From the NCBI GenBank assembly GCA_033761915.1, contig JANRMC010000200.1, forward strand, positions 1,007 through 65,006: a stretch of DNA of 64,000 nt. The letters run 5' to 3'. This document shows, piece after piece, positions 1-64,000 of the stretch; position 1 is the stretch's first letter, and each line of letters begins with the position of its first letter. The stretch comes from Flavihumibacter sp. (lineage in GTDB: Bacteria > Bacteroidota > Bacteroidia > Chitinophagales > Chitinophagaceae). The notes under the pieces are model-generated. The model did no database searches. It had not been told where the DNA came from and was given only the letters and a program-made list of their open reading frames with translations. Made by a program: the position numbers and the translations under genes.

Positions 1-3000
1 GTAATTACCGTCATCAATATCGTAGCGGCCCGACATGGTTAGTGGTTCGCGGGTGCCAATACGGAGTTTAACAGTGCCGTGTCCTCTTGCACTAATCTGG
101 TCTCCGGCATTTTCATCCAGCACCATATTTATTTTGGTGAGGCGGTTAGCGGTAAGTTCTAATTTGGTAAGCAGGTTGCTGCTTTCTTTTATTTTGCCGC
201 TGCCGGTTAATTCTTTACCATATACTTTCCAGGTTAAAAAACTGGCTTCGCTGGAAGCCCGGCCTGTTGTATTGGGTAATGTAATTTCAGAGCTGTCAGT
301 AGCTTCTCCCTGCACTTCCATCAGCATATCTTCCTGCGGGCCTTTAAAAATAAAGTTGGCTTTGCCAATGGCCCTGCCGTAAAACTGACTGTTATCCCGG
401 GCCGTAGTATTTAAGAGCAGCATGCGGTTGGTGCGTACTTTAAAATCAAACCCCATGTCTTTAAAATTACTATGGTACAACTTACCGGTTACTAACTCGC
501 CGGTATTGCCCAACTGGTCTTTAATAGTAAAGCTGCCAAAGTCTATACCTTCTTCAGTTAATTTTATTTTAGCTTCAGGCACCAGGTAAAGGCATTTGGT
601 ATAATCAACCATCAGTTGTCCATCTTTCAACTGAATATTGCCCAGATATTTTAAGTCATTACCCTTGCCCACTATGCGCAGGTTGCCGGTTGCCTGCCCG
701 TCTAACTGGCTGAAGATATCTGTTAAATACCGGTTTAAAAGACTGATGGAAGTACCTCTTAGTTCAGTATTAATATCAATGGCATTGTCACGGGCACTAT
801 CTAATGTGTTTACAAAACCATTTACACTAAAGTTGTAGTTTTTATTTTCGCTGAGGGTGGTAAAGTTTACTTTGCCGGTAGCTTTTGAGTAATTGGTGGT
901 TAATGATAGTTTGCCAACAGAATCATCATCTAAGCGAAATTGTTCAGCTTCCGCTTTTACATCCACATTCATTTTTCCAAAAGGGTCTATAACATCTACC
1001 TGTCCGCTCAACAAACCTTCTAGGCGATTTTCTTTTATAAAGAAGGGGGCAAAGTCTCCAATGTTTATTTTCTTTAAATCAATCCTCAGGTCGTTGCTGT
1101 TGCCTGTTTCTGAGGGCTGGCTGGAAATAACCACTTCCTGGTCGCCACTGTAAATGCGTAAGCCATCGGTAGTAACAAGGTCTCTTGTTAAAGTAAGCTC
1201 ACCATCTCTGTCAATATTCCACCGCTTACCATTTACATCAAATGTTGAAGGATCAAACACCACACTAAAACCGTTTTTCATGGTTTGTACGGTGCCGGAA
1301 ATGTCTGCAGCATTCAATGTTTGGTTGGCACTTGTTTTTACTTTTACTTTTGAAATATCGCCGCCGCTGCTGATGTTAATTTTTGTATCCGGAAAATGCA
1401 GGCTGTCGTTTACAAACACATCTCCAATGGTGCTTTGCACACTCAGCGTATCCAGGTTGCCACGCCCTTTCAGCATAACATTATAAAAAGCCGTTTTCTG
1501 ATAACTGAATTGAGGTACTTCTGCATCCAGATCAAACAAATTTTCGGCGGTGTTAATACGGCCGGTAATGGTGGTATTATTAAACCCTTTTAAATCTTTA
1601 TCCACCAGATCAAGATATTCATCCACCTTTTTGGTGGTAATCACAAAACTAAAATTTTCAATACCGGGGTTTCTTTTAGCAGGGGCTATATAGCTGGGGT
1701 AGTAGCGGTTTAAAAAAGTTTGAAACGCCGTCGGTAAATCAACAGTTGAAAAATCGCCTACCAGTGCTGCATCAAACTCGTTACTTACTGCAACAATGCT
1801 TTTACTGTCTCCTATCTTTTTAGATTCTACTGAAAGGCTATCAAAAGAAATGCGATTGCCATTTTTAAAAATAGAGGCATCTGTTATACGTGCCGTGCCT
1901 AAAAAATTATCAATGGTATTGCCGGTAAAATCAAAACGCAGGTTGCCATTAAAATCAACATCATCTTTAATAAAGTTCAATGCCTTTAAGTTGGCCTTAT
2001 TAATAGCCGCAATAAAATCAAACTCGGGTACTTTATGGTTCAGGTTAATAAGGCCGTTCAATACCACATCCAGGTGCGGGTCGCGGGCAATTAACTGTCC
2101 TTTAAAAAGTTTATTATCAAATAAGCCTTTAATGCTGATGTTTTGATAATTGTAATTTTTAAAACTAAATTGTTGTACCTCTCCGTTTACTTCCACTTCC
2201 AGGTTTTTATCGCTGGCGGCATTGCCTTTTACAGTACTGTTAAACTGTATATTTCCAAAATCATCATTATCAATCAATGCACCAATGTTAAAACCGGGGC
2301 TGGCAATTTTACCAGAGTATTGTGCAGCTTTGTTATCCGGAAATTTAAGGTTTACATCAGAGCTGATGGTACCCAATGCCGTTTGCAGCGTGCCATGTGT
2401 AACAAAATCTTTTACAAAACCGGTAAGGTTGCCGGTAAAGTTTATATAACTCAACCGGTCCAGCCTGGGATTTTTAACCGTACGCAAAGCCGGTACCAGC
2501 AGTAATGCATCTGCATAGGTGGTAGCAAGTTTATTGGCTTTTACATCAATATATGTTTTATCAATTTCGGGCAAGCCTTTTAAAATAAAATCTCCTTCCA
2601 GCAGAGTGCTGTTGCCTGTTTTAACAACAAGGTTTTTACCACCCAGGTTTTCTATAGTGCCTTTAATAGTGCCAGATAAATGCACTTCTTTATTCCAGCT
2701 GGCCAGTTCTGGTGCAAAGTAGGCTATATCATCGCTGTGTATGATGGCATCTTTAAAAGTGCCCTGCAACTTTATTTTTTCAATAAAATCACTCATGTCA
2801 TCAAATTCGTTATAGCGCATGGCATAATAATCAGACAGCCGGCTTTTGTTGGTGCGTAAATCCAGTTGGCTAAACTCCATGGCTTCTGGGTGCCATTTAA
2901 CAGCAGCGTTAAATTTCTTTACTTCAAAACCGCTGCGTTCTTTGGTGGTTAATTGCAGGTTGGCAAACAACGTATCTTTTTGCAGCCGCAGGTTTTTAAA

Positions 3001-3819
3001 GCTGGCATTAATGGCATCAAATTTTACATAGTTGCCATCAAAATAATGATAGGGTGCTCTGTTCATAAAAACATGGCTTTTAAAACTGCCGTTTTTTATG
3101 GCCAGTGCATCCATCGCTAACTGCCAGCCTTCGGGGTTCCAGCGAAGTGTGGAGTCTTTGCTATGATCAATAGAGGGATAAAAAGGTTTCTTCTTACGCT
3201 TGCCGGGATAATTGTAAATACTAAAAATCGGGTCTTCTATCTCCACCGATTCTAAATGCGCCATTTTTTTTTCTATATCAAGCTGGTTGGCTTTTACGTG
3301 CAGAGAGCGCAGGTAAATAGCCATATCTTCTCCGCGCCATTCATCTTTTTGCAGAAAGTGAATGTTTTTTAAATCCACTTCTTTTAAATCTAACTGAATA
3401 CTTTTTTTATTGCCGCTGCTGCTGCCACCAGAAAAATAGTCCGCCAAAAAACGGTGGTTCCAAACAGAATCGCTGCGGTGCAAAAACACACGGGCATCTT
3501 CCAGCCCCACATATTCTAAAGTAGCTTTATCTTTTAAAAAAAACCAGTCTGTAATATTTACTTTTAATTTGCCTGCATACAGCAGCGTGTCTTTGTTCCT
3601 ATCCTGCACCAGCGTGCCTTCCATTAGCAACTTGTTAAAGAAGGTAAAATTTACCCGATCTATTTTTACGGTTGTTTCCAGGTCTTTAGAAAGACGTTTG
3701 GTAGCCTGGTGTACCAGCCAGTTTTGCACGGGGCTGGTATGCAATAAACCATACACCAACAGCAGCAACGCTATCAAGGTAAGCAAGGTGTAACCTAGTA
3801 TTTTTCCGGCTTTTTTCAG
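1..3819 (-). CDS. tamB: TamB/AsmA-like translocation-and-assembly-module protein, N-terminal 1273 codons (3' end runs off the left window edge)
   Basis: An uninterrupted reverse-strand frame runs from 3819 to 1. It is absent from the ORF track because no stop lies inside the window. It has an N-terminal TM anchor (KKAGKILGYTLLTLIALLLLVYGLL), a long beta-rich repetitive body, and a DUF490-like GRYDIDDGNY at the edge. There is no ATG or GTG at the 5' end: the in-frame stop is at 3823-3825, followed by CTG at 3817-3819 and TTG at 3784-3786. Confidence 0.8.
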   Translation of the reverse strand, partial: MKKAGKILGYTLLTLIALLLLVYGLLHTSPVQNWLVHQATKRLSKDLETTVKIDRVNFTFFNKLLMEGTLVQDRNKDTLLYAGKLKVNITDWFFLKDKATLEYVGLEDARVFLHRSDSVWNHRFLADYFSGGSSSGNKKSIQLDLKEVDLKNIHFLQKDEWRGEDMAIYLRSLHVKANQLDIEKKMAHLESVEIEDPIFSIYNYPGKRKKKPFYPSIDHSKDSTLRWNPEGWQLAMDALAIKNGSFKSHVFMNRAPYHYFDGNYVKFDAINASFKNLRLQKDTLFANLQLTTKERSGFEVKKFNAAVKWHPEAMEFSQLDLRTNKSRLSDYYAMRYNEFDDMSDFIEKIKLQGTFKDAIIHSDDIAYFAPELASWNKEVHLSGTIKGTIENLGGKNLVVKTGNSTLLEGDFILKGLPEIDKTYIDVKANKLATTYADALLLVPALRTVKNPRLDRLSYINFTGNLTGFVKDFVTHGTLQTALGTISSDVNLKFPDNKAAQYSGKIASPGFNIGALIDNDDFGNIQFNSTVKGNAASDKNLEVEVNGEVQQFSFKNYNYQNISIKGLFDNKLFKGQLIARDPHLDVVLNGLINLNHKVPEFDFIAAINKANLKALNFIKDDVDFNGNLRFDFTGNTIDNFLGTARITDASIFKNGNRISFDSLSVESKKIGDSKSIVAVSNEFDAALVGDFSTVDLPTAFQTFLNRYYPSYIAPAKRNPGIENFSFVITTKKVDEYLDLVDKDLKGFNNTTITGRINTAENLFDLDAEVPQFSYQKTAFYNVMLKGRGNLDTLSVQSTIGDVFVNDSLHFPDTKINISSGGDISKVKVKTSANQTLNAADISGTVQTMKNGFSVVFDPSTFDVNGKRWNIDRDGELTLTRDLVTTDGLRIYSGDQEVVISSQPSETGNSNDLRIDLKKINIGDFAPFFIKENRLEGLLSGQVDVIDPFGKMNVDVKAEAEQFRLDDDSVGKLSLTTNYSKATGKVNFTTLSENKNYNFSVNGFVNTLDSARDNAIDINTELRGTSISLLNRYLTDIFSQLDGQATGNLRIVGKGNDLKYLGNIQLKDGQLMVDYTKCLYLVPEAKIKLTEEGIDFGSFTIKDQLGNTGELVTGKLYHSNFKDMGFDFKVRTNRMLLLNTTARDNSQFYGRAIGKANFIFKGPQEDMLMEVQGEATDSSEITLPNTTGRASSEASFLTWKVYGKELTGSGKIKESSNLLTKLELTANRLTKINMVLDENAGDQISARGHGTVKLRIGTREPLTMSGRYDIDDGNY

Positions 3820-3954
3820 GGCTTAGAAATATTATTTGTAAAAATAGCGAATCGGTAAGAGAGAGCAAATTCAATACCACACCAAAGTAGTATTTTTTTA
3901 ACTGCGTTGTGGCTTTGTTAAAAGCGCTTTTTGCCCAATAAATTACTGCGGCCG

Positions 3955-4038
3955 AAGTGTGCCCCGATGGCAAAACACAAATCCAATCGGGGTTTGCAAC
4001 GAGCAACAACTGCCGCCTCTTGTACCGGTGCTGGTATC
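3955..4038. repeat. palindromic element PE-1 (variant arm carrying a GC hairpin; half element)
   Basis: GAAGTGTGC-CCCGAT..ATCGGGG-TTTGCAACGAGCAACAACTG, then an outer GTACCGGTGCTGGTATC. The same variant occurs at 28534-28640. Confidence 0.55.
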
Positions 4039-4065
4039 AAATAATTTTCTTTTTTAAGTGTTTAT

Positions 4066-4209
4066 GGGTACTGTGCCGGCAACTGTTTTTCATAGCAACA
4101 GTTGTTGCGTCGCACCTGTTAGCTGCAACGCTGCGAGGAACGAGTAGCTGTTGCACTTCATCCCGCCAATAGCGGGACTTCAGCGCCAGTGCTGGTGGCA
4201 GCCGGTTTC
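4066..4209. repeat. palindromic element PE-2 (left arm intact, right arm degenerate)
   Basis: Outer GGGTACTGTGCCGGCAACTG; core GTTGTTGCGTCGCACC at 4101-4116; distal CTTCAGCGCCAGTGCTGGTGGCAGCCGGTTTC. Confidence 0.55.
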
Positions 4210-4255
4210 ATCATTGCGTTTAGCAACAGGGTTGTACTTTAGCAAAAACAATTTT

Positions 4256-4798
4256 ATGTCAACCATTGGTACCACTTACCTGCAATCGGCCATTAAACGA
4301 CTTTTATATTATAAAGACCTGGCAGAAAAAACGTTTGCCCAGCTAAGTGAGGAAGCACTTTTTTATACCCCCCATGCAGCCAGCAACAGCATTGCTATAG
4401 TAGTGCAACATCTGGCAGGCAATATGCTCAGCCGGTTTACGCATTTTTTAACAGAAGACGGGGAGAAGCCATGGCGCCACCGCGATGCAGAGTTTGAACC
4501 CACTATTAAAGATGCTGCCGCTTTACTGGCTTACTGGCAAAAAGGGTGGGATTGCTGTATAACTGCGCTGCAAGCCCTGCAGGAAGACGATTTGCAAAAA
4601 ACAATATACATCAGAACAGAACCCTTGCTGGTAATAGATGCTATTAACCGGCAACTGGCGCACTACCCGTACCATGCAGGGCAAATAGTTTTTTTAGGTA
4701 AACTATTAAAGGGCGCCGAATGGCAAACCTTATCAATAGCCAGAGGACAATCGGCGCAATTTAACAGCCATATGCAAGAGCAAAGCAGCAAGAAATAA
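4256..4798 (+). CDS. DinB-superfamily protein (DUF1572-like)
   Basis: ORF track 4151..4798. I trimmed the start to ATG 4256 (MSTIGTTYLQSAIKRL) because the 35 upstream codons read through a palindromic repeat. Spaced His residues are typical of the DinB helical bundle (VVQHLAGN, WRHRDAEF, LAHYPYHAGQ). Confidence 0.7.
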   Translation: MSTIGTTYLQSAIKRLLYYKDLAEKTFAQLSEEALFYTPHAASNSIAIVVQHLAGNMLSRFTHFLTEDGEKPWRHRDAEFEPTIKDAAALLAYWQKGWDCCITALQALQEDDLQKTIYIRTEPLLVIDAINRQLAHYPYHAGQIVFLGKLLKGAEWQTLSIARGQSAQFNSHMQEQSSKK

Positions 4799-4907
4799 TT
4801 TATTAAAACCCTTGCAGGGCTAAGCTTCTATGGTTATCTTGTGCCGCCTTCACACCATCCAACAGCACTACGAAAAGCCTTTGGTAAACCCTTTAAACCC
4901 CGCTAAA

Positions 4908-5531
4908 ATGAAAAAAAGGTTTTTCGGCCTCACGGTATTTTTATTGCTACTGCATACTGCCCATGCGCAGGTAAACTGGGCTGTAAAAGCCGGCTTTCAA
5001 TATGGCAGCGCCACCATTAAATTAAAAGACGAGAAAATTGCATCGGGCTCTTTACCCGGATTAAATATAGGTATTGCCACCCGCGTGCCAATTGATAAGC
5101 AGGTGTATTTTGCCCCCGGCTTTCATTATACCATAAAAGCCTACAGCATTGCTGCCACCAGCACCGCCCCACAAAAAGATTACCGGTTTACGTATTTAGA
5201 ACTACCTGTTTTACTGCAAATAAATTTTAGTGAAGATGCAGAACAGGGGGCTTATTTTAAAATTGGTCCTTCTTTAGGGCTGGCCATAAAAGGAAAAGAA
5301 ACCTTTAAAAACAGTTTTGGCAACGTTACCAATAACAAACTAAAATTTAGTTTTGGCGAGTATGGTTATGCCGATGCTGCCGCCCATGCTTTTTTGGGCT
5401 ATACCTTTAAGGGAGGTTTTTTTGCAGAAGCGGGCATTGTGCAAAACCTGGGCAGCATTAGTAACGATGATTTTGGCCCTAAGATTACACCGCGACAGTT
5501 AACGGTTAATTTGGGGTATTTTATAAAGTAG
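4908..5531 (+). CDS. small outer-membrane beta-barrel (porin-family) protein
   Basis: ORF track 4830..5531, trimmed to ATG 4908. It has a signal peptide (MKKRFFGLTVFLLLLHTAHAQ), an alternating beta-strand pattern and a C-terminal LTVNLGYFIK. Confidence 0.75.
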   Translation: MKKRFFGLTVFLLLLHTAHAQVNWAVKAGFQYGSATIKLKDEKIASGSLPGLNIGIATRVPIDKQVYFAPGFHYTIKAYSIAATSTAPQKDYRFTYLELPVLLQINFSEDAEQGAYFKIGPSLGLAIKGKETFKNSFGNVTNNKLKFSFGEYGYADAAAHAFLGYTFKGGFFAEAGIVQNLGSISNDDFGPKITPRQLTVNLGYFIK

Positions 5532-5547
5532 GTAATAGCATATAAAA

Positions 5548-5585
5548 GAAAATGCCGGTAACATTATTACCGGCATTTTCTTTTC
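5548..5585. terminator. bidirectional rho-independent terminator between convergent genes
   Basis: A perfect 14-bp stem (GAAAATGCCGGTAA / TTACCGGCATTTTC) with a 5-nt loop, an A-run before and a T-run after. Confidence 0.8.
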
Positions 5586-5593
5586 AAATAATT

Positions 5594-7309
5594 TTAATAC
5601 CCCGCCACCGCATCATCCCCCCGTTTATCAGCAGCGCATTCAAATTTTTTATTGGGTAATACTTTAATCACTTCGGTACGGCCAATCTGGCCGCGTATAT
5701 TTATTTTATATCCCTTGGCTTTTAAGGCTTCAATTACTGCGGCCGGAAAATCTTTTTCTACATACACCTCATCGGGCAACCATTGGTGGTGAAATTTAGG
5801 TTTGTTTACTGCATCGGCAGCACTCATATCAAACTCCAGCAGATTAATTAAAGTTTGATATACCGATGTGGGAATAGTGGTACCACCGGGTGTGCCGGCA
5901 ACAATATAAGGCTGATTGTTTTTTAATACTATGGTAGGCGTCATACTACTCAGCATTCTTTTGCCCGGGGCAATAGCATTGGCTTCTGCACCCACGGCAC
6001 CGTACATATTGGGCACGCCCGGCTTTACACTAAAATCATCCATTTCATTATTCAATAAAAAACCAGCACCGCCCACTACGGTTTTGCTGCCATAGCCACC
6101 GTTTAAGGTAGTGGTAACAGATACAGCATTGCCATATTTATCAATTACACTCAGGTGGGTGGTTTCTTCACTTTCAGGGTTAACAGCACCGGGTTTGGTA
6201 ACCTGGCTACTGCCGGCAACGGCCGGGTTATAATCAGCTATCCGTTCTTTAGCATAAGCATCACTGGTTAATCGCTTCACCGGTACTTTTACAAAATCCT
6301 GGTCGCCCATAAACTCCGCACGGTCGGCATAGGCTCTGCGTTCTGCCTCTACCATTAACTGCACCGCTTCTGCCGAATGAAATCCCATGCCCGCTACATT
6401 TTTTTGTTCCACCATCTTCATGGTTTGGTTAATAATAATGCCACCGCTGCTGGGAAGGGGCATCGTAATTACCATATAATCTTTATACGGAAAACTTAAT
6501 ACTGTTCTTTCCTTTGCTTCATATTTTTTAAGGTCTTCATAGGTAATTAAACCCTTGCCTCTTTGCATTTCTTCCACAATCAACCGGGCCGTTTCGCCTT
6601 CATAAAAACCGGCCTGCCCCAATTGGCTTATTCTTTTCAAAGTGGCAGCCAGTTCTGGTTGTATTAACGTATCACCCTCTTTCCATGGTTGTTGTTTTAT
6701 AAAAGCAGTGGCTTTAGTATTGTATTTGGCAAATGCATCTTTGTAGGCATTTAAGCCCGATGCTTCTGCTTTGGTAATTACAAATCCTTTTTCTGCTAAA
6801 ACTATGGCGGGTGCAATCAGTGTTTTAAAAGAAAGCTTCGCGTATTTCATAGAGGCAAATAAGCCGGCAATAGTGCCGGGCACACCAGCCGCCAGGTGCC
6901 CGTGCTGACTTAAATTTAACTGCGCATTACCAGCAGCATCCAGATACATATCCCGGTGTGCAGCTGCCGGTGCTTTCTCCCGATAGTCAAGTGCAATATT
7001 GCTACCATCTTTTAAATGCGCAATCATAAAACCACCACCACCAATATTACCAGCGCCAGGGTACACCACTGCCAAAGCTAATTGGGTGGCAATAGCGGCA
7101 TCCACTGCATTGCCGCCTTTTTTCAGCATTAGTAAACCTGCCTGACTGGCCAGCGGATGTGCCGATACCACAGCGCCGTTACTTACTGTAGCCGTTTTTT
7201 CAATGCCATATTTATAGGCATTTAAAACTGGCTTTTTCTTTTGCGCAAAACCTGCAGCACTGCTCATTAGTACAAAACCTGCTGCAGCAAAAATTACTTT
7301 ACAATTCAT
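5594..7309 (-). CDS. ggt: gamma-glutamyltransferase
   Basis: 571 aa with a signal peptide. It carries the autoprocessing/catalytic Thr region (ESEETTHLSVIDKYGNAVSVTTTLNGGYGS) and AGTPGGTTIPTSV, both typical of GGT Ntn hydrolases. Confidence 0.93.
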   Translation of the reverse strand: MNCKVIFAAAGFVLMSSAAGFAQKKKPVLNAYKYGIEKTATVSNGAVVSAHPLASQAGLLMLKKGGNAVDAAIATQLALAVVYPGAGNIGGGGFMIAHLKDGSNIALDYREKAPAAAHRDMYLDAAGNAQLNLSQHGHLAAGVPGTIAGLFASMKYAKLSFKTLIAPAIVLAEKGFVITKAEASGLNAYKDAFAKYNTKATAFIKQQPWKEGDTLIQPELAATLKRISQLGQAGFYEGETARLIVEEMQRGKGLITYEDLKKYEAKERTVLSFPYKDYMVITMPLPSSGGIIINQTMKMVEQKNVAGMGFHSAEAVQLMVEAERRAYADRAEFMGDQDFVKVPVKRLTSDAYAKERIADYNPAVAGSSQVTKPGAVNPESEETTHLSVIDKYGNAVSVTTTLNGGYGSKTVVGGAGFLLNNEMDDFSVKPGVPNMYGAVGAEANAIAPGKRMLSSMTPTIVLKNNQPYIVAGTPGGTTIPTSVYQTLINLLEFDMSAADAVNKPKFHHQWLPDEVYVEKDFPAAVIEALKAKGYKINIRGQIGRTEVIKVLPNKKFECAADKRGDDAVAGY

Positions 7310-7336
7310 ACAAACAAATTATTTAAACATTTTTAA

Positions 7337-7412
7337 CCGGGTAGCCAGCTTAAGTAATGCTATTAAACTCTCGTTGCGTCGCACACTTCAGCGGCAACAA
7401 TATTGCTGAACC
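7337..7412. repeat. palindromic element PE-3 (left arm only)
   Basis: CCGGGTAGCCAGCTTAAGTAATGCTATTAAACTCTCGTTGCGTCGCACACTTCAGC, with the core at 7372-7392. Only GCTGAA remains of the right arm. Confidence 0.7.
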
Positions 7413-7525
7413 AAATTTGCATTTTGTTGCTACTATAGTTTTAGCAAACAATAAACCATGCCGGGGTAAATGGTTATTATGTTGAAAATTACGCAACTAA
7501 AAACAAAATGGCCATCTTTTTTGTT

Positions 7526-7603
7526 AGCTAAAATCCCTAAATTCGACTGTAGATGGACAAAAAATTCTATCTTACTGTAAATCTCCAAGTCCTTCCTGCA
7601 AAC
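7526..7603 (+). promoter_or_regulatory. conserved upstream block shared with the T9SS paralog B leader
   Basis: The colinear blocks are AGCTAAAAT, ATGGaCAAAAA, CTGTAaaTCTCCAAGT and TCCTGC. They end 30 nt before ATG 7633 and also occur at 41945-42008. Confidence 0.4.
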
Positions 7604-7632
7604 CAAACTAACTAAACAAATTGGGTTAAATT

Positions 7633-10600
7633 ATGAGAAAATTCATCCACGCATGTCGCCTGTCAGGCATCATTACCTTTTTGTTATTACTGTTTAATGC
7701 AGCCAACGCACAAACCGGCACTGTAAAAGGTACGGTTAAAGACGCAGGCGGTCTTCCATTAAACGGTGCATCAGTAACTGTTGAAGGTAAAAAAATCGGA
7801 ACTGTAACAGATGCAAATGGTAATTACAATCTTAAAGTTCCGCCCGGAGAACACACTATTGTTGTAAGTTTTGTTGGCCAGAGCCCGCAACGCATGAAGG
7901 TTGTTGTAGGCGCCGGCGGTACAGTAGAGCAAAATTTTACAACTATAGAAAATTCAGATTTAAGTAATGTGGTGGTGGTAGGCTCCCGTTCCAGAGATGC
8001 ACGCAGTCGTATTGCAAGTCCTGTTCCGGTAGATATTATCCGCACTAAAGATATTAAGCCATTTGCACAGGCAGATGTTACGCAGATGCTTACTTACTCA
8101 GCACCTTCTTTCCAGTCAGCCCGCCAAACAATTTCAGATGGTACAGATCATATAGATCCTGCCGGTTTACGTGGCCTCGGACCCGATCAGACATTGGTAT
8201 TGGTAAACGGCAAACGTCGTCATAACACAGCACTTGTAAACATCAATGGTACGGTAGGTCGCGGTTCTGTGGGTACCGATTTAAATGCTATACCCGCCTC
8301 TGCTATTGAAAGAATAGAAGTATTAAGAGATGGTGCTGCTGCACAGTATGGCTCTGATGCCATTGCTGGCGTAATCAATATAGTTTTAAAAGAAAATTAC
8401 AGTGGGCTTAATATTTCTGCCATGGCCGGTCAAAACATGACCAATATGCCATACAATGGTGGCACAAAAATTAATGATGGGGCCAACACGCAAATAGATT
8501 TTAGTGGTGGCAAATCAAAAAAAGGAGTTGGCTATTTCAACTTCAGCGGCCAGTGGCTAAGAAGAGAACAAAGTAACAGAAGCGGTCTTGATAATATACC
8601 TCTTATATATATTGGCAATGGTGGCGCTTTTGCAAGCCCTCCTCCCGGTTATAATACTACCGATTACAGAAGATGGCTGATGGATCAGGATGCTGCTATT
8701 GTAAGCGCAAGAGGTTACAACCGCAGAAACATTGTAGCGGGCAACTCGTATTCAGATAACGTTTCATTAATGTTCAATGGTGGTGCCAATGTGGGAGAAA
8801 ATGCTGAAATATATGTGGCAGCCGGTACAGCGCACCGCAATGGCCGTGCTTCAGGTTTCAGCCGTAACCCCAACTCATGGAACCAGCAACCGGTATTGGC
8901 CAACGGCCAACGGTTTTATTACGATGGATTCCTGCCAGAAATTCATCCCACTATTTCAGATATTTCTGTATTAGCGGGTATTAAATTTAAAGGGGGTAAA
9001 TGGAATTTTGATTTAAGCAATGTGGTTGGTAAGAATACTATCTGGTACGATATTAAGAATACCGGTAACGCTTCTTTACCAGCAACCAATAATGTTCAAA
9101 CAGAATTCTATGCAGGTCGTTTGTCTTTCCGCCAAAACACTGCAAACCTGGATGTAAGCCGTAAGTTTGATTTCAGCACCAGCAAAAGTATCAACGTTGC
9201 TTTTGGTGCTGAATACCGTAATGAGCAATTCCAGATTAAAGATGGAGAAACCAACTCATGGAACAATGGCGGCCGCTTTGCAACACCCGATCCTATTGGT
9301 CCTCCTCCCGGTTCTGTAATCTGGACAACCTTTACACCCGTTGCTACCGCCAGTGGTTCACAAGTATTTCCTGGTTTTAAACCAGAAGATGCATTAACGG
9401 CTTCAAGAAATGTATATGCTGCTTACGGAGATGTGGAATTAACCGTAGGTAAATTTTTATTAGGTGGTGCTGCCCGGTACGAAAACTATCAGGAAAAAAG
9501 TGCTGCGTATGATAACCTGAGCTGGAAACTGACTTCACGGTATGAAATCAATCCTAAGGTGGCCATTCGTGGTTCTGTTAGCACCGGCTTCAGAGCACCA
9601 TCTTTGCACCAGCGTTATTTCCAAAATACATCCACACAGTTTGTAGCCGGCTTACCATCTAATGCATTAACGGCAAATAACAATAATAAAATTGTTCGTG
9701 AGGCTTTTGGTATCGATCAGTTGAAGCCAGAAACTTCTACCAGCTATACAGTGGGTGTTACCGGCCGCATTGGTGGCAGCTTTACTTATACCATTGACGG
9801 ATACTTTATTTCAATTAAAGACAGAATCGTTTTATCTACCCAATTTAACCGCAGCAACCCGTTAGTGGCAACCATTTTAAATAACTATGGTGTGGATGCT
9901 TCTACCAACGCACTGCAGTTTTGGACCAACGCCATCAACACACAAACAAAAGGTATCGATATTGTATTAACCGATCGTTTTCGTTTAGGTGCCGGCAATG
10001 CTTCTTTGTCTTTTGCAGCTAACTTTAACCGCAACGATGTGGTGGGTGGTTTAAATACCAATTCAGTAATTGATGATCCCAAAAATAATCCCAGCAGAGG
10101 CGATAATAATTTAAACCCTGCCAACGACCTTTCTTATGCCCTGTTCGACAGACAGCAGAAAAGCCGTATTGAAGTATTGCAGCCCCGCAGTAAAATGAAT
10201 CTTACATTCAATTACAGTTTAAAGAGCTGGAACTTTCTGGCAAGAGTGGTACGTTTTGGAGAAATCAGTTTTGTAAACAACTTAGATCCTAATTCTAAAA
10301 ACCCTAATACCGGTGTTTATTTTAATGATCTGGGCTTGGGTGTAGACCAAACATTTGGTGCAAAAGCCACTACCGATTTAGTAGTGTCTTATAACTTCTG
10401 CCCGGGGGTTACTTTATCTGCTGGCGGCAATAATATTTTTGATATTTATCCAGATAGAATATTTATCGATTCCCGCAACGATCCGGCAGCGGTTTATGCC
10501 AACCCCGTTCAAACTTCATTAACCACTTCAAAAACAACAGGCGGGTACAGTGCTGGTCGTGATGCTTCAAACCGTGGACGGTTTTTATTTAATGCCAACC

Positions 10601-11427
10601 AGTTTGGGTTTAATGGTCGTTATTTATTTGCACGTTTAAGTATCGAAGTAGGTCAGTTAAAAAGCTGTAAAGCTCCTGCAAAACCAAAAGTGTTACCCCC
10701 TCCTCCACCAGTAGTGGTTGAAAAACCAAAAGATACAGACGGAGATGGTGTTTTAGATAAAGAAGACGCCTGCCCAGATGTGGCTGGTTTAAAAATATTA
10801 AACGGATGCCCCGATACGGATGGTGATGGTGTGGCAGATAAAGATGATGCCTGCCCCGCAGCACCCGGTCCCAAGGTATTTAATGGTTGCCCCGATAGCG
10901 ATGGCGATGGCATTGCAGATAAAGACGATAAATGTGCATACGTGCCCGGTATTGCAAAATACGGCGGTTGCCCGGTGCCCGATAAAGATAAAGACGGGGT
11001 ACCTGATGAAGAAGACAATTGCCCCGAAGTAGCTGGTGTGCTTGCTAACAAAGGCTGTCCCGAAATTCAGGTAGAAGCCATACGTAAAGTGGCGGTAGCG
11101 GCACAAAACATTTTGTTTACACCTGGCAAGGCAACTTTATTAAAACAATCTAACAAGCCTTTAAATGATGTTATTGACATTTTAAATCAATACCCCGATT
11201 TAAAATTGAATATTGAAGGACATACTGATAATACCGGCGATGCTGCTAAAAACCAGGCTCTGAGCCAATCAAGAGCAGAAGCTGTTAAAGCATACATGGC
11301 TGCTAAAGGTATTGCAGAAAGCAGAATGACTGCTGCTGGCTTTGGCCAGGATAAACCTGCTGCTGATAACAAAACAGCTGCCGGCCGTGCTAAAAACAGA
11401 AGAGTAGAATTAAAATTAGGTTACTAA
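7633..11427 (+). CDS. TonB-dependent receptor fused to four thrombospondin-type-3 repeats and an OmpA_C-like peptidoglycan-binding domain
   Basis: 1264 aa. The N-terminal part has a signal peptide, a CarboxypepD_reg-like domain ([25 protein letters not shown]), plug motifs ([50 protein letters not shown]) and a long barrel ending [14 protein letters not shown]. The C-terminal part has a Pro-rich linker ([17 protein letters not shown]), TSP3 repeats ([60 protein letters not shown]) and an OmpA_C domain ([30 protein letters not shown]...NRRVELKL). Confidence 0.9.
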   Translation: [1264 protein letters not shown]

Positions 11428-11443
11428 TTATAACACCCCTTTG

Positions 11444-11473
11444 AAAAGCCCCGCCATTAGCGGGGCTTTTTTT
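11444..11473 (+). terminator. rho-independent terminator of the TBDR-OmpA fusion gene
   Basis: AAGCCCCGC-CATTA-GCGGGGCTT followed by TTTTT. Confidence 0.85.
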
Positions 11474-11476
11474 ATT

Positions 11477-11638
11477 GGGGTAACCGGCAGTAACAACTCC
11501 GGTTGGGCATCGTTGCGTCGCACACTTCAGCTACAGAATTTCTGATTTGAGATTTTAATTTCAAATCAGAAATTTCAAATCTCAAATGTTGAAGTGTGCG
11601 ACGCAACGATGTTGCTGGCAGCACTGCTGCTGGTTACC
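11477..11638. repeat. palindromic element PE-4 (complete, TTCAGC subtype)
   Basis: Left: GGGGTAACCGGCAG...CATCGTTGCGTCGCACACTTCAGC (core 11508-11531). Right: TTGAAGTGTGCGACGCAACGATG (11589-11611)...CTGCTGGTTACC. The loop contains its own nested hairpin (ATTTCTGATTTGA/TCAAATCAGAAAT). Confidence 0.9.
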
Positions 11639-11665
11639 AAAAAGAAAAAATTATTAAGTAAGTTG

Positions 11666-11673
11666 TAGTTTTG
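11666..11673 (+). promoter_or_regulatory. Bacteroidota -7 box (TAnnTTTG) upstream of the GT9 gene
   Basis: TAGTTTTG lies 6 nt before ATG 11680. Confidence 0.35.
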
Positions 11674-11679
11674 CCCCGC

Positions 11680-12687
11680 ATGCAAAAAATACTGGTTATA
11701 CAAACGGCTTTTATTGGAGATGTGGTGTTGGCCACCGGCATTGTAGAAAAACTGCATAACCATTACCCCGCTGCAGCCATAGATTTTATGGTGCGCAAAG
11801 GCAATGAAGGCTTGTTGCAGGGGCATCCGTTTATTAATGAGGTGTTGGTGTGGAATAAAAAAGAAAACAAACTGCGGCATTTATGGCAGCTGCTGAAAAA
11901 AATACGCAGTAAAAAATACGATGCTGTTATAAATGTACAACGGTATGCAGCTACTGGTTTGCTAACGGCTTTTTCTGGTGCCAGATATAGAATTGGGTAC
12001 AATAAAAATCCGCTGAGTTTTTTGTTTACCACCAAAGTACCGCATCGTGTAAGCAGCGCTGCGCAACCCGTGCATGAAACAGAACGTTGTAATGATTTAA
12101 TTAAAGAATTAACGGATGCAGTGGTTATGAAGCCAGCTTTGTACCCCACAGAAGATGCATTTAATAAAGTGAATTTTTTACAGCAGCAACCGTACATTAC
12201 TATTGCTCCGGCTTCTGTTTGGTTTACCAAACAATACCCGGCGCCGCAATGGGCTGCCTTTATAAAACAAATACCGCCTGGTATAAAAGTGTATTTGCTG
12301 GGTGCGCCATCAGACAAGCAACTTTGCGATGGTATTATTAATGCATCCGGAAGAAGTGATATAACTCAAAACTGTTGCGGGCAGTTTAATTTTTTAGAAT
12401 CAGCAGCGCTTATGAAAAATGCGCTCATGAATTATGTAAACGATTCTGCACCCATGCATTTTGCCAGTGCTGTAAATGCACCGGTGGCTGCTATTTATTG
12501 CTCTACCGTTCCGTCTTTTGGTTACGGACCTTTAAGTGATAACAGTTATACCATAGAAGTGGCGGAGCAACTGGTTTGCCGCCCCTGCGGCGGACATGGC
12601 AGAAAAGAATGCCCGGAAGGTCACTTTAATTGTGGCTTTAAAATTTCACAACACCAATTACTGGCTGTACTTCCGGCTGCGGTATAG
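11680..12687 (+). CDS. glycosyltransferase family 9 (LPS heptosyltransferase-like)
   Basis: ORF track 11671..12687, with ATG at 11680 (MQKILVIQTAFIGDVVLATG). It has the GT9 N-terminal signature and a C-terminal DSAPMHFASA motif. Confidence 0.85.
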   Translation: MQKILVIQTAFIGDVVLATGIVEKLHNHYPAAAIDFMVRKGNEGLLQGHPFINEVLVWNKKENKLRHLWQLLKKIRSKKYDAVINVQRYAATGLLTAFSGARYRIGYNKNPLSFLFTTKVPHRVSSAAQPVHETERCNDLIKELTDAVVMKPALYPTEDAFNKVNFLQQQPYITIAPASVWFTKQYPAPQWAAFIKQIPPGIKVYLLGAPSDKQLCDGIINASGRSDITQNCCGQFNFLESAALMKNALMNYVNDSAPMHFASAVNAPVAAIYCSTVPSFGYGPLSDNSYTIEVAEQLVCRPCGGHGRKECPEGHFNCGFKISQHQLLAVLPAAV

Positions 12688-12703
12688 TTAAAGCTTCAAT
12701 CCT

Positions 12704-12711
12704 TACTTTTG
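12704..12711 (+). promoter_or_regulatory. Bacteroidota -7 box (TAnnTTTG) upstream of cca
   Basis: TACTTTTG lies 4 nt before ATG 12716. Confidence 0.35.
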
Positions 12712-12715
12712 CCCA

Positions 12716-14167
12716 ATGGATATTGTTTGCACAGAAAGAGAGTTGTTTGTTTTTAATAAAATTGCCCATGCTGCGTGGGAACTGCAATTACCCTGCTATT
12801 TGATTGGCGGTTTTGTGCGGGATAAACTATTGCAGCGTGCCACTAAAGACGCTGATATTGTTTGCGTGGGCGATGGTATAGCACTGGCACATAAAGTAGC
12901 AGAACGTTTTAACCCCAAACCCACCATTGCATACTTTAAAAACTATGGTACTGCACAAATAAAGTTAGAGTTTGAAAAAGAAGAAGGTGAAGGAAAAGAA
13001 GTTTTTGAAATTGAATTTGTAGGTGCCCGTAAAGAAAGTTACCAATACCATAGCCGTAATCCATCTGTTACCACCGGTACACTTAAAGACGACCAGGACC
13101 GCAGAGATTTTACAGTAAACGCAATGGCCATCAGTTTAAATGAAACAGATTTTGGAAAATTGATAGACCCGTTTAACGGCCTTACCGATTTATCTGGTAA
13201 AATACTACGCACCCCGCTGGAACCCTCCAAAACATTTAGCGATGATCCGCTGCGGATGTTGCGGGCCATCCGGTTTGCCGCCCAATTACAATTTACTATT
13301 GATGCGGTTACCTGGCAGGGCATATTACAAAATGTACAGCGCATAAAAATAATTTCGCAGGAACGGATTACCGAAGAGTTGAATAAAATTTTATTATCAA
13401 AAAAACCGTCAGTTGGTTTTGATCTGCTGTATCAATCGGGTCTGTTGCATATTATTTTTCCGCAGCTGGTAGACCTTGCCGGTGCAGAATATATAGATGG
13501 CAGGGGGCATAAAGATAATTTTTATCATACCCTGCAGGTAGTGGATAATATTGCTGTTAATACAACAGATTTGTGGCTGCTATGGGCAGCCTTGTTACAC
13601 GATATAGCCAAACCAGCCACTAAAAAATTTGAAGAAGGGCATGGCTGGACTTTTCACGGCCATGAAGTGGTAGGTGGCAGAATGGTACCAAAAATTTTTG
13701 CGAAATTAAAGTTGCCACAGAATGAAAAAATGCGGTTTGTAAAGAAATTAGTGGAGTTGCATTTGCGGCCAATCAGTCTTACCAAAGAAAATATAACAGA
13801 TAGCGCCGTACGCCGCCTGTTGTTTGATGCGGGCGAAGATGTGGATGCTTTAATGTTGTTATGCGAAGCGGATATTACTTCTAAGAACAAACAAAAAGTA
13901 AAACGCTACCTGGAAAATTTTGAATGGGTACGTAAAAGAATGGAAGAGGTGGAAGAAAAAGACCGGATACGTACCTGGCAACCACCCATTGACGGGGGTA
14001 TGATAATGGAACTGTTTAAGCTGCCTCCGGGTAAATTGGTGGGAATTATTAAAGACGCCGTTAAGGATGCTATTTTAGATGGTGAGATAGAAAATAACTA
14101 CGATGCAGCGTATGATTTTATGCTGCAAAAAGCCCGGGAACATGGCATAGAACCGGTTAGTAAATAA
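12716..14167 (+). CDS. cca: CCA-adding tRNA nucleotidyltransferase / poly(A) polymerase family with HD domain
   Basis: 483 aa. It has a nucleotidyltransferase head (GGFVRDKLLQRATKDADIVCVG, RRDFTVNAMA) and an HD domain (LLHDIAKP, HGHEVVG). Confidence 0.88.
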   Translation: MDIVCTERELFVFNKIAHAAWELQLPCYLIGGFVRDKLLQRATKDADIVCVGDGIALAHKVAERFNPKPTIAYFKNYGTAQIKLEFEKEEGEGKEVFEIEFVGARKESYQYHSRNPSVTTGTLKDDQDRRDFTVNAMAISLNETDFGKLIDPFNGLTDLSGKILRTPLEPSKTFSDDPLRMLRAIRFAAQLQFTIDAVTWQGILQNVQRIKIISQERITEELNKILLSKKPSVGFDLLYQSGLLHIIFPQLVDLAGAEYIDGRGHKDNFYHTLQVVDNIAVNTTDLWLLWAALLHDIAKPATKKFEEGHGWTFHGHEVVGGRMVPKIFAKLKLPQNEKMRFVKKLVELHLRPISLTKENITDSAVRRLLFDAGEDVDALMLLCEADITSKNKQKVKRYLENFEWVRKRMEEVEEKDRIRTWQPPIDGGMIMELFKLPPGKLVGIIKDAVKDAILDGEIENNYDAAYDFMLQKAREHGIEPVSK

Positions 14168-14200
14168 AGGGCCCGCTGGCTTTCAATACACATATTTCTG

Positions 14201-14208
14201 TATTTTTG
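14201..14208 (+). promoter_or_regulatory. Bacteroidota -7 box (TAnnTTTG) upstream of the pRiA4-like gene
   Basis: TATTTTTG lies 42 nt before ATG 14251. Confidence 0.35.
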
Positions 14209-14250
14209 AAAAGGCATTATGCCCTCCGTTAAATTTTATAAACATTCATA

Positions 14251-14817
14251 ATGGCTATCTTAAAGTTCAGGATTTATTTTGAGGAAGACGATACGGTTTA
14301 CCGGGATGTGGCAATACGGCACACCCAGTTTTTTTTAAACCTGCATCAGGCAATTTTAAAGGCTTACGAGTTTGACAGTAAACATCAGGCTACTTTTTTC
14401 AGAAGTAACGATAACTGGCAGCGTGGTAAAGAAATTACTTTAGAGAAATATGATAAAGTCTATAAAGCTGAACCTTTATTAATGGATGCAACCACTATTG
14501 GCTCAGAAATTTATGACCCCAATCAAAAGTTTGTATATGTATACGACTTTACCAAGAACTGGACTTTTATGGTAGAGTTAATTAATGTATCAAAAGAAGA
14601 CAATCCGAGAATAGATTATCCCGCCGTAGTAAGAACAGAAGGCATTGCTCCTTCTCAGTACGGAACAAAAGGATTGGTAAACGATAAACTGGCCGAGATG
14701 GAGGAGAAGTATGATTTAAAAACCGGAGCGGAGGGTTTTGGAGAAGAAGGCGAAGAATCTGATGATGATGAAATGGGGCAGGAAGAGACGGGGGAAGAAA
14801 GCAGTGATGAGTTTTAG
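14251..14817 (+). CDS. pRiA4b ORF-3-like (PRiA4_ORF3/MM3350-like) domain protein with a polyacidic C-terminal tail
   Basis: 188 aa. ILKFRIYFEEDDTVYRDVAI...LHQAILKAYEFDSKH..FF and FVYVYDFTKNWTFMVELI match the family pattern (Y.YDFGD.W.H.I). The tail is EGEESDDDEMGQEETGEESSDEF. Confidence 0.6.
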   Translation: MAILKFRIYFEEDDTVYRDVAIRHTQFFLNLHQAILKAYEFDSKHQATFFRSNDNWQRGKEITLEKYDKVYKAEPLLMDATTIGSEIYDPNQKFVYVYDFTKNWTFMVELINVSKEDNPRIDYPAVVRTEGIAPSQYGTKGLVNDKLAEMEEKYDLKTGAEGFGEEGEESDDDEMGQEETGEESSDEF

Positions 14818-14853
14818 TTTTTCCATGCTGTCATTGAGTTCTGTACAAGCTTT

Positions 14854-15774
14854 ATGACTAAAAATAAAAATACCTGCATAGTAATTGTTGGTCCTACTGC
14901 TGTAGGCAAAACATCTTTAGCACTGGCATTGGCCAGACATTTTCATACAGATATTATTTCTGCAGACTCCCGGCAATGCTACCGGGAAATATCTATCGGG
15001 GTGGCCAAACCCACAGCTGATGAATTAAATTCAGTAAAGCACTATTTCATCAATTCACACTCTATTGCAGAAACCCTAACGGCTGCTGATTTTGAAAACT
15101 ATGCACTATCTGCCAGCAAAGAAATTTTTAATCAAAACAATATAGCAGTAATGGTGGGGGGCACTGGTTTGTATGTAAATGCCTTTTGTCAGGGGCTGGA
15201 TGCTATACCAGCGATTGATGCGGTAATACGCCAACAAATAAGAACAGGATATGAAAACTATGGAATAAAATGGCTGCAGGAGGCGATTGCAAAAAATGAC
15301 CCTGTTTATTTTTCAAATGGAGAAATACAAAACCCACAAAGAGTGATGCGTGCATTAGAGGTGGTATTAAGCACAGGTAATTCTATACGCTATTATCAGC
15401 AGGGTAATAAAGCAGCAAGAAATTTTAATTGCATTAAAATTGGTTTAAACCTGCCTAAACCTTTGTTGCATGAAAATATAAATAAGCGGGTGGATGGTAT
15501 GTTACAGGAAGGACTGGTTGAAGAAGTAAAACAGGTACTTGCATATAGAAATCACAACGCGTTGCTAACAGTGGGATACAAAGAAATATTTGCATTCTTT
15601 GATGGTGAGTATGATTTATTAACTGCTATAGAAAAAATAAAAATCAATACCCGTCAATATGCCAAACGACAAATAACATGGTTTAAAAAAGATGCAGAAA
15701 TTGAATGGTTTAACCCTTCAGAACTACAGTTAATACTGAAATACTTGTCTGGCCGGTTAGTAGAATTACGATAG
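14854..15774 (+). CDS. miaA: tRNA dimethylallyltransferase
   Basis: 306 aa with a P-loop (IVGPTAVGKTSLALALA), DIISADSRQCYREISIGVAKP and a MiaA-typical C-terminal YAKRQITWF. Confidence 0.93.
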   Translation: MTKNKNTCIVIVGPTAVGKTSLALALARHFHTDIISADSRQCYREISIGVAKPTADELNSVKHYFINSHSIAETLTAADFENYALSASKEIFNQNNIAVMVGGTGLYVNAFCQGLDAIPAIDAVIRQQIRTGYENYGIKWLQEAIAKNDPVYFSNGEIQNPQRVMRALEVVLSTGNSIRYYQQGNKAARNFNCIKIGLNLPKPLLHENINKRVDGMLQEGLVEEVKQVLAYRNHNALLTVGYKEIFAFFDGEYDLLTAIEKIKINTRQYAKRQITWFKKDAEIEWFNPSELQLILKYLSGRLVELR

Positions 15775-16038
15775 GGTGAATAAAACCCTTATGCCCCTTT
15801 AAAGAATGCGTTTAAACGCTTTTCTTTCTTCTGTTAATACTTGGAATAGCCCTTTTACTGTTAGAAATTTATATCAGCAAAACGAATTAAAGCAAACCGT
15901 TTTTAAGACCGTTTTGACTATGAAAAACCGTTGTTATTGAAATCCTATTTATCCAACATCCAGTGAAGATCCAAGAAGTCCAACATCCCGATGAATGAAA
16001 AACTGGCATCTGGTAACATGCCGTCCTTAATGTGTTAA

Positions 16039-16068
16039 GGCTCTTCTGCTAAAGAAGAGCCTTTTTTT
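16039..16068 (+). terminator. plus-strand rho-independent terminator 265 nt downstream of miaA
   Basis: GGCTCTTC-TGCTAAA-GAAGAGCC followed by TTTTTTT. The T-tract is on the plus strand only. Confidence 0.75.
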
Positions 16069-16087
16069 AAACAAACTATCTTAATCA

Positions 16088-17647
16088 TCAGAATTTAAAA
16101 CCTATGGTAGCAGCAATATTTCCGCCGCTGCCTTTCATGTAGGCAAAGGTGTTTGCTTTGTCGGGCAACCTGTACGGAAAGTTTACATCGCGGTTTAATT
16201 GATGTGTATAGGTAAGATCTGCAAAGATCCCTTTGTTACGATAACCCAAACCGCCGCTGATAAACATTCTTCTTCCTTTCAATTCTTGTTTTTCTTTGTA
16301 GGGGTTGCCATAATAAGCAAAGCCAGCCCTAGCCATTATGGTCTTAAACTTCAATTCACCACCGGCTCTGAAATTAAATGCTCCTTTATAATAATCTTTG
16401 ATGGCTGTATTTACCCCGTTGTAGTATGTATTATCATTCGTGGTCTCTGCCGTACTGTAACGGTTGCTTTTATAATTCACATATTCAATATCTGCTGTTA
16501 AAAAGCCTTTTTGTTTAGCTATATCTTCCACCTCTCTTAATACATAAGAGGCACTTAATAAAGCCCTCCATGGGTTTACAAGGTCATATTTATAGCTGGC
16601 CGCTCCGCCATTGGTAAACGTGCTGGTGCTTACGTTTACAATACCGGGGCTGGGGGGATAGTTCTCTGTATTGGTTGTCATACTGGCTTCATAAGTATCT
16701 TTTAAGCCATAAATGGTGGGAGAGTGCACCGCAAGGCCAATACGTACCTGATCGGCAGGTTTAAAAATGGCACCCAATTTAAGGTTCAGACCAATACCTT
16801 TTGTGGTATAGGTTTCTTTCAGTTCTGAATAGTCAAAATTATTGTTGGTGTTTCCGGTTGCATCTTTTTCTAAGAAGGTGCTGGTGCGCTCATAGTTTAC
16901 AATGGGTAAACCTACGCTGGCCCCTAAATAAATTTTATCATCCATATTGCTGGCAAAGCCTAAAGCCAGTTCGGTAATACCACCTCTTGTTTCTATACTA
17001 TTAGATTGTTCTGTTAAATAACCTGCACCATTTTTAAGGTTATTCCATAAAGCCATACTTACTATATCCTTGCCGGTATTGCCTGGTATGGTTAATGTGT
17101 CTATTAAGTAGGAGTAAACAGCCATGCGGGCTCCTAAAGAAACCGTATTGCTGTTTAAAACCTGATCCAGCGTTAAACCACTATTAGCAACTTCTGCAGC
17201 CCATTGTTCTCCATAGCTGCTAAAATTATTTCCGCCTTTATAAAATATTTTATTGTTGAAGTTGGCCGTACGGCTAACAGCAAGACTTACAGCAGTACTT
17301 GTCCATCGGCTGTAGCGGTTGCTACCTCCAAATACAAAACCACTGGTACCCAAATTAAACCCCTTGCCTTTATCACTGGCTTCAGAACCTCTGAAATTGC
17401 TTTTGTTTTTTATAAAAGAGAAGCCGGGAGAAAATACCATTTCACTGGTTTTAAAAAAACCGAGGCCCGCCGGGTTTACATAGGTGGCAGATATATCTCC
17501 GCCTAAAGAACCCATAGCACCACCAATAGCCTGGTTTCTTGCAGTACCATTAGGGGCATTCCACGAAAACTTAAGGGCATCTTCTGGTATTTGGGCAGCT
17601 GCAGCGGCCGTTATTAACACAAGGCTTAAAGTAATAATTGATTTCAT
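16088..17647 (-). CDS. FadL/TodX-like outer-membrane beta-barrel protein (Bacteroidota-type, function unknown)
   Basis: 519 aa with a signal peptide (MKSIITLSLVLITAAAAAQ). It has an N-terminal GTARNQAIGGAMGSLGGDISATYVNPAGLGFF hatch-like segment and a C-terminal beta strand ending IGFKF. Confidence 0.6.
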   Translation of the reverse strand: MKSIITLSLVLITAAAAAQIPEDALKFSWNAPNGTARNQAIGGAMGSLGGDISATYVNPAGLGFFKTSEMVFSPGFSFIKNKSNFRGSEASDKGKGFNLGTSGFVFGGSNRYSRWTSTAVSLAVSRTANFNNKIFYKGGNNFSSYGEQWAAEVANSGLTLDQVLNSNTVSLGARMAVYSYLIDTLTIPGNTGKDIVSMALWNNLKNGAGYLTEQSNSIETRGGITELALGFASNMDDKIYLGASVGLPIVNYERTSTFLEKDATGNTNNNFDYSELKETYTTKGIGLNLKLGAIFKPADQVRIGLAVHSPTIYGLKDTYEASMTTNTENYPPSPGIVNVSTSTFTNGGAASYKYDLVNPWRALLSASYVLREVEDIAKQKGFLTADIEYVNYKSNRYSTAETTNDNTYYNGVNTAIKDYYKGAFNFRAGGELKFKTIMARAGFAYYGNPYKEKQELKGRRMFISGGLGYRNKGIFADLTYTHQLNRDVNFPYRLPDKANTFAYMKGSGGNIAATIGFKF

Positions 17648-17758
17648 GCTGTAATATTATGTGCAAAAAGATATAATAAAGGAGGAACTCATTTTAAGTG
17701 AATACTCAAAACCAGTGTCCTCCTTTTTTATGTGTCCGTCCAAATGTTGTTATTATGT

Positions 17759-18499
17759 TTATTTACCACCTCCGCGGGTAGGGCGGCTTACACCACCACC
17801 ACTGCTACCGCTACTGCCAGAAGAAGAACCAGAAGATGACGGTGTGTAACTGCGTGATGGAGTTGATGTGTTGGTGGAAGGAGTATAGCTGTTATTGCTG
17901 CTACCACTGCTTCCGGTATTGTTAAATACTTTTCTAAGTGTACTGCTAAAACTGCTGCCATTGCTGTTATTACTATTATTGTAACGACCGCTGTAAGTAC
18001 TGCCCCTGTAACTGCTGCCGGGTTTATAAGCGTTGCTGGTACTAACGCGTGGCTTGTAGCTATTGGGGTTAAAGGCAATTGGCCTGCTCTGGGGTTGTCT
18101 GTTGTAATATTTTGGATTAACAATTATAACATTGCTGTTACCGCAGTAAGGATTGTAATAGTTATTCCATGCCCAATAGCTGTTCCATGGACTGTTCCAG
18201 CTATTGTAGTTCCATGTATTATAGCGCCAATCATTCCAGGCATAATCATTATAAGTACCCATCCACATACGGTTGCGTACTGCCATGCGCATAAAACGGT
18301 CGTTGCGGTATTCATCCTGGTAGGCTTCGTATGATTGGTAGCGATCTTCCTCTTTTTCCACCCGCACATACTCTTCTTCAGGCTTTGCCGGAGAATAATA
18401 CACATCATCGGGGGTTTGCCCGGTTTTATAAGCAGTGGTGCAACTGGTAAAAGTTGCTGCTGCAATGGCTAAGAGTAAAATTTTTTCTTTCATAAACAT
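17759..18499 (-). CDS. lipoprotein with a W/N/Y-rich low-complexity core and a Ser/Gly-rich tail
   Basis: 246 aa with a lipobox (LLAIAAATFTSC). The core is WNDWRYNTWNYNSWNSPWNSYWAWNNYYNPY and the tail is SSSGSSSGSSGSSGGGVSRPTRGGGK. The overlapping alternative-frame ORFs in the track are low-complexity artefacts. Confidence 0.75.
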   Translation of the reverse strand: MFMKEKILLLAIAAATFTSCTTAYKTGQTPDDVYYSPAKPEEEYVRVEKEEDRYQSYEAYQDEYRNDRFMRMAVRNRMWMGTYNDYAWNDWRYNTWNYNSWNSPWNSYWAWNNYYNPYCGNSNVIIVNPKYYNRQPQSRPIAFNPNSYKPRVSTSNAYKPGSSYRGSTYSGRYNNSNNSNGSSFSSTLRKVFNNTGSSGSSNNSYTPSTNTSTPSRSYTPSSSGSSSGSSGSSGGGVSRPTRGGGK

Positions 18500-18655
18500 G
18501 GTTTACTTTTTTAAAATTACATTTGCGCTTGCCTTAGTAAAAATACAACAAATACTATGCAAGTGCCAGCTTTTATTGTGAGGGCATTGTTAAAAACAAT
18601 AACGGCTGTTAGGGCTTGTAAAGTATAGGCAAAAGTTCTTAATTAATGGCTGTTT

Positions 18656-18788
18656 GGGGTAGCCGGCCGGGGTGCAAAACCCGGCATCCTTGCGTCGCAC
18701 ACTTGTACTTTTATGGGCCTGTGGGCTATTGCTCATAAGCATTCTAAATGCACAAGAGTGCGACGCAAGAAAAGCTTAATAGCCATAC
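18656..18788. repeat. palindromic element PE-5 (complete, TTGTAC subtype)
   Basis: GGGGTAGCCGGCC...CATCCTTGCGTCGCACACTTGTAC (18685-18708) and GCACAAGAGTGCGACGCAAG (18750-18769), then CTTAATAGCCATAC. Confidence 0.85.
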
Positions 18789-18818
18789 AAATGCTAAGTA
18801 CATAAAATAAAAAAACAA

Positions 18819-20297
18819 ATGAGTAAGGAAATTACAAACAGGGCAGACGATTACAGCCAATGGTATAACGACCTTGTTTTAAAAGGCGGCCTGGCCGATT
18901 ATTCGGCCGTACGCGGGTGCATGGTAATAAAACCCTATGGTTTTGCTCTGTGGGAAAACATGCGGGATCAGTTAGACAGGATGTTTAAAGAAACAGGCCA
19001 TGTAAATGCCTATTTTCCATTATTTGTGCCCAAAAGTTTGTTTGAGGCAGAAGAAAAGAATGCAGAAGGCTTTGCCAAAGAGTGTGCAGTGGTTACGCAT
19101 TACCGGTTAAAGACCGACCCCGAGAAAAAAGGCAAACTGATGGTGGACCCGGATGCAAAACTGGAAGAAGAGTTAGTGGTGCGCCCCACCAGTGAGGCAA
19201 TTATATGGAATACGTATAAAACATGGATACAATCGTACCGCGATTTACCAATTTTGGTAAACCAATGGGCCAACGTGGTGCGTTGGGAAATGCGTACCCG
19301 TTTATTTTTACGCACGGCAGAATTTTTATGGCAGGAAGGGCACACGGCGCATGCCACCAAAGAAGAGGCTGTAGAAGAAACGGTAAAGATGCTGAATGTG
19401 TATGCCGATTTTGTAGAAAACTATATGGCTTTACCGGTTATTAAAGGCGTTAAAACACCCAACGAGCGTTTTGCTGGTGCAGAAGATACCTATTGTATTG
19501 AAGCACTGATGCAGGATGGTAAAGCGTTGCAGGCAGGCACCTCGCACTTTTTGGGACAAAACTTTGCCAAAGCGTTTGACGTAAAATTTTCTGACAAAGA
19601 AAATAAACTGGAATATGTTTGGGCTACCAGCTGGGGTGTTAGCACCCGTTTAATTGGGGCACTTGTAATGGCCCATAGCGATGATGATGGGTTGATACTG
19701 CCACCGCGTATAGCTCCGCTGCAGGTTGTAATTGTACCCATTTTTAAAGGGGCTGAACAAAAAGCTATAATTGATGAAAAAGTAGCTGTCATTACTGCTG
19801 CACTAAAAAGCGCCGGCATAAGGGTTAAATACGATGACAATGATAATGCCCGCCCGGGTTGGAAGTTTGCAGAGTATGAAATGAAAGGGGTACCTGTAAG
19901 AATCGCTGTGGGTCCGAGAGATATTGAAAACGGCGTGGCCGAAGTAGCCCGCAGAGATACCAAAGAAAAAAAGAGTATGCCATTGGAAAATTTAGCCGCA
20001 ACGGTTACTGCCCTGCTGGAAGAAATACAGCAGGCAATGTACACAAAGGCGTTAGATTATCGTGCCGGGCATATTACCAAAGTAGATAGCTGGGATGAAT
20101 TTGTAACTGTGCTGAATGGGAAAGGCGGCTTTGTAAGTGCCCATTGGGATGGTACTGCTGAAACTGAGGAAACCATCAAAGAAAAAACCAAGGCAACCAT
20201 CCGCTGCATACCATTAGATAATAATGCCGAGGAAGGACAGTGTATTTTAACCGGTAAACCCAGCAAACAAAGAGTATTATTTGCACAAGCGTACTAA
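18819..20297 (+). CDS. proS: proline--tRNA ligase
   Basis: 492 aa, a class II aaRS of the archaeal/eukaryote-like ProRS type common in Bacteroidota ([54 protein letters not shown]-terminal VLFAQAY). Confidence 0.95.
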
Positions 20298-20319
20298 ACT
20301 TGTGCTTACTTTTTAACAT

Positions 20320-20352
20320 AACACCGGTGCCGCCTGGCCCGGTGTTTTTTTT
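20320..20352 (+). terminator. rho-independent terminator of proS
   Basis: ACACCGG(TGCCGCCTGGC)CCGGTGT followed by TTTTTTTT. Confidence 0.8.
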
Positions 20353-20381
20353 GTTTGAAAAATATTTATCTTTCAAACACA

Positions 20382-20735
20382 ATGCGACTTGCAATTTACA
20401 ATCTGGGTATACTGCTGCTGGCTGCTTACGGTGATTTTGTACACTGGTTAGAATTGCATTTGCTGAAATGCCCTTTCAAAAGCACTTTTTTAATAGATTG
20501 CCCGGGCTGCGGTTTGCAACGTTCTTTTGTAGCTTTATTAAAAGGAAATATCAGCCAGAGTTTTTATTTATATCCGGCCACCATACCCATGCTGGGTTTA
20601 TTATTATTTACTCTGCTGCACCTGAAATTTAATTTTAAGAACGGCAGTACTGTTATTAAAATATTATACATCTTTATCGCATCAATTATCATTATTAATT
20701 ACATTGTAAAAATTAAAACCAAAACATTATTGTAA
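20382..20735 (+). CDS. DUF2752-family membrane protein
   Basis: ORF track 20355..20735, with ATG at 20382. It has the CPFKSTFLIDCPGCGLQRS motif and three TM segments. Confidence 0.7.
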   Translation: MRLAIYNLGILLLAAYGDFVHWLELHLLKCPFKSTFLIDCPGCGLQRSFVALLKGNISQSFYLYPATIPMLGLLLFTLLHLKFNFKNGSTVIKILYIFIASIIIINYIVKIKTKTLL

Positions 20736-21106
20736 TGGAAACAAACATCAACCAGGGAAACAACCAGGGCCTGCAAATGCCGGTGCCTAACTCAACCGCA
20801 GTATTAGTACTGGGTATTATTTCAATTGTATTGTGCTGCTGCTACGGTGTGGTGGGTCTTATTTGTGGTATTATTGCATTGGTATTGGCCAAAAAAGCAA
20901 AAGAGGCATATACCGCCAACCCCGATTTGTATACCGCTTCATCATTAAAAAATGTTAATGCAGGTAAAATTTGTGCTTGGATTGGTGTGGCGCTGTCTTC
21001 TTTATACCTGATATTTACTATCTGGTTATATGCCATGCTGGGTTGGGCTGCTTTGCAAGATCCTACACAAATGCAGGACAGAATGAGAGAGATGTTTGGA
21101 CAATAA
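20735..21106 (+). CDS. CCC-motif / DUF4190 membrane protein
   Basis: 123 aa with VLGIISIVLCCCYGVVGLICGIIALVLAKKA. Its start overlaps the upstream stop (TAATG), which suggests translational coupling. Confidence 0.7.
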   Translation: METNINQGNNQGLQMPVPNSTAVLVLGIISIVLCCCYGVVGLICGIIALVLAKKAKEAYTANPDLYTASSLKNVNAGKICAWIGVALSSLYLIFTIWLYAMLGWAALQDPTQMQDRMREMFGQ

Positions 21107-21131
21107 GAATGACAAAATTATTATTCTATAA

Positions 21132-21158
21132 GGGAGTTTGTAATAAACTCCCTTTTTT
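21132..21158 (+). terminator. rho-independent terminator after the DUF2752/CCC-motif gene pair
   Basis: GGGAGTTT-GTAAT-AAACTCCC followed by TTTTTT. It overlaps the stop of the convergent RDD gene. Confidence 0.75.
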
Positions 21159-21867
21159 ACATTCTTGCAGTTACGTGGTTGTAATCTTTAATAATAGTTT
21201 TTAAGAAGTCTTCGGCTTCATGCTGTGCTTCAATTTCTAACACCTGCTTTATTTTATCAGCAGTTTTTATCACCATTTCGTAATTAGGTAATTTGTAATT
21301 GCGGTTTAATACTTCTTTTACCAGGGCAATATCTTTTTCTTTTAAAATGCTTACCTGCGGGTAAAGTGGTTGGTAAATATCGGCAGTCTCTTCAAAAATA
21401 GTATCCTGTAAAGTGGTTTTAATGCGGGTTCTTACTACCGTAGTGCCGGCTATTTTATCTCCCAGGCGCTGGCTTTTATCTGTTAATGCAATCATCACCA
21501 CAGCTACCACACCGCTGCTTATAGATACATCTATCAAGCTGAACACCCAACGTATCAGGTATTGCCCAAAGCTGGCCTGGCCACCATCTAAACTAATAAC
21601 CTGTATGCCTTTGGCTCTTTTGCCAATAGTTTGGCCGTTTAAAAAAAACTCGCAGCAAAGACTGTAAAACAAAAAAGGGAATGAAGCTAAAAAAGCCAGG
21701 TAATTGTTGCTTAAGAAACTGGTTGCCTGGTTTAATAACAACAGTAAAAACCAAAACCCAATATATATGGCAATATCTACCAGGTAGGCTACCATACGAT
21801 CTCCCACACCGGCTAATTGGTATTCTACTTCTATGTTTTGTGTGGTTTGTACTTTTATTGTTTGCAT
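21157..21867 (-). CDS. RDD-family membrane protein
   Basis: ORF track 21157..21936, trimmed to ATG 21867 (MQTIKVQTTQNIEVEYQLAGVGDRMVAYLVDIAIY). It shows the RDD-domain pattern with GQTIGKRAKGIQV. Confidence 0.72.
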   Translation of the reverse strand: MQTIKVQTTQNIEVEYQLAGVGDRMVAYLVDIAIYIGFWFLLLLLNQATSFLSNNYLAFLASFPFLFYSLCCEFFLNGQTIGKRAKGIQVISLDGGQASFGQYLIRWVFSLIDVSISSGVVAVVMIALTDKSQRLGDKIAGTTVVRTRIKTTLQDTIFEETADIYQPLYPQVSILKEKDIALVKEVLNRNYKLPNYEMVIKTADKIKQVLEIEAQHEAEDFLKTIIKDYNHVTARM

Positions 21868-21935
21868 AAGAAATGGCTGGTATTGTAAAGTTAGGGTTTG
21901 ACTATAAATATATAATGCACGGCGCAAATAACCCA

Positions 21936-23633
21936 CTATGCCGGAATTGCTGCAATTAATTGTTGTGTATATGCTTCTTTGGGGTGTTTGTAAACCTGGC
22001 TGGCTTCGCCGGTTTCAATAATTTTTCCTTTTTGCATTACCATTATACGGTCGCTTATATAATGCACCACAGAAAGGTCGTGAGAAATAAATACCACTGT
22101 AAAACCATACTCTTTTTTTAAATCGTTCAGCAGGTTTAATACCTGTGCCTGCACACTTACATCCAAAGCACTCACGCTTTCATCGCATACAATAAAAGAA
22201 GGGTTTAATGCCAGGGCACGGGCAATTACAATACGCTGCCGCTGTCCACCACTAAACTCATGCGGGTAGCGGTTGGCATGCTGTGGTAATAAGCTTACTT
22301 TATCTAAAAGTGCTGCCACCATTTGCCGGCGCTGCTGCCGGCTGCCGGCAAGCTGATGTACCTGCAATACTTCTTCAATGGCATTGCCAACAGTAAGCCT
22401 GGGGTTAAGTGATGAATAAGGGTCCTGAAAAATTATCTGAATGTCTTTTCTTAAATGCCGTAATGTATTGGCCGGCATAGACAAGATGTTTTTATTATTA
22501 AAACTTATACTGCCGCCAGTAGGTTTTAATAAGCCCAGTAAGCTACGCCCAAGAGTTGTTTTACCACAACCACTTTCGCCCACAAGACCCAATGTTTCTC
22601 CTTTGTAAATATCAAAACTAATACGGTCCACCGCTTTGGTGTAAGCCGTTGCCTTACCCCAAAAATTTTTTGAGGCGGGGTACCAAACATCCAGATCTGT
22701 TACCTGTACCAATATTTCTGCTGTGGTAGATTTTACCAACGGCATTGTGTTAGATAATTGACTGCTGATTGCAGCTTCAGTTGCTTCCTGCAAAAAATCG
22801 CTTACAACCGGCAGACGGCTGCTTTTTGGGTGCAGGGCCGGACGACAAGCCAGCAATCCTTTTGTGTAGGGATGTGCAGGCGTTTTTAAAACAGTATGCA
22901 CATTGCCCTGTTCTGCAATGCTGCCCTTATACATTACAATTACACTGTCTGCAATAGAAGCCACCACTCCTAAATCGTGTGTAATAAAAATTACACCCAT
23001 GTTTTCCTGCAACTGTAATTCTTTAAGCAGTTGCAAAATATTTTTTTGCACGGTTACATCTAAAGCCGTGGTGGGTTCATCGCAAATGAGCAAAGAGGGC
23101 TGGCAACTCATGGCCATAGCAATCATAACCCGTTGTTTTTGTCCGCCACTTAATTGGTGTGGGTAGCGGTTAAACATTGCGGCAGGGTTGGGTAGTTTCA
23201 CTTTTTCAAAAAGCGCAATGGTTTTTTGTTTGGCGGTGGTTTTATTTATTTTCTGATGCAGGCAAATGGCTTCCATAACCTGGTTGCCGCAGGTGTATAC
23301 CGGGTTTAAAGAAGTCATTGGTTCCTGAAAAATCATGGCCATGCGGTTGCCTCTTAATTGTTGCAGGGTATTGGCCGATGCCTTTAATAAATTAACCGGT
23401 GCTTCGCCATCATGGCTAAATAAAATTTCGCCCTGCGGGTAACGTACAGTCTTGGCCGATAGCAATTGCATTACCGATAATGAAGTAACAGATTTACCGG
23501 AGCCCGATTCTCCTACAATGGCAACAATTTCTCCGCGGTTAACCGTAAATGAAATGTCTTTTACAGCTGTGTTGCAACCATGTTCGGTTTCAAAATTTAC
23601 CTGCAGGTTTTTTATTTCTAATAACGGTTGCAA
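21936..23633 (-). CDS. ABC transporter ATP-binding protein with two fused NBDs (Dpp/Opp/YejF-like)
   Basis: 565 aa with two Walker A motifs (GESGSGKS; GESGCGKT), two ABC signatures (LSGGQKQR; FSGGQRQR) and two Walker B motifs (LLICDEPTTALD; FIVCDESVSALD). Confidence 0.9.
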   Translation of the reverse strand: MQPLLEIKNLQVNFETEHGCNTAVKDISFTVNRGEIVAIVGESGSGKSVTSLSVMQLLSAKTVRYPQGEILFSHDGEAPVNLLKASANTLQQLRGNRMAMIFQEPMTSLNPVYTCGNQVMEAICLHQKINKTTAKQKTIALFEKVKLPNPAAMFNRYPHQLSGGQKQRVMIAMAMSCQPSLLICDEPTTALDVTVQKNILQLLKELQLQENMGVIFITHDLGVVASIADSVIVMYKGSIAEQGNVHTVLKTPAHPYTKGLLACRPALHPKSSRLPVVSDFLQEATEAAISSQLSNTMPLVKSTTAEILVQVTDLDVWYPASKNFWGKATAYTKAVDRISFDIYKGETLGLVGESGCGKTTLGRSLLGLLKPTGGSISFNNKNILSMPANTLRHLRKDIQIIFQDPYSSLNPRLTVGNAIEEVLQVHQLAGSRQQRRQMVAALLDKVSLLPQHANRYPHEFSGGQRQRIVIARALALNPSFIVCDESVSALDVSVQAQVLNLLNDLKKEYGFTVVFISHDLSVVHYISDRIMVMQKGKIIETGEASQVYKHPKEAYTQQLIAAIPA

Positions 23634-23668
23634 AAAATAGAAGTATGTAATAAGTATTAAACTATTTT

Positions 23669-23836
23669 GTTACCAGCAGTGGTGGTACTATTTAACATTC
23701 TTGCGTCGCACACTTGTACTTAAGAAAAGCTATAAGCTGAGAGGCATAAGGCCTTATAGCTTTTGCCACATACCTTTTACTATAGTTGAAGTGTGCGACG
23801 CAACGATGCTGATAAAAGAACAGCTGCTGGTAACCC
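23669..23836. repeat. palindromic element PE-6 (complete, hybrid arms)
   Basis: The left arm is GTTACCAGCAG...CATTCTTGCGTCGCACACTTGTAC (23696-23719, TTGTAC type). The right arm is TTGAAGTGTGCGACGCAACGATG (23786-23808, TTCAA type)...GCTGCTGGTAACCC. It ends 4 nt before the amn stop codon. Confidence 0.9.
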
Positions 23837-23840
23837 AATA

Positions 23841-24611
23841 TTAAAATTTAAGATGCCGCACGGTAAGCCCGTTGTTCATTAACTGCTTTAATGAGTCGAT
23901 ACCTATTTTAATATGATTTTCTACATAAGAGCCGGTAACTTTTTTATCGCTTTCTTCTGTTTTAACGCCTTCGGGTATCATGGGCTGATCGCTCACCAAC
24001 AACAGCGCACCAGTTGGTATTTTGTTATAGAAGCCTACAGAAAAAATGGTGGCCGTTTCCATATCTATAGCATAGGCTCTTACTTTTTTCAGATACTCTT
24101 TAAACACTTCATCATGCTCCCATACGCGGCGGTTAGTGGTGTACACCGTGCCGGTCCAGTAATCTACACCATGGTCTCTGATGGTGGTGGAAACTGCTTT
24201 TTGTAATGCAAACGCAGGCAGTGCCGGTACTTCGGGCGGAAAGTAATCGTTTGATGTACCCTCTCCGCGAATGGCGGCAATGGGCAAAATTAAATCGCCA
24301 ATATTATTACGCTTTTTTAAACCACCGCATTTGCCCAAAAACAAAACAGCTTTGGGATGAATAGCGGTTAGTAAATCCATAATAGTGGCAGCAGTAGGGC
24401 TGCCCATACCAAAATTAATAATGGTAATATTGTCTGCAGTGGCGCATTGCATGGGTTTTCCAATACCTACCACGTCTACTTTGTGCCACTCTGCAAACAG
24501 GGTAACATAATTGCTGAAATTGGTTAAAAGAATGTACTCTCCAAAATCAGTTAATTGCTGGCCGGTGTAGCGGGGCAACCAGTTGTCTACAATTTCTTCT
24601 CTTGTCTTCAT
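23841..24611 (-). CDS. amn: AMP nucleosidase-like nucleoside phosphorylase (PNP_UDP_1 fold)
   Basis: ORF track 23841..24626 (TTG start), with ATG at 24611 (MKTREEIVDNWLPRYTG). FLGKCGGL and AIDMETATIF are motifs of the short AMP nucleosidase family. Confidence 0.75.
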   Translation of the reverse strand: MKTREEIVDNWLPRYTGQQLTDFGEYILLTNFSNYVTLFAEWHKVDVVGIGKPMQCATADNITIINFGMGSPTAATIMDLLTAIHPKAVLFLGKCGGLKKRNNIGDLILPIAAIRGEGTSNDYFPPEVPALPAFALQKAVSTTIRDHGVDYWTGTVYTTNRRVWEHDEVFKEYLKKVRAYAIDMETATIFSVGFYNKIPTGALLLVSDQPMIPEGVKTEESDKKVTGSYVENHIKIGIDSLKQLMNNGLTVRHLKF

Positions 24612-24671
24612 AATTAGATGCAGCAATTTTTTTTATCTTGCGTTAACAGCTAAAATACAAAATTAATTACG

Positions 24672-25133
24672 TTGAAAAATCCGGTTCCTCTTTCCATCTT
24701 TATTAATTACCCCAATTACCAGTTTAAAATACGTGAGCCGGAGTGGAAGAAAGAAGAGATTTGGGATGATATACGCCGGCAATGGGTGGCTTTAACGCCA
24801 GAAGAGTGGGTGCGCCAGAATTTTTTGCAATACCTGGTGCAGGTAAAAAAATATCCGGCTCCTTATATTGCGGTTGAACGTAAAATAAAAGTAGGCGAGG
24901 TAAATAAACGCTTTGATATTTTAGTGTACAACAAAGCCGTAAAACCCTGGCTGATGATAGAATGTAAAAGCAGCGATACACCGCTGGAAGTAAAAGTGTT
25001 GAGCCAGGTGTTAAACTACAATATGGCGGTGCCGGTGCCCTACCTGGTTGTTACCAACGGGCTCAGTTGTTATGGATACCACCGCGATGGTATTGGAATG
25101 AGCAGTATTGAAACATTACCTGATTACGAATAA
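24672..25133 (+). CDS. stand-alone type I restriction enzyme HsdR N-terminal-domain (PD-(D/E)XK-like) protein
   Basis: 153 aa with a TTG start. LTPEEWVRQNFLQYL, RFDILVY and WLMIECKS are typical of the HSDR_N_2 family. No hsdM or hsdS lies nearby. Confidence 0.7.
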   Translation: MKNPVPLSIFINYPNYQFKIREPEWKKEEIWDDIRRQWVALTPEEWVRQNFLQYLVQVKKYPAPYIAVERKIKVGEVNKRFDILVYNKAVKPWLMIECKSSDTPLEVKVLSQVLNYNMAVPVPYLVVTNGLSCYGYHRDGIGMSSIETLPDYE

Positions 25134-25170
25134 AAAAAAATCCTGCAGCAAACGCTACAGGATTTTTTTC
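25132..25170. terminator. bidirectional terminator between the HsdR_N-domain gene and gdh
   Basis: An A-run, then TCCTGCAGC-AAAC-GCTACAGGA (one mismatch), then a T-run. Confidence 0.75.
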
Positions 25171-25195
25171 TTTGTTTTTCTCTTGTCTTATCAGA

Positions 25196-26614
25196 TTAAG
25201 GGAAGATACCCAGTTCTACATAGCTGGTAGCCACTTTATTAATAGCCACTACATAAGCTGCAGAACGCATATCAGGTATTTCCGGTGTTTTTTTCCATTG
25301 ATCCATAATTTCGCGGGTAGCGGTAATCATGGTTTCTTCAAGCCCACTATACACTAAATCCACTTCATCAGGACCGTGCATAATTAATTCTCTTTCGCTG
25401 TTGGCAACCTGTTTACCGGTTAAGCTTTCTATCTGGCCTAAAATATGCGTGTTCAGGTTTTCAGTAAAGCGTTTTTCCATACGGCCATAACGCACGTGGC
25501 TCAGGTTTTTCAACCACTCAAAATAACTTACCGTAACACCACCGGCATTCAGGTACATATCGGGTACCACCAGGGTTCCTTTTTTAGCAAACACTTCATC
25601 TGCTTCGGGTGTTAAAGGTCCGTTTGCTGCTTCGCCCACAATCTTTGCCTTCACACGGGGTGCATTTTCTCCGTTAATTACATTTTCTAATGCGGCCGGT
25701 ATTAAAATATCGCATGCTAATTCTAACGCTTCAGAAGAGTTGGTAATATTAGTGGCACCGGGGAAGTTTAAAATAGATCCTGTTTTTTTACGGTGCTGAA
25801 ACACTTCATCTTCATTCAGTCCGTTGTGGTTCATAATAGCACCCTCATATTCTGCCAGTGCAATAACTTTAGCTCCCCCTTCTCTGAAGTATTTAGCTGC
25901 ATGGTAACCCACATTACCCAAGCCCTGCACCACCACTGTTTTACCTTCAATGCCAGTTTGCAATCCCAATTTTTCCATAACATCCGGCATGCGGCACACT
26001 TCACGTAAACCATAAAACACACCTAAACCGGTAGCTTCTCTGCGGCCTCTTACACCACCTTGTGTAACCGGCTTACCGGTAACACAACCGGCAGCATCAA
26101 TTTCGCCGGGGCGCATAGATGTGTAGGTATCCAGTATCCAAGCCATTTCACGTTCGCCGGTACCATAGTCTGGTGCAGGCACATCCGTACCAGGGCCAAT
26201 AAAGTTTTTCTTAATCAGTTCTGCAGTGTAGCGGCGGGTAATTTTTTCCAGCTCGTACACAGAATATTTTTTAGGGTCAATGCTGATGCCACCTTTTGCA
26301 CCACCAAAGGGTACGTTTACAATAGCACACTTAAAAGTCATTAGTGCAGCCAGCGCCATTACTTCATCCAGGTTTACCGCTGTGCTAAAACGGATACCAC
26401 CTTTACAAGGCGTTTTATGATGAGAGTGCTGCACACGATAGGCTTTAATAACTTCTATCTTATCGCCAATCTTTACCGGAAAATGCATCCGGTAAACCGA
26501 GTTACATTGTTTAATCTGCTCCAGAATTCCGGGGTCCCAATTCGTAAACTTGGCTGCGTTTTCAAAGCTTTTTTCAACAGCTCCAAAAAAGCTGTATTCA
26601 TGTTTTCCTGCCAT
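25196..26614 (-). CDS. gdh: Glu/Leu/Phe/Val-family (glutamate) dehydrogenase
   Basis: 472 aa with [19 protein letters not shown] and a Rossmann motif [15 protein letters not shown]. Confidence 0.92.
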
Positions 26615-26720
26615 GATGTATTTTTTTTAGGTTTTTATATGGTTGCAATCGTTGTAACTGATGAACGCTTGTTGTTTTAACAGGGTTAAAAAATATGAGC
26701 CAATCAGAGCGAACCTTTTT

Positions 26721-26790
26721 CAACAGTTGTTGCGTCGCACACTTCAGCTCATAGCACTTAACTCAACATTTTGCTACTGCAAATGTTGAA
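26721..26790. repeat. palindromic element PE-7 (left arm plus truncated right arm)
   Basis: GTTGTTGCGTCGCACACTTCAGC at 26726-26748. The right arm is cut after CAAATGTTGAA (26780-26790), 1 nt before the stop codon of the ccmD-like gene. Confidence 0.7.
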
Positions 26791-26791
26791 A

Positions 26792-27019
26792 TTATTTTCC
26801 TTTCTTTTCCAGTTGGCTTATCTTTTTATCCAGCCGTATTACGTACAAAAAAATACCCAGTAAGATGATGGCTACTACTGCCACCACCACATAAATTTTT
26901 CCGTTGGCCCTCATGGCATCAGCCATTTGCGGCACTTCGTTATTAGTTTGTGCCAATACACAAAGGCTGTTTAAACCAGCCATCAGCACCATCAAAAAAT
27001 ATTTTAAATATTTAGTCAT
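26792..27019 (-). CDS. CcmD-like small membrane protein (Bacteroidota alternative CcmD family)
   Basis: 75 aa with a signal-like N-terminus and a single TM (IYVVVAVVAIILLGIFLYVI). It overlaps the ccmC stop by 8 nt. Confidence 0.6.
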   Translation of the reverse strand: MTKYLKYFLMVLMAGLNSLCVLAQTNNEVPQMADAMRANGKIYVVVAVVAIILLGIFLYVIRLDKKISQLEKKGK

Positions 27020-27704
27020 TTGTCAATTGTTTCTCTTCCAGTATACGGGTTCGGATGCGCAGGGTGGTAATCCATAAACCTAACAAGGTCCAGCCGGGCA
27101 CGGCTGCGGGCCAAAAAATCATACGCATGCGGCTGTCTATATCTTTTGTATTAAAAGCCGGGTTACCCATGCCACCGGGGTGTAAACTTTCTACCAATCT
27201 GGGTATTACCCATATTGCAGGTATTAACAAAAAGAAGGCAAAAATATTGTACACGGCGCCAATGCGTGCCCGTTTATCCAAATCGGGTAAAGAATTACGC
27301 AGTACCAGGTAGGCCAGGTATATTAAAATTGATATGGCAGCACCTATCTGTTTTATATCGTTGCTCCAGGGTTTGCCCCAGGTATAATTGGCCCAAACAG
27401 CCCCGGTAACAATACCTAAAATACCAAACAAAATTCCTGAGTTGGCAAACTCAACCGCATACCAATCGTGTTTCAGGTTATTACTTCTTAAAAATTTGAT
27501 GGAGTAAACTAAAGATACAATGAAGAAAATCATCATAGCAAACCACATAGCCACATGAAAATACAGGTTGCGTATGGTTTCATTTAAAATCGGCTTAACA
27601 GGAACAGTTCCTAAAAAACCGGCAATAAGCGTGTAAGAAAGTAACAGTACACTTAATATTTTCCACCAGGACTGGCGCATAGATTGTATTTCGTTACAAA
27701 GCAT
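27012..27704 (-). CDS. ccmC: heme-handling protein, CcmC/CcsA family
   Basis: 230 aa with six TM segments and a Trp-rich motif (WANYTWGKPWSNDIKQ). The true start may be the downstream Met (MRQSWWK, 27680). Confidence 0.82.
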   Translation of the reverse strand: MLCNEIQSMRQSWWKILSVLLLSYTLIAGFLGTVPVKPILNETIRNLYFHVAMWFAMMIFFIVSLVYSIKFLRSNNLKHDWYAVEFANSGILFGILGIVTGAVWANYTWGKPWSNDIKQIGAAISILIYLAYLVLRNSLPDLDKRARIGAVYNIFAFFLLIPAIWVIPRLVESLHPGGMGNPAFNTKDIDSRMRMIFWPAAVPGWTLLGLWITTLRIRTRILEEKQLTND

Positions 27705-27743
27705 TTACGATGCTGGTAGCTTACTACTGCCGTAAACGGGTGC
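27705..27743. repeat. outer-arm fragment of the palindromic element family (PE-8)
   Basis: ACGATGCTGGTAGCTTACTACTGCCGTAAACGGGTGCAC resembles the ACGATGCTG..TAnTAGnATTACTGCCG outer arm. It lies directly upstream of the tracked ccmC start. Confidence 0.4.
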
Positions 27744-27857
27744 ACAAAAATAGGGGAAACAGCGACAATAAAAAATTTGTGGATGCAGCCGGCACTCTTA
27801 ATAAAAACTTATAAAAATAATTTTCTGCTGTAATATGAAGTTTTTAAGAAGTACGCC

Positions 27858-28517
27858 TTAATCTTTCCAAAGAAACGGAAACAAAATAATGGCTAAAGCC
27901 ACCACCAGCACATCAAAACCAACCAATAGCAAAACCATTTGTGCTAAGCCGGCCTGTATAACATCAGAAAAAGCAATATTGCTCAGCTTCATTAAAAGCA
28001 GCAATTGTGGTATTACCAGCGGAAAACCCATAATAGCCATAAGCGCTGCATTCTGTTGTGCTCTTGCAGCAATGGCAGAAAGAAATGTAAATACAAGGCT
28101 TAGCCCCAAGCCACCCAGGCTGGCAATGCCTGCAAACTTCCAGGGGCTTTGCAAAGGGTTTTCAAAAAATAAAAAAAAGAGCAGCATGCTGGTGCCGGTC
28201 ATTAACAGCATGAGCAATGCATTAAACAGCAGCTTTGAAAGAATAAAAGCTTTGGGGCCTGCTATTGAATAGAAATAGAGCATGCGTCCACGGCTTTCCT
28301 GTAAAAAGCTTTTGGCTACAGCATTTACACAAACAAAAAGCTGTATCATCCAGAAAAGGCCGTTCCACACCACATCTTCCGGCGAACCCATGGCCAGATA
28401 CAATACAAATATGGTGGAGGCTACATACAGCACAATGCCATAAAAACTGTATTGCTGGCGTATTTCCAGCAGCAGGTCTTTTTTAAAAAGGGCAATGATG
28501 TGTTTGTAAGTGCTCAA
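27858..28517 (-). CDS. ccmB: heme exporter protein CcmB-like ABC permease
   Basis: 219 aa with six TM segments and the CcmB-like N-terminus LFKKDLLLEIRQQYSFYGIVLYV. Confidence 0.78.
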   Translation of the reverse strand: MSTYKHIIALFKKDLLLEIRQQYSFYGIVLYVASTIFVLYLAMGSPEDVVWNGLFWMIQLFVCVNAVAKSFLQESRGRMLYFYSIAGPKAFILSKLLFNALLMLLMTGTSMLLFFLFFENPLQSPWKFAGIASLGGLGLSLVFTFLSAIAARAQQNAALMAIMGFPLVIPQLLLLMKLSNIAFSDVIQAGLAQMVLLLVGFDVLVVALAIILFPFLWKD

Positions 28518-28533
28518 AATAAAAATAGTTTTT

Positions 28534-28640
28534 GTTTACCGGAGCGTTGCTGTTAAAGGGTGCCCCGAAAGCTTGGCTCAAATCTTATCGGGGTTTTCAA
28601 CGAGCAACGGTGTTAAATAGCATTACTGTCGCTGGGTACC
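28534..28640. repeat. palindromic element PE-9 (GC-hairpin variant, complete)
   Basis: GTTTACCGGAGCGTTGCTGTTAAAGGG-TGCCCCGA..ATCGGGG-TTTTCAACGAGCAACGGTGTTAAATAGCATTACTGTCGCTGGGTACC. It ends 2 nt before the tdk stop codon. Confidence 0.65.
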
Positions 28641-28642
28641 TC

Positions 28643-29212
28643 TTAATCTTTTTTTTGATAGCAATAGCGGCATCTTGGTTCGTAATGGTCTTTTTCGCCC
28701 AGCATTACCTGTGCTTCGTTGTTTGATTTGCGATAAGAATAATTAGCAATATGCCCGCATTGCACACAAATGGCATGCAACTTGGTTATATAGTCTGCTT
28801 TGGCCAGCAAAAAGGGCATTTGCCCAAAAGGCTTGGCCAGGTAATCCATATCCAACCCCGCAATTATTACACGGGTGCCACGCAGGGCCAATTGTTCGCA
28901 TACATCGGGCAACTGGTCATCAAAAAACTGGGCTTCGTCAATACCCACCACATCTACACCGCTGGCCATTAATAATATGGTTTGAGAATTATCAATAGGG
29001 GTGGAGATGATGGCATTTTCATCGTGCGATACAATTTTTTGTTCATCATATCGCACATCAATGGCGGGTTTAAATATTTCAACTTTCAGGTTGGCAATAC
29101 GGGCTCTTTTTAACCGGCGGATGAGTTCTTCGGTCTTTCCGCTGAACATAGAACCGCAGATAACTTCAATCCAGCCACGCCGCTCGCCTGAAAGATGGGG
29201 TTCAATAAACAT
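28643..29212 (-). CDS. tdk: thymidine kinase
   Basis: 189 aa with a P-loop ([14 protein letters not shown]), [10 protein letters not shown] and a zinc ribbon (CVQCG...CRYC). Confidence 0.95.
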
Positions 29213-29282
29213 GGTTTAACACTATTAGCTGAAAATAATGGTTACTTTTATAACGGGTTTTAATTACCCAAAGTACTAAAAC

Positions 29283-29930
29283 ATGGAAAGAGTTAAAGCA
29301 CTGATTACAAAATTGCAGGAACAAACTGCACAGGGTGCAGATGCTGCTGTCTTATTAATGACCGTACAGTTATTACAATCAGAATTACAATTAGTAACCG
29401 CTGCTGCTGGTAACCGCATGGGCACGGCAAAAGTAGCGGTTGTTTTGCCTGCTTCCAACAACATTAAAACACCCCCGGCAGCTGCAGAAAAAAAAATGCC
29501 CGAAACGGCACCGGTTGTTAAAGACCCCATGCCTGCTAACTTTGCCCATCAAATTATAGCCAGCGAAGTACCCACACTTGCACAGCAAACCAGCAGTAAA
29601 GAAATAAATGATGTTATTGGCCGCAGCGATGCATCGTTAAACGACCGCTTAAAAACGGCCACCACCGAAGTAGCACATAAATTAACCAGCACACCTATAA
29701 AAGATCTTAAAAAAGCCATTGGCATTAACGACCGCTTTGTATTTATGAGTGAATTGTTCAGAAACGATGAAGCCATGTATGAGCGCAGCCTTAAAACCAT
29801 CAATAATTTTTCGGTGTATGAAGAGGCCGCTTTTTGGATGGACCGTGAGCTGAAACTAAAACTGGGCTGGGATGATAGTAAAGAATTGGTACAACAATTT
29901 TACCTGCTGGTAAGAAGACGTTTTTCCTGA
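29283..29930 (+). CDS. conserved hypothetical protein
   Basis: 215 aa with a Pro/Ala-rich middle and a C-terminal DLKKAIGINDRFVFMSELFRNDEAMYERSLKTINNF module. Its 3' end overlaps the convergent waaA by 31 nt. Confidence 0.6.
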   Translation: MERVKALITKLQEQTAQGADAAVLLMTVQLLQSELQLVTAAAGNRMGTAKVAVVLPASNNIKTPPAAAEKKMPETAPVVKDPMPANFAHQIIASEVPTLAQQTSSKEINDVIGRSDASLNDRLKTATTEVAHKLTSTPIKDLKKAIGINDRFVFMSELFRNDEAMYERSLKTINNFSVYEEAAFWMDRELKLKLGWDDSKELVQQFYLLVRRRFS

Positions 29931-31156
29931 ATGTAATTTAGTATAGCCGCCGTAGCACCGGTGTTTTCTTTTACATAATTGCCTGCTGCCTGTGCTGCTG
30001 CCTGGTATGCCATTTGATTACTTAATAATTGCTGCAATACGTTTTCTGCTTCCAATGCATTTTCTATGGTAAAAGCGCCACCGGCTTCCACCATGTCAAC
30101 AGCTTCGTAATGCTTTTCATAATTAGGGCCAAACAATACCGGCTTATAATAAACCGCCGCTTCTAAAATATTATGCAACCCATCATCGCCAAAGCCGCCA
30201 CCTACATAAGCAATGGTGGCATAACGGTAAAGTTTGCTGAGCATGCCAATATTATCAATTATTAAGGTGTTGGCATTTGTTGCCGCACCACTGTAAGCAG
30301 AAAGACGGATACTGTTTTTAAAAAGGGGCAATATTTCTTTCATCCGCTCTTCGCCAATTTCATGCGGGGCAATAATAAATTTCAGTTCGGGGTGGGTATT
30401 GGCAAAATGATCCAGCTCTTCCTCATCTTCCAGCCAGGTGCTGCCAGCTACAATAACGGGTGCGTTGCCAATAAAACTTTCAATAAGCGCTAATGGTTCA
30501 AAAGATTGGGCAATGGCGGTAACCCGGTCAAATCTTGTATCTCCACTTACTGCCACATTTTTTGTAAAGCCAATACTGTTTACCAGTTCTTTTGAAACCA
30601 GTGTTTGTACAAATAGCTGTTCAAAACAACCCAGCATGTGGCGATGCAAACGGCCATACCACTTAAAAAAGGGCTGTGAAGGCCTGAATAAGCCAGCAAC
30701 AAGCAGGGCGGGTATATTTCTTTTTTTAAGGGTGTTGAGGTAATGATACCAATATTCATACTTCACCCAAAGCACCAGGTTGGGTTGTATGATATCTAAG
30801 AAGGCTGCCGCATTTTTAGCACTGTCTGCCGGCAGGTAAAACACTGCATCAGCACCTTTATAATTTTTTCTTATTTCATAACCAGAGGGAGAAAAAAAAG
30901 TGAGTACAATGCGGCATTGCGGGTGTTGTTTTTTTAATGCTTCCAGCACGGGCCGGCCCTGTTCAAATTCTCCTAAAGAAGCGCTGTGCATCCAAATGGT
31001 AAAATTGCTTTGTGTATTGCTCCAGGTGGCGGCAATATGCGGCAACAGGTTTTTACGGCCTTGCACCCAAAGTGCTGCCTTTGTGTTCCAGGGGGCCAGG
31101 CAACGGGCTGCTATGCCGTATAACCAAACAAATATTTTATACAGTAATAAATGCAT
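29900..31156 (-). CDS. waaA: 3-deoxy-D-manno-octulosonic acid (Kdo) transferase
   Basis: 418 aa of GT30 type (WMHSASLGEFEQGRPVLEALK, VGGGFGDDGLHNILEAAVY). Confidence 0.88.
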   Translation of the reverse strand: MHLLLYKIFVWLYGIAARCLAPWNTKAALWVQGRKNLLPHIAATWSNTQSNFTIWMHSASLGEFEQGRPVLEALKKQHPQCRIVLTFFSPSGYEIRKNYKGADAVFYLPADSAKNAAAFLDIIQPNLVLWVKYEYWYHYLNTLKKRNIPALLVAGLFRPSQPFFKWYGRLHRHMLGCFEQLFVQTLVSKELVNSIGFTKNVAVSGDTRFDRVTAIAQSFEPLALIESFIGNAPVIVAGSTWLEDEEELDHFANTHPELKFIIAPHEIGEERMKEILPLFKNSIRLSAYSGAATNANTLIIDNIGMLSKLYRYATIAYVGGGFGDDGLHNILEAAVYYKPVLFGPNYEKHYEAVDMVEAGGAFTIENALEAENVLQQLLSNQMAYQAAAQAAGNYVKENTGATAAILNYIQEKRLLTSR

Positions 31157-31166
31157 GTGTTTTTTT

Positions 31167-31326
31167 GTAGTCAGCTACAGTACCTTAATCAGCTTCTGTT
31201 GCGTCGCACACTTCAGCTACAGAATTTTTGATTTGACATTTTTAATTTCAAATCAGAAACATCAAATCTCAAATGCTGAAGGGTGCGACGCAACGGCTGT
31301 TTATTAGCATTACTGCCGCCGGGCTC
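31167..31326. repeat. palindromic element PE-10 (complete, TTCAGC subtype; near-twin of PE-4)
   Basis: CTGTTGCGTCGCACACTTCAGC (31196-31217) and GCTGAAGGGTGCGACGCAACGGCTG (31275-31299), then TTATTAGCATTACTGCCGCCGGGCTC. The loop is almost identical to that of PE-4. Confidence 0.9.
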
Positions 31327-31415
31327 AAAAATAAAGCTTTGCAAAGAAACGGGTTACCAACGAGTTAATAATTGGGTATTTTCAAAATACCACTTTCAGC
31401 CTATGCTTATTTTAC

Positions 31416-31423
31416 TATTTTTG
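31416..31423 (+). promoter_or_regulatory. Bacteroidota -7 box (TAnnTTTG) upstream of the DegT-type gene
   Basis: TATTTTTG lies 19 nt before ATG 31443. Confidence 0.35.
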
Positions 31424-31442
31424 CCGCCGAAATAATATCCAT

Positions 31443-32570
31443 ATGCGCCCCATACAAATGGTTGATCTGAAAAAGCAGTACCACAACATTAAAGATGAGG
31501 TTGATAAAGCGGTTTTAGAGGTATTAGAAAGCTCAGCATTTATTAATGGTAAACCGGTTCAGGATTTTGCCCTTCAGCTTTCTTCTTACTTAGGCGTTAA
31601 ACACGTTATACCCTGTGCCAATGGTACCGATGCCCTGCAAATAGCCATGATGGCGTTGGGCTTAGAGCCCGGCGATGAAGTAATTACCCCTTCTTTTACT
31701 TATATAGCCACAACAGAAGTAATTGCTCTGCTGCGTTTGAAGCCGGTATTTGTAGAAGTGGATGCCAAAACTTTTTGTATAGCCCCCGAGGCTATTAAAA
31801 AAGCCATTACCCCAAAAACAAAAGCAATTGTGCCAGTGCATTTATACGGCCATGTTTGCCAGATGGAAGAGATAATGGCTATTGCCAAGGAGCACCAGTT
31901 ATATGTAATTGAAGACAATGCCCAGGCCATAGGAGCCGATTATTTTTATGCGGATGGCAGCAAAAAAAAGACGGGTAGTATTGGTACGATAGGCGCCACG
32001 TCGTTTTTCCCATCAAAAAATTTGGGATGTTACGGTGATGGTGGTGCAATATTTACCAATGATGATGCGTTAGCTAGTCAGCTGAAAATGGTTGCTAATC
32101 ATGGCCAAAGCAAGCGTTACTACCACGATGTAGTAGGTTGCAACAGCCGGTTAGATACCATACAGGCGGCAGTATTAAATGTAAAATTGAGAAAGCTGGA
32201 TGCTTATATTGCTGCAAGAAGAAGCGTGGCCGATTATTATGACAAGGCATTTGCCAATCATCCTAAAATAACCACTCCCTTCCGTGCAGCATACGGCACA
32301 CATGTATTTCACCAATACACATTATTGCTTGAAGGGGTGGATAGAGACGGCCTGAATCAATACCTGGCCGATAAGCAGATACCTTCAATGATTTATTACC
32401 CGGTTCCGGCACATCGTCAGAAAATGTTTGCTGCATTGGGTGGGGCCAACTACAAGTTAGCCACTACCGATTGGTTAACAGAAAGGGTTATTTCATTGCC
32501 AATACATACTGAAATGGAGACAGAACAGTTAGAGTATATCACAAAAAATGTTTTAGACTATATCAATTAA
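31443..32570 (+). CDS. DegT/DnrJ/EryC1/StrS-family PLP-dependent sugar aminotransferase
   Basis: 375 aa with CANGTDALQIAMMALG, the ATSFFPSKNLGCYGDGGAIFT PLP-Lys region and NSRLDTIQAAVL. Confidence 0.9.
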   Translation: MRPIQMVDLKKQYHNIKDEVDKAVLEVLESSAFINGKPVQDFALQLSSYLGVKHVIPCANGTDALQIAMMALGLEPGDEVITPSFTYIATTEVIALLRLKPVFVEVDAKTFCIAPEAIKKAITPKTKAIVPVHLYGHVCQMEEIMAIAKEHQLYVIEDNAQAIGADYFYADGSKKKTGSIGTIGATSFFPSKNLGCYGDGGAIFTNDDALASQLKMVANHGQSKRYYHDVVGCNSRLDTIQAAVLNVKLRKLDAYIAARRSVADYYDKAFANHPKITTPFRAAYGTHVFHQYTLLLEGVDRDGLNQYLADKQIPSMIYYPVPAHRQKMFAALGGANYKLATTDWLTERVISLPIHTEMETEQLEYITKNVLDYIN

Positions 32571-32601
32571 ATCTTAACCACAAAAAAATCCCCCAGACCA
32601 A

Positions 32602-33936
32602 ATGAAAATTGCAGTAGTTGGTACCGGTTACGTAGGTTTAGTAACAGGTACCTGTTTCGCAGAAACAGGAAATGATGTAACCTGTGTAGATATTGATAAG
32701 AGTAAAGTTGAAAAACTGTCCAACGGGCAAATAACCATTTATGAGCCTGGTTTGGAAAAACTCTTCATCCGTAACCTCAGGGAAGAACGTTTACGTTTTA
32801 CCACTTCTTTGGAAGAAGGGATAAAAGATGCCGCTATTGTATTTCTGGCATTACCCACTCCTCCGGGAGAGGATGGCTCTGCAGACCTGAAATATATTTT
32901 AGGTGTGGCCGACCATCTTGGTAAAATAATGACCGATTATAAAGTGATTGTAGATAAAAGTACAGTACCCGTAGGCACTGCAGAAAAAGTACATGCTGCT
33001 ATTTCAAAAAATGCAAAAACAGATTTTGATGTAGTGTCTAATCCGGAGTTTTTAAGGGAAGGTGTAGCCGTAGATGATTTTATGAAACCCGACCGTGTGG
33101 TAATTGGTACCAGTTCTGAAAGAGCCCGTAAAGTGATGGGAGACCTGTACAATCCGTTTGTACGCCAGGGCAACCCTATAATTTTTATGGATGAGCGTTC
33201 TGCAGAATTAACCAAGTATGCCGCCAACTCTTTTCTGGCTACCAAAATTACTTTTATGAATGAAGTGGCCCTGCTTTGCGAAAAGTTGGGTGCAGATGTG
33301 GATATGGTACGTCGTGGTATTGGCAGTGATGAGCGTATTGGCAAACGCTTCCTGTTTCCCGGCATTGGTTACGGCGGCAGTTGTTTTCCCAAAGATGTGC
33401 AGGCATTGGTAAAATCATCTGAAGAAGTTAATTACGAGTTTAAAATATTAAACGCAGTAATGGATATTAATGAAAAACAGAAACTGCATTTAATACCCAA
33501 GATTAAAAACTTCTTTAACAACGACCTGAAGGGGAAGAAGTTTGCGCTGTGGGGGCTGGCATTTAAACCCAATACAGATGATATACGCGAAGCTCCGGCC
33601 TTATATATGATTGATGCGTTAACCGCAGCAGGAGCCTCATTAAGTGTGTTTGACCCCGAAGCCATGGCCAATGTAAAAGGTGTGATAGGCGATAAAGTGC
33701 ATTATGCAGAAAACCAGTATGAAACATTAGAAGGAGCCGATGCATTGATTATTGCCACAGAATGGAACGAGTTTAGAACACCTAATTTTTTAAGAATGGT
33801 TACTACTTTAAAGAATAAAGTAATTTTTGATGGTCGTAACCTGTTTGATGTAAACGCTATTAAAGAACTGGGATTTTATTACGAAAGTGTAGGCCGTGCC
33901 ACCGCCGTGCCTGCTAACGGAAATCATACAAAATAA
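32602..33936 (+). CDS. ugd: UDP-glucose 6-dehydrogenase
   Basis: 444 aa with [16 protein letters not shown], the catalytic Cys region ([11 protein letters not shown]) and [18 protein letters not shown]. Confidence 0.93.
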
Positions 33937-33946
33937 CAATGCAATA

Positions 33947-34930
33947 ATGAGCAGAGAAAGAGTATTAATAACCGGCGCTGCCGGTTTTTTAGGTTCACAC
34001 TTGTGTGACCGCTTTATAAAAGAAGGCTATCATGTAATTGGCATGGATAACCTGATAACAGGCGATTTGAAAAATATTGAACACCTGTTTAAGCTGGAGC
34101 AATTTGAGTTTTATAATCACGATATTACCAAGTTCATTCACATACCCGGCGAGCTGAAATATATTTTACATTTTGCATCGCCAGCCAGCCCCATTGACTA
34201 TTTAAAAATTCCCATACAAACCTTAAAAGTAGGCGCACATGGCACGCACAATTGCCTGGGTTTAGCCAAAGCAAAAAATGCCCGCATACTCGTGGCCTCT
34301 ACTTCAGAAGTGTATGGAGACCCATTGGTGCATCCGCAAACAGAAGAATATTGGGGTAATGTAAATCCGGTTGGTCCACGAGGCGTGTATGATGAGGCAA
34401 AGCGTTATATGGAATCTATCACCATGGCCTATCATACCTTTCATGGTGTTGAAACCAGAATCATACGCATATTTAATACCTATGGCCCGCGTATGCGATT
34501 GAATGATGGTCGTGCATTGCCCGCCTTTATTGGTCAGGCGTTGCGGGGTGAGGATTTAACCGTTTTTGGCGATGGCAGCCAAACCCGCAGTTTCTGCTAT
34601 GTGGCCGATCTGGTGGAAGGTATTTACCGCTTGTTGCTGAGCGATTATCATTTGCCGGTAAATATTGGTAACCCCGATGAAATTTCATTAAAAGACTTTG
34701 CAGAAGAAATTATTAAGCTAACCGGCACCACGCAAAAAATTGTGTACAAGCCCCTGCCTAAAGATGATCCGAAGCAACGCAAACCAGATATTACAAAAGC
34801 AAAACAAATTTTAGGCTGGCAACCCACCGTGCACCGTAGCGAAGGCGTGAAAGTAACGTATGAATATTTCAAATCGTTACCACAAGAAGAGTGGATTAAA
34901 CAACCCAAAGAATTTGTGAGTATAAAATAA
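33947..34930 (+). CDS. uxs: UDP-glucuronate decarboxylase (UDP-xylose synthase family SDR)
   Basis: ORF track 33896..34930, with ATG at 33947 ([22 protein letters not shown]). The catalytic YDEAKR and the [10 protein letters not shown] motif are typical of UXS. Confidence 0.88.
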
Positions 34931-35084
34931 CCAGCAGGAGCCCGGCAGTAGTAATACTATCGGGCTTTTGTTGCGTCGCACTCTTGTACATTTGTAATTA
35001 ACGCAGCCCGGTGCCGCATAGCATTACTGCCGTAAAAGTGAGTGACACAACGATGCTGAATAAAGATATAAAGTCCGTAACCCC
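34928..35084. repeat. palindromic element PE-11 (complete, TTGTAC subtype, right arm mutated)
   Basis: TAACCAGCAGGAGCCCGGCAGTAGTAATAC...GTTGCGTCGCACTCTTGTAC (34970-34989) and GTAAAAGTGAGTGACACAACGATGCTG (35032-35058)...CCGTAACCCC. The uxs stop codon TAA is the first 3 nt of the outer arm. Confidence 0.8.
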
Positions 35085-35134
35085 ATTTATAAAACTGCTT
35101 AAAACGTTTATCAACCTTTTAATTAAAAAAAAGA

Positions 35135-36415
35135 ATGTATCAGGAACTTGTTGAGAAAAAAGCCAAACTAGCTGTTATAGGATTAGGGTATGTAGGTTTA
35201 CCCATTGCTTTAGAGTTTGCAAAAAAGATTTCAGTAATTGGGTTTGATATTAATGCCAAGCGTGTGGAGATGATGAATAACGGCATTGACCCCAGTAAAG
35301 AAGTAGACCGCGAAGAATTTAAAGGAAGAGATATTGTTTTTACCAATGATATGGGGGTGTTGCGGGAAGCACAATTTTTTATTGTGGCTGTGCCCACACC
35401 AGTAGATAAATACAATGTGCCCGATTTAAAACCATTAATTGGCGCATCAGAAACGGTAGGCAAGGTGTTAAAAAAAGGCGATTATGTGGTGTATGAATCT
35501 ACCACCTACCCCGGTTGCACAGAAGAAGATTGTTTACCGGTGCTGGAGCGTTTCTCTGGTTTGAAAATGGGCGATGATTTTAAATTAGGTTATTCGCCAG
35601 AGCGCATTAACCCGGGCGATAAAGTGCATACTTTAAAAACAGTGGTAAAAGTAGTTTCTGGCTGCGATGCCACATCGTTGGAGGAAATTGCTAAAACGTA
35701 TGAACTGGTGGTGGATGCTGGTGTGCACCGGGCACCTACTATTAAAGTGGCAGAAGCCAGTAAAATTGTAGAAAACACCCAGCGGGATTTGAATATTGCG
35801 CTGATGAATGAACTGTCTTTGATTTTTGACCGCATGGGTGTAAACACTTTTGATGTAATTGAAGCGGCAGGCACCAAGTGGAACTTTTTAAAGTTTCAGC
35901 CGGGTTTGGTAGGGGGGCATTGTATTGGTGTTGACCCTTACTATCTTACTTATAAAGCAGCTTCTTTAGGATACGATTCTAAAGTAATTACGGCCAGCCG
36001 TTTTATTAATGATGATATGGCCCGTTATGTGGCCCGTACTATTATAACCCATGTGCTGCGTAATTCTAACGAGCCTAAGATTTTAGTGAAAGGTGTAACC
36101 TTTAAAGAAAATGTAAGTGATATACGCAACTCAAAAATTGTAGATACAGTAAAAGAGCTGCTGGCCTTTAATATTCATATAGATATTGAAGACCCGTTTG
36201 CAGAAGCAGAAGAAGTGCATGAAGAGTATGGCCTGCACCTGTCTAAAAAAACAGATAAGGATTATGATGCCGTAATTGTAACCGTGCCGCACAAACCTTA
36301 TGTTGGGTTAGATGATGCCTGGTTTGCCAGCGTTACCAAACCCAAGGCTTTAATTGTAGACCTGAAGGGAATTTATAAAGGAAAGATAACGAGCCGCAAA
36401 TACTGGAGCTTGTAA
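35135..36415 (+). CDS. nucleotide-sugar dehydrogenase (TviB/WbpO-like UDP-N-acetylhexosamine 6-dehydrogenase)
   Basis: 426 aa with KLAVIGLGYVGLPIALEFA, the catalytic Cys (GLVGGHCIGVDPYY) and FKENVSDIRNS. Confidence 0.85.
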   Translation: MYQELVEKKAKLAVIGLGYVGLPIALEFAKKISVIGFDINAKRVEMMNNGIDPSKEVDREEFKGRDIVFTNDMGVLREAQFFIVAVPTPVDKYNVPDLKPLIGASETVGKVLKKGDYVVYESTTYPGCTEEDCLPVLERFSGLKMGDDFKLGYSPERINPGDKVHTLKTVVKVVSGCDATSLEEIAKTYELVVDAGVHRAPTIKVAEASKIVENTQRDLNIALMNELSLIFDRMGVNTFDVIEAAGTKWNFLKFQPGLVGGHCIGVDPYYLTYKAASLGYDSKVITASRFINDDMARYVARTIITHVLRNSNEPKILVKGVTFKENVSDIRNSKIVDTVKELLAFNIHIDIEDPFAEAEEVHEEYGLHLSKKTDKDYDAVIVTVPHKPYVGLDDAWFASVTKPKALIVDLKGIYKGKITSRKYWSL

Positions 36416-36453
36416 TTTTGTAAGAACAATTCGTAAAACCTCATTCTTTGCAA

Positions 36454-37509
36454 ATGAATAAAACATTTTTAATAACCGGAGGCGCCGGCTTTATTGGCAG
36501 CCATGTGGTGCGGTTGTTTGTAAACAAATATCCTGCTTACAAAATTGTAAATATGGATGCCCTTACCTATGCAGGTAATTTAGAAAACCTGAAAGATGTG
36601 GAAGGTGCAGCTAATTATGTTTTTGAAAAAGGAGATATTACCGATGAGCAGTGTGTAAATGCACTGTTTGAAAAATACCAGTTTGATGCCGTAATACACC
36701 TGGCTGCAGAAAGCCATGTAGACCGGAGCATTCTGGACCCTTTATCATTTGTAAAAACAAATGTTATTGGAACGGTTACTTTATTAAATGCCTGCAAAAA
36801 CTACTGGAAAGCGGCTATGGAAGGCAAACGCTTCTACCATGTATCAACCGATGAAGTGTATGGTACGTTGGGTGAAACTGGTTTTTTTACAGAAGAAACG
36901 CCGTATGATCCGCATTCTCCTTACTCTGCATCTAAAGCTGCATCAGATCATTTTGTAATGGCCTATCACGATACTTATGGCTTGCCGGTGGTAATGAGCA
37001 ATTGTTCTAATAACTACGGCTCGCACCATTTTCCGGAAAAGCTGATTCCGTTAATGATTAATAATATAAAAAACAGCAAACCATTGCCAGTCTATGGCAA
37101 GGGTGAAAATGTAAGAGATTGGCTGTTTGTAGAAGACCATGCACGTGCTATTGATACTATTTTTCATAACGGTAAAAATGGAGAAAGCTATAATGTGGGT
37201 GGGTTTAATGAGTGGAAGAATATAGACCTGGTGCACCTGCTGTGCAGCATTATGGATAAAAAATTAAACCGTGCTGCCGGAGAATCAGCCCAATTGATTA
37301 CGTACGTTACAGACCGGCCCGGCCACGATTTACGCTATGCCATTGATGCCACCAAGCTAAATAAAGAACTGGGCTGGAGCCCTTCTTTACAATTTGAAGA
37401 AGGCCTGGAAAAAACAGTAGACTGGTACCTGACCAATGAAGAGTGGATTAAGCATGTAACCAGTGGCGATTACCAGAAATATTATCAACAACAATACGCT
37501 AAGGCGTAA
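36454..37509 (+). CDS. rfbB: dTDP-glucose 4,6-dehydratase
   Basis: ORF track 36448..37509 (TTG), with ATG at 36454 (MNKTFLITGGAGFIGSH). It has YSASKAASDH and DRPGHDLRYAID. Confidence 0.94.
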   Translation: MNKTFLITGGAGFIGSHVVRLFVNKYPAYKIVNMDALTYAGNLENLKDVEGAANYVFEKGDITDEQCVNALFEKYQFDAVIHLAAESHVDRSILDPLSFVKTNVIGTVTLLNACKNYWKAAMEGKRFYHVSTDEVYGTLGETGFFTEETPYDPHSPYSASKAASDHFVMAYHDTYGLPVVMSNCSNNYGSHHFPEKLIPLMINNIKNSKPLPVYGKGENVRDWLFVEDHARAIDTIFHNGKNGESYNVGGFNEWKNIDLVHLLCSIMDKKLNRAAGESAQLITYVTDRPGHDLRYAIDATKLNKELGWSPSLQFEEGLEKTVDWYLTNEEWIKHVTSGDYQKYYQQQYAKA

Positions 37510-37525
37510 TACTAATTTTAAGATC

Positions 37526-38080
37526 ATGCCCGTAACCGCTACCCCTTTTCCCGGATTGGTAATTATAGAACCTGTTGTTTTTGGAGACGACCGGGGCTAT
37601 TTTTTTGAATCGTATAACGAAAAAACCTTTTTAAAAGAAGGTATTGATATAAAATTTGTGCAAGACAATCAGGCCCGTTCTGTTTATGGCGTAGTGCGAG
37701 GCCTGCACTTTCAGCAGCAACCACATGCCCAAACCAAACTCATACGGGTTTTAGAAGGCGCTATTTTAGATGTGGTGGTAGATTTAAGATTGGGTTCTCC
37801 CACCCATGGCCGTGTATTCTCCATAGAACTTACTGCAAAAAACAAAAAACAGTTATTGGTGCCACAGGGGTTTGCCCACGGCTATTCTGTTTTAAGCGAA
37901 ACCGCAGAAGTATTTTATAAATGCGATCGGTTTTATAATAAAGAAACTGAAGGCGGCGTAGCTTATAACGACCCTGAGTTGAACATCGACTGGATGATAC
38001 CCGCAGATAAAATGATACTTTCTTCCAAAGATTTACAACATCCCTGTTTTGTAGATTGCAAACACAATTTTGAGTTATAA
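37526..38080 (+). CDS. rfbC: dTDP-4-dehydrorhamnose 3,5-epimerase
   Basis: ORF track 37463..38080, with ATG at 37526 (MPVTATPFPGLVIIEP). It has DDRGYFFESYN, RGLHFQ and the cupin fold motif PQGFAHGY. Confidence 0.94.
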   Translation: MPVTATPFPGLVIIEPVVFGDDRGYFFESYNEKTFLKEGIDIKFVQDNQARSVYGVVRGLHFQQQPHAQTKLIRVLEGAILDVVVDLRLGSPTHGRVFSIELTAKNKKQLLVPQGFAHGYSVLSETAEVFYKCDRFYNKETEGGVAYNDPELNIDWMIPADKMILSSKDLQHPCFVDCKHNFEL

Positions 38081-38090
38081 ATAAAACAAT

Positions 38091-38954
38091 ATGTCAAAGC
38101 CATTAATTCTTGTTACAGGTGCAAACGGGCAGGTGGGTAAAGAATTAAGGCAACTGGCTGCAGCTTATCCACAGTTTCAGTTTCTGTTTCTTTCAAGAGA
38201 AGATTTGCCTATTCATCATTTTGAACTGGTGCGAAATTTTTTTGAAACATCGCAACCAGCTTTTTGCATTAATTGTGCCGCGTATACAGCTGTAGATAAA
38301 GCAGAGTCTGAAAAAGATCTGGCATTATTGGTCAATGCAGAGTCGGTAGGGGTTTTAGCAGCAGTAGCCAAATTGTATAATACCCGCTTTATTCATATAT
38401 CTACCGATTATGTTTTTGATGGCACAGCCACCACTCCCTATAAAGAAGATGCGCCGGTAAACCCTGTAAACTTTTATGGCAGTACAAAACTAAAAGGGGA
38501 AGAAGAATGCCAGCAGGCCAATGCAGCTGCAATCATTATAAGAACCAGTTGGGTATACTCAGCATTTGGTAACAATTTTGTAAAAACCATGCTGCGGCTG
38601 ATGAAAGAGCGGCAGAGTTTAAATGTGGTGAACGACCAGTTGGGCTCGCCCACTTATGCTGCCGATTTAGCCAATGCCATACTGCAAATTGTAAACAGCG
38701 GCAACTGGCAACCCGGTATTTATCATTACAGTAATACGGGTGTCATCAGCTGGTACCAGTTTGCAGTGGCAATTAAAGAACTGGCCGGTTTAAACTGCAC
38801 GGTCAATCCCATACCCACCAGCGCCTATCCAACACCGGCAAAACGCCCGGCCTATTCAGTATTTAATAAAGAAAAAATACAAGGCACTTATAAGTTACAC
38901 ATACCAGATTGGAAGGATAGTTTAAAAATCTGCCTCACTAAGCTTGAAGCATAA
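38091..38954 (+). CDS. rfbD: dTDP-4-dehydrorhamnose reductase
   Basis: 287 aa with ILVTGANGQVGKEL, NCAAYTAVDKAE, ISTDYVFDG and GSPTYAADLA. Confidence 0.93.
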   Translation: MSKPLILVTGANGQVGKELRQLAAAYPQFQFLFLSREDLPIHHFELVRNFFETSQPAFCINCAAYTAVDKAESEKDLALLVNAESVGVLAAVAKLYNTRFIHISTDYVFDGTATTPYKEDAPVNPVNFYGSTKLKGEEECQQANAAAIIIRTSWVYSAFGNNFVKTMLRLMKERQSLNVVNDQLGSPTYAADLANAILQIVNSGNWQPGIYHYSNTGVISWYQFAVAIKELAGLNCTVNPIPTSAYPTPAKRPAYSVFNKEKIQGTYKLHIPDWKDSLKICLTKLEA

Positions 38955-38982
38955 AAAAACTCCGCATTTTGCGGAGTTTTTT
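38953..38982. terminator. terminator after rfbD, abutting the 3' end of the convergent tRNA-Gln
   Basis: AAAAAAA-CTCCGC-ATTTT-GCGGAG-TTTTTT. Confidence 0.8.
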
Positions 38983-38983
38983 G

Positions 38984-39054
38984 TTGGCCTACCTGGATTC
39001 GAACCAAGACAAACAGAACCAAAATCTGTCGTACTACCATTATACTATAGGCCA
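38984..39054 (-). tRNA. tRNA-Gln (anticodon TTG)
   Basis: The reverse complement reads TGGCCTA-TA-GTATAATGGTAGTAC-G-ACAGA-TTTTGGT-TCTGT-TTGT-CTTGG-TTCGAAT-CCAGG-TAGGCCA-A. The acceptor stem is 7 bp, the anticodon loop is centred on TTG, the T-loop is TTCGAAT, and no CCA is encoded. Confidence 0.9.
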
Positions 39055-39140
39055 ATCCTTTTTTCCCTTTCGGGGCTGCAAAAATAAGGTGAGAAACAGC
39101 ACCTTCCAAACATTTTTTAAAGCTAATAAGTAATTTTTTT

Positions 39141-39343
39141 GTGGGCAGGCAGTATCACATTGTTCAACTCCGGTTGCGTCGCACACTTCAGCAGTAAAAC
39201 AAATTTCAGCCAGAAGCCATCTGTTTTTAACAAGGCACCGTATTATAGTAGCATTAGGCATTGGTGTTTAGTGGTTTGATAGGAGCACTGCCGTTGAACT
39301 GAGCGTAGCAACGGTGTTGCCCCGGAGTATGGTGGCTGGTAAA
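39141..39343. repeat. palindromic element PE-12 (left arm intact, right arm degenerate)
   Basis: GTGGGCAGGCAGTATCAC...CCGGTTGCGTCGCACACTTCAGC (39170-39192) and TTGAACTGAGCGTAGCAACGGTG (39294-39316)...GGCTGGTAAAC. Confidence 0.75.
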
Positions 39344-39527
39344 CTGCTTTATAAATACGCTAAAACAAATGACGATTAGCATAAAATACATGGTAATAAA
39401 TTAATAAACCGCCCTTGCCGGGCCCAACTTTATTACTTATTTTGCAGCCGCTTTCGTCCCCCTTTAGTCCAACTACAAAAACACCTCTGATCCATTTCCT
39501 GTGGCCTATACTTTTAAATTTTATTGT

Positions 39528-41885
39528 ATGAAGAAAAATTTACTCTTCGTAGTATTTTGTTTTGCAACTATTTCAGTGAGTTTGGCTGCGCCTCGTTTTT
39601 GGGTAGGTGGTGCTACAGGTGTTTGGAACAGTGCAGCCAATTGGTCGGCCACCAGTGGCGGTGCCGGCGGTGCTGGTGTGCCTGGCAGTTCAGACGATGT
39701 TACTTTTGATACCGATGCTGTGGTGGATGTTAGTCTTGCCTCTATTGGGGTACGTTCTGTAAAAGTTACCAACAACCGTGTGGTAAAATTATGGACCAAT
39801 ACCACCACTGTATTAACCGTTACCGGTAATGGTGCCACCCCCGGTTTGGATATTGATGCCGGCAGTACATTAAGAGACAGTACCAACGGTGTAAACCCTT
39901 TTACCTTTGTTTTTAGTGGTGGCAGCACTGCCACCGGTGCAATAGATGGTACCTGGCTTTTAGCCGGAAGTGAAGATGCGCCGGGGCCACGTTTTCAGGT
40001 ACAGAGCGGCGCTAACGTGCAGGTAGGTGGTACCATAACCATGAATCCGTTTGCAACATTTATAGATGTGGTGTCTGGCGGAACCTTATCGTTTAATGCT
40101 TCTTCTAATTTAAACCTTGCCTGTGATGGTGGTATTGTTCCCAGTAATGCTACGTTTAATACTACTTCAACCATTAATGTTACGGGTAGTGTTGTTTCAT
40201 TACCCAGTTTTTTTGCAGCTCCGGGCTCTTATGGTAATTTAATTATTAATACCCCCGGGCTGGATGATGATAAAAGTTTGGCACTAACCGATGGAACTGT
40301 GATTAAAGGTAACCTGCAGGTGTTGAATACAAACAGCCACAAACTTACTTTGTTAAGCAATATTGGTTCTTCGCCTATCAGCGGAACTGTAAATGGTAAC
40401 GTAACTATCAGCGGTACTGGTACTACAGTGGTTATGAGTACAGATGATTTAAGCAGTAGCGGTACGGGCTATACTTTTGATGTGGATGGCTCTTTTACAT
40501 TAACCAATGGCAATTTCTCACTGCAGGATGCAAATGGTGTTACCGGTGTATCCACCCTCATTATCGGTGGCGATGTTTCTCACACCGGTGCCGGGTATTT
40601 TACCGCTAACAGCACGGCCAGCAGTAGCAGTGCAAACTATTTTATTATTGAGTTAGATGGAGCCAATGCACAGACCTTTAGTACCAGTGCGGGTACTATT
40701 AACAATGCCCAGAATATGGTGGCCCTGCGGGTTAATAATGCCAGCGCAACCGGGGTTACTTTAAATTCTGCTTTAATTGTGGGCAGAATAGATTTCAGTG
40801 CCGGAAAGATAAATACTACCAGCACCAACCTGTTAACCATAAACGATCCGGCCAATTCATCAGTTGTGGTTAATAATCCTTCTTCAGCCAGATATGTTAA
40901 CGGGCCGGTAAGAAGAAGAATGAATGCAGCAACCGAATACCTGATACCTACAGGGAAGGGTAGTAACTACCATTCTATACAGGCAACACTTAATTCTGCA
41001 ACAGAGTCTGTTTATACTTTTGAATATTTTAATACTGGCTACGGTGATTATACAGTGGCTTTACCATTAACTGGTGTCAGCAATACTGAATATTGGAATG
41101 TGGCAAAAGTATCTGGAGAAGATTTGAAAATACGTCTTAGCCTGATTGGTACTGCAGTACCCGGAGCTGCTGGATTAGATGGCGTGGTGGTGGCCCGTTT
41201 CAGTACAGGTGCATGGCGTACGGTAAGAGGGCTTGCTGGTACAATGATACAACCGGGTAACAGCACCACTGGTAATACACTTTCAGATACACAGTTATTT
41301 AACGGCGATTATACATTTGGATTTGGGCCGGCTTCAGTTGTACCAGTTAAACTCATCAGCTTTACGGCACAAAAACAAGCTGCAGTTGCAAGGGTAGATT
41401 GGGAAGTGGATGCGGCCACCATACCTGCCAGCTTTGAAGTGTTGAAATCTGCCGACGGCCGCAATTTTACAAGCATTGCAGTTGTGTCAGGTGTAGATGG
41501 CACTACCCGCTATCAGGTTAACGACCGTGATTTGTATAAAGGAATTAATTATTATCGCCTGAAGTTGATTGAAAAAGATGGCACTATCGGTTACAGTAAA
41601 GTGGTGTCTGTTATGAACAACGATAATGGTATTGAATTAACCAGCTTGTTACCAACCCTGGTTACCAGCCGGGCAAAATTAAGTATAGCAGCAGGTAAGG
41701 GCGGCCATTTAGAACTGGTGGTAACAGATATGCAAGGCAGAAGCTGGCGTAAACTGGGCACCACAGTTAGCGCAGGTAATACAGATTTATGGCTTGATAT
41801 GAGTGGTTTGCCTGCCGGAACCTACCAGGTTACCGGTTATATGAATGGAAATAAAACATCAACACTACGTTTTGTAAAACAATAA
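39528..41885 (+). CDS. secreted repetitive (beta-helix-like) protein with T9SS type-A C-terminal sorting domain, paralog A
   Basis: ORF track 39501..41885, with ATG at 39528 (MKKNLLFVVFCFATISVSLAA). The N-terminal motif is FWVGGATGVWNSAANWS...SSDDVTF. Shared middle-module motifs are YVNGPV, PTGKGSNY, FEYF and EYWNVAKVSG. The Ig-like domain is VPVKLISFTAQK...YYRLKLIEKDG, and the CTD ends YQVTGYMNGNKTSTLRFVKQ. Confidence 0.85.
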   Translation: MKKNLLFVVFCFATISVSLAAPRFWVGGATGVWNSAANWSATSGGAGGAGVPGSSDDVTFDTDAVVDVSLASIGVRSVKVTNNRVVKLWTNTTTVLTVTGNGATPGLDIDAGSTLRDSTNGVNPFTFVFSGGSTATGAIDGTWLLAGSEDAPGPRFQVQSGANVQVGGTITMNPFATFIDVVSGGTLSFNASSNLNLACDGGIVPSNATFNTTSTINVTGSVVSLPSFFAAPGSYGNLIINTPGLDDDKSLALTDGTVIKGNLQVLNTNSHKLTLLSNIGSSPISGTVNGNVTISGTGTTVVMSTDDLSSSGTGYTFDVDGSFTLTNGNFSLQDANGVTGVSTLIIGGDVSHTGAGYFTANSTASSSSANYFIIELDGANAQTFSTSAGTINNAQNMVALRVNNASATGVTLNSALIVGRIDFSAGKINTTSTNLLTINDPANSSVVVNNPSSARYVNGPVRRRMNAATEYLIPTGKGSNYHSIQATLNSATESVYTFEYFNTGYGDYTVALPLTGVSNTEYWNVAKVSGEDLKIRLSLIGTAVPGAAGLDGVVVARFSTGAWRTVRGLAGTMIQPGNSTTGNTLSDTQLFNGDYTFGFGPASVVPVKLISFTAQKQAAVARVDWEVDAATIPASFEVLKSADGRNFTSIAVVSGVDGTTRYQVNDRDLYKGINYYRLKLIEKDGTIGYSKVVSVMNNDNGIELTSLLPTLVTSRAKLSIAAGKGGHLELVVTDMQGRSWRKLGTTVSAGNTDLWLDMSGLPAGTYQVTGYMNGNKTSTLRFVKQ

Positions 41886-41906
41886 AATATTTACGGCTAA
41901 TAGTAA

Positions 41907-41932
41907 GGCCCCGGAAACCCGGGGCCTTTTTT
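41907..41932 (+). terminator. rho-independent terminator of T9SS paralog A
   Basis: GGCCCCGG-AAAC-CCGGGGCC followed by TTTTTT. Confidence 0.85.
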
Positions 41933-41944
41933 GGCCCTTTTTAA

Positions 41945-42008
41945 AGCTAAAATTGGCTCATATGGCAAAAATGTATAAATTGCTGTATCTCCAAGTTCCT
42001 GCTAAAGC
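41945..42008 (+). promoter_or_regulatory. conserved upstream block shared with the TBDR-OmpA gene leader
   Basis: The colinear blocks are AGCTAAAAT, ATGGCAAAAA, CTGTATCTCCAAGT and TCCTGC. They end 53 nt before ATG 42061. Confidence 0.4.
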
Positions 42009-42060
42009 TTTCCCCCCAATCTGTTCCCGCCTAAACCCCTAATTTTTTAAATTTTTTTGC

Positions 42061-44403
42061 ATGAAGAAATTTTACACAACAGCATTATTGCTATTGCTTG
42101 CTGCTACCCCATTTATTACAAGGGCGCAAGGTAGCTTTACTTCTACTGGTAGTGGTAACTGGTCTGTAGCTGGTACCTGGACTCTGGGTTCAGGATCTGA
42201 TGCAGATGGTATACCGGATGCGGATGATGACGTAACCATTGCTGCAGCCCACACGGTAACATTAGATGTTAATGGAGCTGTTAATAATGTAACACTCAAC
42301 GGTACTTCCGGAACTAGGCTTGCCATTGGTGCATTTGTATTAGATGTAAACGGCATTTTAAATGGACCTAGTAGCAGCTTTACAAATAATGTAATAACAA
42401 CCAGTAGCGGCCGGTTAAAATTTGTAGGTGGTTCAAGAGCTTTATTTGGTACCAACTGGGCAGCAGCACCTGCCAATTGGCGGGTTGAAATTGCTTTAAC
42501 AAGTGGATCGGAAGGTACTGCCAGTACAAATGTAAAAGCCGGAGACTTGATTGTTTCATCGGGAACATTTAATAGTACAGGAGAAATAAGAATTGATAAA
42601 GGTTCTGATAACAATGGTACCATTGTAGTTGCTTCGTCTGGTACCCTGATTGCACAGTCTCGTCTGGGAGTTCGTACTTCGTCTCAAAATACCTATTGTG
42701 CCTCTATAGATGTATTTGGAATATTGGAATACAGAAATGGTTCTTTTTTTAATGGCAATGCCATCACCATCCGGAATGGTGCAACACTGAGAATTAACAG
42801 AAATACAAATGCCGCCATCAGTACAAACCCAACTGGCGTGGCCACTTATAATTTTCTGTATGAGCCTGGCTCTGTTTTAGAGTATATAAACTCTTTTTCT
42901 ACAGGTGCAGTAGCAAATTATATTCAAACCGGCGCAGAATTAAACCAGGGTAAAATAACGTCTGTTGCTACACTGGAGTCGGGGTTATCTAATATAATAT
43001 TTGATGCAGTGGCAGATAACGAAATTCGATTACAAGCTTCACCTAAAATTTATTCAGCCGCTACTATGAAGCGTGGTTATGTTGTTACCACCATCGGCCA
43101 GACCCTTAATTATCAAACCAATGCTGGCTTGGTATTTAATGGTTCTGTTGCACAAAGAACACATGAAAATTCACCCGCTGGTAACGCCACCATAATTTGG
43201 CCTACTACAAACGGACCTGCAAATGTTACCATTAACAATGCCGCTGGTGTTACTTTAGGAAATAATGCCGGTTCAAGAACCGTAAGTGGCGTACTTACCT
43301 TTACCAATGGTAAACTTATAACAGATGCCACACACCTGCTTACAATTGATGCAGGTGGTTCTATCAGTGGCGCTTCTTCCACCCGCTTTATTGATGGGCC
43401 ACTTTTATATACCACAAATGCCACTACAGCCGTAACATTACCCACTGGTAAAGGAAGCGACTATAAACCTTGTATCATTACTCCAACCACAACTGCCAGT
43501 ACACAATTCAGTGCAGAATATTTTGCAGCAAATCCTAAAGTAGCTATCGGCAGTACCGCATTAACCCCACTACGGGATATAGCCGATAATGAATACTGGA
43601 CAATAGCCAAACTATCAGGCACAGCAGATTATCAGGTAGAGCTTACATTAACTGCCGCATTAACCGGTCCATTGGCTACAGAGCAGATTGCTGTGGTACG
43701 CAATACCGGTGCTGGATGGGTAAGCGATAACGATCTTACTTCAACGTACCTTGCTTACAATGCCGCCAGTGGTACGGCCCGTTCAAAAGTTTTAGTAAAC
43801 CCTACAAATAATGAATACACCTGGGGCTTTGGTCCAACAGGTGCATTACCGGTTGTGCTGGCTAACTTTGACGGACGTAAAACCAATGCCGGCAATACCA
43901 TCATATGGAAAGCTAATTGCAGTGCTGCTGGTGTATACACTTTTGAACTGCAACGCAGCACCGATGGCCGCAACTTTACAACGGTAAACAGTATTAAAGC
44001 AGATAGAGTACGTTGTGAGCAACCATTTGATTATACAGATAATAATTTTACAGCTGGCGCTACCAATTATTATCGCCTGCGTATCATTGATGCAGATGGC
44101 AAACCATCTATAAGCCGCGTGGTGGCTATCATCAACAAAGCCAAAGGCGTGGTATTTGCGCAGCTGTTGCCGTCTGTGGTTAGTAGCAAAGCAACCCTTA
44201 TTATCAGCGCTGCTGCAAATGAAACCATTGCTATGACAATTACTGATATGAATGGCAGAACAGTGCAGCAACTGCGTGTAGCGGTGCAACCCGGCACTAA
44301 CAATGTGCATATAAACACAGCGGCATTGGCTGCAGGTGTTTACCAGTTAACCGGTGTTTCTGCAGACGGAAGTACTAACAGCCTCCGTTTTATTAAGCAA
44401 TAA
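42061..44403 (+). CDS. secreted repetitive protein with T9SS type-A C-terminal sorting domain, paralog B
   Basis: 780 aa with a signal peptide (MKKFYTTALLLLLAATPFITRAQ). It has the same architecture as paralog A: GNWSVAGTWTLGSG...DDDVTI; FIDGPL, PTGKGSDY, AEYF, EYWTIAKLSG; LPVVLANFDGRK...YYRLRIIDADG. The CTD ends YQLTGVSADGSTNSLRFIKQ. Confidence 0.85.
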   Translation: MKKFYTTALLLLLAATPFITRAQGSFTSTGSGNWSVAGTWTLGSGSDADGIPDADDDVTIAAAHTVTLDVNGAVNNVTLNGTSGTRLAIGAFVLDVNGILNGPSSSFTNNVITTSSGRLKFVGGSRALFGTNWAAAPANWRVEIALTSGSEGTASTNVKAGDLIVSSGTFNSTGEIRIDKGSDNNGTIVVASSGTLIAQSRLGVRTSSQNTYCASIDVFGILEYRNGSFFNGNAITIRNGATLRINRNTNAAISTNPTGVATYNFLYEPGSVLEYINSFSTGAVANYIQTGAELNQGKITSVATLESGLSNIIFDAVADNEIRLQASPKIYSAATMKRGYVVTTIGQTLNYQTNAGLVFNGSVAQRTHENSPAGNATIIWPTTNGPANVTINNAAGVTLGNNAGSRTVSGVLTFTNGKLITDATHLLTIDAGGSISGASSTRFIDGPLLYTTNATTAVTLPTGKGSDYKPCIITPTTTASTQFSAEYFAANPKVAIGSTALTPLRDIADNEYWTIAKLSGTADYQVELTLTAALTGPLATEQIAVVRNTGAGWVSDNDLTSTYLAYNAASGTARSKVLVNPTNNEYTWGFGPTGALPVVLANFDGRKTNAGNTIIWKANCSAAGVYTFELQRSTDGRNFTTVNSIKADRVRCEQPFDYTDNNFTAGATNYYRLRIIDADGKPSISRVVAIINKAKGVVFAQLLPSVVSSKATLIISAAANETIAMTITDMNGRTVQQLRVAVQPGTNNVHINTAALAAGVYQLTGVSADGSTNSLRFIKQ

Positions 44404-44425
44404 AATAACCCTTGATAAAAAACTA

Positions 44426-44457
44426 AAACCCGCCGCATAAAAAAGGCGGGTTTTTTT
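44426..44457 (+). terminator. rho-independent terminator of T9SS paralog B
   Basis: AAACCCGCC-(GCATAAAAAA)-GGCGGGTTT followed by TTTT. Confidence 0.8.
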
Positions 44458-44472
44458 GTAACTTTCAAAAAG

Positions 44473-44637
44473 GGTGTTGCCAGCAGTAAATCGCTATGCA
44501 GCTTTACTTGCGTCGCACACTTCAGCAGTAAGTTAAAAATGAAAAGTAAAAATTTAAAAAAGACTGCAATGCTTTTTTACTTTTTAATAATTCAGAATTA
44601 AGATTCAAATGTTGCAGTGTGCGACGCAACAATGTTC
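44473..44637. repeat. palindromic element PE-13 (complete, TTCAGC subtype)
   Basis: GGTGTTGCCAGCAGTAAATCGC...ACTTGCGTCGCACACTTCAGC (44506-44526) and CAAATGTTGCAGTGTGCGACGCAACAATG (44606-44634). The loop is AT-rich with its own hairpin (AAAAGTAAAAA/TTTTTACTTTT). Confidence 0.88.
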
Positions 44638-44682
44638 TATTGAAAAACTACGGTTAAGCTCATAATTAAAACAAATTACATT

Positions 44683-47376
44683 ATGAGTAAGTTTTTAGTA
44701 ATACTGTTGCTATTATGTTGCAGTCTTAATACCATTGCCACCAATTATTATTCGCAACAATCGGGCGATCCGGCTGTGCTCAGCAACTGGAATAGTTTAC
44801 CGGCCGGTGGCGGTGCAGTACCTGTATCGTTTATCAATCCTTCTGATCATTTCATTATTCAAAACGGACATAGTTTAGTTACCACCAACAATTGGGTAAT
44901 TGGCGCTGCCAATGCCACTACGCAATTAACCATACAAGCCGGCGGTGTGTTGCAGGCAGATTACCCGGTGTTGTTTACCGGTCAGTTTTATATTTTGGAT
45001 GGAGGCGCTTATATACATAATAATAAAGAAACCACTTCTGGTGTAGCAGGTGCCAGTATTTTTGGCGGCGCAGAATTTTTCAGCAGCAACAGCAATGTAG
45101 AAATAAGAAACTGGATTGATAATATTGTGGCGTTGCCAGCCACCATCAGCTGGGGCAATTTAATTTTAAATTATACGGATGCCACCATTGGTAATTGGAA
45201 CCAGGATGGAGACCTGACTACCATACAAGGCGATTTTATTGTAAGAAATACGGGAGTGGCTCAGGAGTTCAGATTGACCACCAATACCAACACCACATTA
45301 ACTATTGGTGGCAATTTAATTATTGAAGGAGGAATACTACGGTTAAAAAACGGAAGTACTGCAGGACGCAGTTGCCTGGTAATGGTGAATGGATCTGTAC
45401 AGGTTGCTAACGGCACTTTGCATATGGGTCAGGCAGATGCCATACCCAATTGTGAGCTACGCTTCAGAGGAAACTTGGTGGTTGCAGCAACCGCAACAGT
45501 AATTGCAGCAGATGCACAGGCTTTTTTAGTTGCTGATGGCACCGGTGCCACACAAAATATAAACTGCGCTATTGCCATCAATTGCAATTACAGGGTAGAG
45601 TCACTTGCTGTAACTGCATTGCAAAATAATTTTACTACTGCTGCAGGTAAAAGTTTTGTTGTTGCCGGCAGTTGCCAGGCGGGTGCTTTCAATATTAATA
45701 GTGGCGGCTCTTTAACGGTAACCGGCGTGTTAAACAGCAACGGGCTTGTAAATATGAATACCAATAATTGTACGGTTTGCAGAGGCAATGCCAGTTATAT
45801 TAGTGGTAGTTGGTGTAATACTTTGGGCGTTGGCAGCATTGGGCAATTACAATTAAATGCCGCCAGTTTAGTTTTTAATCAGTCGGCCAGCAGCCAGTTG
45901 TATGCGGGCATTGCAAACTCAAAAGGCGAAGTGTATGCCACTAATGGTACAGTGATTAATTTTAACGGAGCTGGTGTTGCCGGCGGCGAGCTTGCTATTA
46001 ATGGAAACGGCGTCTTAAGTTTTGATGAAACCAGCTATGCAGCTGGCAATGCTTTTTATAATGCTTATGGTGGCCTTCTCAGAACTGCAGCAGCGGATGG
46101 ATTAACCCCTGCCGGAGTATTTAATGCAGGAAGTATAAGAACGACCCAATTGAAAAACTATGATGCCAGCAGCAGCAATAGCTTTGAATATTTTGGAAGT
46201 ATGCAACAACAAACAGGGTTGGGGCTGCCTGTAATTATAGATGGCGAACTGAAAATAAATAATACCAGCAGTGCAGGTGTAACACTTACTCAGGCTACAA
46301 CTGTAAGTGGTGCTTTTAATTTAACCAATGGAAGGTTAAAGACTGATATTGTGAATTTATTATCGCTAACAGATAATATTACCATGACAGGAGGTGGCGT
46401 TCAGTCTTTTGTAGATGGCCCTTTGCAAAAAACAGGAGATGATAATTTTGTGTTTCATGTAGGAAAGCAAAGTGACTATGCCCCCATTAGTATGAGTGGT
46501 ACCGGCGCCGTTACCGATGTTTTTACGGCGGAGTATTTTATTGGCAACCCAAAACTGGTGTATGGTTCCGTTTTCTTTTTGCCAATAATAAGAGTAAGCG
46601 GGTTAGAATACTGGACCTTGCAGCAGACCAGCGGAACTGGTGTGAAAAATGTTACACTTAGTGTAAGAACGTACAGTGATGCAACAGATATCAGTCGTTT
46701 ATTGGTAGTACGTTGGGATGGTGCAGAATGGAGGAATGAAGGCAATGCTGCATATACTGGTATTTCAACCGGAACGATTACCAGTTTGCCGGTAAGCGGT
46801 TATGGCGCTTTTACAATGGCAAGTGATATTATTAATGCCAATCCATTGCCTGCGTTAACTATTTATTTTGCGGCATTGCCGGGCAAAGGCAGTGTTTTGC
46901 TGCAGTTTAATTTAAACAATTGCTGTGCTGCCAAAGAGCTGGTGATTGAAAAAAGCACTGATGGAAAATTATTTGCGCCCATTAGCTATATCAATAACCC
47001 CGGTAACATAATGATGCATGTGTTTACAGATTACAACTTTATAAACGATACATATTATCGTTTGAGGATTAAAACTGCAACGGGCAGAATTTTGTATTCT
47101 GCAGTACAGAAAGCTGTTATTAAAAAAGAAGAAAACCAATTACAGGTGCTGCAACAAAATAAAGACCTGCGTTTGCAAATAAATGCAGTAACAGCCATGC
47201 AAAGTACCATTACTCTTACTAATACCAGCGGCGTAACGGTACAACAAATAGCATGGGGTTTACAAAAAGGAGATAATGTGCTGCAGATTCCGGTACAGCA
47301 TTTGTCTGCAGGCATTTATATTTTACAAATGCAAACAGGAAGCAAAATGCAGCGGGTTAAGTTTTTAATAAGGTAG
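44683..47376 (+). CDS. secreted repetitive protein with T9SS type-A C-terminal sorting domain, paralog C (more divergent)
   Basis: 897 aa with a signal peptide (MSKFLVILLLLCCSLNTIA). It has the same module order (LSNWNSLPAGGG; FVDGPL, VGKQSDY, AEYF, EYWTLQQTSG; YYRLRIKTATG). The CTD ends YILQMQTGSKMQRVKFLIR. Confidence 0.82.
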   Translation: MSKFLVILLLLCCSLNTIATNYYSQQSGDPAVLSNWNSLPAGGGAVPVSFINPSDHFIIQNGHSLVTTNNWVIGAANATTQLTIQAGGVLQADYPVLFTGQFYILDGGAYIHNNKETTSGVAGASIFGGAEFFSSNSNVEIRNWIDNIVALPATISWGNLILNYTDATIGNWNQDGDLTTIQGDFIVRNTGVAQEFRLTTNTNTTLTIGGNLIIEGGILRLKNGSTAGRSCLVMVNGSVQVANGTLHMGQADAIPNCELRFRGNLVVAATATVIAADAQAFLVADGTGATQNINCAIAINCNYRVESLAVTALQNNFTTAAGKSFVVAGSCQAGAFNINSGGSLTVTGVLNSNGLVNMNTNNCTVCRGNASYISGSWCNTLGVGSIGQLQLNAASLVFNQSASSQLYAGIANSKGEVYATNGTVINFNGAGVAGGELAINGNGVLSFDETSYAAGNAFYNAYGGLLRTAAADGLTPAGVFNAGSIRTTQLKNYDASSSNSFEYFGSMQQQTGLGLPVIIDGELKINNTSSAGVTLTQATTVSGAFNLTNGRLKTDIVNLLSLTDNITMTGGGVQSFVDGPLQKTGDDNFVFHVGKQSDYAPISMSGTGAVTDVFTAEYFIGNPKLVYGSVFFLPIIRVSGLEYWTLQQTSGTGVKNVTLSVRTYSDATDISRLLVVRWDGAEWRNEGNAAYTGISTGTITSLPVSGYGAFTMASDIINANPLPALTIYFAALPGKGSVLLQFNLNNCCAAKELVIEKSTDGKLFAPISYINNPGNIMMHVFTDYNFINDTYYRLRIKTATGRILYSAVQKAVIKKEENQLQVLQQNKDLRLQINAVTAMQSTITLTNTSGVTVQQIAWGLQKGDNVLQIPVQHLSAGIYILQMQTGSKMQRVKFLIR

Positions 47377-47378
47377 AG

Positions 47379-47780
47379 TTATTTTTTGACAAGCTTTTTT
47401 TTCTTGCTTTTTAGCGGACTTATTTTCTTTTTTTTGGCTTCTTCATTCCATGCGGCAGCGGCAGCTATTATTTCTGGTAATTCAAGCCGCTGAATATCTT
47501 TTTTATTACGGATAACTAATGAAGCTACAATGGCCCGCCCCCGGTCTTCTAATTGCGGAAAGGCTTCCATAAGATCAATACCCCGGCAGAAGCCAATATC
47601 TATTCCGTCTTTAACAGGGTTAAGAAAACAAAACATGCCATGATAATGATAAAAGGGGATTTTATAACTCAGCTTCTCTTCAATACCCGGCACAATGCTG
47701 TGTAACAGTTTTCTTAACTGTTGGGCAATAATTGCTTTTTCCTCTGGCAGTGCATCAATATAAATATCAACCGCTTTCAT
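47379..47780 (-). CDS. DUF1801 (YdhG-like) domain protein
   Basis: 133 aa starting MKAVDIYIDALPEEKAIIAQQLRKLLHSIVPGIEEKLSYKIPFYHYHG, with a Lys-rich tail. It converges on paralog C with only 2 nt between the two stops. Confidence 0.7.
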   Translation of the reverse strand: MKAVDIYIDALPEEKAIIAQQLRKLLHSIVPGIEEKLSYKIPFYHYHGMFCFLNPVKDGIDIGFCRGIDLMEAFPQLEDRGRAIVASLVIRNKKDIQRLELPEIIAAAAAWNEEAKKKKISPLKSKKKKLVKK

Positions 47781-47786
47781 TTGTAA

Positions 47787-49979
47787 TCAGGCATTGAGCA
47801 GTTTGGTTATTTTCTTTTTGTAAGCTACCAATGCTTTTTTCTCCTGTGCTATAAAACTATTATCATCTAATGAACCAATAACAGTATTCATCTCTTCAAC
47901 GCTTTCATACACCATGCTGCGAAAGGGGTTGCTGTAATCTTTTGCCCGGCTTTCAAAAATGCCTTTTGTCATCCATTCTTTAGTAACCACACTTTGCTGA
48001 AGCAGGGTAACCAGTTGTTCTTTTTGGTTAATTTTTTGACCGGTTAGTTTTTGTAAAGCGGCTAAAGCATGTTGCAGTTTTTGCAAATGGTATGCACCCG
48101 ATTGCTGCGCATAAAAGCTATGTACCTGCTGCCAGTTTTTAACTTTACCTGTTTTCACCTGTTTTAAAAATGCCTGCAATTCATTCTCTTTAATCAGTTG
48201 TCCGCCCACATTTCTCCACGGTGTAATAGCAGTGGCTGCCGGAAGTTTTTTAAGCAGACTGCGCAGGTTAGTTATGCTATTTGCATCTTTAAATTGAACG
48301 AGCTGTTGCGCTGCATAATACGCTATCAGCTCTTTAAAGAGATGGTATACCCTGGGAACCTTTAAAAGGATTACTTTTCGATCAGTATTTTCAATGCCGG
48401 GGGCTGTGTATTCTAATTCTTTTAATACTGCGTTATTGCTTTCTAATAATTTTTGACCGGTTTTTACAGCCTGCTCTTTTGTAAGAGTTAGCTTATTTTT
48501 TAAAGCATAGGCGTTTCCGGTAATTTCTTTAAACAACTGTATTGAATGCAATATTTCGTTTACAGTGTCTGGAGCCAGAAAATCGTATTCTATCAGTTGT
48601 GTTTTATCGGTGCGTTTATCACGGTCAATATATTTCCATGCATTGCGTGCCAATGCATACATGTTGTATAAAAACCAGTAACCGGGCATAATTACCAATT
48701 CATCCTTACTAACATCATTACTTACCAGCGCAAAAGGAAAAGGAATGTTTAATTCTGCCGGGTAATCGCCTTTGGCCAATATTGCATAAGAAGCAAATTT
48801 TGAATTGTGTTTCAGGCTTACACAGAGGCCAGGCCAAAAACCACGGCCCGCAATAATTTCTCCATCCGGGCTGCGGCTGTTATGATTGGAACCAATGGTG
48901 GCACCGGCTGCCATATTGGTTTGCCCCATTACAAGGGCTGCACACAAAAATGAGTTGTTATGGTGTTGCTCGTGTGCCGGAAAAATTAATGAGTTTAATA
49001 CCTCGCAGCAGGATATGGTGGCATTATTGCCAAGATAAGAATTGATGAGCCGAGCACCGTATTTGAGTTGCGAATGGGAGGCCATTACAAACCGTACAGC
49101 TTTTACACCATAAAAAACCCGGCAGCCTTCGCCAATGATGCCGTTTACCATTTCGCACCCTTCACCTACCTGTGTTTTGGCAAATACATTGGAGTTGATG
49201 GTAAGGTTTTTTAATTTGGTGGCGCCTTTTATGTAAGCATCTGAACCAATCCAAACGTCTTTTAAAATATAGGTGTTCTTAATAACGGTTCTGTCTCCAA
49301 TCATACCATAATAGCCGCGGCTGGTATCAAATTGGTTGTCTGTAAAAGTTTTAAAAGCTTCCTGAATGGCATCATCGTTTCTAAACCGGCTCCAGAGATA
49401 GGCATCGCCCGGAAGCATATCATTAAAGGGGATGATTTTACGGCCACCGTTTTCATTACATACTTCCAGCCAGATGCGATTGCGTTCGTCCTCACCTTGT
49501 TTTACTATGCCGTTGCCAAAGCGTGCATAATCGGTGGTGGCCAGTTCGTTTACATTTACAATCATTACTTCATTACCGATAATGTAATGCGATAGATAAT
49601 TGCAATTATCCACTACCACATTATCTCCCAGATCTGTGCTGATGATGGTACTGTTGTAAAGACCCACAGGGCGGCGCAGGTTATGAAACTCCAGATAAAA
49701 ACGTTCTAACTTACCAATGCGCACCAGGCCGTAGAACTTGCAGTTTTGTACCAGTTCTGGTGTAAATGCATCGGAAACAAGAATGCGGTTCCAATCATCG
49801 GATGTATTGCGGTTGCGTACCAGTACTTCTATTTCATAGGCTGTTAACTGACGATAACTGATGCCGTTTCGGTTTTGTTTATTGCGGAGGTAATATTCAT
49901 CTTTATCGGCAGGCAGGTATTGTGCCGGAATAAAATTATACCCCAATGTTTCTACGGGGCTTTTTCTGATGATATTCAT
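47787..49979 (-). CDS. DUF4954-family left-handed-beta-helix protein
   Basis: 730 aa. The N-terminus is YRQLTAYEIEVLVRNRNTSDDWNRILV, followed by long hexapeptide-like repeats (GEGCEMVNGIIGEGCRVFYGVKAVRFVMASHSQLKYGARLINSYLGNNATISCCEVLNSLIF) and a helical C-terminal extension. Confidence 0.6.
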   Translation of the reverse strand: MNIIRKSPVETLGYNFIPAQYLPADKDEYYLRNKQNRNGISYRQLTAYEIEVLVRNRNTSDDWNRILVSDAFTPELVQNCKFYGLVRIGKLERFYLEFHNLRRPVGLYNSTIISTDLGDNVVVDNCNYLSHYIIGNEVMIVNVNELATTDYARFGNGIVKQGEDERNRIWLEVCNENGGRKIIPFNDMLPGDAYLWSRFRNDDAIQEAFKTFTDNQFDTSRGYYGMIGDRTVIKNTYILKDVWIGSDAYIKGATKLKNLTINSNVFAKTQVGEGCEMVNGIIGEGCRVFYGVKAVRFVMASHSQLKYGARLINSYLGNNATISCCEVLNSLIFPAHEQHHNNSFLCAALVMGQTNMAAGATIGSNHNSRSPDGEIIAGRGFWPGLCVSLKHNSKFASYAILAKGDYPAELNIPFPFALVSNDVSKDELVIMPGYWFLYNMYALARNAWKYIDRDKRTDKTQLIEYDFLAPDTVNEILHSIQLFKEITGNAYALKNKLTLTKEQAVKTGQKLLESNNAVLKELEYTAPGIENTDRKVILLKVPRVYHLFKELIAYYAAQQLVQFKDANSITNLRSLLKKLPAATAITPWRNVGGQLIKENELQAFLKQVKTGKVKNWQQVHSFYAQQSGAYHLQKLQHALAALQKLTGQKINQKEQLVTLLQQSVVTKEWMTKGIFESRAKDYSNPFRSMVYESVEEMNTVIGSLDDNSFIAQEKKALVAYKKKITKLLNA

Positions 49980-50011
49980 ATCGAAAGGTTTCTTGATACT
50001 ACAATTTAATT

Positions 50012-50043
50012 AAAAAAGTCACGGCAACAGTATTGCCATGACT
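50012..50043 (-). terminator. rho-independent terminator of glmS (minus strand)
   Basis: On the minus strand: AGTCATGGCAA-TACTG-TTGCCGTGACT followed by TTTTTTA. It lies just after repeat arm PE-14. Confidence 0.75.
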
Positions 50044-50082
50044 TGTGTTCCTTGTATATTTTCTGCTGCCAATGGTATTTCT

Positions 50083-50135
50083 GCTGAAGTGTGCGACGCA
50101 AGGATGCTGCTAATAGTACCGATGCTGGCTACCCC
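50083..50135. repeat. palindromic element PE-14 (right arm only)
   Basis: GCTGAAGTGTGCGACGCAAGGATGCTGCTAATAGTACCGATGCTGGCTACCCC. It directly abuts the glmS stop codon at 50136-50138. Confidence 0.8.
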
Positions 50136-51971
50136 TTATTCAACAGTGACACTTTTAGCAAGGTTTCTTGGTTTATCTACATCCAGGCCTTTTGCCACAC
50201 CTACATAATAACTGAGCAACTGCAACGGAATTACGCTTAACATGGGTGCTACAATTTCATCTGCTTCGGGTACCACAATCACATCGTCGGCCATGCCACG
50301 GATGGTGTCATCGCTTTCGCTGATGACTGCAATTACTTTTCCTTTGCGGGCTTTAATTTCTTGTATGTTGCTTACAATTTTTTCGTAGTAAGAGTCTTTG
50401 GTGGCTACAAATACCACGGGCAGGTTTTCATCTACCAGTGCAATGGGGCCATGTTTCATTTCTGCAGCGGGATAACCTTCTGCATGGATATAAGAAATTT
50501 CTTTAAGCTTTAAGGCGCCTTCTAATGCAATGGGGAAATTGTAGCCACGGCCCAGGTATAAAAAGTCTTTGGCGTCTTTATACTTATCTGCTATGCGTTT
50601 TATATTGTCAGTGTCTTTTAAGGCCAGTGCTACTTTCTCTGGTATGTCATTCATTTCGTTTAGCAGATGCATATAGCGTTCTGTGCTGATGGTGCCTTTG
50701 TAATGTGCAATTTTTAAAGCCACCATGGTTAGTACGGCTAACTGTGCGGTAAAAGCCTTGGTGCTGGCCACGCCAATTTCGGGTCCGGCGTGGGTATAAG
50801 CACCGCTATGCGAAGCACGGGCAATAGAAGACCCCACCACATTTAAAATACCGAAGATGATGGCACCTTGTTCTTTTGCTTTTTCTATTGCTACCAGGGT
50901 ATCTGCCGTTTCACCACTTTGTGATATGGCAATAATTACATCTCCTTTATTTACGATGGGGTTTCTGTATCTGAACTCTGATGCATATTCAACTTCTACC
51001 GGTATGCGGCACAACTCTTCAATAACATATTCTGCCACCAGGCCGGCATGCCAGCTGGTGCCACAGGCAATAATTAATATGCGGGGTGCATTTTTTAATT
51101 GTTCAATATAGTTCTGCACACCACTCATGGTAATGGTGCCGGTGGTGGCATCTAAGCGGCCCCGTAAACAATCGTGAATGGTGTGTGGCTGTTCAAAAAT
51201 CTCTTTGATCATGAAATGATCGTATCCTCCTTTTTCAATGGCGGCCAGCTCAAGATCCAGCTTTTGTATATAAGGGGTAATTTTTTCATTGCCCAGGTTT
51301 TTCAAAATCATTTCGTCGGCTTTTAAAATGGCCAACTCATAATCGTTTACATACACCACTTCTTTTGTGTATTCTATAATGGGCGATGCATCGGAGGCTA
51401 AAAAATGTTCTCCTTTGCCAACGCCGATTACCAACGGACTGCCTTTGCGGGCGGCAATGATAGTATCGGGGTTATCCTGATCTATTAAAATAATTACATA
51501 AGCGCCTACCACACGGCGTAATGCAATACGGATGGCTTCTTCTAAGCCACAATTGTTATTTTCTTGTATGTCTTGTATAAAGTTGAGGAGTACTTCTGTA
51601 TCGGTATCGCTTTTAAACTGATAGCCTTTTTTTTGCAGCTCTTGTTTTAGCTGGGCATAGTTTTCAATAATACCATTATGTATCATGGCTATTTTGCCGT
51701 TTGCACTCATGTGGGGGTGTGCATTACGGTCGCTGGGTTCTCCGTGGGTGGCCCAACGGGTATGGCCAATGCCAATATGCGAGTGAAGGTCTTTGCCAAC
51801 CAGGCTCTCTTCCAACTCCGCAACCTTTCCTTTTTTCTTGTACACCTTAAGGCCACCGTTTAAAAGGGCCACGCCACTACTGTCGTAGCCGCGGTATTCT
51901 AATCTTTTTAAACCTTTTAATACGATAGGATAGGCTTCTCTGGGTCCGATGTATGCAACAATGCCGCACAT
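50136..51971 (-). CDS. glmS: glutamine--fructose-6-phosphate aminotransferase (isomerizing)
   Basis: 611 aa with an N-terminal nucleophile (MCGIVAYIG), two SIS domains and a C-terminal NLAKSVTVE. Confidence 0.96.
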   Translation of the reverse strand: MCGIVAYIGPREAYPIVLKGLKRLEYRGYDSSGVALLNGGLKVYKKKGKVAELEESLVGKDLHSHIGIGHTRWATHGEPSDRNAHPHMSANGKIAMIHNGIIENYAQLKQELQKKGYQFKSDTDTEVLLNFIQDIQENNNCGLEEAIRIALRRVVGAYVIILIDQDNPDTIIAARKGSPLVIGVGKGEHFLASDASPIIEYTKEVVYVNDYELAILKADEMILKNLGNEKITPYIQKLDLELAAIEKGGYDHFMIKEIFEQPHTIHDCLRGRLDATTGTITMSGVQNYIEQLKNAPRILIIACGTSWHAGLVAEYVIEELCRIPVEVEYASEFRYRNPIVNKGDVIIAISQSGETADTLVAIEKAKEQGAIIFGILNVVGSSIARASHSGAYTHAGPEIGVASTKAFTAQLAVLTMVALKIAHYKGTISTERYMHLLNEMNDIPEKVALALKDTDNIKRIADKYKDAKDFLYLGRGYNFPIALEGALKLKEISYIHAEGYPAAEMKHGPIALVDENLPVVFVATKDSYYEKIVSNIQEIKARKGKVIAVISESDDTIRGMADDVIVVPEADEIVAPMLSVIPLQLLSYYVGVAKGLDVDKPRNLAKSVTVE

Positions 51972-52190
51972 AGTGTATTGAATTTGTTTTTGTTTGGTTT
52001 TAACGCGAATGTGAATGCAATATTATTAAAAATTAAGGCATTAAGAGTAAATCCTTAACAGAAGCGGCCTATTTGAAAAGCGGCTGCCTTATTGTGCAGG
52101 CCTCTTTGCGTTTTTTTGCCGAACTGAATTGAAGGTTTCTGTTAACTGCCGTAATTGTATTTACCGCTATCTTTAGCTTTTAATACATAT

Positions 52191-53357
52191 ATGCGTTATC
52201 TTATTATTTTATTATTGGCCATTACTGTGGTTTTAAATATTGGTTGTACAGCCCAGCCATCAAATCCGTCATCAGTTGAATATAAATGGCAGCAGTTTGT
52301 AATGGGGGCCGATCTCTCTTATGTAAACCAGATTGAAGATGCCGGAGGTGTTTATAAAAAAAACAACCAGGTGGCGGATGCCTATAATATTTTTAAGCAA
52401 GCGGGTTGTAATACGGTTCGTATACGGTTATGGAACAACCCCAGCTGGCAATTGCAATTAACCGGTGGTAAACTGTACGCCAATTTACAAGATGCGGCTA
52501 AAAGCATTGCCCGTGCAAAGGCCTTGGGTATGGCCGTTAATTTAGACCTGCATTATTCTGATGACTGGGCCGACCCCAACAAACAGGAAATACCTGCCGC
52601 GTGGAAAAACCTTTCACTACCCGTAATGCAGGATTCAGTATATCAGTTTACTTTACAGGTATTGCAATACCTGGCCAGCCGCAATCTGGTGCCGGAAATG
52701 ATACAAGTGGGTAACGAAACCACCAACGGCATGCTTTGGCCATTGGGTAAAATACAAAACGATACCGGCTGGGTGGCTTTTGGCGCTTTATTAAACAGCG
52801 GTATTAAAGCCGTAAGAGACTTCTCTAAAACCAGCACAACAAAGCCGCAAATTATTTTGCACGTAGCCCAAATACAATACACCGGTTGGTGGACACAAAA
52901 CCTGCTTACCAAATCCGGCGTTACTGATTTTGATATACTGGGCATCTCTCATTATTACAAATGGAGCACTGTAAACCAGATGACCGCTATTGGCGATAGC
53001 CTGCGTTCTTTTAAACAACGTTTTGGAAAAAAAGTAATGATTGTTGAAACAGCCTTTCCGTGGACGAACAGTAATAACGATAGTTACAATAATATTTTTT
53101 ACAGCACCGGCGATACTGTTGCCGGTTTTTCTATCACACAACAAGGCCAGCAAGAATACCTGCGCCAGTTAACCCAGCAAATAATTAATGCTAAATGCGA
53201 TGGTATTATGTATTGGGAGCCGGCATGGATCACTTCTCCTTTAAAAGACCGCTGGGGCACTGGCAGCTCTTGGGAGAATGCGGCTTTTTTTGATTTTAAC
53301 GGCAACTTTATAGAAGGCATTAATTTTATGAAATACCCGTATAAATTTCCGCAGTAA
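52191..53357 (+). CDS. GH53 arabinogalactan endo-beta-1,4-galactanase
   Basis: ORF track 52155..53357, with ATG at 52191 (MRYLIILLLAITVVLNIGC, a possible lipobox). It has MGADLSYVNQIEDAGGVY, VRIRLWNNP, the acid/base Glu (QVGNETTNGMLWP) and the nucleophile region (VMIVETAFPW). Confidence 0.85.
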   Translation: MRYLIILLLAITVVLNIGCTAQPSNPSSVEYKWQQFVMGADLSYVNQIEDAGGVYKKNNQVADAYNIFKQAGCNTVRIRLWNNPSWQLQLTGGKLYANLQDAAKSIARAKALGMAVNLDLHYSDDWADPNKQEIPAAWKNLSLPVMQDSVYQFTLQVLQYLASRNLVPEMIQVGNETTNGMLWPLGKIQNDTGWVAFGALLNSGIKAVRDFSKTSTTKPQIILHVAQIQYTGWWTQNLLTKSGVTDFDILGISHYYKWSTVNQMTAIGDSLRSFKQRFGKKVMIVETAFPWTNSNNDSYNNIFYSTGDTVAGFSITQQGQQEYLRQLTQQIINAKCDGIMYWEPAWITSPLKDRWGTGSSWENAAFFDFNGNFIEGINFMKYPYKFPQ

Positions 53358-53423
53358 ACAAAAAAGAGATTAGCCGGTAAGAAAACAAGTTATTTTCTTC
53401 TTTTCTTTCCGGCTAAAGGTTTA

Positions 53424-54332
53424 TTAATAGCCCCAGTCTTTCATGATGGCAATATTTTCTTTAGCACATTCCAATGGAGATTTGCCCTGATAGGCTTCCT
53501 GCTCAATAATATAATGAATGGTGCCACCGCTTTTTTTACAAATGTCTATTACATCTTTAACACCCACAATGCCCTTGCCTAAAATGGTACTCTCATATTT
53601 TTCATGCCCTCCACTGGCCAGTATTTCATCTTTAACATGCAAAGAAGCAAAACGCCCCGGAAACTGGTTTACCACATCAATGGCTTTTGCACCACCATTG
53701 TATAAATTACCAGTATCTAATTGTTGTATCACCAGTTTGGCATCGGTGCTGGAAAGCATAATGTCGTACACCGTTTGATTGTTCAGGCGCTGACTAAATT
53801 CAAAATCGTGGTTGTGATAACCAAACTTCATCCCGCTTTTGCGGCACAGCTCTCCGCATTTGTTAAATACCTCCATTGCATGTTTCAGGCGGTCGTACGT
53901 GTTTCTCCATTTTTCATCCAGCCAGGGGCTAATTACAAAAGTTTGTCCCACCACGGCGGCGTCTTCAACGGTATATTTCCAGCTGTCTGTAAAATCTTTT
54001 TTGGTGTCGTCCCAATGGTTCATGGCCAGCACTGTGTGGCCGCTGGGCATTTTCATACCCAAATCGCTCAATACTTTTTTAAATTCTTTGGCGGTGTAGC
54101 CATAAAATTTACGGTTTACATAATTAGCATGCTCAACATATTTGTAGCCAAAGCCAGCCAGTTTTTTTAATGTATCCAACGGGTCTTTCATCATCTCTGC
54201 TCTAACAGAATACAGTTGTATACCGGTTAACGCTTTTTGCTTAAGAAAAGAACCAAGGTTGGTATTCAGCAGGCTGGCACCGGCAAGCAGGGTGCTGGTG
54301 TTTTTAATAAAACTGCGGCGGGTGTGTTGCAT
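53424..54332 (-). CDS. sugar phosphate isomerase/epimerase (xylose-isomerase-like TIM barrel) with Tat-type signal
   Basis: 302 aa with a twin-Arg leader (MQHTRRSFIKNTSTLLAGASLL). FGYHNHDFEF and LHVKD are metal-site motifs. Confidence 0.78.
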   Translation of the reverse strand: MQHTRRSFIKNTSTLLAGASLLNTNLGSFLKQKALTGIQLYSVRAEMMKDPLDTLKKLAGFGYKYVEHANYVNRKFYGYTAKEFKKVLSDLGMKMPSGHTVLAMNHWDDTKKDFTDSWKYTVEDAAVVGQTFVISPWLDEKWRNTYDRLKHAMEVFNKCGELCRKSGMKFGYHNHDFEFSQRLNNQTVYDIMLSSTDAKLVIQQLDTGNLYNGGAKAIDVVNQFPGRFASLHVKDEILASGGHEKYESTILGKGIVGVKDVIDICKKSGGTIHYIIEQEAYQGKSPLECAKENIAIMKDWGY

Positions 54333-54399
54333 AGCAATCTATTTTTATTGTTGTTGCTGAAGCTACACAAAAACCCTGTTTTTATAAAATGAAATGTAA

Positions 54400-54579
54400 G
54401 GAAGCCGGCATTTGTTCTATGAGCGGCATCGTTGCGTCGCACTCTTGTACAATATCTGTTAATGGTACATGGTTTATAGCCAATGGTATTGCCATAGACT
54501 ATTAACTATTGACCATGGACATTCTTCTGTACAAGTGTGCGACGCAACGATGTTGATTGAAATTACTGTGGCTGGTAAC
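54400..54579. repeat. palindromic element PE-15 (complete, TTGTAC subtype)
   Basis: GGAAGCCGGCA...CATCGTTGCGTCGCACTCTTGTAC (54427-54450) and GTACAAGTGTGCGACGCAACGATG (54529-54552)...ATTACTGTGGCTGGTAAC. It ends 7 nt before the porin stop codon. Confidence 0.9.
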
Positions 54580-54586
54580 AAAAAAA

Positions 54587-56623
54587 TTAATTCACAAAAC
54601 TCCAGAAAATGCCCACACGTATTTGCATGCCGGGCAACGGGTAGCCGGGTATGGCAAAATTATTATTGGTAAAACCAAAGCCACCCAATGTGCGGGCCGT
54701 ATTTAAATTTTCTGAACGCACATAGGCAACAAAACTGCGGATGCGAAAGTGCATGTATGCATTAATGGTGGGTAGTTTCAGGCGCAGGGTTTCAGTATCC
54801 TGATAAAAAAACTGGCCCTGCAGCGGAGAGTAGCCATCTGCTTTGTAGGCGCTGTGGTACACAATTTCTATACCGGTGGCCATGCGCAGGTTTTTAAAAC
54901 CAAGGCTGCCCTCGTAACCAATTTGATTGCGGGTAAAAATTAAGGGCACATTTACCGGCGGGTTGCCCGTGGTTTGCTGCATGCTTACGGTGGCATGCAA
55001 GAACAATTGCTTGCGCAGCCTGAAACGTTTTTCTGCCGTTACCTGCAACAGGTTAAACGGAGATGCCTGTTGTGCAGCTTTATAAAATTCTTTCAGGTAA
55101 GTATAGTTGGTTACTAAAAAATAATCGGCTCTTAATTTAAAATTAAAAGCAGGTTGGTCTAACAAACCAAAAATACGTACCGTGTTTTCTTTATTAAAGC
55201 CGCTGCTGTTAGAAAAATTAAAACTGCTGAGCGGGTTAAATATAAAAGAAGGGGTTCTGTTTACGTTTTGAAAACCGGCTTCCAGATAGCCAATTTTTTG
55301 AGAGAGTAGTCTTTTTAAACTGGCATAGGCATTATAGTCGCCACCATTTAAACCGGTAAGGTATAGCTGGCCGTTCAATTGCATATCCCACTTTCGGTTG
55401 CGGGTTTTGTTACGGTATTCTGCATGCAGCCAGGTATTGGTATAATTGGCGCTGCCACCATCAAAATTGCCGCGCAGTTGCTGCAGCGTGGCACCTACTT
55501 TAATAAATTGGTTTACGTTTTTAGAATCCGGAAACTGCCATAGCGAAAGATCGTTGCTCAACTCGTTCCAGCTATCGTTTACATAATATGTAGAAGGCGT
55601 GCTTAAAAAATTATAATGCTTACGGTAAAAACCGGTATCTGTAAATTCAGAAACTTCACCATCATCAAAAGCATAACTGTAGCTGTTGCTCTGCAACGTA
55701 TGCTCTATACGCAGCCTTGGGTAAAACAGGCGAATTACCACTGTGTCTTTAACAATAGAATCTTTCTGGCCAATATCATATTGCTGGCGCACCAAAAAAT
55801 TTTTGTTGCGGTATTGTGTGCCGGTGGTTATGGCTGCGCTAAAGGGGTTAATGGCGCCGGGGTCGGTAGGCCCCAGGTTAGTAGGTATGCCTTGCCGGTT
55901 TGTTTTATAACCCACGCGGTCTAAATCGGCATCGTTTACAATGCCGCCATTATCGGCAGAAGAAATTTTGTTGTTTATTAAAACCACAAACATACGGTAG
56001 CGCCGGTTGGGGCTTTGGTAAAAACTATTTATGTTATAGTTATTGTGTACGGTATTTTGGTTTTTAAAAAAGCCATTGGAGTTTATTAAACGAAATTGGG
56101 CAGACAGATTCCAGTTACGGTTAATATTTTGTGTGTGCAGGGCATGCACCATCTGCTCTGCATTGCTGCCAATTAAATAACCCAGTTCTGAGTAGGGGCG
56201 GGTGGTATTATAAAAGCGGCTGTCTTCTGGTTTGAAAAAGTATAAATCGTATGCATGAAAACCGGCATCCCAACCCGGCTTTAATATGGGGCTGAACAAA
56301 AGCGGTTTGGTGGCATTGCCCAAATTGCCCAGGTGAATATAGTTTGCCGGTATAGGAAAACGCTTCGTAAAATCCAACACGCTGGAGTCAAACGTTTGAT
56401 AGCGGCTGCTATCCAGATACCTGAAGTTAATAGTAATAGAATCTTCTAAGCCCGTACGTTTTTTAAAGCTGGAACTGTCTTTGCCGCCACCGCTGCTACC
56501 TCTGAAACTATTCCCCATATTTCCCATTTGGCCGCCCGAAAAATTACGCAGGGGGTTGCGTTGGGCAACAGCAGGTACAACCAGAGCCAGTAAGAGAAAC
56601 GATATGGTAAACTGTTTTATCAA
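54587..56623 (-). CDS. putative porin (large Bacteroidota outer-membrane beta-barrel family)
   Basis: 678 aa with a signal peptide (MIKQFTISFLLLALVVPAVAQ), a Gly/Ser-rich N-region, a beta-strand-rich body and a terminal RVGIFWSFVN. Confidence 0.65.
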   Translation of the reverse strand: MIKQFTISFLLLALVVPAVAQRNPLRNFSGGQMGNMGNSFRGSSGGGKDSSSFKKRTGLEDSITINFRYLDSSRYQTFDSSVLDFTKRFPIPANYIHLGNLGNATKPLLFSPILKPGWDAGFHAYDLYFFKPEDSRFYNTTRPYSELGYLIGSNAEQMVHALHTQNINRNWNLSAQFRLINSNGFFKNQNTVHNNYNINSFYQSPNRRYRMFVVLINNKISSADNGGIVNDADLDRVGYKTNRQGIPTNLGPTDPGAINPFSAAITTGTQYRNKNFLVRQQYDIGQKDSIVKDTVVIRLFYPRLRIEHTLQSNSYSYAFDDGEVSEFTDTGFYRKHYNFLSTPSTYYVNDSWNELSNDLSLWQFPDSKNVNQFIKVGATLQQLRGNFDGGSANYTNTWLHAEYRNKTRNRKWDMQLNGQLYLTGLNGGDYNAYASLKRLLSQKIGYLEAGFQNVNRTPSFIFNPLSSFNFSNSSGFNKENTVRIFGLLDQPAFNFKLRADYFLVTNYTYLKEFYKAAQQASPFNLLQVTAEKRFRLRKQLFLHATVSMQQTTGNPPVNVPLIFTRNQIGYEGSLGFKNLRMATGIEIVYHSAYKADGYSPLQGQFFYQDTETLRLKLPTINAYMHFRIRSFVAYVRSENLNTARTLGGFGFTNNNFAIPGYPLPGMQIRVGIFWSFVN

Positions 56624-56684
56624 AACAAAGAATGCCGCAAACTTAGTAACTAAAACGCAGTAAGCCCAAGGCAGAACGTTAATA

Positions 56685-57506
56685 TTACAAACCCGCCACC
56701 AGGTGTTTAAAAATAGCAGTTAGTTTGGGTTCTGCATCTTTTGCAGCCTGCAATACTTCTTCGTGTGTTATAGTGTTTTCTTCATCACGTATGCCAAGGT
56801 CTGTAATTACGCTAATGGCAAATACTTTCATGCCCGCATGTACTGCAGTAATCACTTCTTGCACAGTACTCATGCCCACGGCATCGCCACCCAGTTGGTG
56901 TATCAGTTTGTATTCGGCACGGGTTTCAAAAGTGGGGCCGGTAACACCGCAATACACACCTTTCTTTAAATCAATATGCAATTCTTTGGCAATTTCTTTT
57001 GCCTTTTTAATAAGGTGTTTATCATAAGGCTCACTCATATCCGGAAAACGCGGACCCAGTTCATTTTCATTTTTCCCAATCAGCGGGTTGCTAATAAATA
57101 AACTGATATGGTCTTTAATAAGCATCAGGTCGCCCACTTTAAAATCGTTATTGGTGCCGCCGGCTGCATTACTTATTAAAACAGTTTGCACGCCCAGCCA
57201 TTTCATTACCCGTATGGGGTAAGAAACCTGTGTGGCATTATACCCTTCGTAAAAATGAAAACGCCCGGCCATACACACAACCGGTTTGCCTGCCAGTTTA
57301 CCAAATATCAGTTTGCCGCTATGTCCTTCCACTGTAGATACCGGAAAATGCGGTATCTCGTTATAGGCAATTTCTTTTTCTATCTGCAACTCAGCACTAA
57401 AATTACCCAAGCCGCTGCCCAATACAATACCTACTAAAGGGGTGGTGCTATACATGCTTTTTATAAAAGCCGTTGTTTCGTTCAATTGCTCAATTAATAC
57501 ACTCAT
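56685..57506 (-). CDS. purine nucleoside phosphorylase (PunA-type, trimeric PNP family)
   Basis: 273 aa with GSGLG, GRFHFYEGY, NAAGG, GPTFETRAE and GMSTVQEV. Confidence 0.92.
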   Translation of the reverse strand: MSVLIEQLNETTAFIKSMYSTTPLVGIVLGSGLGNFSAELQIEKEIAYNEIPHFPVSTVEGHSGKLIFGKLAGKPVVCMAGRFHFYEGYNATQVSYPIRVMKWLGVQTVLISNAAGGTNNDFKVGDLMLIKDHISLFISNPLIGKNENELGPRFPDMSEPYDKHLIKKAKEIAKELHIDLKKGVYCGVTGPTFETRAEYKLIHQLGGDAVGMSTVQEVITAVHAGMKVFAISVITDLGIRDEENTITHEEVLQAAKDAEPKLTAIFKHLVAGL

Positions 57507-57516
57507 AATTTTTTAT

Positions 57517-57595
57517 GTTACCGGCATTGGTTCCTGCTTCAGCTTTTGTTGCGTCGCACTCTTGTACAGCAGTGCGTTTGGCAACGGCATTACAG
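57517..57595. repeat. palindromic element PE-16 (left arm with collapsed, degenerate right arm)
   Basis: GTTACCGGCATTGG...GTTGCGTCGCACTCTTGTAC (57548-57567), followed directly by AGCAGTGCGTTTGGCAACGGCATTACAG. Confidence 0.7.
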
Positions 57596-57787
57596 TCAAA
57601 GCCTGTTGTTATGCAAAATCTTTATAATCTAACGCCCGTTTATCTTTTGTAAATGAAGGCAGCAAATATACACAATGCATTTACCACAGTTGCATTCTTT
57701 TTATATTGGCATAAGCCCCGTTTATGAATTATATTTGAAGACTAAATTAACCAGACCATTAAACATATTTGTTACATACTGTCATGC

Positions 57788-59692
57788 ATGGCTGCTTTCT
57801 TTACTGCCGTGCCATTGTCGGCGCAGTTGTGCACCGGCAGCCTGGGCGATCCGCTGGCCATTAAAAACTTTGGCAGCGGCAGCAACCCCGGCCAATCACT
57901 GGCTCCGGGTGTAACTACGTATAGTTATACAATCAGTGGTTGCCCGCCCGATGGAAGTTATACTATTTACAGCAGTGCCGGCAGCTGTTTTAACGATTCG
58001 TGGCATGTGCTTACAGAAGACCACACCCCCGGAGATGTAAACGGGTATATGATGGCGGTGAATGCGGCACTTACCCCGGGTGTTTTTTATTTAGATACTG
58101 TAAAGGGTTTGTGCGGCACTACGCTGTATGAATTTTCTGCCTGGGTGTTAAACATATTAAAGCCCACCGCTTGTAATGGTGCTGGCACAAGACCCAATCT
58201 TTCTTTTAGCATAGAAACAACCGCAGGCGTTGTATTACAATCGTACAACACCGGAGATATAAACAGCACGGCAACACCGGTATGGAACCAATATGGTTTT
58301 TTTGTAAGCCTGCCACCCGGTGTAACCGATGTGGTATTGCGTTTAACCAATAATGCCCCCGGTGGTTGTGGTAACGATCTGGTGCTGGATGATATCGCCT
58401 TCAGGCCCTGTGGCCCCAAGCTGGATGCCTTGTTTGCCAACGTTACGGGTAATAATGGCACGGTTAACTATTGTATTGTTAGCAGCCAGTCGGTAAGTTT
58501 TACTGCCAATTTGCAAAGTGGTTATACCAACCCGGCTTACCAATGGCAGGTAAGTGCCGATGGTGTATTGTGGAATGATATTGTTGGTGCCACCACAGCT
58601 AACTATACCAGAGCTTTTAATGTAGCCGGCACATTCCGCTATCGTATTACGGCAGCAGAAGCTGCTAATATTGCCAGTACCAAATGCCGGGTGGTATCAA
58701 ACGTATTAACAGTAATAATTGACTCAGTACCCAAACCTGCGGCTGCCAGCAATGGCCCTGTTTGCGAAGGCGGTGTAATTAATTTAACAGCTAAAGACGG
58801 TGTTACGTATCAATGGACGGGGCCCAATGGTTATACTGCCACCGGCACCCCTGCAGTAATAAATGCAGCACAAATTAATCAATCGGGTAAGTATTATGTT
58901 TTGGTAACAACAGCCGGTGGTTGCACCAATACAGATTCTGTACCGGTGGCTATTAACCCCAATCCCATAGCTGCAGCCGGTGCTGATGAAATTATATGCG
59001 ATAATGAAAGCGTGGTGCTAAGCGGTAGTGGCGGCACAGCATACGATTGGCAACCCACAACGGGATTATCCAACGGATCGGTACCCAACCCGGTGGCAGC
59101 ACCCAAGCTAACCACTACTTATATTTTAAGAGTATTAAATAGTTTTGGCTGCGGCGATACAGATACTGTTACCGTAACTGTATTAACTGCACCCACTGCA
59201 GATGCCGGCCCCGATTTAACGATTATTGAAGGAACAGCTGTAAAAATAAATGCGCAGGCAACAGGGGGTACTCTCACCTATTTATGGTCGCCGCCCCTTT
59301 ATATAGACAACCCGGGCATACTAACACCCACCGTGGCCCCGCCAGATAATTTGGTTTACCGGTTGTCTGTAATATCAGCCAATGGTTGTGGTGCTGCGGA
59401 AGATGAAGTAGCTGTACGAGTATTTAAAAAACTAATTGTACCCAATGCGTTTTCTCCCAACGGAGATGGAATTAATGATAAATGGATGATTGAAGCAATA
59501 GGCTCTTACCCCGAAGTGGTGGTGGAAATATTTAACCGCTACGGGCAAAAACTATTCCGCTCGGTGGGGTATACCAGACCATGGGATGGAACTTTAAATG
59601 GCCAGCTTTTGCCAATTGGCACCTATTATTATTTAATAGACCGCAAGAACGGGCTGCCACAACTGAGCGGCAGTGTAACTATTCTTCGTTAG
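57788..59692 (+). CDS. T9SS type-B (gliding-motility-associated) C-terminal-domain protein
   Basis: 634 aa. The CTD is VPNAFSPNGDGINDKWMIE...EIFNRYGQKLF...WDGTLNGQLLPIGTYYYLI, preceded by Ig/PKD-like repeats. The first ATG gives only a 13-aa signal-like segment (see findings). Confidence 0.85.
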   Translation: MAAFFTAVPLSAQLCTGSLGDPLAIKNFGSGSNPGQSLAPGVTTYSYTISGCPPDGSYTIYSSAGSCFNDSWHVLTEDHTPGDVNGYMMAVNAALTPGVFYLDTVKGLCGTTLYEFSAWVLNILKPTACNGAGTRPNLSFSIETTAGVVLQSYNTGDINSTATPVWNQYGFFVSLPPGVTDVVLRLTNNAPGGCGNDLVLDDIAFRPCGPKLDALFANVTGNNGTVNYCIVSSQSVSFTANLQSGYTNPAYQWQVSADGVLWNDIVGATTANYTRAFNVAGTFRYRITAAEAANIASTKCRVVSNVLTVIIDSVPKPAAASNGPVCEGGVINLTAKDGVTYQWTGPNGYTATGTPAVINAAQINQSGKYYVLVTTAGGCTNTDSVPVAINPNPIAAAGADEIICDNESVVLSGSGGTAYDWQPTTGLSNGSVPNPVAAPKLTTTYILRVLNSFGCGDTDTVTVTVLTAPTADAGPDLTIIEGTAVKINAQATGGTLTYLWSPPLYIDNPGILTPTVAPPDNLVYRLSVISANGCGAAEDEVAVRVFKKLIVPNAFSPNGDGINDKWMIEAIGSYPEVVVEIFNRYGQKLFRSVGYTRPWDGTLNGQLLPIGTYYYLIDRKNGLPQLSGSVTILR

Positions 59693-59704
59693 TAAAAGTA
59701 TTAT

Positions 59705-59817
59705 ACGGTGTTGCTGCGTTTGAATTGAGGTGCTGCATTTTATTTTTTGCTGCAAAATATTGTGCTGTACAAGTGTGCGACGCAAGGATGTTGAAAAGAA
59801 TTGGTATGGCCGGGCTC
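59705..59817. repeat. palindromic element PE-17 (right arm intact, left arm degenerate)
   Basis: GTACAAGTGTGCGACGCAAGGATG (59767-59790)...GGTATGGCCGGGCTC. A possible left remnant is CGGTGTTGCTGCGTTTGAATTGAGG from 59705. Confidence 0.7.
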
Positions 59818-59858
59818 AAAATTATGTTTGCTACTTTACCTTCGCCAAAATTTTTATA

Positions 59859-60665
59859 ATGAAAGAACTGATACTGGAAGCATGGGGTAACCGTGAACTG
59901 TTGAAAGACACAAAATATACAGATGCTGTTAGAGCGGTAATTGAAGAAGTGGATAAAGGCCGGCTGCGTACTGCTGCGCCAACAGAAAATGGATGGCAGG
60001 TGAATGAGTGGGTAAAGCAGGCGATACTGATGTATTTTGGTATACAGCAAATGCAAACCTGGGATGTGGCCCCTTTTGAGTTTTATGATAAAATGCTGCT
60101 GAAAAAAAATTATAAAGAGTTAGGGGTACGTGCCGTGCCGCATGCAGTGGCCCGCTACGGAGCTTACCTGGCTAAAAACGTGGTGTTAATGCCCAGCTAT
60201 GTAAACATTGGTGCGTATGTGGATGAAGGCACGATGGTAGATACATGGGCAACGGTGGGCAGCTGCGCACAAATTGGTAAAGGGGTGCATTTGAGTGGTG
60301 GTGTGGGCATTGGTGGTGTGTTAGAGCCTTTGCAGGCAAGTCCGGTAATTGTAGAAGATGGTTGTTTTATTGGCAGCCGTTGTATTGTGGTGGAGGGGGT
60401 GATTGTGGAAAAAGAAGCCGTGCTGGGTGCTAACGTGGTGTTAACCCAAAGCACAAAAATTATTGATGTAAGTGGCAGCGAACCGGTAGAAATGAAAGGC
60501 CGTGTGCCGGCAAGAAGTGTGGTAATACCGGGTTCTTATACCAAAAAATTTGCAGCGGGTGAGTATGGGGTGGGTTGTGCATTAATTATTGGTAAACGCA
60601 AACCCAGTACAGATCTTAAAACAAGTTTGAATGATGCCCTCCGCGATTTTAATGTGAGTGTATAA
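59859..60665 (+). CDS. dapD: 2,3,4,5-tetrahydropyridine-2,6-dicarboxylate N-succinyltransferase
   Basis: ORF track 59730..60665. I trimmed it to ATG 59859 (MKELILEAWGNRELL) because the upstream extension reads through a repeat arm. It has a hexapeptide-repeat LbH core (GVHLSGGVGIGGVLEPLQASPVIVEDGCFIGSRCIVVEGV). Confidence 0.9.
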   Translation: MKELILEAWGNRELLKDTKYTDAVRAVIEEVDKGRLRTAAPTENGWQVNEWVKQAILMYFGIQQMQTWDVAPFEFYDKMLLKKNYKELGVRAVPHAVARYGAYLAKNVVLMPSYVNIGAYVDEGTMVDTWATVGSCAQIGKGVHLSGGVGIGGVLEPLQASPVIVEDGCFIGSRCIVVEGVIVEKEAVLGANVVLTQSTKIIDVSGSEPVEMKGRVPARSVVIPGSYTKKFAAGEYGVGCALIIGKRKPSTDLKTSLNDALRDFNVSV

Positions 60666-60728
60666 AGCGCCTATTACCCCTTCCCGATAATATCGGGATG
60701 TTCCAAAAGGGGAAAATGATATAGATTG

Positions 60729-60759
60729 CCCCGGAGAAATATCCGGGGTTTATATTTTT
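60729..60759 (+). terminator. rho-independent terminator of dapD
   Basis: CCCCGGA-GAAATA-TCCGGGG followed by TTTATATTTTT. Confidence 0.7.
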
Positions 60760-61689
60760 ATGGAACAAAAAACAATACATAAAATTTCATGGGTTGGAAT
60801 TTTGATTACCGTTATTGGCTCCTTATTTTTTTCTACCAAGGCCGTAATTGTAAAGTATGCCTTTAAGCATACCAGTATCGATGTTTTATCGCTGCTGGCT
60901 TTGCGTATGCTTTTCTCGCTACCGTTTTACTTGGTAATGGCCTGGCTGGCTTATAAAAAAGAGGGCAATAAAACGCTTACCGGCAAACAGTGGCTGTATA
61001 TTTTTTTGCTGGGCATTTTTGGCTACTATCTCAGCAGTTTGTTTGACTTTATGGGGCTACAATATATTTCTGCCGGTATTGAGCGGCTGATACTTTTTTT
61101 ATACCCCACCTTTGTTTTGCTGATTAATATGCTTGTTTTTAAAGAGCGTGGCAGCAAAAGCCAATGGCTGGCGGTAGCATTAACTTATATTGGGGTGGTA
61201 CTGGCTTATTTGGGTGAAATGAGTTTTGAAAAAAACAACCCTCATTTTTTGCTGGGTAGTTTTTTAGTGTTTTTGTGTGCTATAACTTTTGCTGTTTACA
61301 TTGCCGGCAGCGGCCGTATGATACCATTGGTAGGGCCTACAAAATTTACAGCCTATGCCATGCTTTTTTCTACGGCAGGAATTTTTTTGCACTTTATAAT
61401 CAACGGTAATTATGGTATTGTAAACAGTGGCAGCAGTTTTGTTGGGTATGGTTTTTTAATAGCCATTGTAGCCACAGTAATACCCAGCTGGCTGGTGGCC
61501 ACCGGTACCAAATCAATTGGTGCTAATAATGCCGCCATTATTTCTACCATTGGGCCGGCAAGCACCCTGTTACAAGCGCATTTTATTTTAGGCGAACCTA
61601 TATACACTGTACAAATAATTGGCACATTACTGATTGTAACCGGGGTACTAATTATTGGCTGGAAACCCCGCGAAAAGAAAGTGGCATAA
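60760..61689 (+). CDS. DMT-superfamily (EamA-like) transporter
   Basis: 309 aa with ten predicted TM segments arranged as two EamA-like halves. Confidence 0.8.
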   Translation: MEQKTIHKISWVGILITVIGSLFFSTKAVIVKYAFKHTSIDVLSLLALRMLFSLPFYLVMAWLAYKKEGNKTLTGKQWLYIFLLGIFGYYLSSLFDFMGLQYISAGIERLILFLYPTFVLLINMLVFKERGSKSQWLAVALTYIGVVLAYLGEMSFEKNNPHFLLGSFLVFLCAITFAVYIAGSGRMIPLVGPTKFTAYAMLFSTAGIFLHFIINGNYGIVNSGSSFVGYGFLIAIVATVIPSWLVATGTKSIGANNAAIISTIGPASTLLQAHFILGEPIYTVQIIGTLLIVTGVLIIGWKPREKKVA

Positions 61690-61725
61690 AATTATTGTTG
61701 TTTTTCGCAGTTAATATTTTTCACC

Positions 61726-63339
61726 TTACATTTGCCCCCCTGAATGCCCAGATGGCGAAATTGGTAGACGCACTGTGTTCAGGTCGCAGCGTCCGCAAGG
61801 ATGTGCTGGTTCGAATCCAGTTCTGGGCACTAAAGTGGACAAATCGAAAATTGATTCGGTTTGTCCATTTTCTTTTTCGTCGAAACCCTTGTCCAGACTG
61901 TATATCAAGGCAACGGCTTCATTCAATCTGGCGGTTCGATATTGAAATCCGTCAAAAACGAGTTTTTCGGGATATATCGAACCAATAATTTCCCTTTTAG
62001 CTTTATTGTCAGCCTTTTCATAGAGCTTGTCCAATGATGTTAAAGTGGCTAAAGCCTTATTCAGCAAGGGTTCTATATTTCTACCTTCTTGCGATAACTC
62101 TATCAATTTTGATTCAAGCCCGGTTATTTTCTTTTCGTAATCAGATTTAATAGAACGGTACTCTGATGGCTCTATTTCGTTACTTAAAAGAAGTTTACGG
62201 GCATTTGAAAGCTCCGTATTCGCTTTTTCCAATGCTTCCTTTACTTGCTTTAAATCTTCCCTTTGTGACTTTGTTTGGGCTTTAAATTCTTCCTGTAAAA
62301 CCACTTTATAAACTTCAGTCATACCGGCTTTAGGGACTAATTTTTTAAGCTCACTTGAAAATAGCTGATTGGCATTTTCTGCTTTGAATCTGGCACCACA
62401 GGATGATATGCAATGATAATAATAGTACCGCCCATTCCTTCCTTTTGATGCGCTGCCAGTAAGTAACTTGCCGCATTTAGGACAGATGAGATAGCCTCTT
62501 AATTGCAGTTCATCCATGCTGCCCACTTTTGCCCGGTAGGTTTTTTTCTTGCCATTCAAATAATCCTGTATATCGTAAAAAAGTGCCTCGGAAATAATGG
62601 GCTGATGCAACCCTTGTACATGCCTTGACTCTTCTTCCTTATAACCAGATAAATATATGCGGCCACAATAAACAGGGTTTCTCAACAGATTCCAGAAATT
62701 AGAACGACAGGTTTTTATCCCTTTTCCAAATGCTTGTTTCATTATTTGCTCAATATTCAACTGACCTTCGGCAAGAGTTTCAAAAACCCATTTCATAATA
62801 CTTGCTTCTGGTTCTACAGGAGCTATGTATTTTTTTCCATCTTCTGTTATTTTATTTGCATAGCCCACTGGTGCAACTCCCATCCATCTGCCTTCTTTCT
62901 TTGCTTTTCTCATTCCAAGTAAAACATTCAATGCCCTGCGGTCATTTTCAACTTCAGGTGCAGCCAGGTAAAATGCAAGCATCAACTTGTTTTCCGGAAC
63001 TGCTAAATCTAATGGTTGCTCTATCGCTTGTGGTTCTACTCCCAGTTTGCGAAGGATATTTATCATTTGATAAGCATCGCCTGCATTGCGGCTAAACCTA
63101 TCCCATTTAGAAAATAAAACAAAATCAACTGCATTTTTCTTTTTCTTTAAATCAAATAACAAACCATTCCACTTAGGACGGTTAAACGTCTTTGCAGAAT
63201 GGTCTTCAAAAATTACCTGCCTAACTTTTATCTGGTTGTTTTCGCAATACTTCCTTAAACGTTCCTCCTGGTCCCGTTGTGAGTAGCCTTTGTCAGCCTG
63301 CTCATCTGTACTCACCCGGATGTATAAATCTGCTGTCAT
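61726..63339 (-). CDS. large serine recombinase (resolvase N-domain + recombinase domain + zinc ribbon + coiled coil)
   Basis: 537 aa as tracked. The catalytic region is ADLYIRVSTDEQADKGYS, followed by DRFSRN and a zinc ribbon (CPKCGKLLTG...YYYYHC). The last ~50 codons are antisense to the hairpin after tRNA-Leu and to the whole tRNA (..LVPRTGFEPAHPCGRCDLNTVRLPISPSGHSGGQM), so the functional C-terminus is uncertain. Confidence 0.85.
   Translation of the reverse strand: MTADLYIRVSTDEQADKGYSQRDQEERLRKYCENNQIKVRQVIFEDHSAKTFNRPKWNGLLFDLKKKKNAVDFVLFSKWDRFSRNAGDAYQMINILRKLGVEPQAIEQPLDLAVPENKLMLAFYLAAPEVENDRRALNVLLGMRKAKKEGRWMGVAPVGYANKITEDGKKYIAPVEPEASIMKWVFETLAEGQLNIEQIMKQAFGKGIKTCRSNFWNLLRNPVYCGRIYLSGYKEEESRHVQGLHQPIISEALFYDIQDYLNGKKKTYRAKVGSMDELQLRGYLICPKCGKLLTGSASKGRNGRYYYYHCISSCGARFKAENANQLFSSELKKLVPKAGMTEVYKVVLQEEFKAQTKSQREDLKQVKEALEKANTELSNARKLLLSNEIEPSEYRSIKSDYEKKITGLESKLIELSQEGRNIEPLLNKALATLTSLDKLYEKADNKAKREIIGSIYPEKLVFDGFQYRTARLNEAVALIYSLDKGFDEKENGQTESIFDLSTLVPRTGFEPAHPCGRCDLNTVRLPISPSGHSGGQM
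61746..61829 (+). tRNA. tRNA-Leu (anticodon CAG)
   Basis: GCCCAGA-TG-GCG-AAATTGGTAGA-CGC-A-CTGTG-TTCAGGT-CGCAG-(long variable arm CGTCCGCAAGGATGT)-GCTGG-TTCGAAT-CCAGT-TCTGGGC-A. This is a class II tRNA with CAG in the anticodon loop. Confidence 0.9.
61836..61877 (+). terminator. hairpin plus T-tract immediately after tRNA-Leu (terminator and/or recombination site)
   Basis: TGGACAAATCGAA-AATTGA-TTCGGTTTGTCCA (13-bp stem with one G-T pair) followed by TTTTCTTTTT. It lies inside the tail of the recombinase ORF on the other strand. Confidence 0.6.
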
Positions 63340-63476
63340 GTGCCTCTGTTTTGCGTTAATGATAACTTAGCAAATTTAAACATAAAGTCCAGTATCAGGA
63401 CAGCCTGCTCCAATGAGATATGCACATTATGCCTCTTTAAAATTTCAATTACCATTTCCGGTTTCACACTTGCCAT
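63336..63476 (-). CDS. 46-aa hypothetical protein translationally coupled to the recombinase
   Basis: My own translation: MASVKPEMVIEILKRHNVHISLEQAVLILDFMFKFAKLSLTQNRGT. Its TGA overlaps the recombinase ATG (ATGA). It is below the ORF-track size cutoff. Confidence 0.4.
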   Translation of the reverse strand: MASVKPEMVIEILKRHNVHISLEQAVLILDFMFKFAKLSLTQNRGT

Positions 63477-63509
63477 ATCACACCTCCCTTGATTGAAATT
63501 GATTAATGA

Positions 63510-63809
63510 TTACGTTTTCATTTCCATATTTTTCAAGTATATAATACTCGATTCAAACTGATTTGCGGATGGCTCATAATTAATGTAGCCATACTCCTTC
63601 AATTCATTCATGTACTTATTATATGTTTGCCTCGAATTTATTTTAGCTGTTTGCATTACCAGATTCCGTTTGATAATAAATGGATTATTCCCTCCGCTTA
63701 TATTCCATTGCTGCAGCAGCGCCATGTAAATGCTGATATGCGATGCACCGATACGAGTGTCAGCGCCAATGGCATCATAAAAGCCAGTTAATGGCGGAAA
63801 GATGTCCAT
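63510..63809 (-). CDS. hypothetical small protein of the integrated element (possible winged-helix DNA-binding protein)
   Basis: 99 aa. ASHISIYMALLQQWN...MQTAKINSRQTYNKYMNELKEYGYINY resembles helix-turn-helix/wing modules of mobile-element regulators. I recognise no family with confidence. Confidence 0.45.
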   Translation of the reverse strand: MDIFPPLTGFYDAIGADTRIGASHISIYMALLQQWNISGGNNPFIIKRNLVMQTAKINSRQTYNKYMNELKEYGYINYEPSANQFESSIIYLKNMEMKT

Positions 63810-63814
63810 ACTAC

Positions 63815-64000
63815 TTAATCCTGGTTAACTCTGTTTCGTTTTCCTCTGCCTGCAATTCGCTTTTTCTTCAGTAGTCCGCTACCTGATGTGCCATTAGATT
63901 CTTCATCAATTGATTCATCTCCATTATCGGCTTGCTTTCTTTTAAGCTGCAATTGTTTTTCCATGTATTTGTTTTGCAGAAAGCGGTAGGCCTCATCTGT
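63815..64000 (-). CDS. C-terminal fragment of a hypothetical protein (5' end beyond the window)
   Basis: The open reverse frame from the window edge reads ..DEAYRFLQNKYMEKQLQLKRKQADNGDESIDEESNGTSGSGLLKKKRIAGRGKRNRVNQD, with the stop at 63815-63817. Confidence 0.35.
   Translation of the reverse strand, partial: TDEAYRFLQNKYMEKQLQLKRKQADNGDESIDEESNGTSGSGLLKKKRIAGRGKRNRVNQD

Follow-up and report, generated by a model that had tools for sequence, protein, structure and literature searches.

Pneumococcal BOX, Neisseria Correia and enterobacterial ERIC elements are short, non-coding, modular sequences inserted at gene junctions, where they show presence/absence polymorphism and may affect adjacent transcripts. 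Enterobacterial REP/BIME sequences and Pseudomonas REPINs are high-copy and strictly intergenic, with inverted head-to-head dimers as their dominant arrangement, and the BIMEs of E. coli are bound by IHF and gyrase. Uptake sequences, exemplified by the DUS of Neisseria and the USS of Pasteurellaceae, have an invariant short core that is common to a bacterial family. CGTC-tagged REPs, which are found in Bacteroidetes, pair mainly as head-to-head dimers and have no dedicated transposase, are defined by an 8–9-bp stem, a 4–5-nt loop and a CCA tail (Di Nocera et al. 2013, PMC3733652).

We analyzed a 64-kb stretch of a Flavihumibacter genome (hereafter, the window) that is rich in a repeat filling intergenic gaps across the soil-bacterium family Chitinophagaceae and its tailed phages. 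With at most one mismatch, GTTGCGTCGCACWCTT matched the window 19 times (0.00 expected), and all 20 exact TGCGTCGCAC cores fell in intergenic DNA, which makes up 10.3% of the window (P ~2e-20). The initial annotation is upheld in describing a dense, strictly intergenic family of the REP/BIME/MITE kind whose core is missing from confidently called CDS. The core at 59775 overlaps an open reading frame only if an upstream GTG is taken as the start; the Pfam domain of this tetrahydrodipicolinate N-succinyltransferase-like gene begins near 59901, and the gene probably starts near 59900. A profile search with the 75-nt arm (nhmmer, E<0.01) called 21 arms in 14 spacers, and with two additional degenerate arms (~3930–4049 and 39308–39357, both on the minus strand) the window holds 21–23 copies (Table 1). 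Fewer loci were thus recovered (14–15) than the 17 claimed initially, and the copy said to lie in nearly every spacer longer than 120 bp is present in 14 of 22. The sequence family, unrecognized at first reading, likewise matched no family in an Rfam comparison, and a full-text literature search with the core sequence returned nothing relevant.

Table 1 Repeat copies and a recombinase gene in the window.
Feature	Position	Strand	Basis	Context
Degenerate unit	3930–4049	-	Box A and variable region present; partial nhmmer match 4049–4003, E=1.8	Box B (CGTTGC...GCACACTTCGG) split by nested GC-rich hairpin CCCCGAT...ATCGGGG, ~3958–3990
Solo unit	4061–4145	+	nhmmer E=3e-8	Back-to-back with 3930–4049 unit; Box B is GTTGCGTCGCAC, then inserted segments including hairpin TCCCGCCAATAGCGGGA
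Solo unit	7328–7397	+	nhmmer E=9e-12	Box A side ~30 nt from start codon of gamma-glutamyltranspeptidase gene (5594–7309, minus strand)
Head-to-head dimer	11469–11654	.	Arms 11469–11537 (+) and 11582–11654 (-); dG -89.7, z -15	Left T-run also serves a terminator hairpin upstream as its tail; Box B-loop-Box B inner module 93% identical to 31198–31295
Head-to-head dimer	18642–18801	.	Profile match and folding	Upstream of prolyl-tRNA synthetase gene (18819–20297)
Head-to-head dimer	23654–23849	.	Profile match and folding	Fills spacer 23634–23840; tail types differ between arms, GTAC vs CAAC
Solo unit	26685–26750	+	Profile match	Upstream of glutamate dehydrogenase gene (25196–26614, minus strand)
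Head-to-head dimer	31153–31335	.	Profile match and folding	Box A side of left arm 10 nt from start codon of Kdo transferase gene (29900–31156, minus strand)
Heterodimer	34926–35094	.	Left arm with Box B; right arm with conserved variant Box B* (GTTGTGTCACTCAC)	
Unit and inverted partner	39127–39357	.	Unit 39127–39198 (+); partner 39308–39357 (-) with divergent Box B (GTTGCTACGCTCAGTTCAAC)	Directly upstream of promoter of tRNA at 38984–39054
Head-to-head dimer	44464–44671	.	Profile match and folding	Between two T9SS-sorting-domain protein genes
Solo unit	50078–50144	-	Profile match	Box A side 2 nt past glmS stop codon; in most related genomes this junction has no unit and a spacer of merely ~10–70 nt
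Head-to-head dimer	54387–54593	.	Profile match and folding	Fills spacer 54333–54586; same-species short-read contigs end inside its Box B
Solo unit	57503–57572	+	Profile match	Box A side 10 nt from start codon of purine nucleoside phosphorylase-family gene (56685–57506, minus strand)
Solo unit	59763–59824	-	Profile match	Between CHU_C/T9SS gene (57788–59692) and tetrahydrodipicolinate N-succinyltransferase-like gene
Large serine recombinase	61840–63339		Pfam scan	

The basic entity is a single asymmetric arm of ~57–85 nt, not a palindrome. In an anatomy derived from 203 copies, the unit runs in the order A/T run, TG, Box A (CCnGGC), ~20 variable nt, Box B and tail, the adjoining A/T run being part of the target. 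Box B is invariant (GTTGCGTCGCACWCTT; GTTGCGTCGCAC[A/T]CTT plus GTAC or CAGC) and leads into a short tail, and the ~20-nt module between the boxes is variable and diversified. Solo arms, which form the majority of copies in other genomes and completely fill phage gene junctions of 64–95 nt, showed no clear terminal inverted repeats. The single arm, not the long hairpin or cruciform, is the building block, and the palindromic elements described initially are head-to-head dimers of it. Clean inverted pairs occupy six spacers of the window (11.5k, 18.7k, 23.7k, 31.2k, 44.5k and 54.4k), and two more (35.0k and 39.2k) combine an arm with an inverted partner whose Box B is a variant. An inverted partner was found for 39 of 186 arms, vs ~3 in controls. 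Dimer geometry came to 13 head-to-head, 1 tail-to-tail and 0 tandem arrangements. The complementarity that was thought to continue outward along the arms holds for Box B (~22 nt) and Box A (~8–10 nt) but is not continuous, as the ~20 nt between the boxes differ from one arm of an element to the other. Folding of the pairs in the window does give the long hairpins proposed, at dG -50 to -90 kcal/mol (z -5 to -15). The single unit is not itself a hairpin.

Box B is intact or absent in the window, with no decay series: 11 sites had no mismatch, 7 had one, 1 had two, 0 had three and 3 had four, followed by background. Its core is dyad-symmetric (GCG-T-CGC), and both half-sites of GCGTCGC are altered symmetrically in the variant B* (GTGTCAC), which is conserved across genomes in ~29 copies; the Box B types B, B*, C, D and E combine freely with the classes of variable region. 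In the collected phage locus L203, a 20-nt perfect palindrome lies inside Box B (TTGCG^TCGCAC) and is missing from the aligned L229, and similar inserts occur at ~3958–3990 and ~4128–4145 of the window and in L134 and L147; Box B is a hotspot for nested hairpin insertions. From the dyad core, the symmetric variant and the repeated insertions at its centre, we infer that Box B is a protein site, and the early suggestion of a dimeric-protein site in the palindrome of the arm agrees with the look of this core.

More than 117 unit-bearing stretches were collected, with genome labels that include Segetibacter, Terrimonas, Lacibacter, Ferruginibacter, Flavisolibacter, Sediminibacterium, Puia and others. 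Phages contributed 50 arms on 34 IMG/VR contigs. Genes for terminase, major head protein, tail sheath and tape measure are present on the contigs inspected, and alignments show that phages hold degenerate and truncated copies too. Copy number varies widely among lineages: the window has 0.33 arms/kb, ~30-fold more than the 0.01/kb of the 611 kb that surround glmS orthologues (79–88% protein identity). The Box A side lies next to stop codons, at 6–8 nt in about one case in four, and next to start codons. Spacer position and orientation are kept between genera in the orthologous loci L004/L017/L100, L030/L035, L036/L037 and L062/L105, where the conservation of Box B is inflated because the numbered loci were gathered by an exact 16-mer, and the unit is often missing at orthologous junctions (L011/L109, L041/L049 and L025/L029).

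Phages L242 and L237 carry a 57-nt unit between a stop codon and the ATG of terminase, and the junction of the related phage L203, which is without this unit, aligns as ..CTTAA^AAATAAATG... This sole clean indel could reflect precise deletion, not insertion. Variable modules that are 85–94% identical recur at unlinked sites with unrelated flanks, whether the sites lie in a single genome (L022), in different genomes or in a host and a phage, and the 11.5k and 31.2k elements of the window have a common inner module. The indel, the recurring modules and their mosaic combination are evidence of mobility. Units have been copied as blocks into A/T-rich junctions beside CDS ends, in either orientation and in host chromosomes and phage genomes alike, and their modules have been shuffled among copies in mosaic fashion. 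No consistent target-site duplication was found. The assembly breaks inside Box B in same-species contigs are repeat-induced.

The repeat resembles REP/BIME sequences and REPINs in its high copy number, its strict confinement to spacers and the dominance of head-to-head dimers, with B/B* heterodimers paralleling the Y/Z pairs; mosaic module combinations recall BIMEs, and the want of target duplication and the long evolutionary life of the family recall REP-RAYT systems. It differs in that the unit is asymmetric and not itself a stem-loop, the GTAG tag is missing, the repeat beside the resident RAYT genes is a different one, copies also occur in phage genomes, and one 12–20-nt core is conserved over a whole family of genera. 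Box B includes the CGTC of CGTC-tagged REPs, and in a few variants (window ~4128–4145, L134 and L147) CGTC is followed by a short GC-rich hairpin, but the standard unit is without their stem, loop and CCA tail, and its hairpins are secondary insertions at varying Box B positions. Like BOX, Correia and ERIC elements, the unit is short, non-coding, modular, placed at gene junctions and polymorphic in presence, with possible effects on adjacent transcripts; it has no apparent sequence relationship to them and, unlike them, shows no terminal inverted repeats in solo form and no detected target duplication, and no related autonomous IS was found. With DUS and USS it shares an invariant family-wide core with variants, present in both orientations and as inverted pairs in spacers, but it is excluded from coding DNA, and the conserved entity is a 57–85-nt block inserted whole.

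Movement by a RAYT (Y1 HUH transposase), as in a classical REPIN/REP system in which dimers replicate as single-stranded hairpins and solo arms are decayed dimers, would account for the nearly exclusive head-to-head geometry, for duplicates that span both arms and the loop (the L022 pair and the 11.5k and 31.2k elements), for the missing target duplication and for the stretch adjoining the inner end of solo units, whose length roughly matches a loop and an arm combined. Chitinophagaceae also possess a conserved, single-copy-like RAYT family. A RAYT link had been predicted, but the genes checked (in the unit-carrying Terrimonas pollutisoli, in Terrimonas sp. R1 and in two further genomes or metagenomic assemblies) have no unit within 3 kb and are flanked by other repeats, GGTTGGTG..CACCAACC and GTTGCTGGTG..CACCAGCAAC, of which the window has 0 copies and the collected loci few. 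Because the RAYT genes of the family have a different repeat at their flanks, the system is not of the classical REP-RAYT type; the unit, moreover, is no hairpin, occurs in phages and as a solo arm fills phage junctions so fully that no space is left for a lost partner, and we judge the RAYT reading quite unlikely. Pfam scans over every gene called in the window gave no match to a transposase or to Y1/RAYT, in line with the initial annotation, although a large serine recombinase is encoded at 61840–63339. No autonomous element with these ends was found, ~0.9 Mb of loci being without a multi-copy protein family; ten single genes between convergent arms resemble ordinary cellular genes on sequence inspection, a RayT search of all collected DNA gave one match, and no mobilizing enzyme was identified by the Pfam, multi-copy-family and RayT searches of the window and collected loci. 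The very stable dimer folds, their location at operon boundaries and the bona fide terminator beside one dimer (11.45k) would suit an RNA-level element of the kind proposed initially, whose transcribed hairpins end or stabilize transcripts or serve processing. Against such an element, the arms showed no covariation and no conserved fold within the unit on either strand (alifold ~0 kcal/mol), orientation relative to genes is unbiased (59 vs 49 in co-directional spacers, 11 forward vs 8 reverse in phage operons), divergent spacers hold units as well (21 of 68), and Rfam gives no match. As a T-run precedes each dimer and an A-run comes after it, neither strand carries the U-tail of a terminator; an RNA or terminator role is without support in any result, and we hold it to be very unlikely.

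Host-selected, cis-acting DNA sites at gene boundaries, bound for example by a protein of the nucleoid-associated, insulator or topoisomerase type, with mobility incidental or ancient and phages copying a useful host signal, would also fit the retained position and orientation between genera and the intact-or-absent Box B. The contrast between a Box B invariant in many genera and a diverging variable region, the symmetric variant of the dyad core, the nearness of Box A to stop and start codons and the units within phage structural operons point the same way. An essential general function is nevertheless hard to square with the ~30-fold difference in load, and the degenerate phage copies, the orthologous junctions without units and the bias that locus collection lends to Box B conservation also weigh against this reading, which we consider unlikely. 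A DNA uptake or self-recognition sequence accumulated through uptake-biased recombination could explain an invariant, family-wide core with 'dialects' that is intact or absent and lies in both orientations, often in inverted pairs; it is hardly credible given that 0 of 20 cores lie in coding DNA, that a conserved 57–85-nt multi-box block arrives by block insertion, not point mutation, and that relatives differ greatly in copy load. We know of no report of uptake-sequence-dependent natural competence in Chitinophagaceae, which further counts against it.

We propose, at about even confidence, that the unit is a Chitinophagaceae-wide, non-autonomous REP/BIME/MITE-like DNA repeat served by a trans-acting protein encoded elsewhere. 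This protein would be dimeric, conserved across the family and distinct from the resident RAYT, and Box B would be its DNA recognition, and probably cleavage, site. After insertion, selection or the loss of defective copies would leave only the protein-contact boxes intact. Effects on transcripts, whether through dimer hairpins or through A-rich leaders for downstream genes, would then be side effects of these elements and not their raison d'être.

The palindromic intergenic elements proposed in the initial annotation are built from a one-sided unit, not a palindrome. Scoring GTTGCGTCGCACWCTT at up to one mismatch gave 19 matches in the window, where dinucleotide-preserving shuffles predict none; exact TGCGTCGCAC cores numbered 20, and the 20 arms placed in register formed a gapless alignment over 75 nt. 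A profile HMM built from these arms recovered 21 arms (E < 0.01) across 14 spacers, bearing out the proposed motif family, and two partial hits that are degenerate arms by inspection bring the total load to 21–23 arms in 64 kb. The loci number 14–15 instead of the 17 listed originally. All 20 exact cores fell in non-gene DNA, which makes up 10.3% of the window (P ~ 2 × 10−20), as expected from the earlier statement that the core is absent from confidently called coding sequences; in rough ORF calls for the window and other genomes, 9 of 206 arms fell inside an ORF. Units occupied 14 of the 22 window spacers of at least 120 nt, short of the nearly every spacer above about 120 bp described at first. 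Beyond 59.8 kb the window contained no repeat units.

The consensus of 203 copies consists of an A/T run, TG, Box A (ACCCGGC-like), ~20 weakly conserved nt, Box B (GTTGCGTCGCAC(T/A)CTTGTAC), and ~7–12 further nt that often end in TATTCAGCA. Two units in head-to-head inverted orientation make a dimer, the form in which the elements were first noticed. The complementarity then ascribed to the whole arms applies to Box B and Box A, which do pair, and not to the intervening ~20 nt, which differ within one element. Dimers fold very stably and are flanked by a T-run 5′ and an A-run 3′, and therefore have a terminator tail on neither strand. The consensus of the 203 units folded at ~0 kcal/mol on both strands, with no conserved secondary structure found, and the compensatory substitutions that the initial annotation had raised for the arms did not emerge, as no pair of columns covaried among these units. 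A hairpin within the arm, pairing Box A with the segment before Box B, could be drawn in some GC-rich copies only, and mutual information gave it no support. The unit contains CGTC without an 8–9-bp stem after it, and an Rfam search of the unit returned no match either at gathering thresholds or at E values up to 1.

Across the window, Box B was found intact or not at all: 11 sites had no mismatch, seven had one, one had two, none had three, and three had four, with further counts at background level. Several types of Box B, namely the standard B and the variants B*, C, D, and E, were each conserved across genomes. B* alters the dyad GCG-T-CGC symmetrically at both half-sites, to GTG-T-CAC, which argues for readout of Box B as a dyad. 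Among the recurrent classes of the variable region, class II (GTTTTTCATGGCATC), for example, is linked to Box B in some copies and to B* or E in others. Two dimers at 11.5 and 31.2 kb of the window share a Box B–loop–Box B module (93% identity over 98 nt), within which lies a further palindrome (TTTCTGATTTGA..TCAAATCAGAAA); outside it, the Box A and variable parts of the two dimers bear no relation to each other, so outer and inner modules are uncoupled. Modules have thus been shuffled between units, as in mosaic repeats of the BIME/BOX type, in which independent modules recombine into varied combinations.

Coordinates of repeat features and neighboring genes in the window and in fetched comparison loci (L-numbers), with Box B variants
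Feature	Location	Sequence	Description
Box B*	e.g., window 35027–35094	GTTGTGTCACTCAC	~29 copies; often the partner arm of heterodimers
Box B type C		GTTGCGTCGCAATCCGTTCATC	
Box B type D		GTTGCGACGCTCCGTTCA	
Box B type E		GTTGCGTCGCATTTCGTTCATC	
Degenerate arm	window ~3930–4049 (−)		partial HMM hit
Degenerate arm	window 39308–39357 (−)		partial HMM hit
Shared module	window 11512–11608, 31198–31295		Box B–loop–Box B
GC-rich hairpins/palindromes	window ~3958–3990, ~4128–4145; L134 ~2729–2746; L147 ~5900–5925		in or directly after Box B dyad
Palindrome	L203 (phage) ~14279–14298		perfect, 20 nt, at TTGCG^TCGCAC
Promoter	window 39080–39113 (−)	TTTG-N20-TAttTTTG	canonical Bacteroidetes type
tRNA gene	window 38984–39054		
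tRNA gene	window 61746–61829		
Serine recombinase gene	window 61840–63339 (−)		Resolvase and Recombinase domains
DUF1572/DinB_2 gene	window 4151–4798		
DUF1572/DinB_2 gene	L244 (Terrimonas pollutisoli) 4021–4476		homologous domain
RAYT gene	L089 6160–6678		172-aa Y1_Tnp family
RAYT gene	L244, L245, L249 3001–3519		172-aa Y1_Tnp family

A scan for an exact 16-mer of the repeat, with one genome per species, found at least 117 stretches; those listed were nearly all from Chitinophagaceae or Chitinophagales, with genus labels that include Segetibacter, Terrimonas, Lacibacter, Ferruginibacter, Flavisolibacter, Sediminibacterium, Puia, and Flavihumibacter. In loci among these listed matches, the HMM identified 186 arms, the majority solo and typically one per spacer. 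An inverted partner (at most 6 mismatches) accompanied 39 of the 186, compared to ~3 in controls, and unit clusters comprised 13 head-to-head, one tail-to-tail, and no tandem arrangements. According to rough ORF calls, units were present in 27 of 50 convergent, 102 of 237 co-directional, and 21 of 68 divergent spacers, and their orientation in co-directional spacers was 59 versus 49. On its Box A side the unit is very near the closest coding-sequence end, whether stop or start (6–8 nt from the stop codon in about a quarter of the cases at a gene end), and on the Box B side the next gene is a median of 120–160 nt away. At one site in the window, a promoter lies between a tRNA gene and a repeat unit, and the A-run of the unit abuts its −33 box. 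Viral contigs carry the repeat as well: 43 IMG/VR stretches had the exact 16-mer, and 34 of them had complete units (50 arms in total). Those examined come from tailed phages, with genes for terminase, major head protein, tail sheath, and tape measure; their units fill 64–95-nt junctions of co-directional genes in 11 forward and 8 reverse orientations.

Copy load differs strongly between lineages. In 80 loci collected via GlmS (79–88% protein identity, 611 kb) we found 6 arms, or ~0.01 per kb around these glmS relatives versus 0.33 per kb in the window. The glmS–DUF4954 junction spans 156 nt in the window, with a unit 3′ of glmS, and ~10–70 nt in most relatives; the unit is absent there in most of the 80 loci. 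In six of the related loci (L126, L127, L129, L130, L164, and L191) the junction holds unrelated simple or tandem-like repeats, such as GGTTAATG runs, GATGTCTGATGT, and GTGAGATGTGAAA, and it appears to accumulate repeats particular to each lineage. In several orthologous spacers from different genera the unit kept its place and orientation with its variable region diverged, and other such spacers were without it; the conservation of Box B in these pairs is biased by the collection of loci through the exact 16-mer. Two Logan contigs assembled from short reads of the same species (98% identity), L118 and L119, end inside Box B (window 50083–50098 and 54451–54551), indicating that the repeat fragments assemblies. 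The final 20 nt of L119 read as another Box B variant (CTTGCCACGCTCGGTTCAAC), which may be a chimeric join. L118 (1128–1272) also carries ~77 extra nt relative to the window (53358–53423) in a terminator-like hairpin of a convergent spacer, which is not a repeat unit.

Units spread by duplication and are inserted or deleted as blocks. Variable modules with 85–94% identity were seen at unlinked sites whose flanks are unrelated, both inside a single genome (L022) and from one genome to another, and also between a host genome and a viral contig. Because bacterial spacers were too diverged for empty-site alignment, we compared related phages instead. Two of these differed by a clean 57-nt block exactly between a stop codon and the terminase ATG; the block was present in contigs L242 and L237 and absent from L203. 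It starts at Box A and ends 7 nt past Box B; the A/T run and its TG lie outside it and are part of the target. The ends of this solo unit match each other over 5–6 nt at best, and dimers have long inverted arms. At two other junctions of the same two phages, Box B was divergent at one and the unit was truncated at the other, so decay of units does occur. Matching of flanks for 166 units at 46 inner offsets gave no target-site duplication peak at a plausible boundary. The T-run and A-run flanks of dimers are inverted, not direct, and CATAA on both sides of the unit at one phage junction lies in an A/T-rich context. Several loci carry a short GC-rich hairpin or a perfect palindrome (CCTGCCTGCCGGCAGGCAGG and TCCCGCCAATAGCGGGA are examples) nested in or directly after the Box B dyad, and alignment showed that the 20-nt palindrome in L203 is absent from a related phage; with this presence/absence difference, Box B appears to be a hotspot at which a second class of smaller repeats inserts.

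The search for a mobilizing enzyme returned a REP-associated tyrosine (Y1) transposase (RAYT) with repeats of its own. When all fetched DNA was searched with E. coli RayT, a single Y1 transposase was found, in Terrimonas sp. R1. It led to a family of 1,765 Y1_Tnp proteins of 172 aa, strongly conserved in Chitinophagaceae, of which some are annotated at source as REP-associated tyrosine transposases. We read the flanks of its genes in T. pollutisoli, which has units elsewhere in its genome, in Terrimonas sp. R1, and in two other genomes or metagenomic assemblies (L089, L244, L245–L248, L249). They carry different REP-like repeats, GGTTGGTG..CACCAACC or GTTGCTGGTG..CACCAGCAAC, which occur nowhere in the window and rarely in the fetched loci, and no unit was found within 3 kb of the genes in the flanks read. 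This RAYT family with its own repeats is a system separate from the unit, unlike the RAYT flanked by arms that the initial annotation proposed to look for; another RAYT paralogue might still adjoin units. A DUF1572/DinB_2 gene adjoins the degenerate units at 3.9–4.1 kb of the window and in T. pollutisoli another follows ~0.5 kb after the RAYT gene, which may be coincidence. The initial annotation was right that the window encodes no transposase; its sole recombinase is a large serine recombinase, which directly adjoins a tRNA gene at the far end; the two resemble the border of an integrated element. No multi-copy protein family was found in ~0.9 Mb of unit-flanking genome loci, and an autonomous element between convergent arms seems unlikely, as the ten single genes examined look ordinary and cellular by sequence reading (we take them to be, for example, phosphoglycerate kinase-, HisF-, and FabH-like).

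Several functional readings of the unit were weighed against these observations. The T-run and TG resemble the −33 TTTG of Bacteroidetes promoters, with TA 19 nt downstream, but the unit lacks a −7 TAnnTTTG; this box seldom occurs near units and its position relative to them is not fixed, orientation is unbiased, and the canonical promoter at the tRNA gene lies outside the unit. An ECF-type promoter (GAACC...CGTC) would have a spacing of ~29 nt on direct reading, which is too long. ATG or TTG is frequent at the TG position, yet its frame relative to Box B varies, which argues against a coding sequence. A structured RNA or intrinsic terminator is disfavored by the missing Rfam match and conserved structure, by the A-run that follows the dimer hairpin on both strands, by the near-even orientations in co-directional spacers and phage operons, and by the occurrence of units in divergent spacers. 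Also disfavored is a DNA uptake sequence: DUS/USS are short cores that arise in situ and are frequent within coding regions as well, whereas all 20 window cores lay outside coding DNA and the unit turned up as a whole block of 57 nt.

The observations are consistent with a non-autonomous, dispersed DNA repeat in the class of REP, BIME, and MITE elements. Like REP/REPIN sequences, the unit has high copy number, intergenic restriction, and clusters dominated by inverted head-to-head dimers, and like mobile repeats and MITEs it shows clean presence/absence polymorphism among close relatives at the terminase junction. It departs from the defining features of REP-RAYT systems and of CGTC-tagged REPs: a REP is an imperfect palindrome of 20–40 nt bearing an unpaired GTAG (or CGTC) tag, a fold that the unit lacks, and REP copies flank a cognate single-copy RAYT gene, whereas no unit adjoins the RAYT genes in the flanks read, which makes mobilization as a REPIN by the resident RAYT unlikely. 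Nor was the fixed-length target-site duplication of MITEs detected. Features of its own, on the same data, are a unit that is asymmetric, built of several boxes, and not a hairpin, insertion beside A/T runs at the ends of coding sequences, dimers that are almost only head-to-head, mosaic structure, and presence in phages.

The dyad-symmetric, invariant core of Box B is probably a protein recognition and cleavage site, at which a trans-acting protein would act; that Box B is intact or absent would reflect selection or the loss of defective copies. The main rival explanation is that units are binding sites selected by the host, a function that may coexist with mobility, as in E. coli BIMEs. We also offer a tentative and rather improbable proposal: Box B would be the recognition and cleavage site of an unrecognized, family-conserved DNA enzyme or DNA-binding protein other than RAYT, which would copy or maintain short one-sided units at gene boundaries in Chitinophagaceae chromosomes and phages, the dyad center also attracting nested palindromic insertions.

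We found no description of this repeat family in the literature, searched by sequence and by topic, nor a matching model in Rfam. The density in the window (~1 arm per 3 kb), applied to an assumed genome of a few Mb, extrapolates to roughly a thousand or more copies, a load at which the element would be a major structural feature of an abundant family of soil and freshwater bacteria. The unit inflates spacers, may provide A-rich leaders and long hairpins beside housekeeping genes, and is common to hosts and their phages, and Box B may serve as a marker sequence for Chitinophagaceae in metagenomes. Being unlinked to the resident RAYT, it is a tractable system in which to study the origin and upkeep of non-REP dispersed repeats. 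Its interest would grow with the finding of a new mobilizing or binding protein; a Box B protein other than RAYT, if real, would represent a new system of mobilization or of gene-boundary punctuation.
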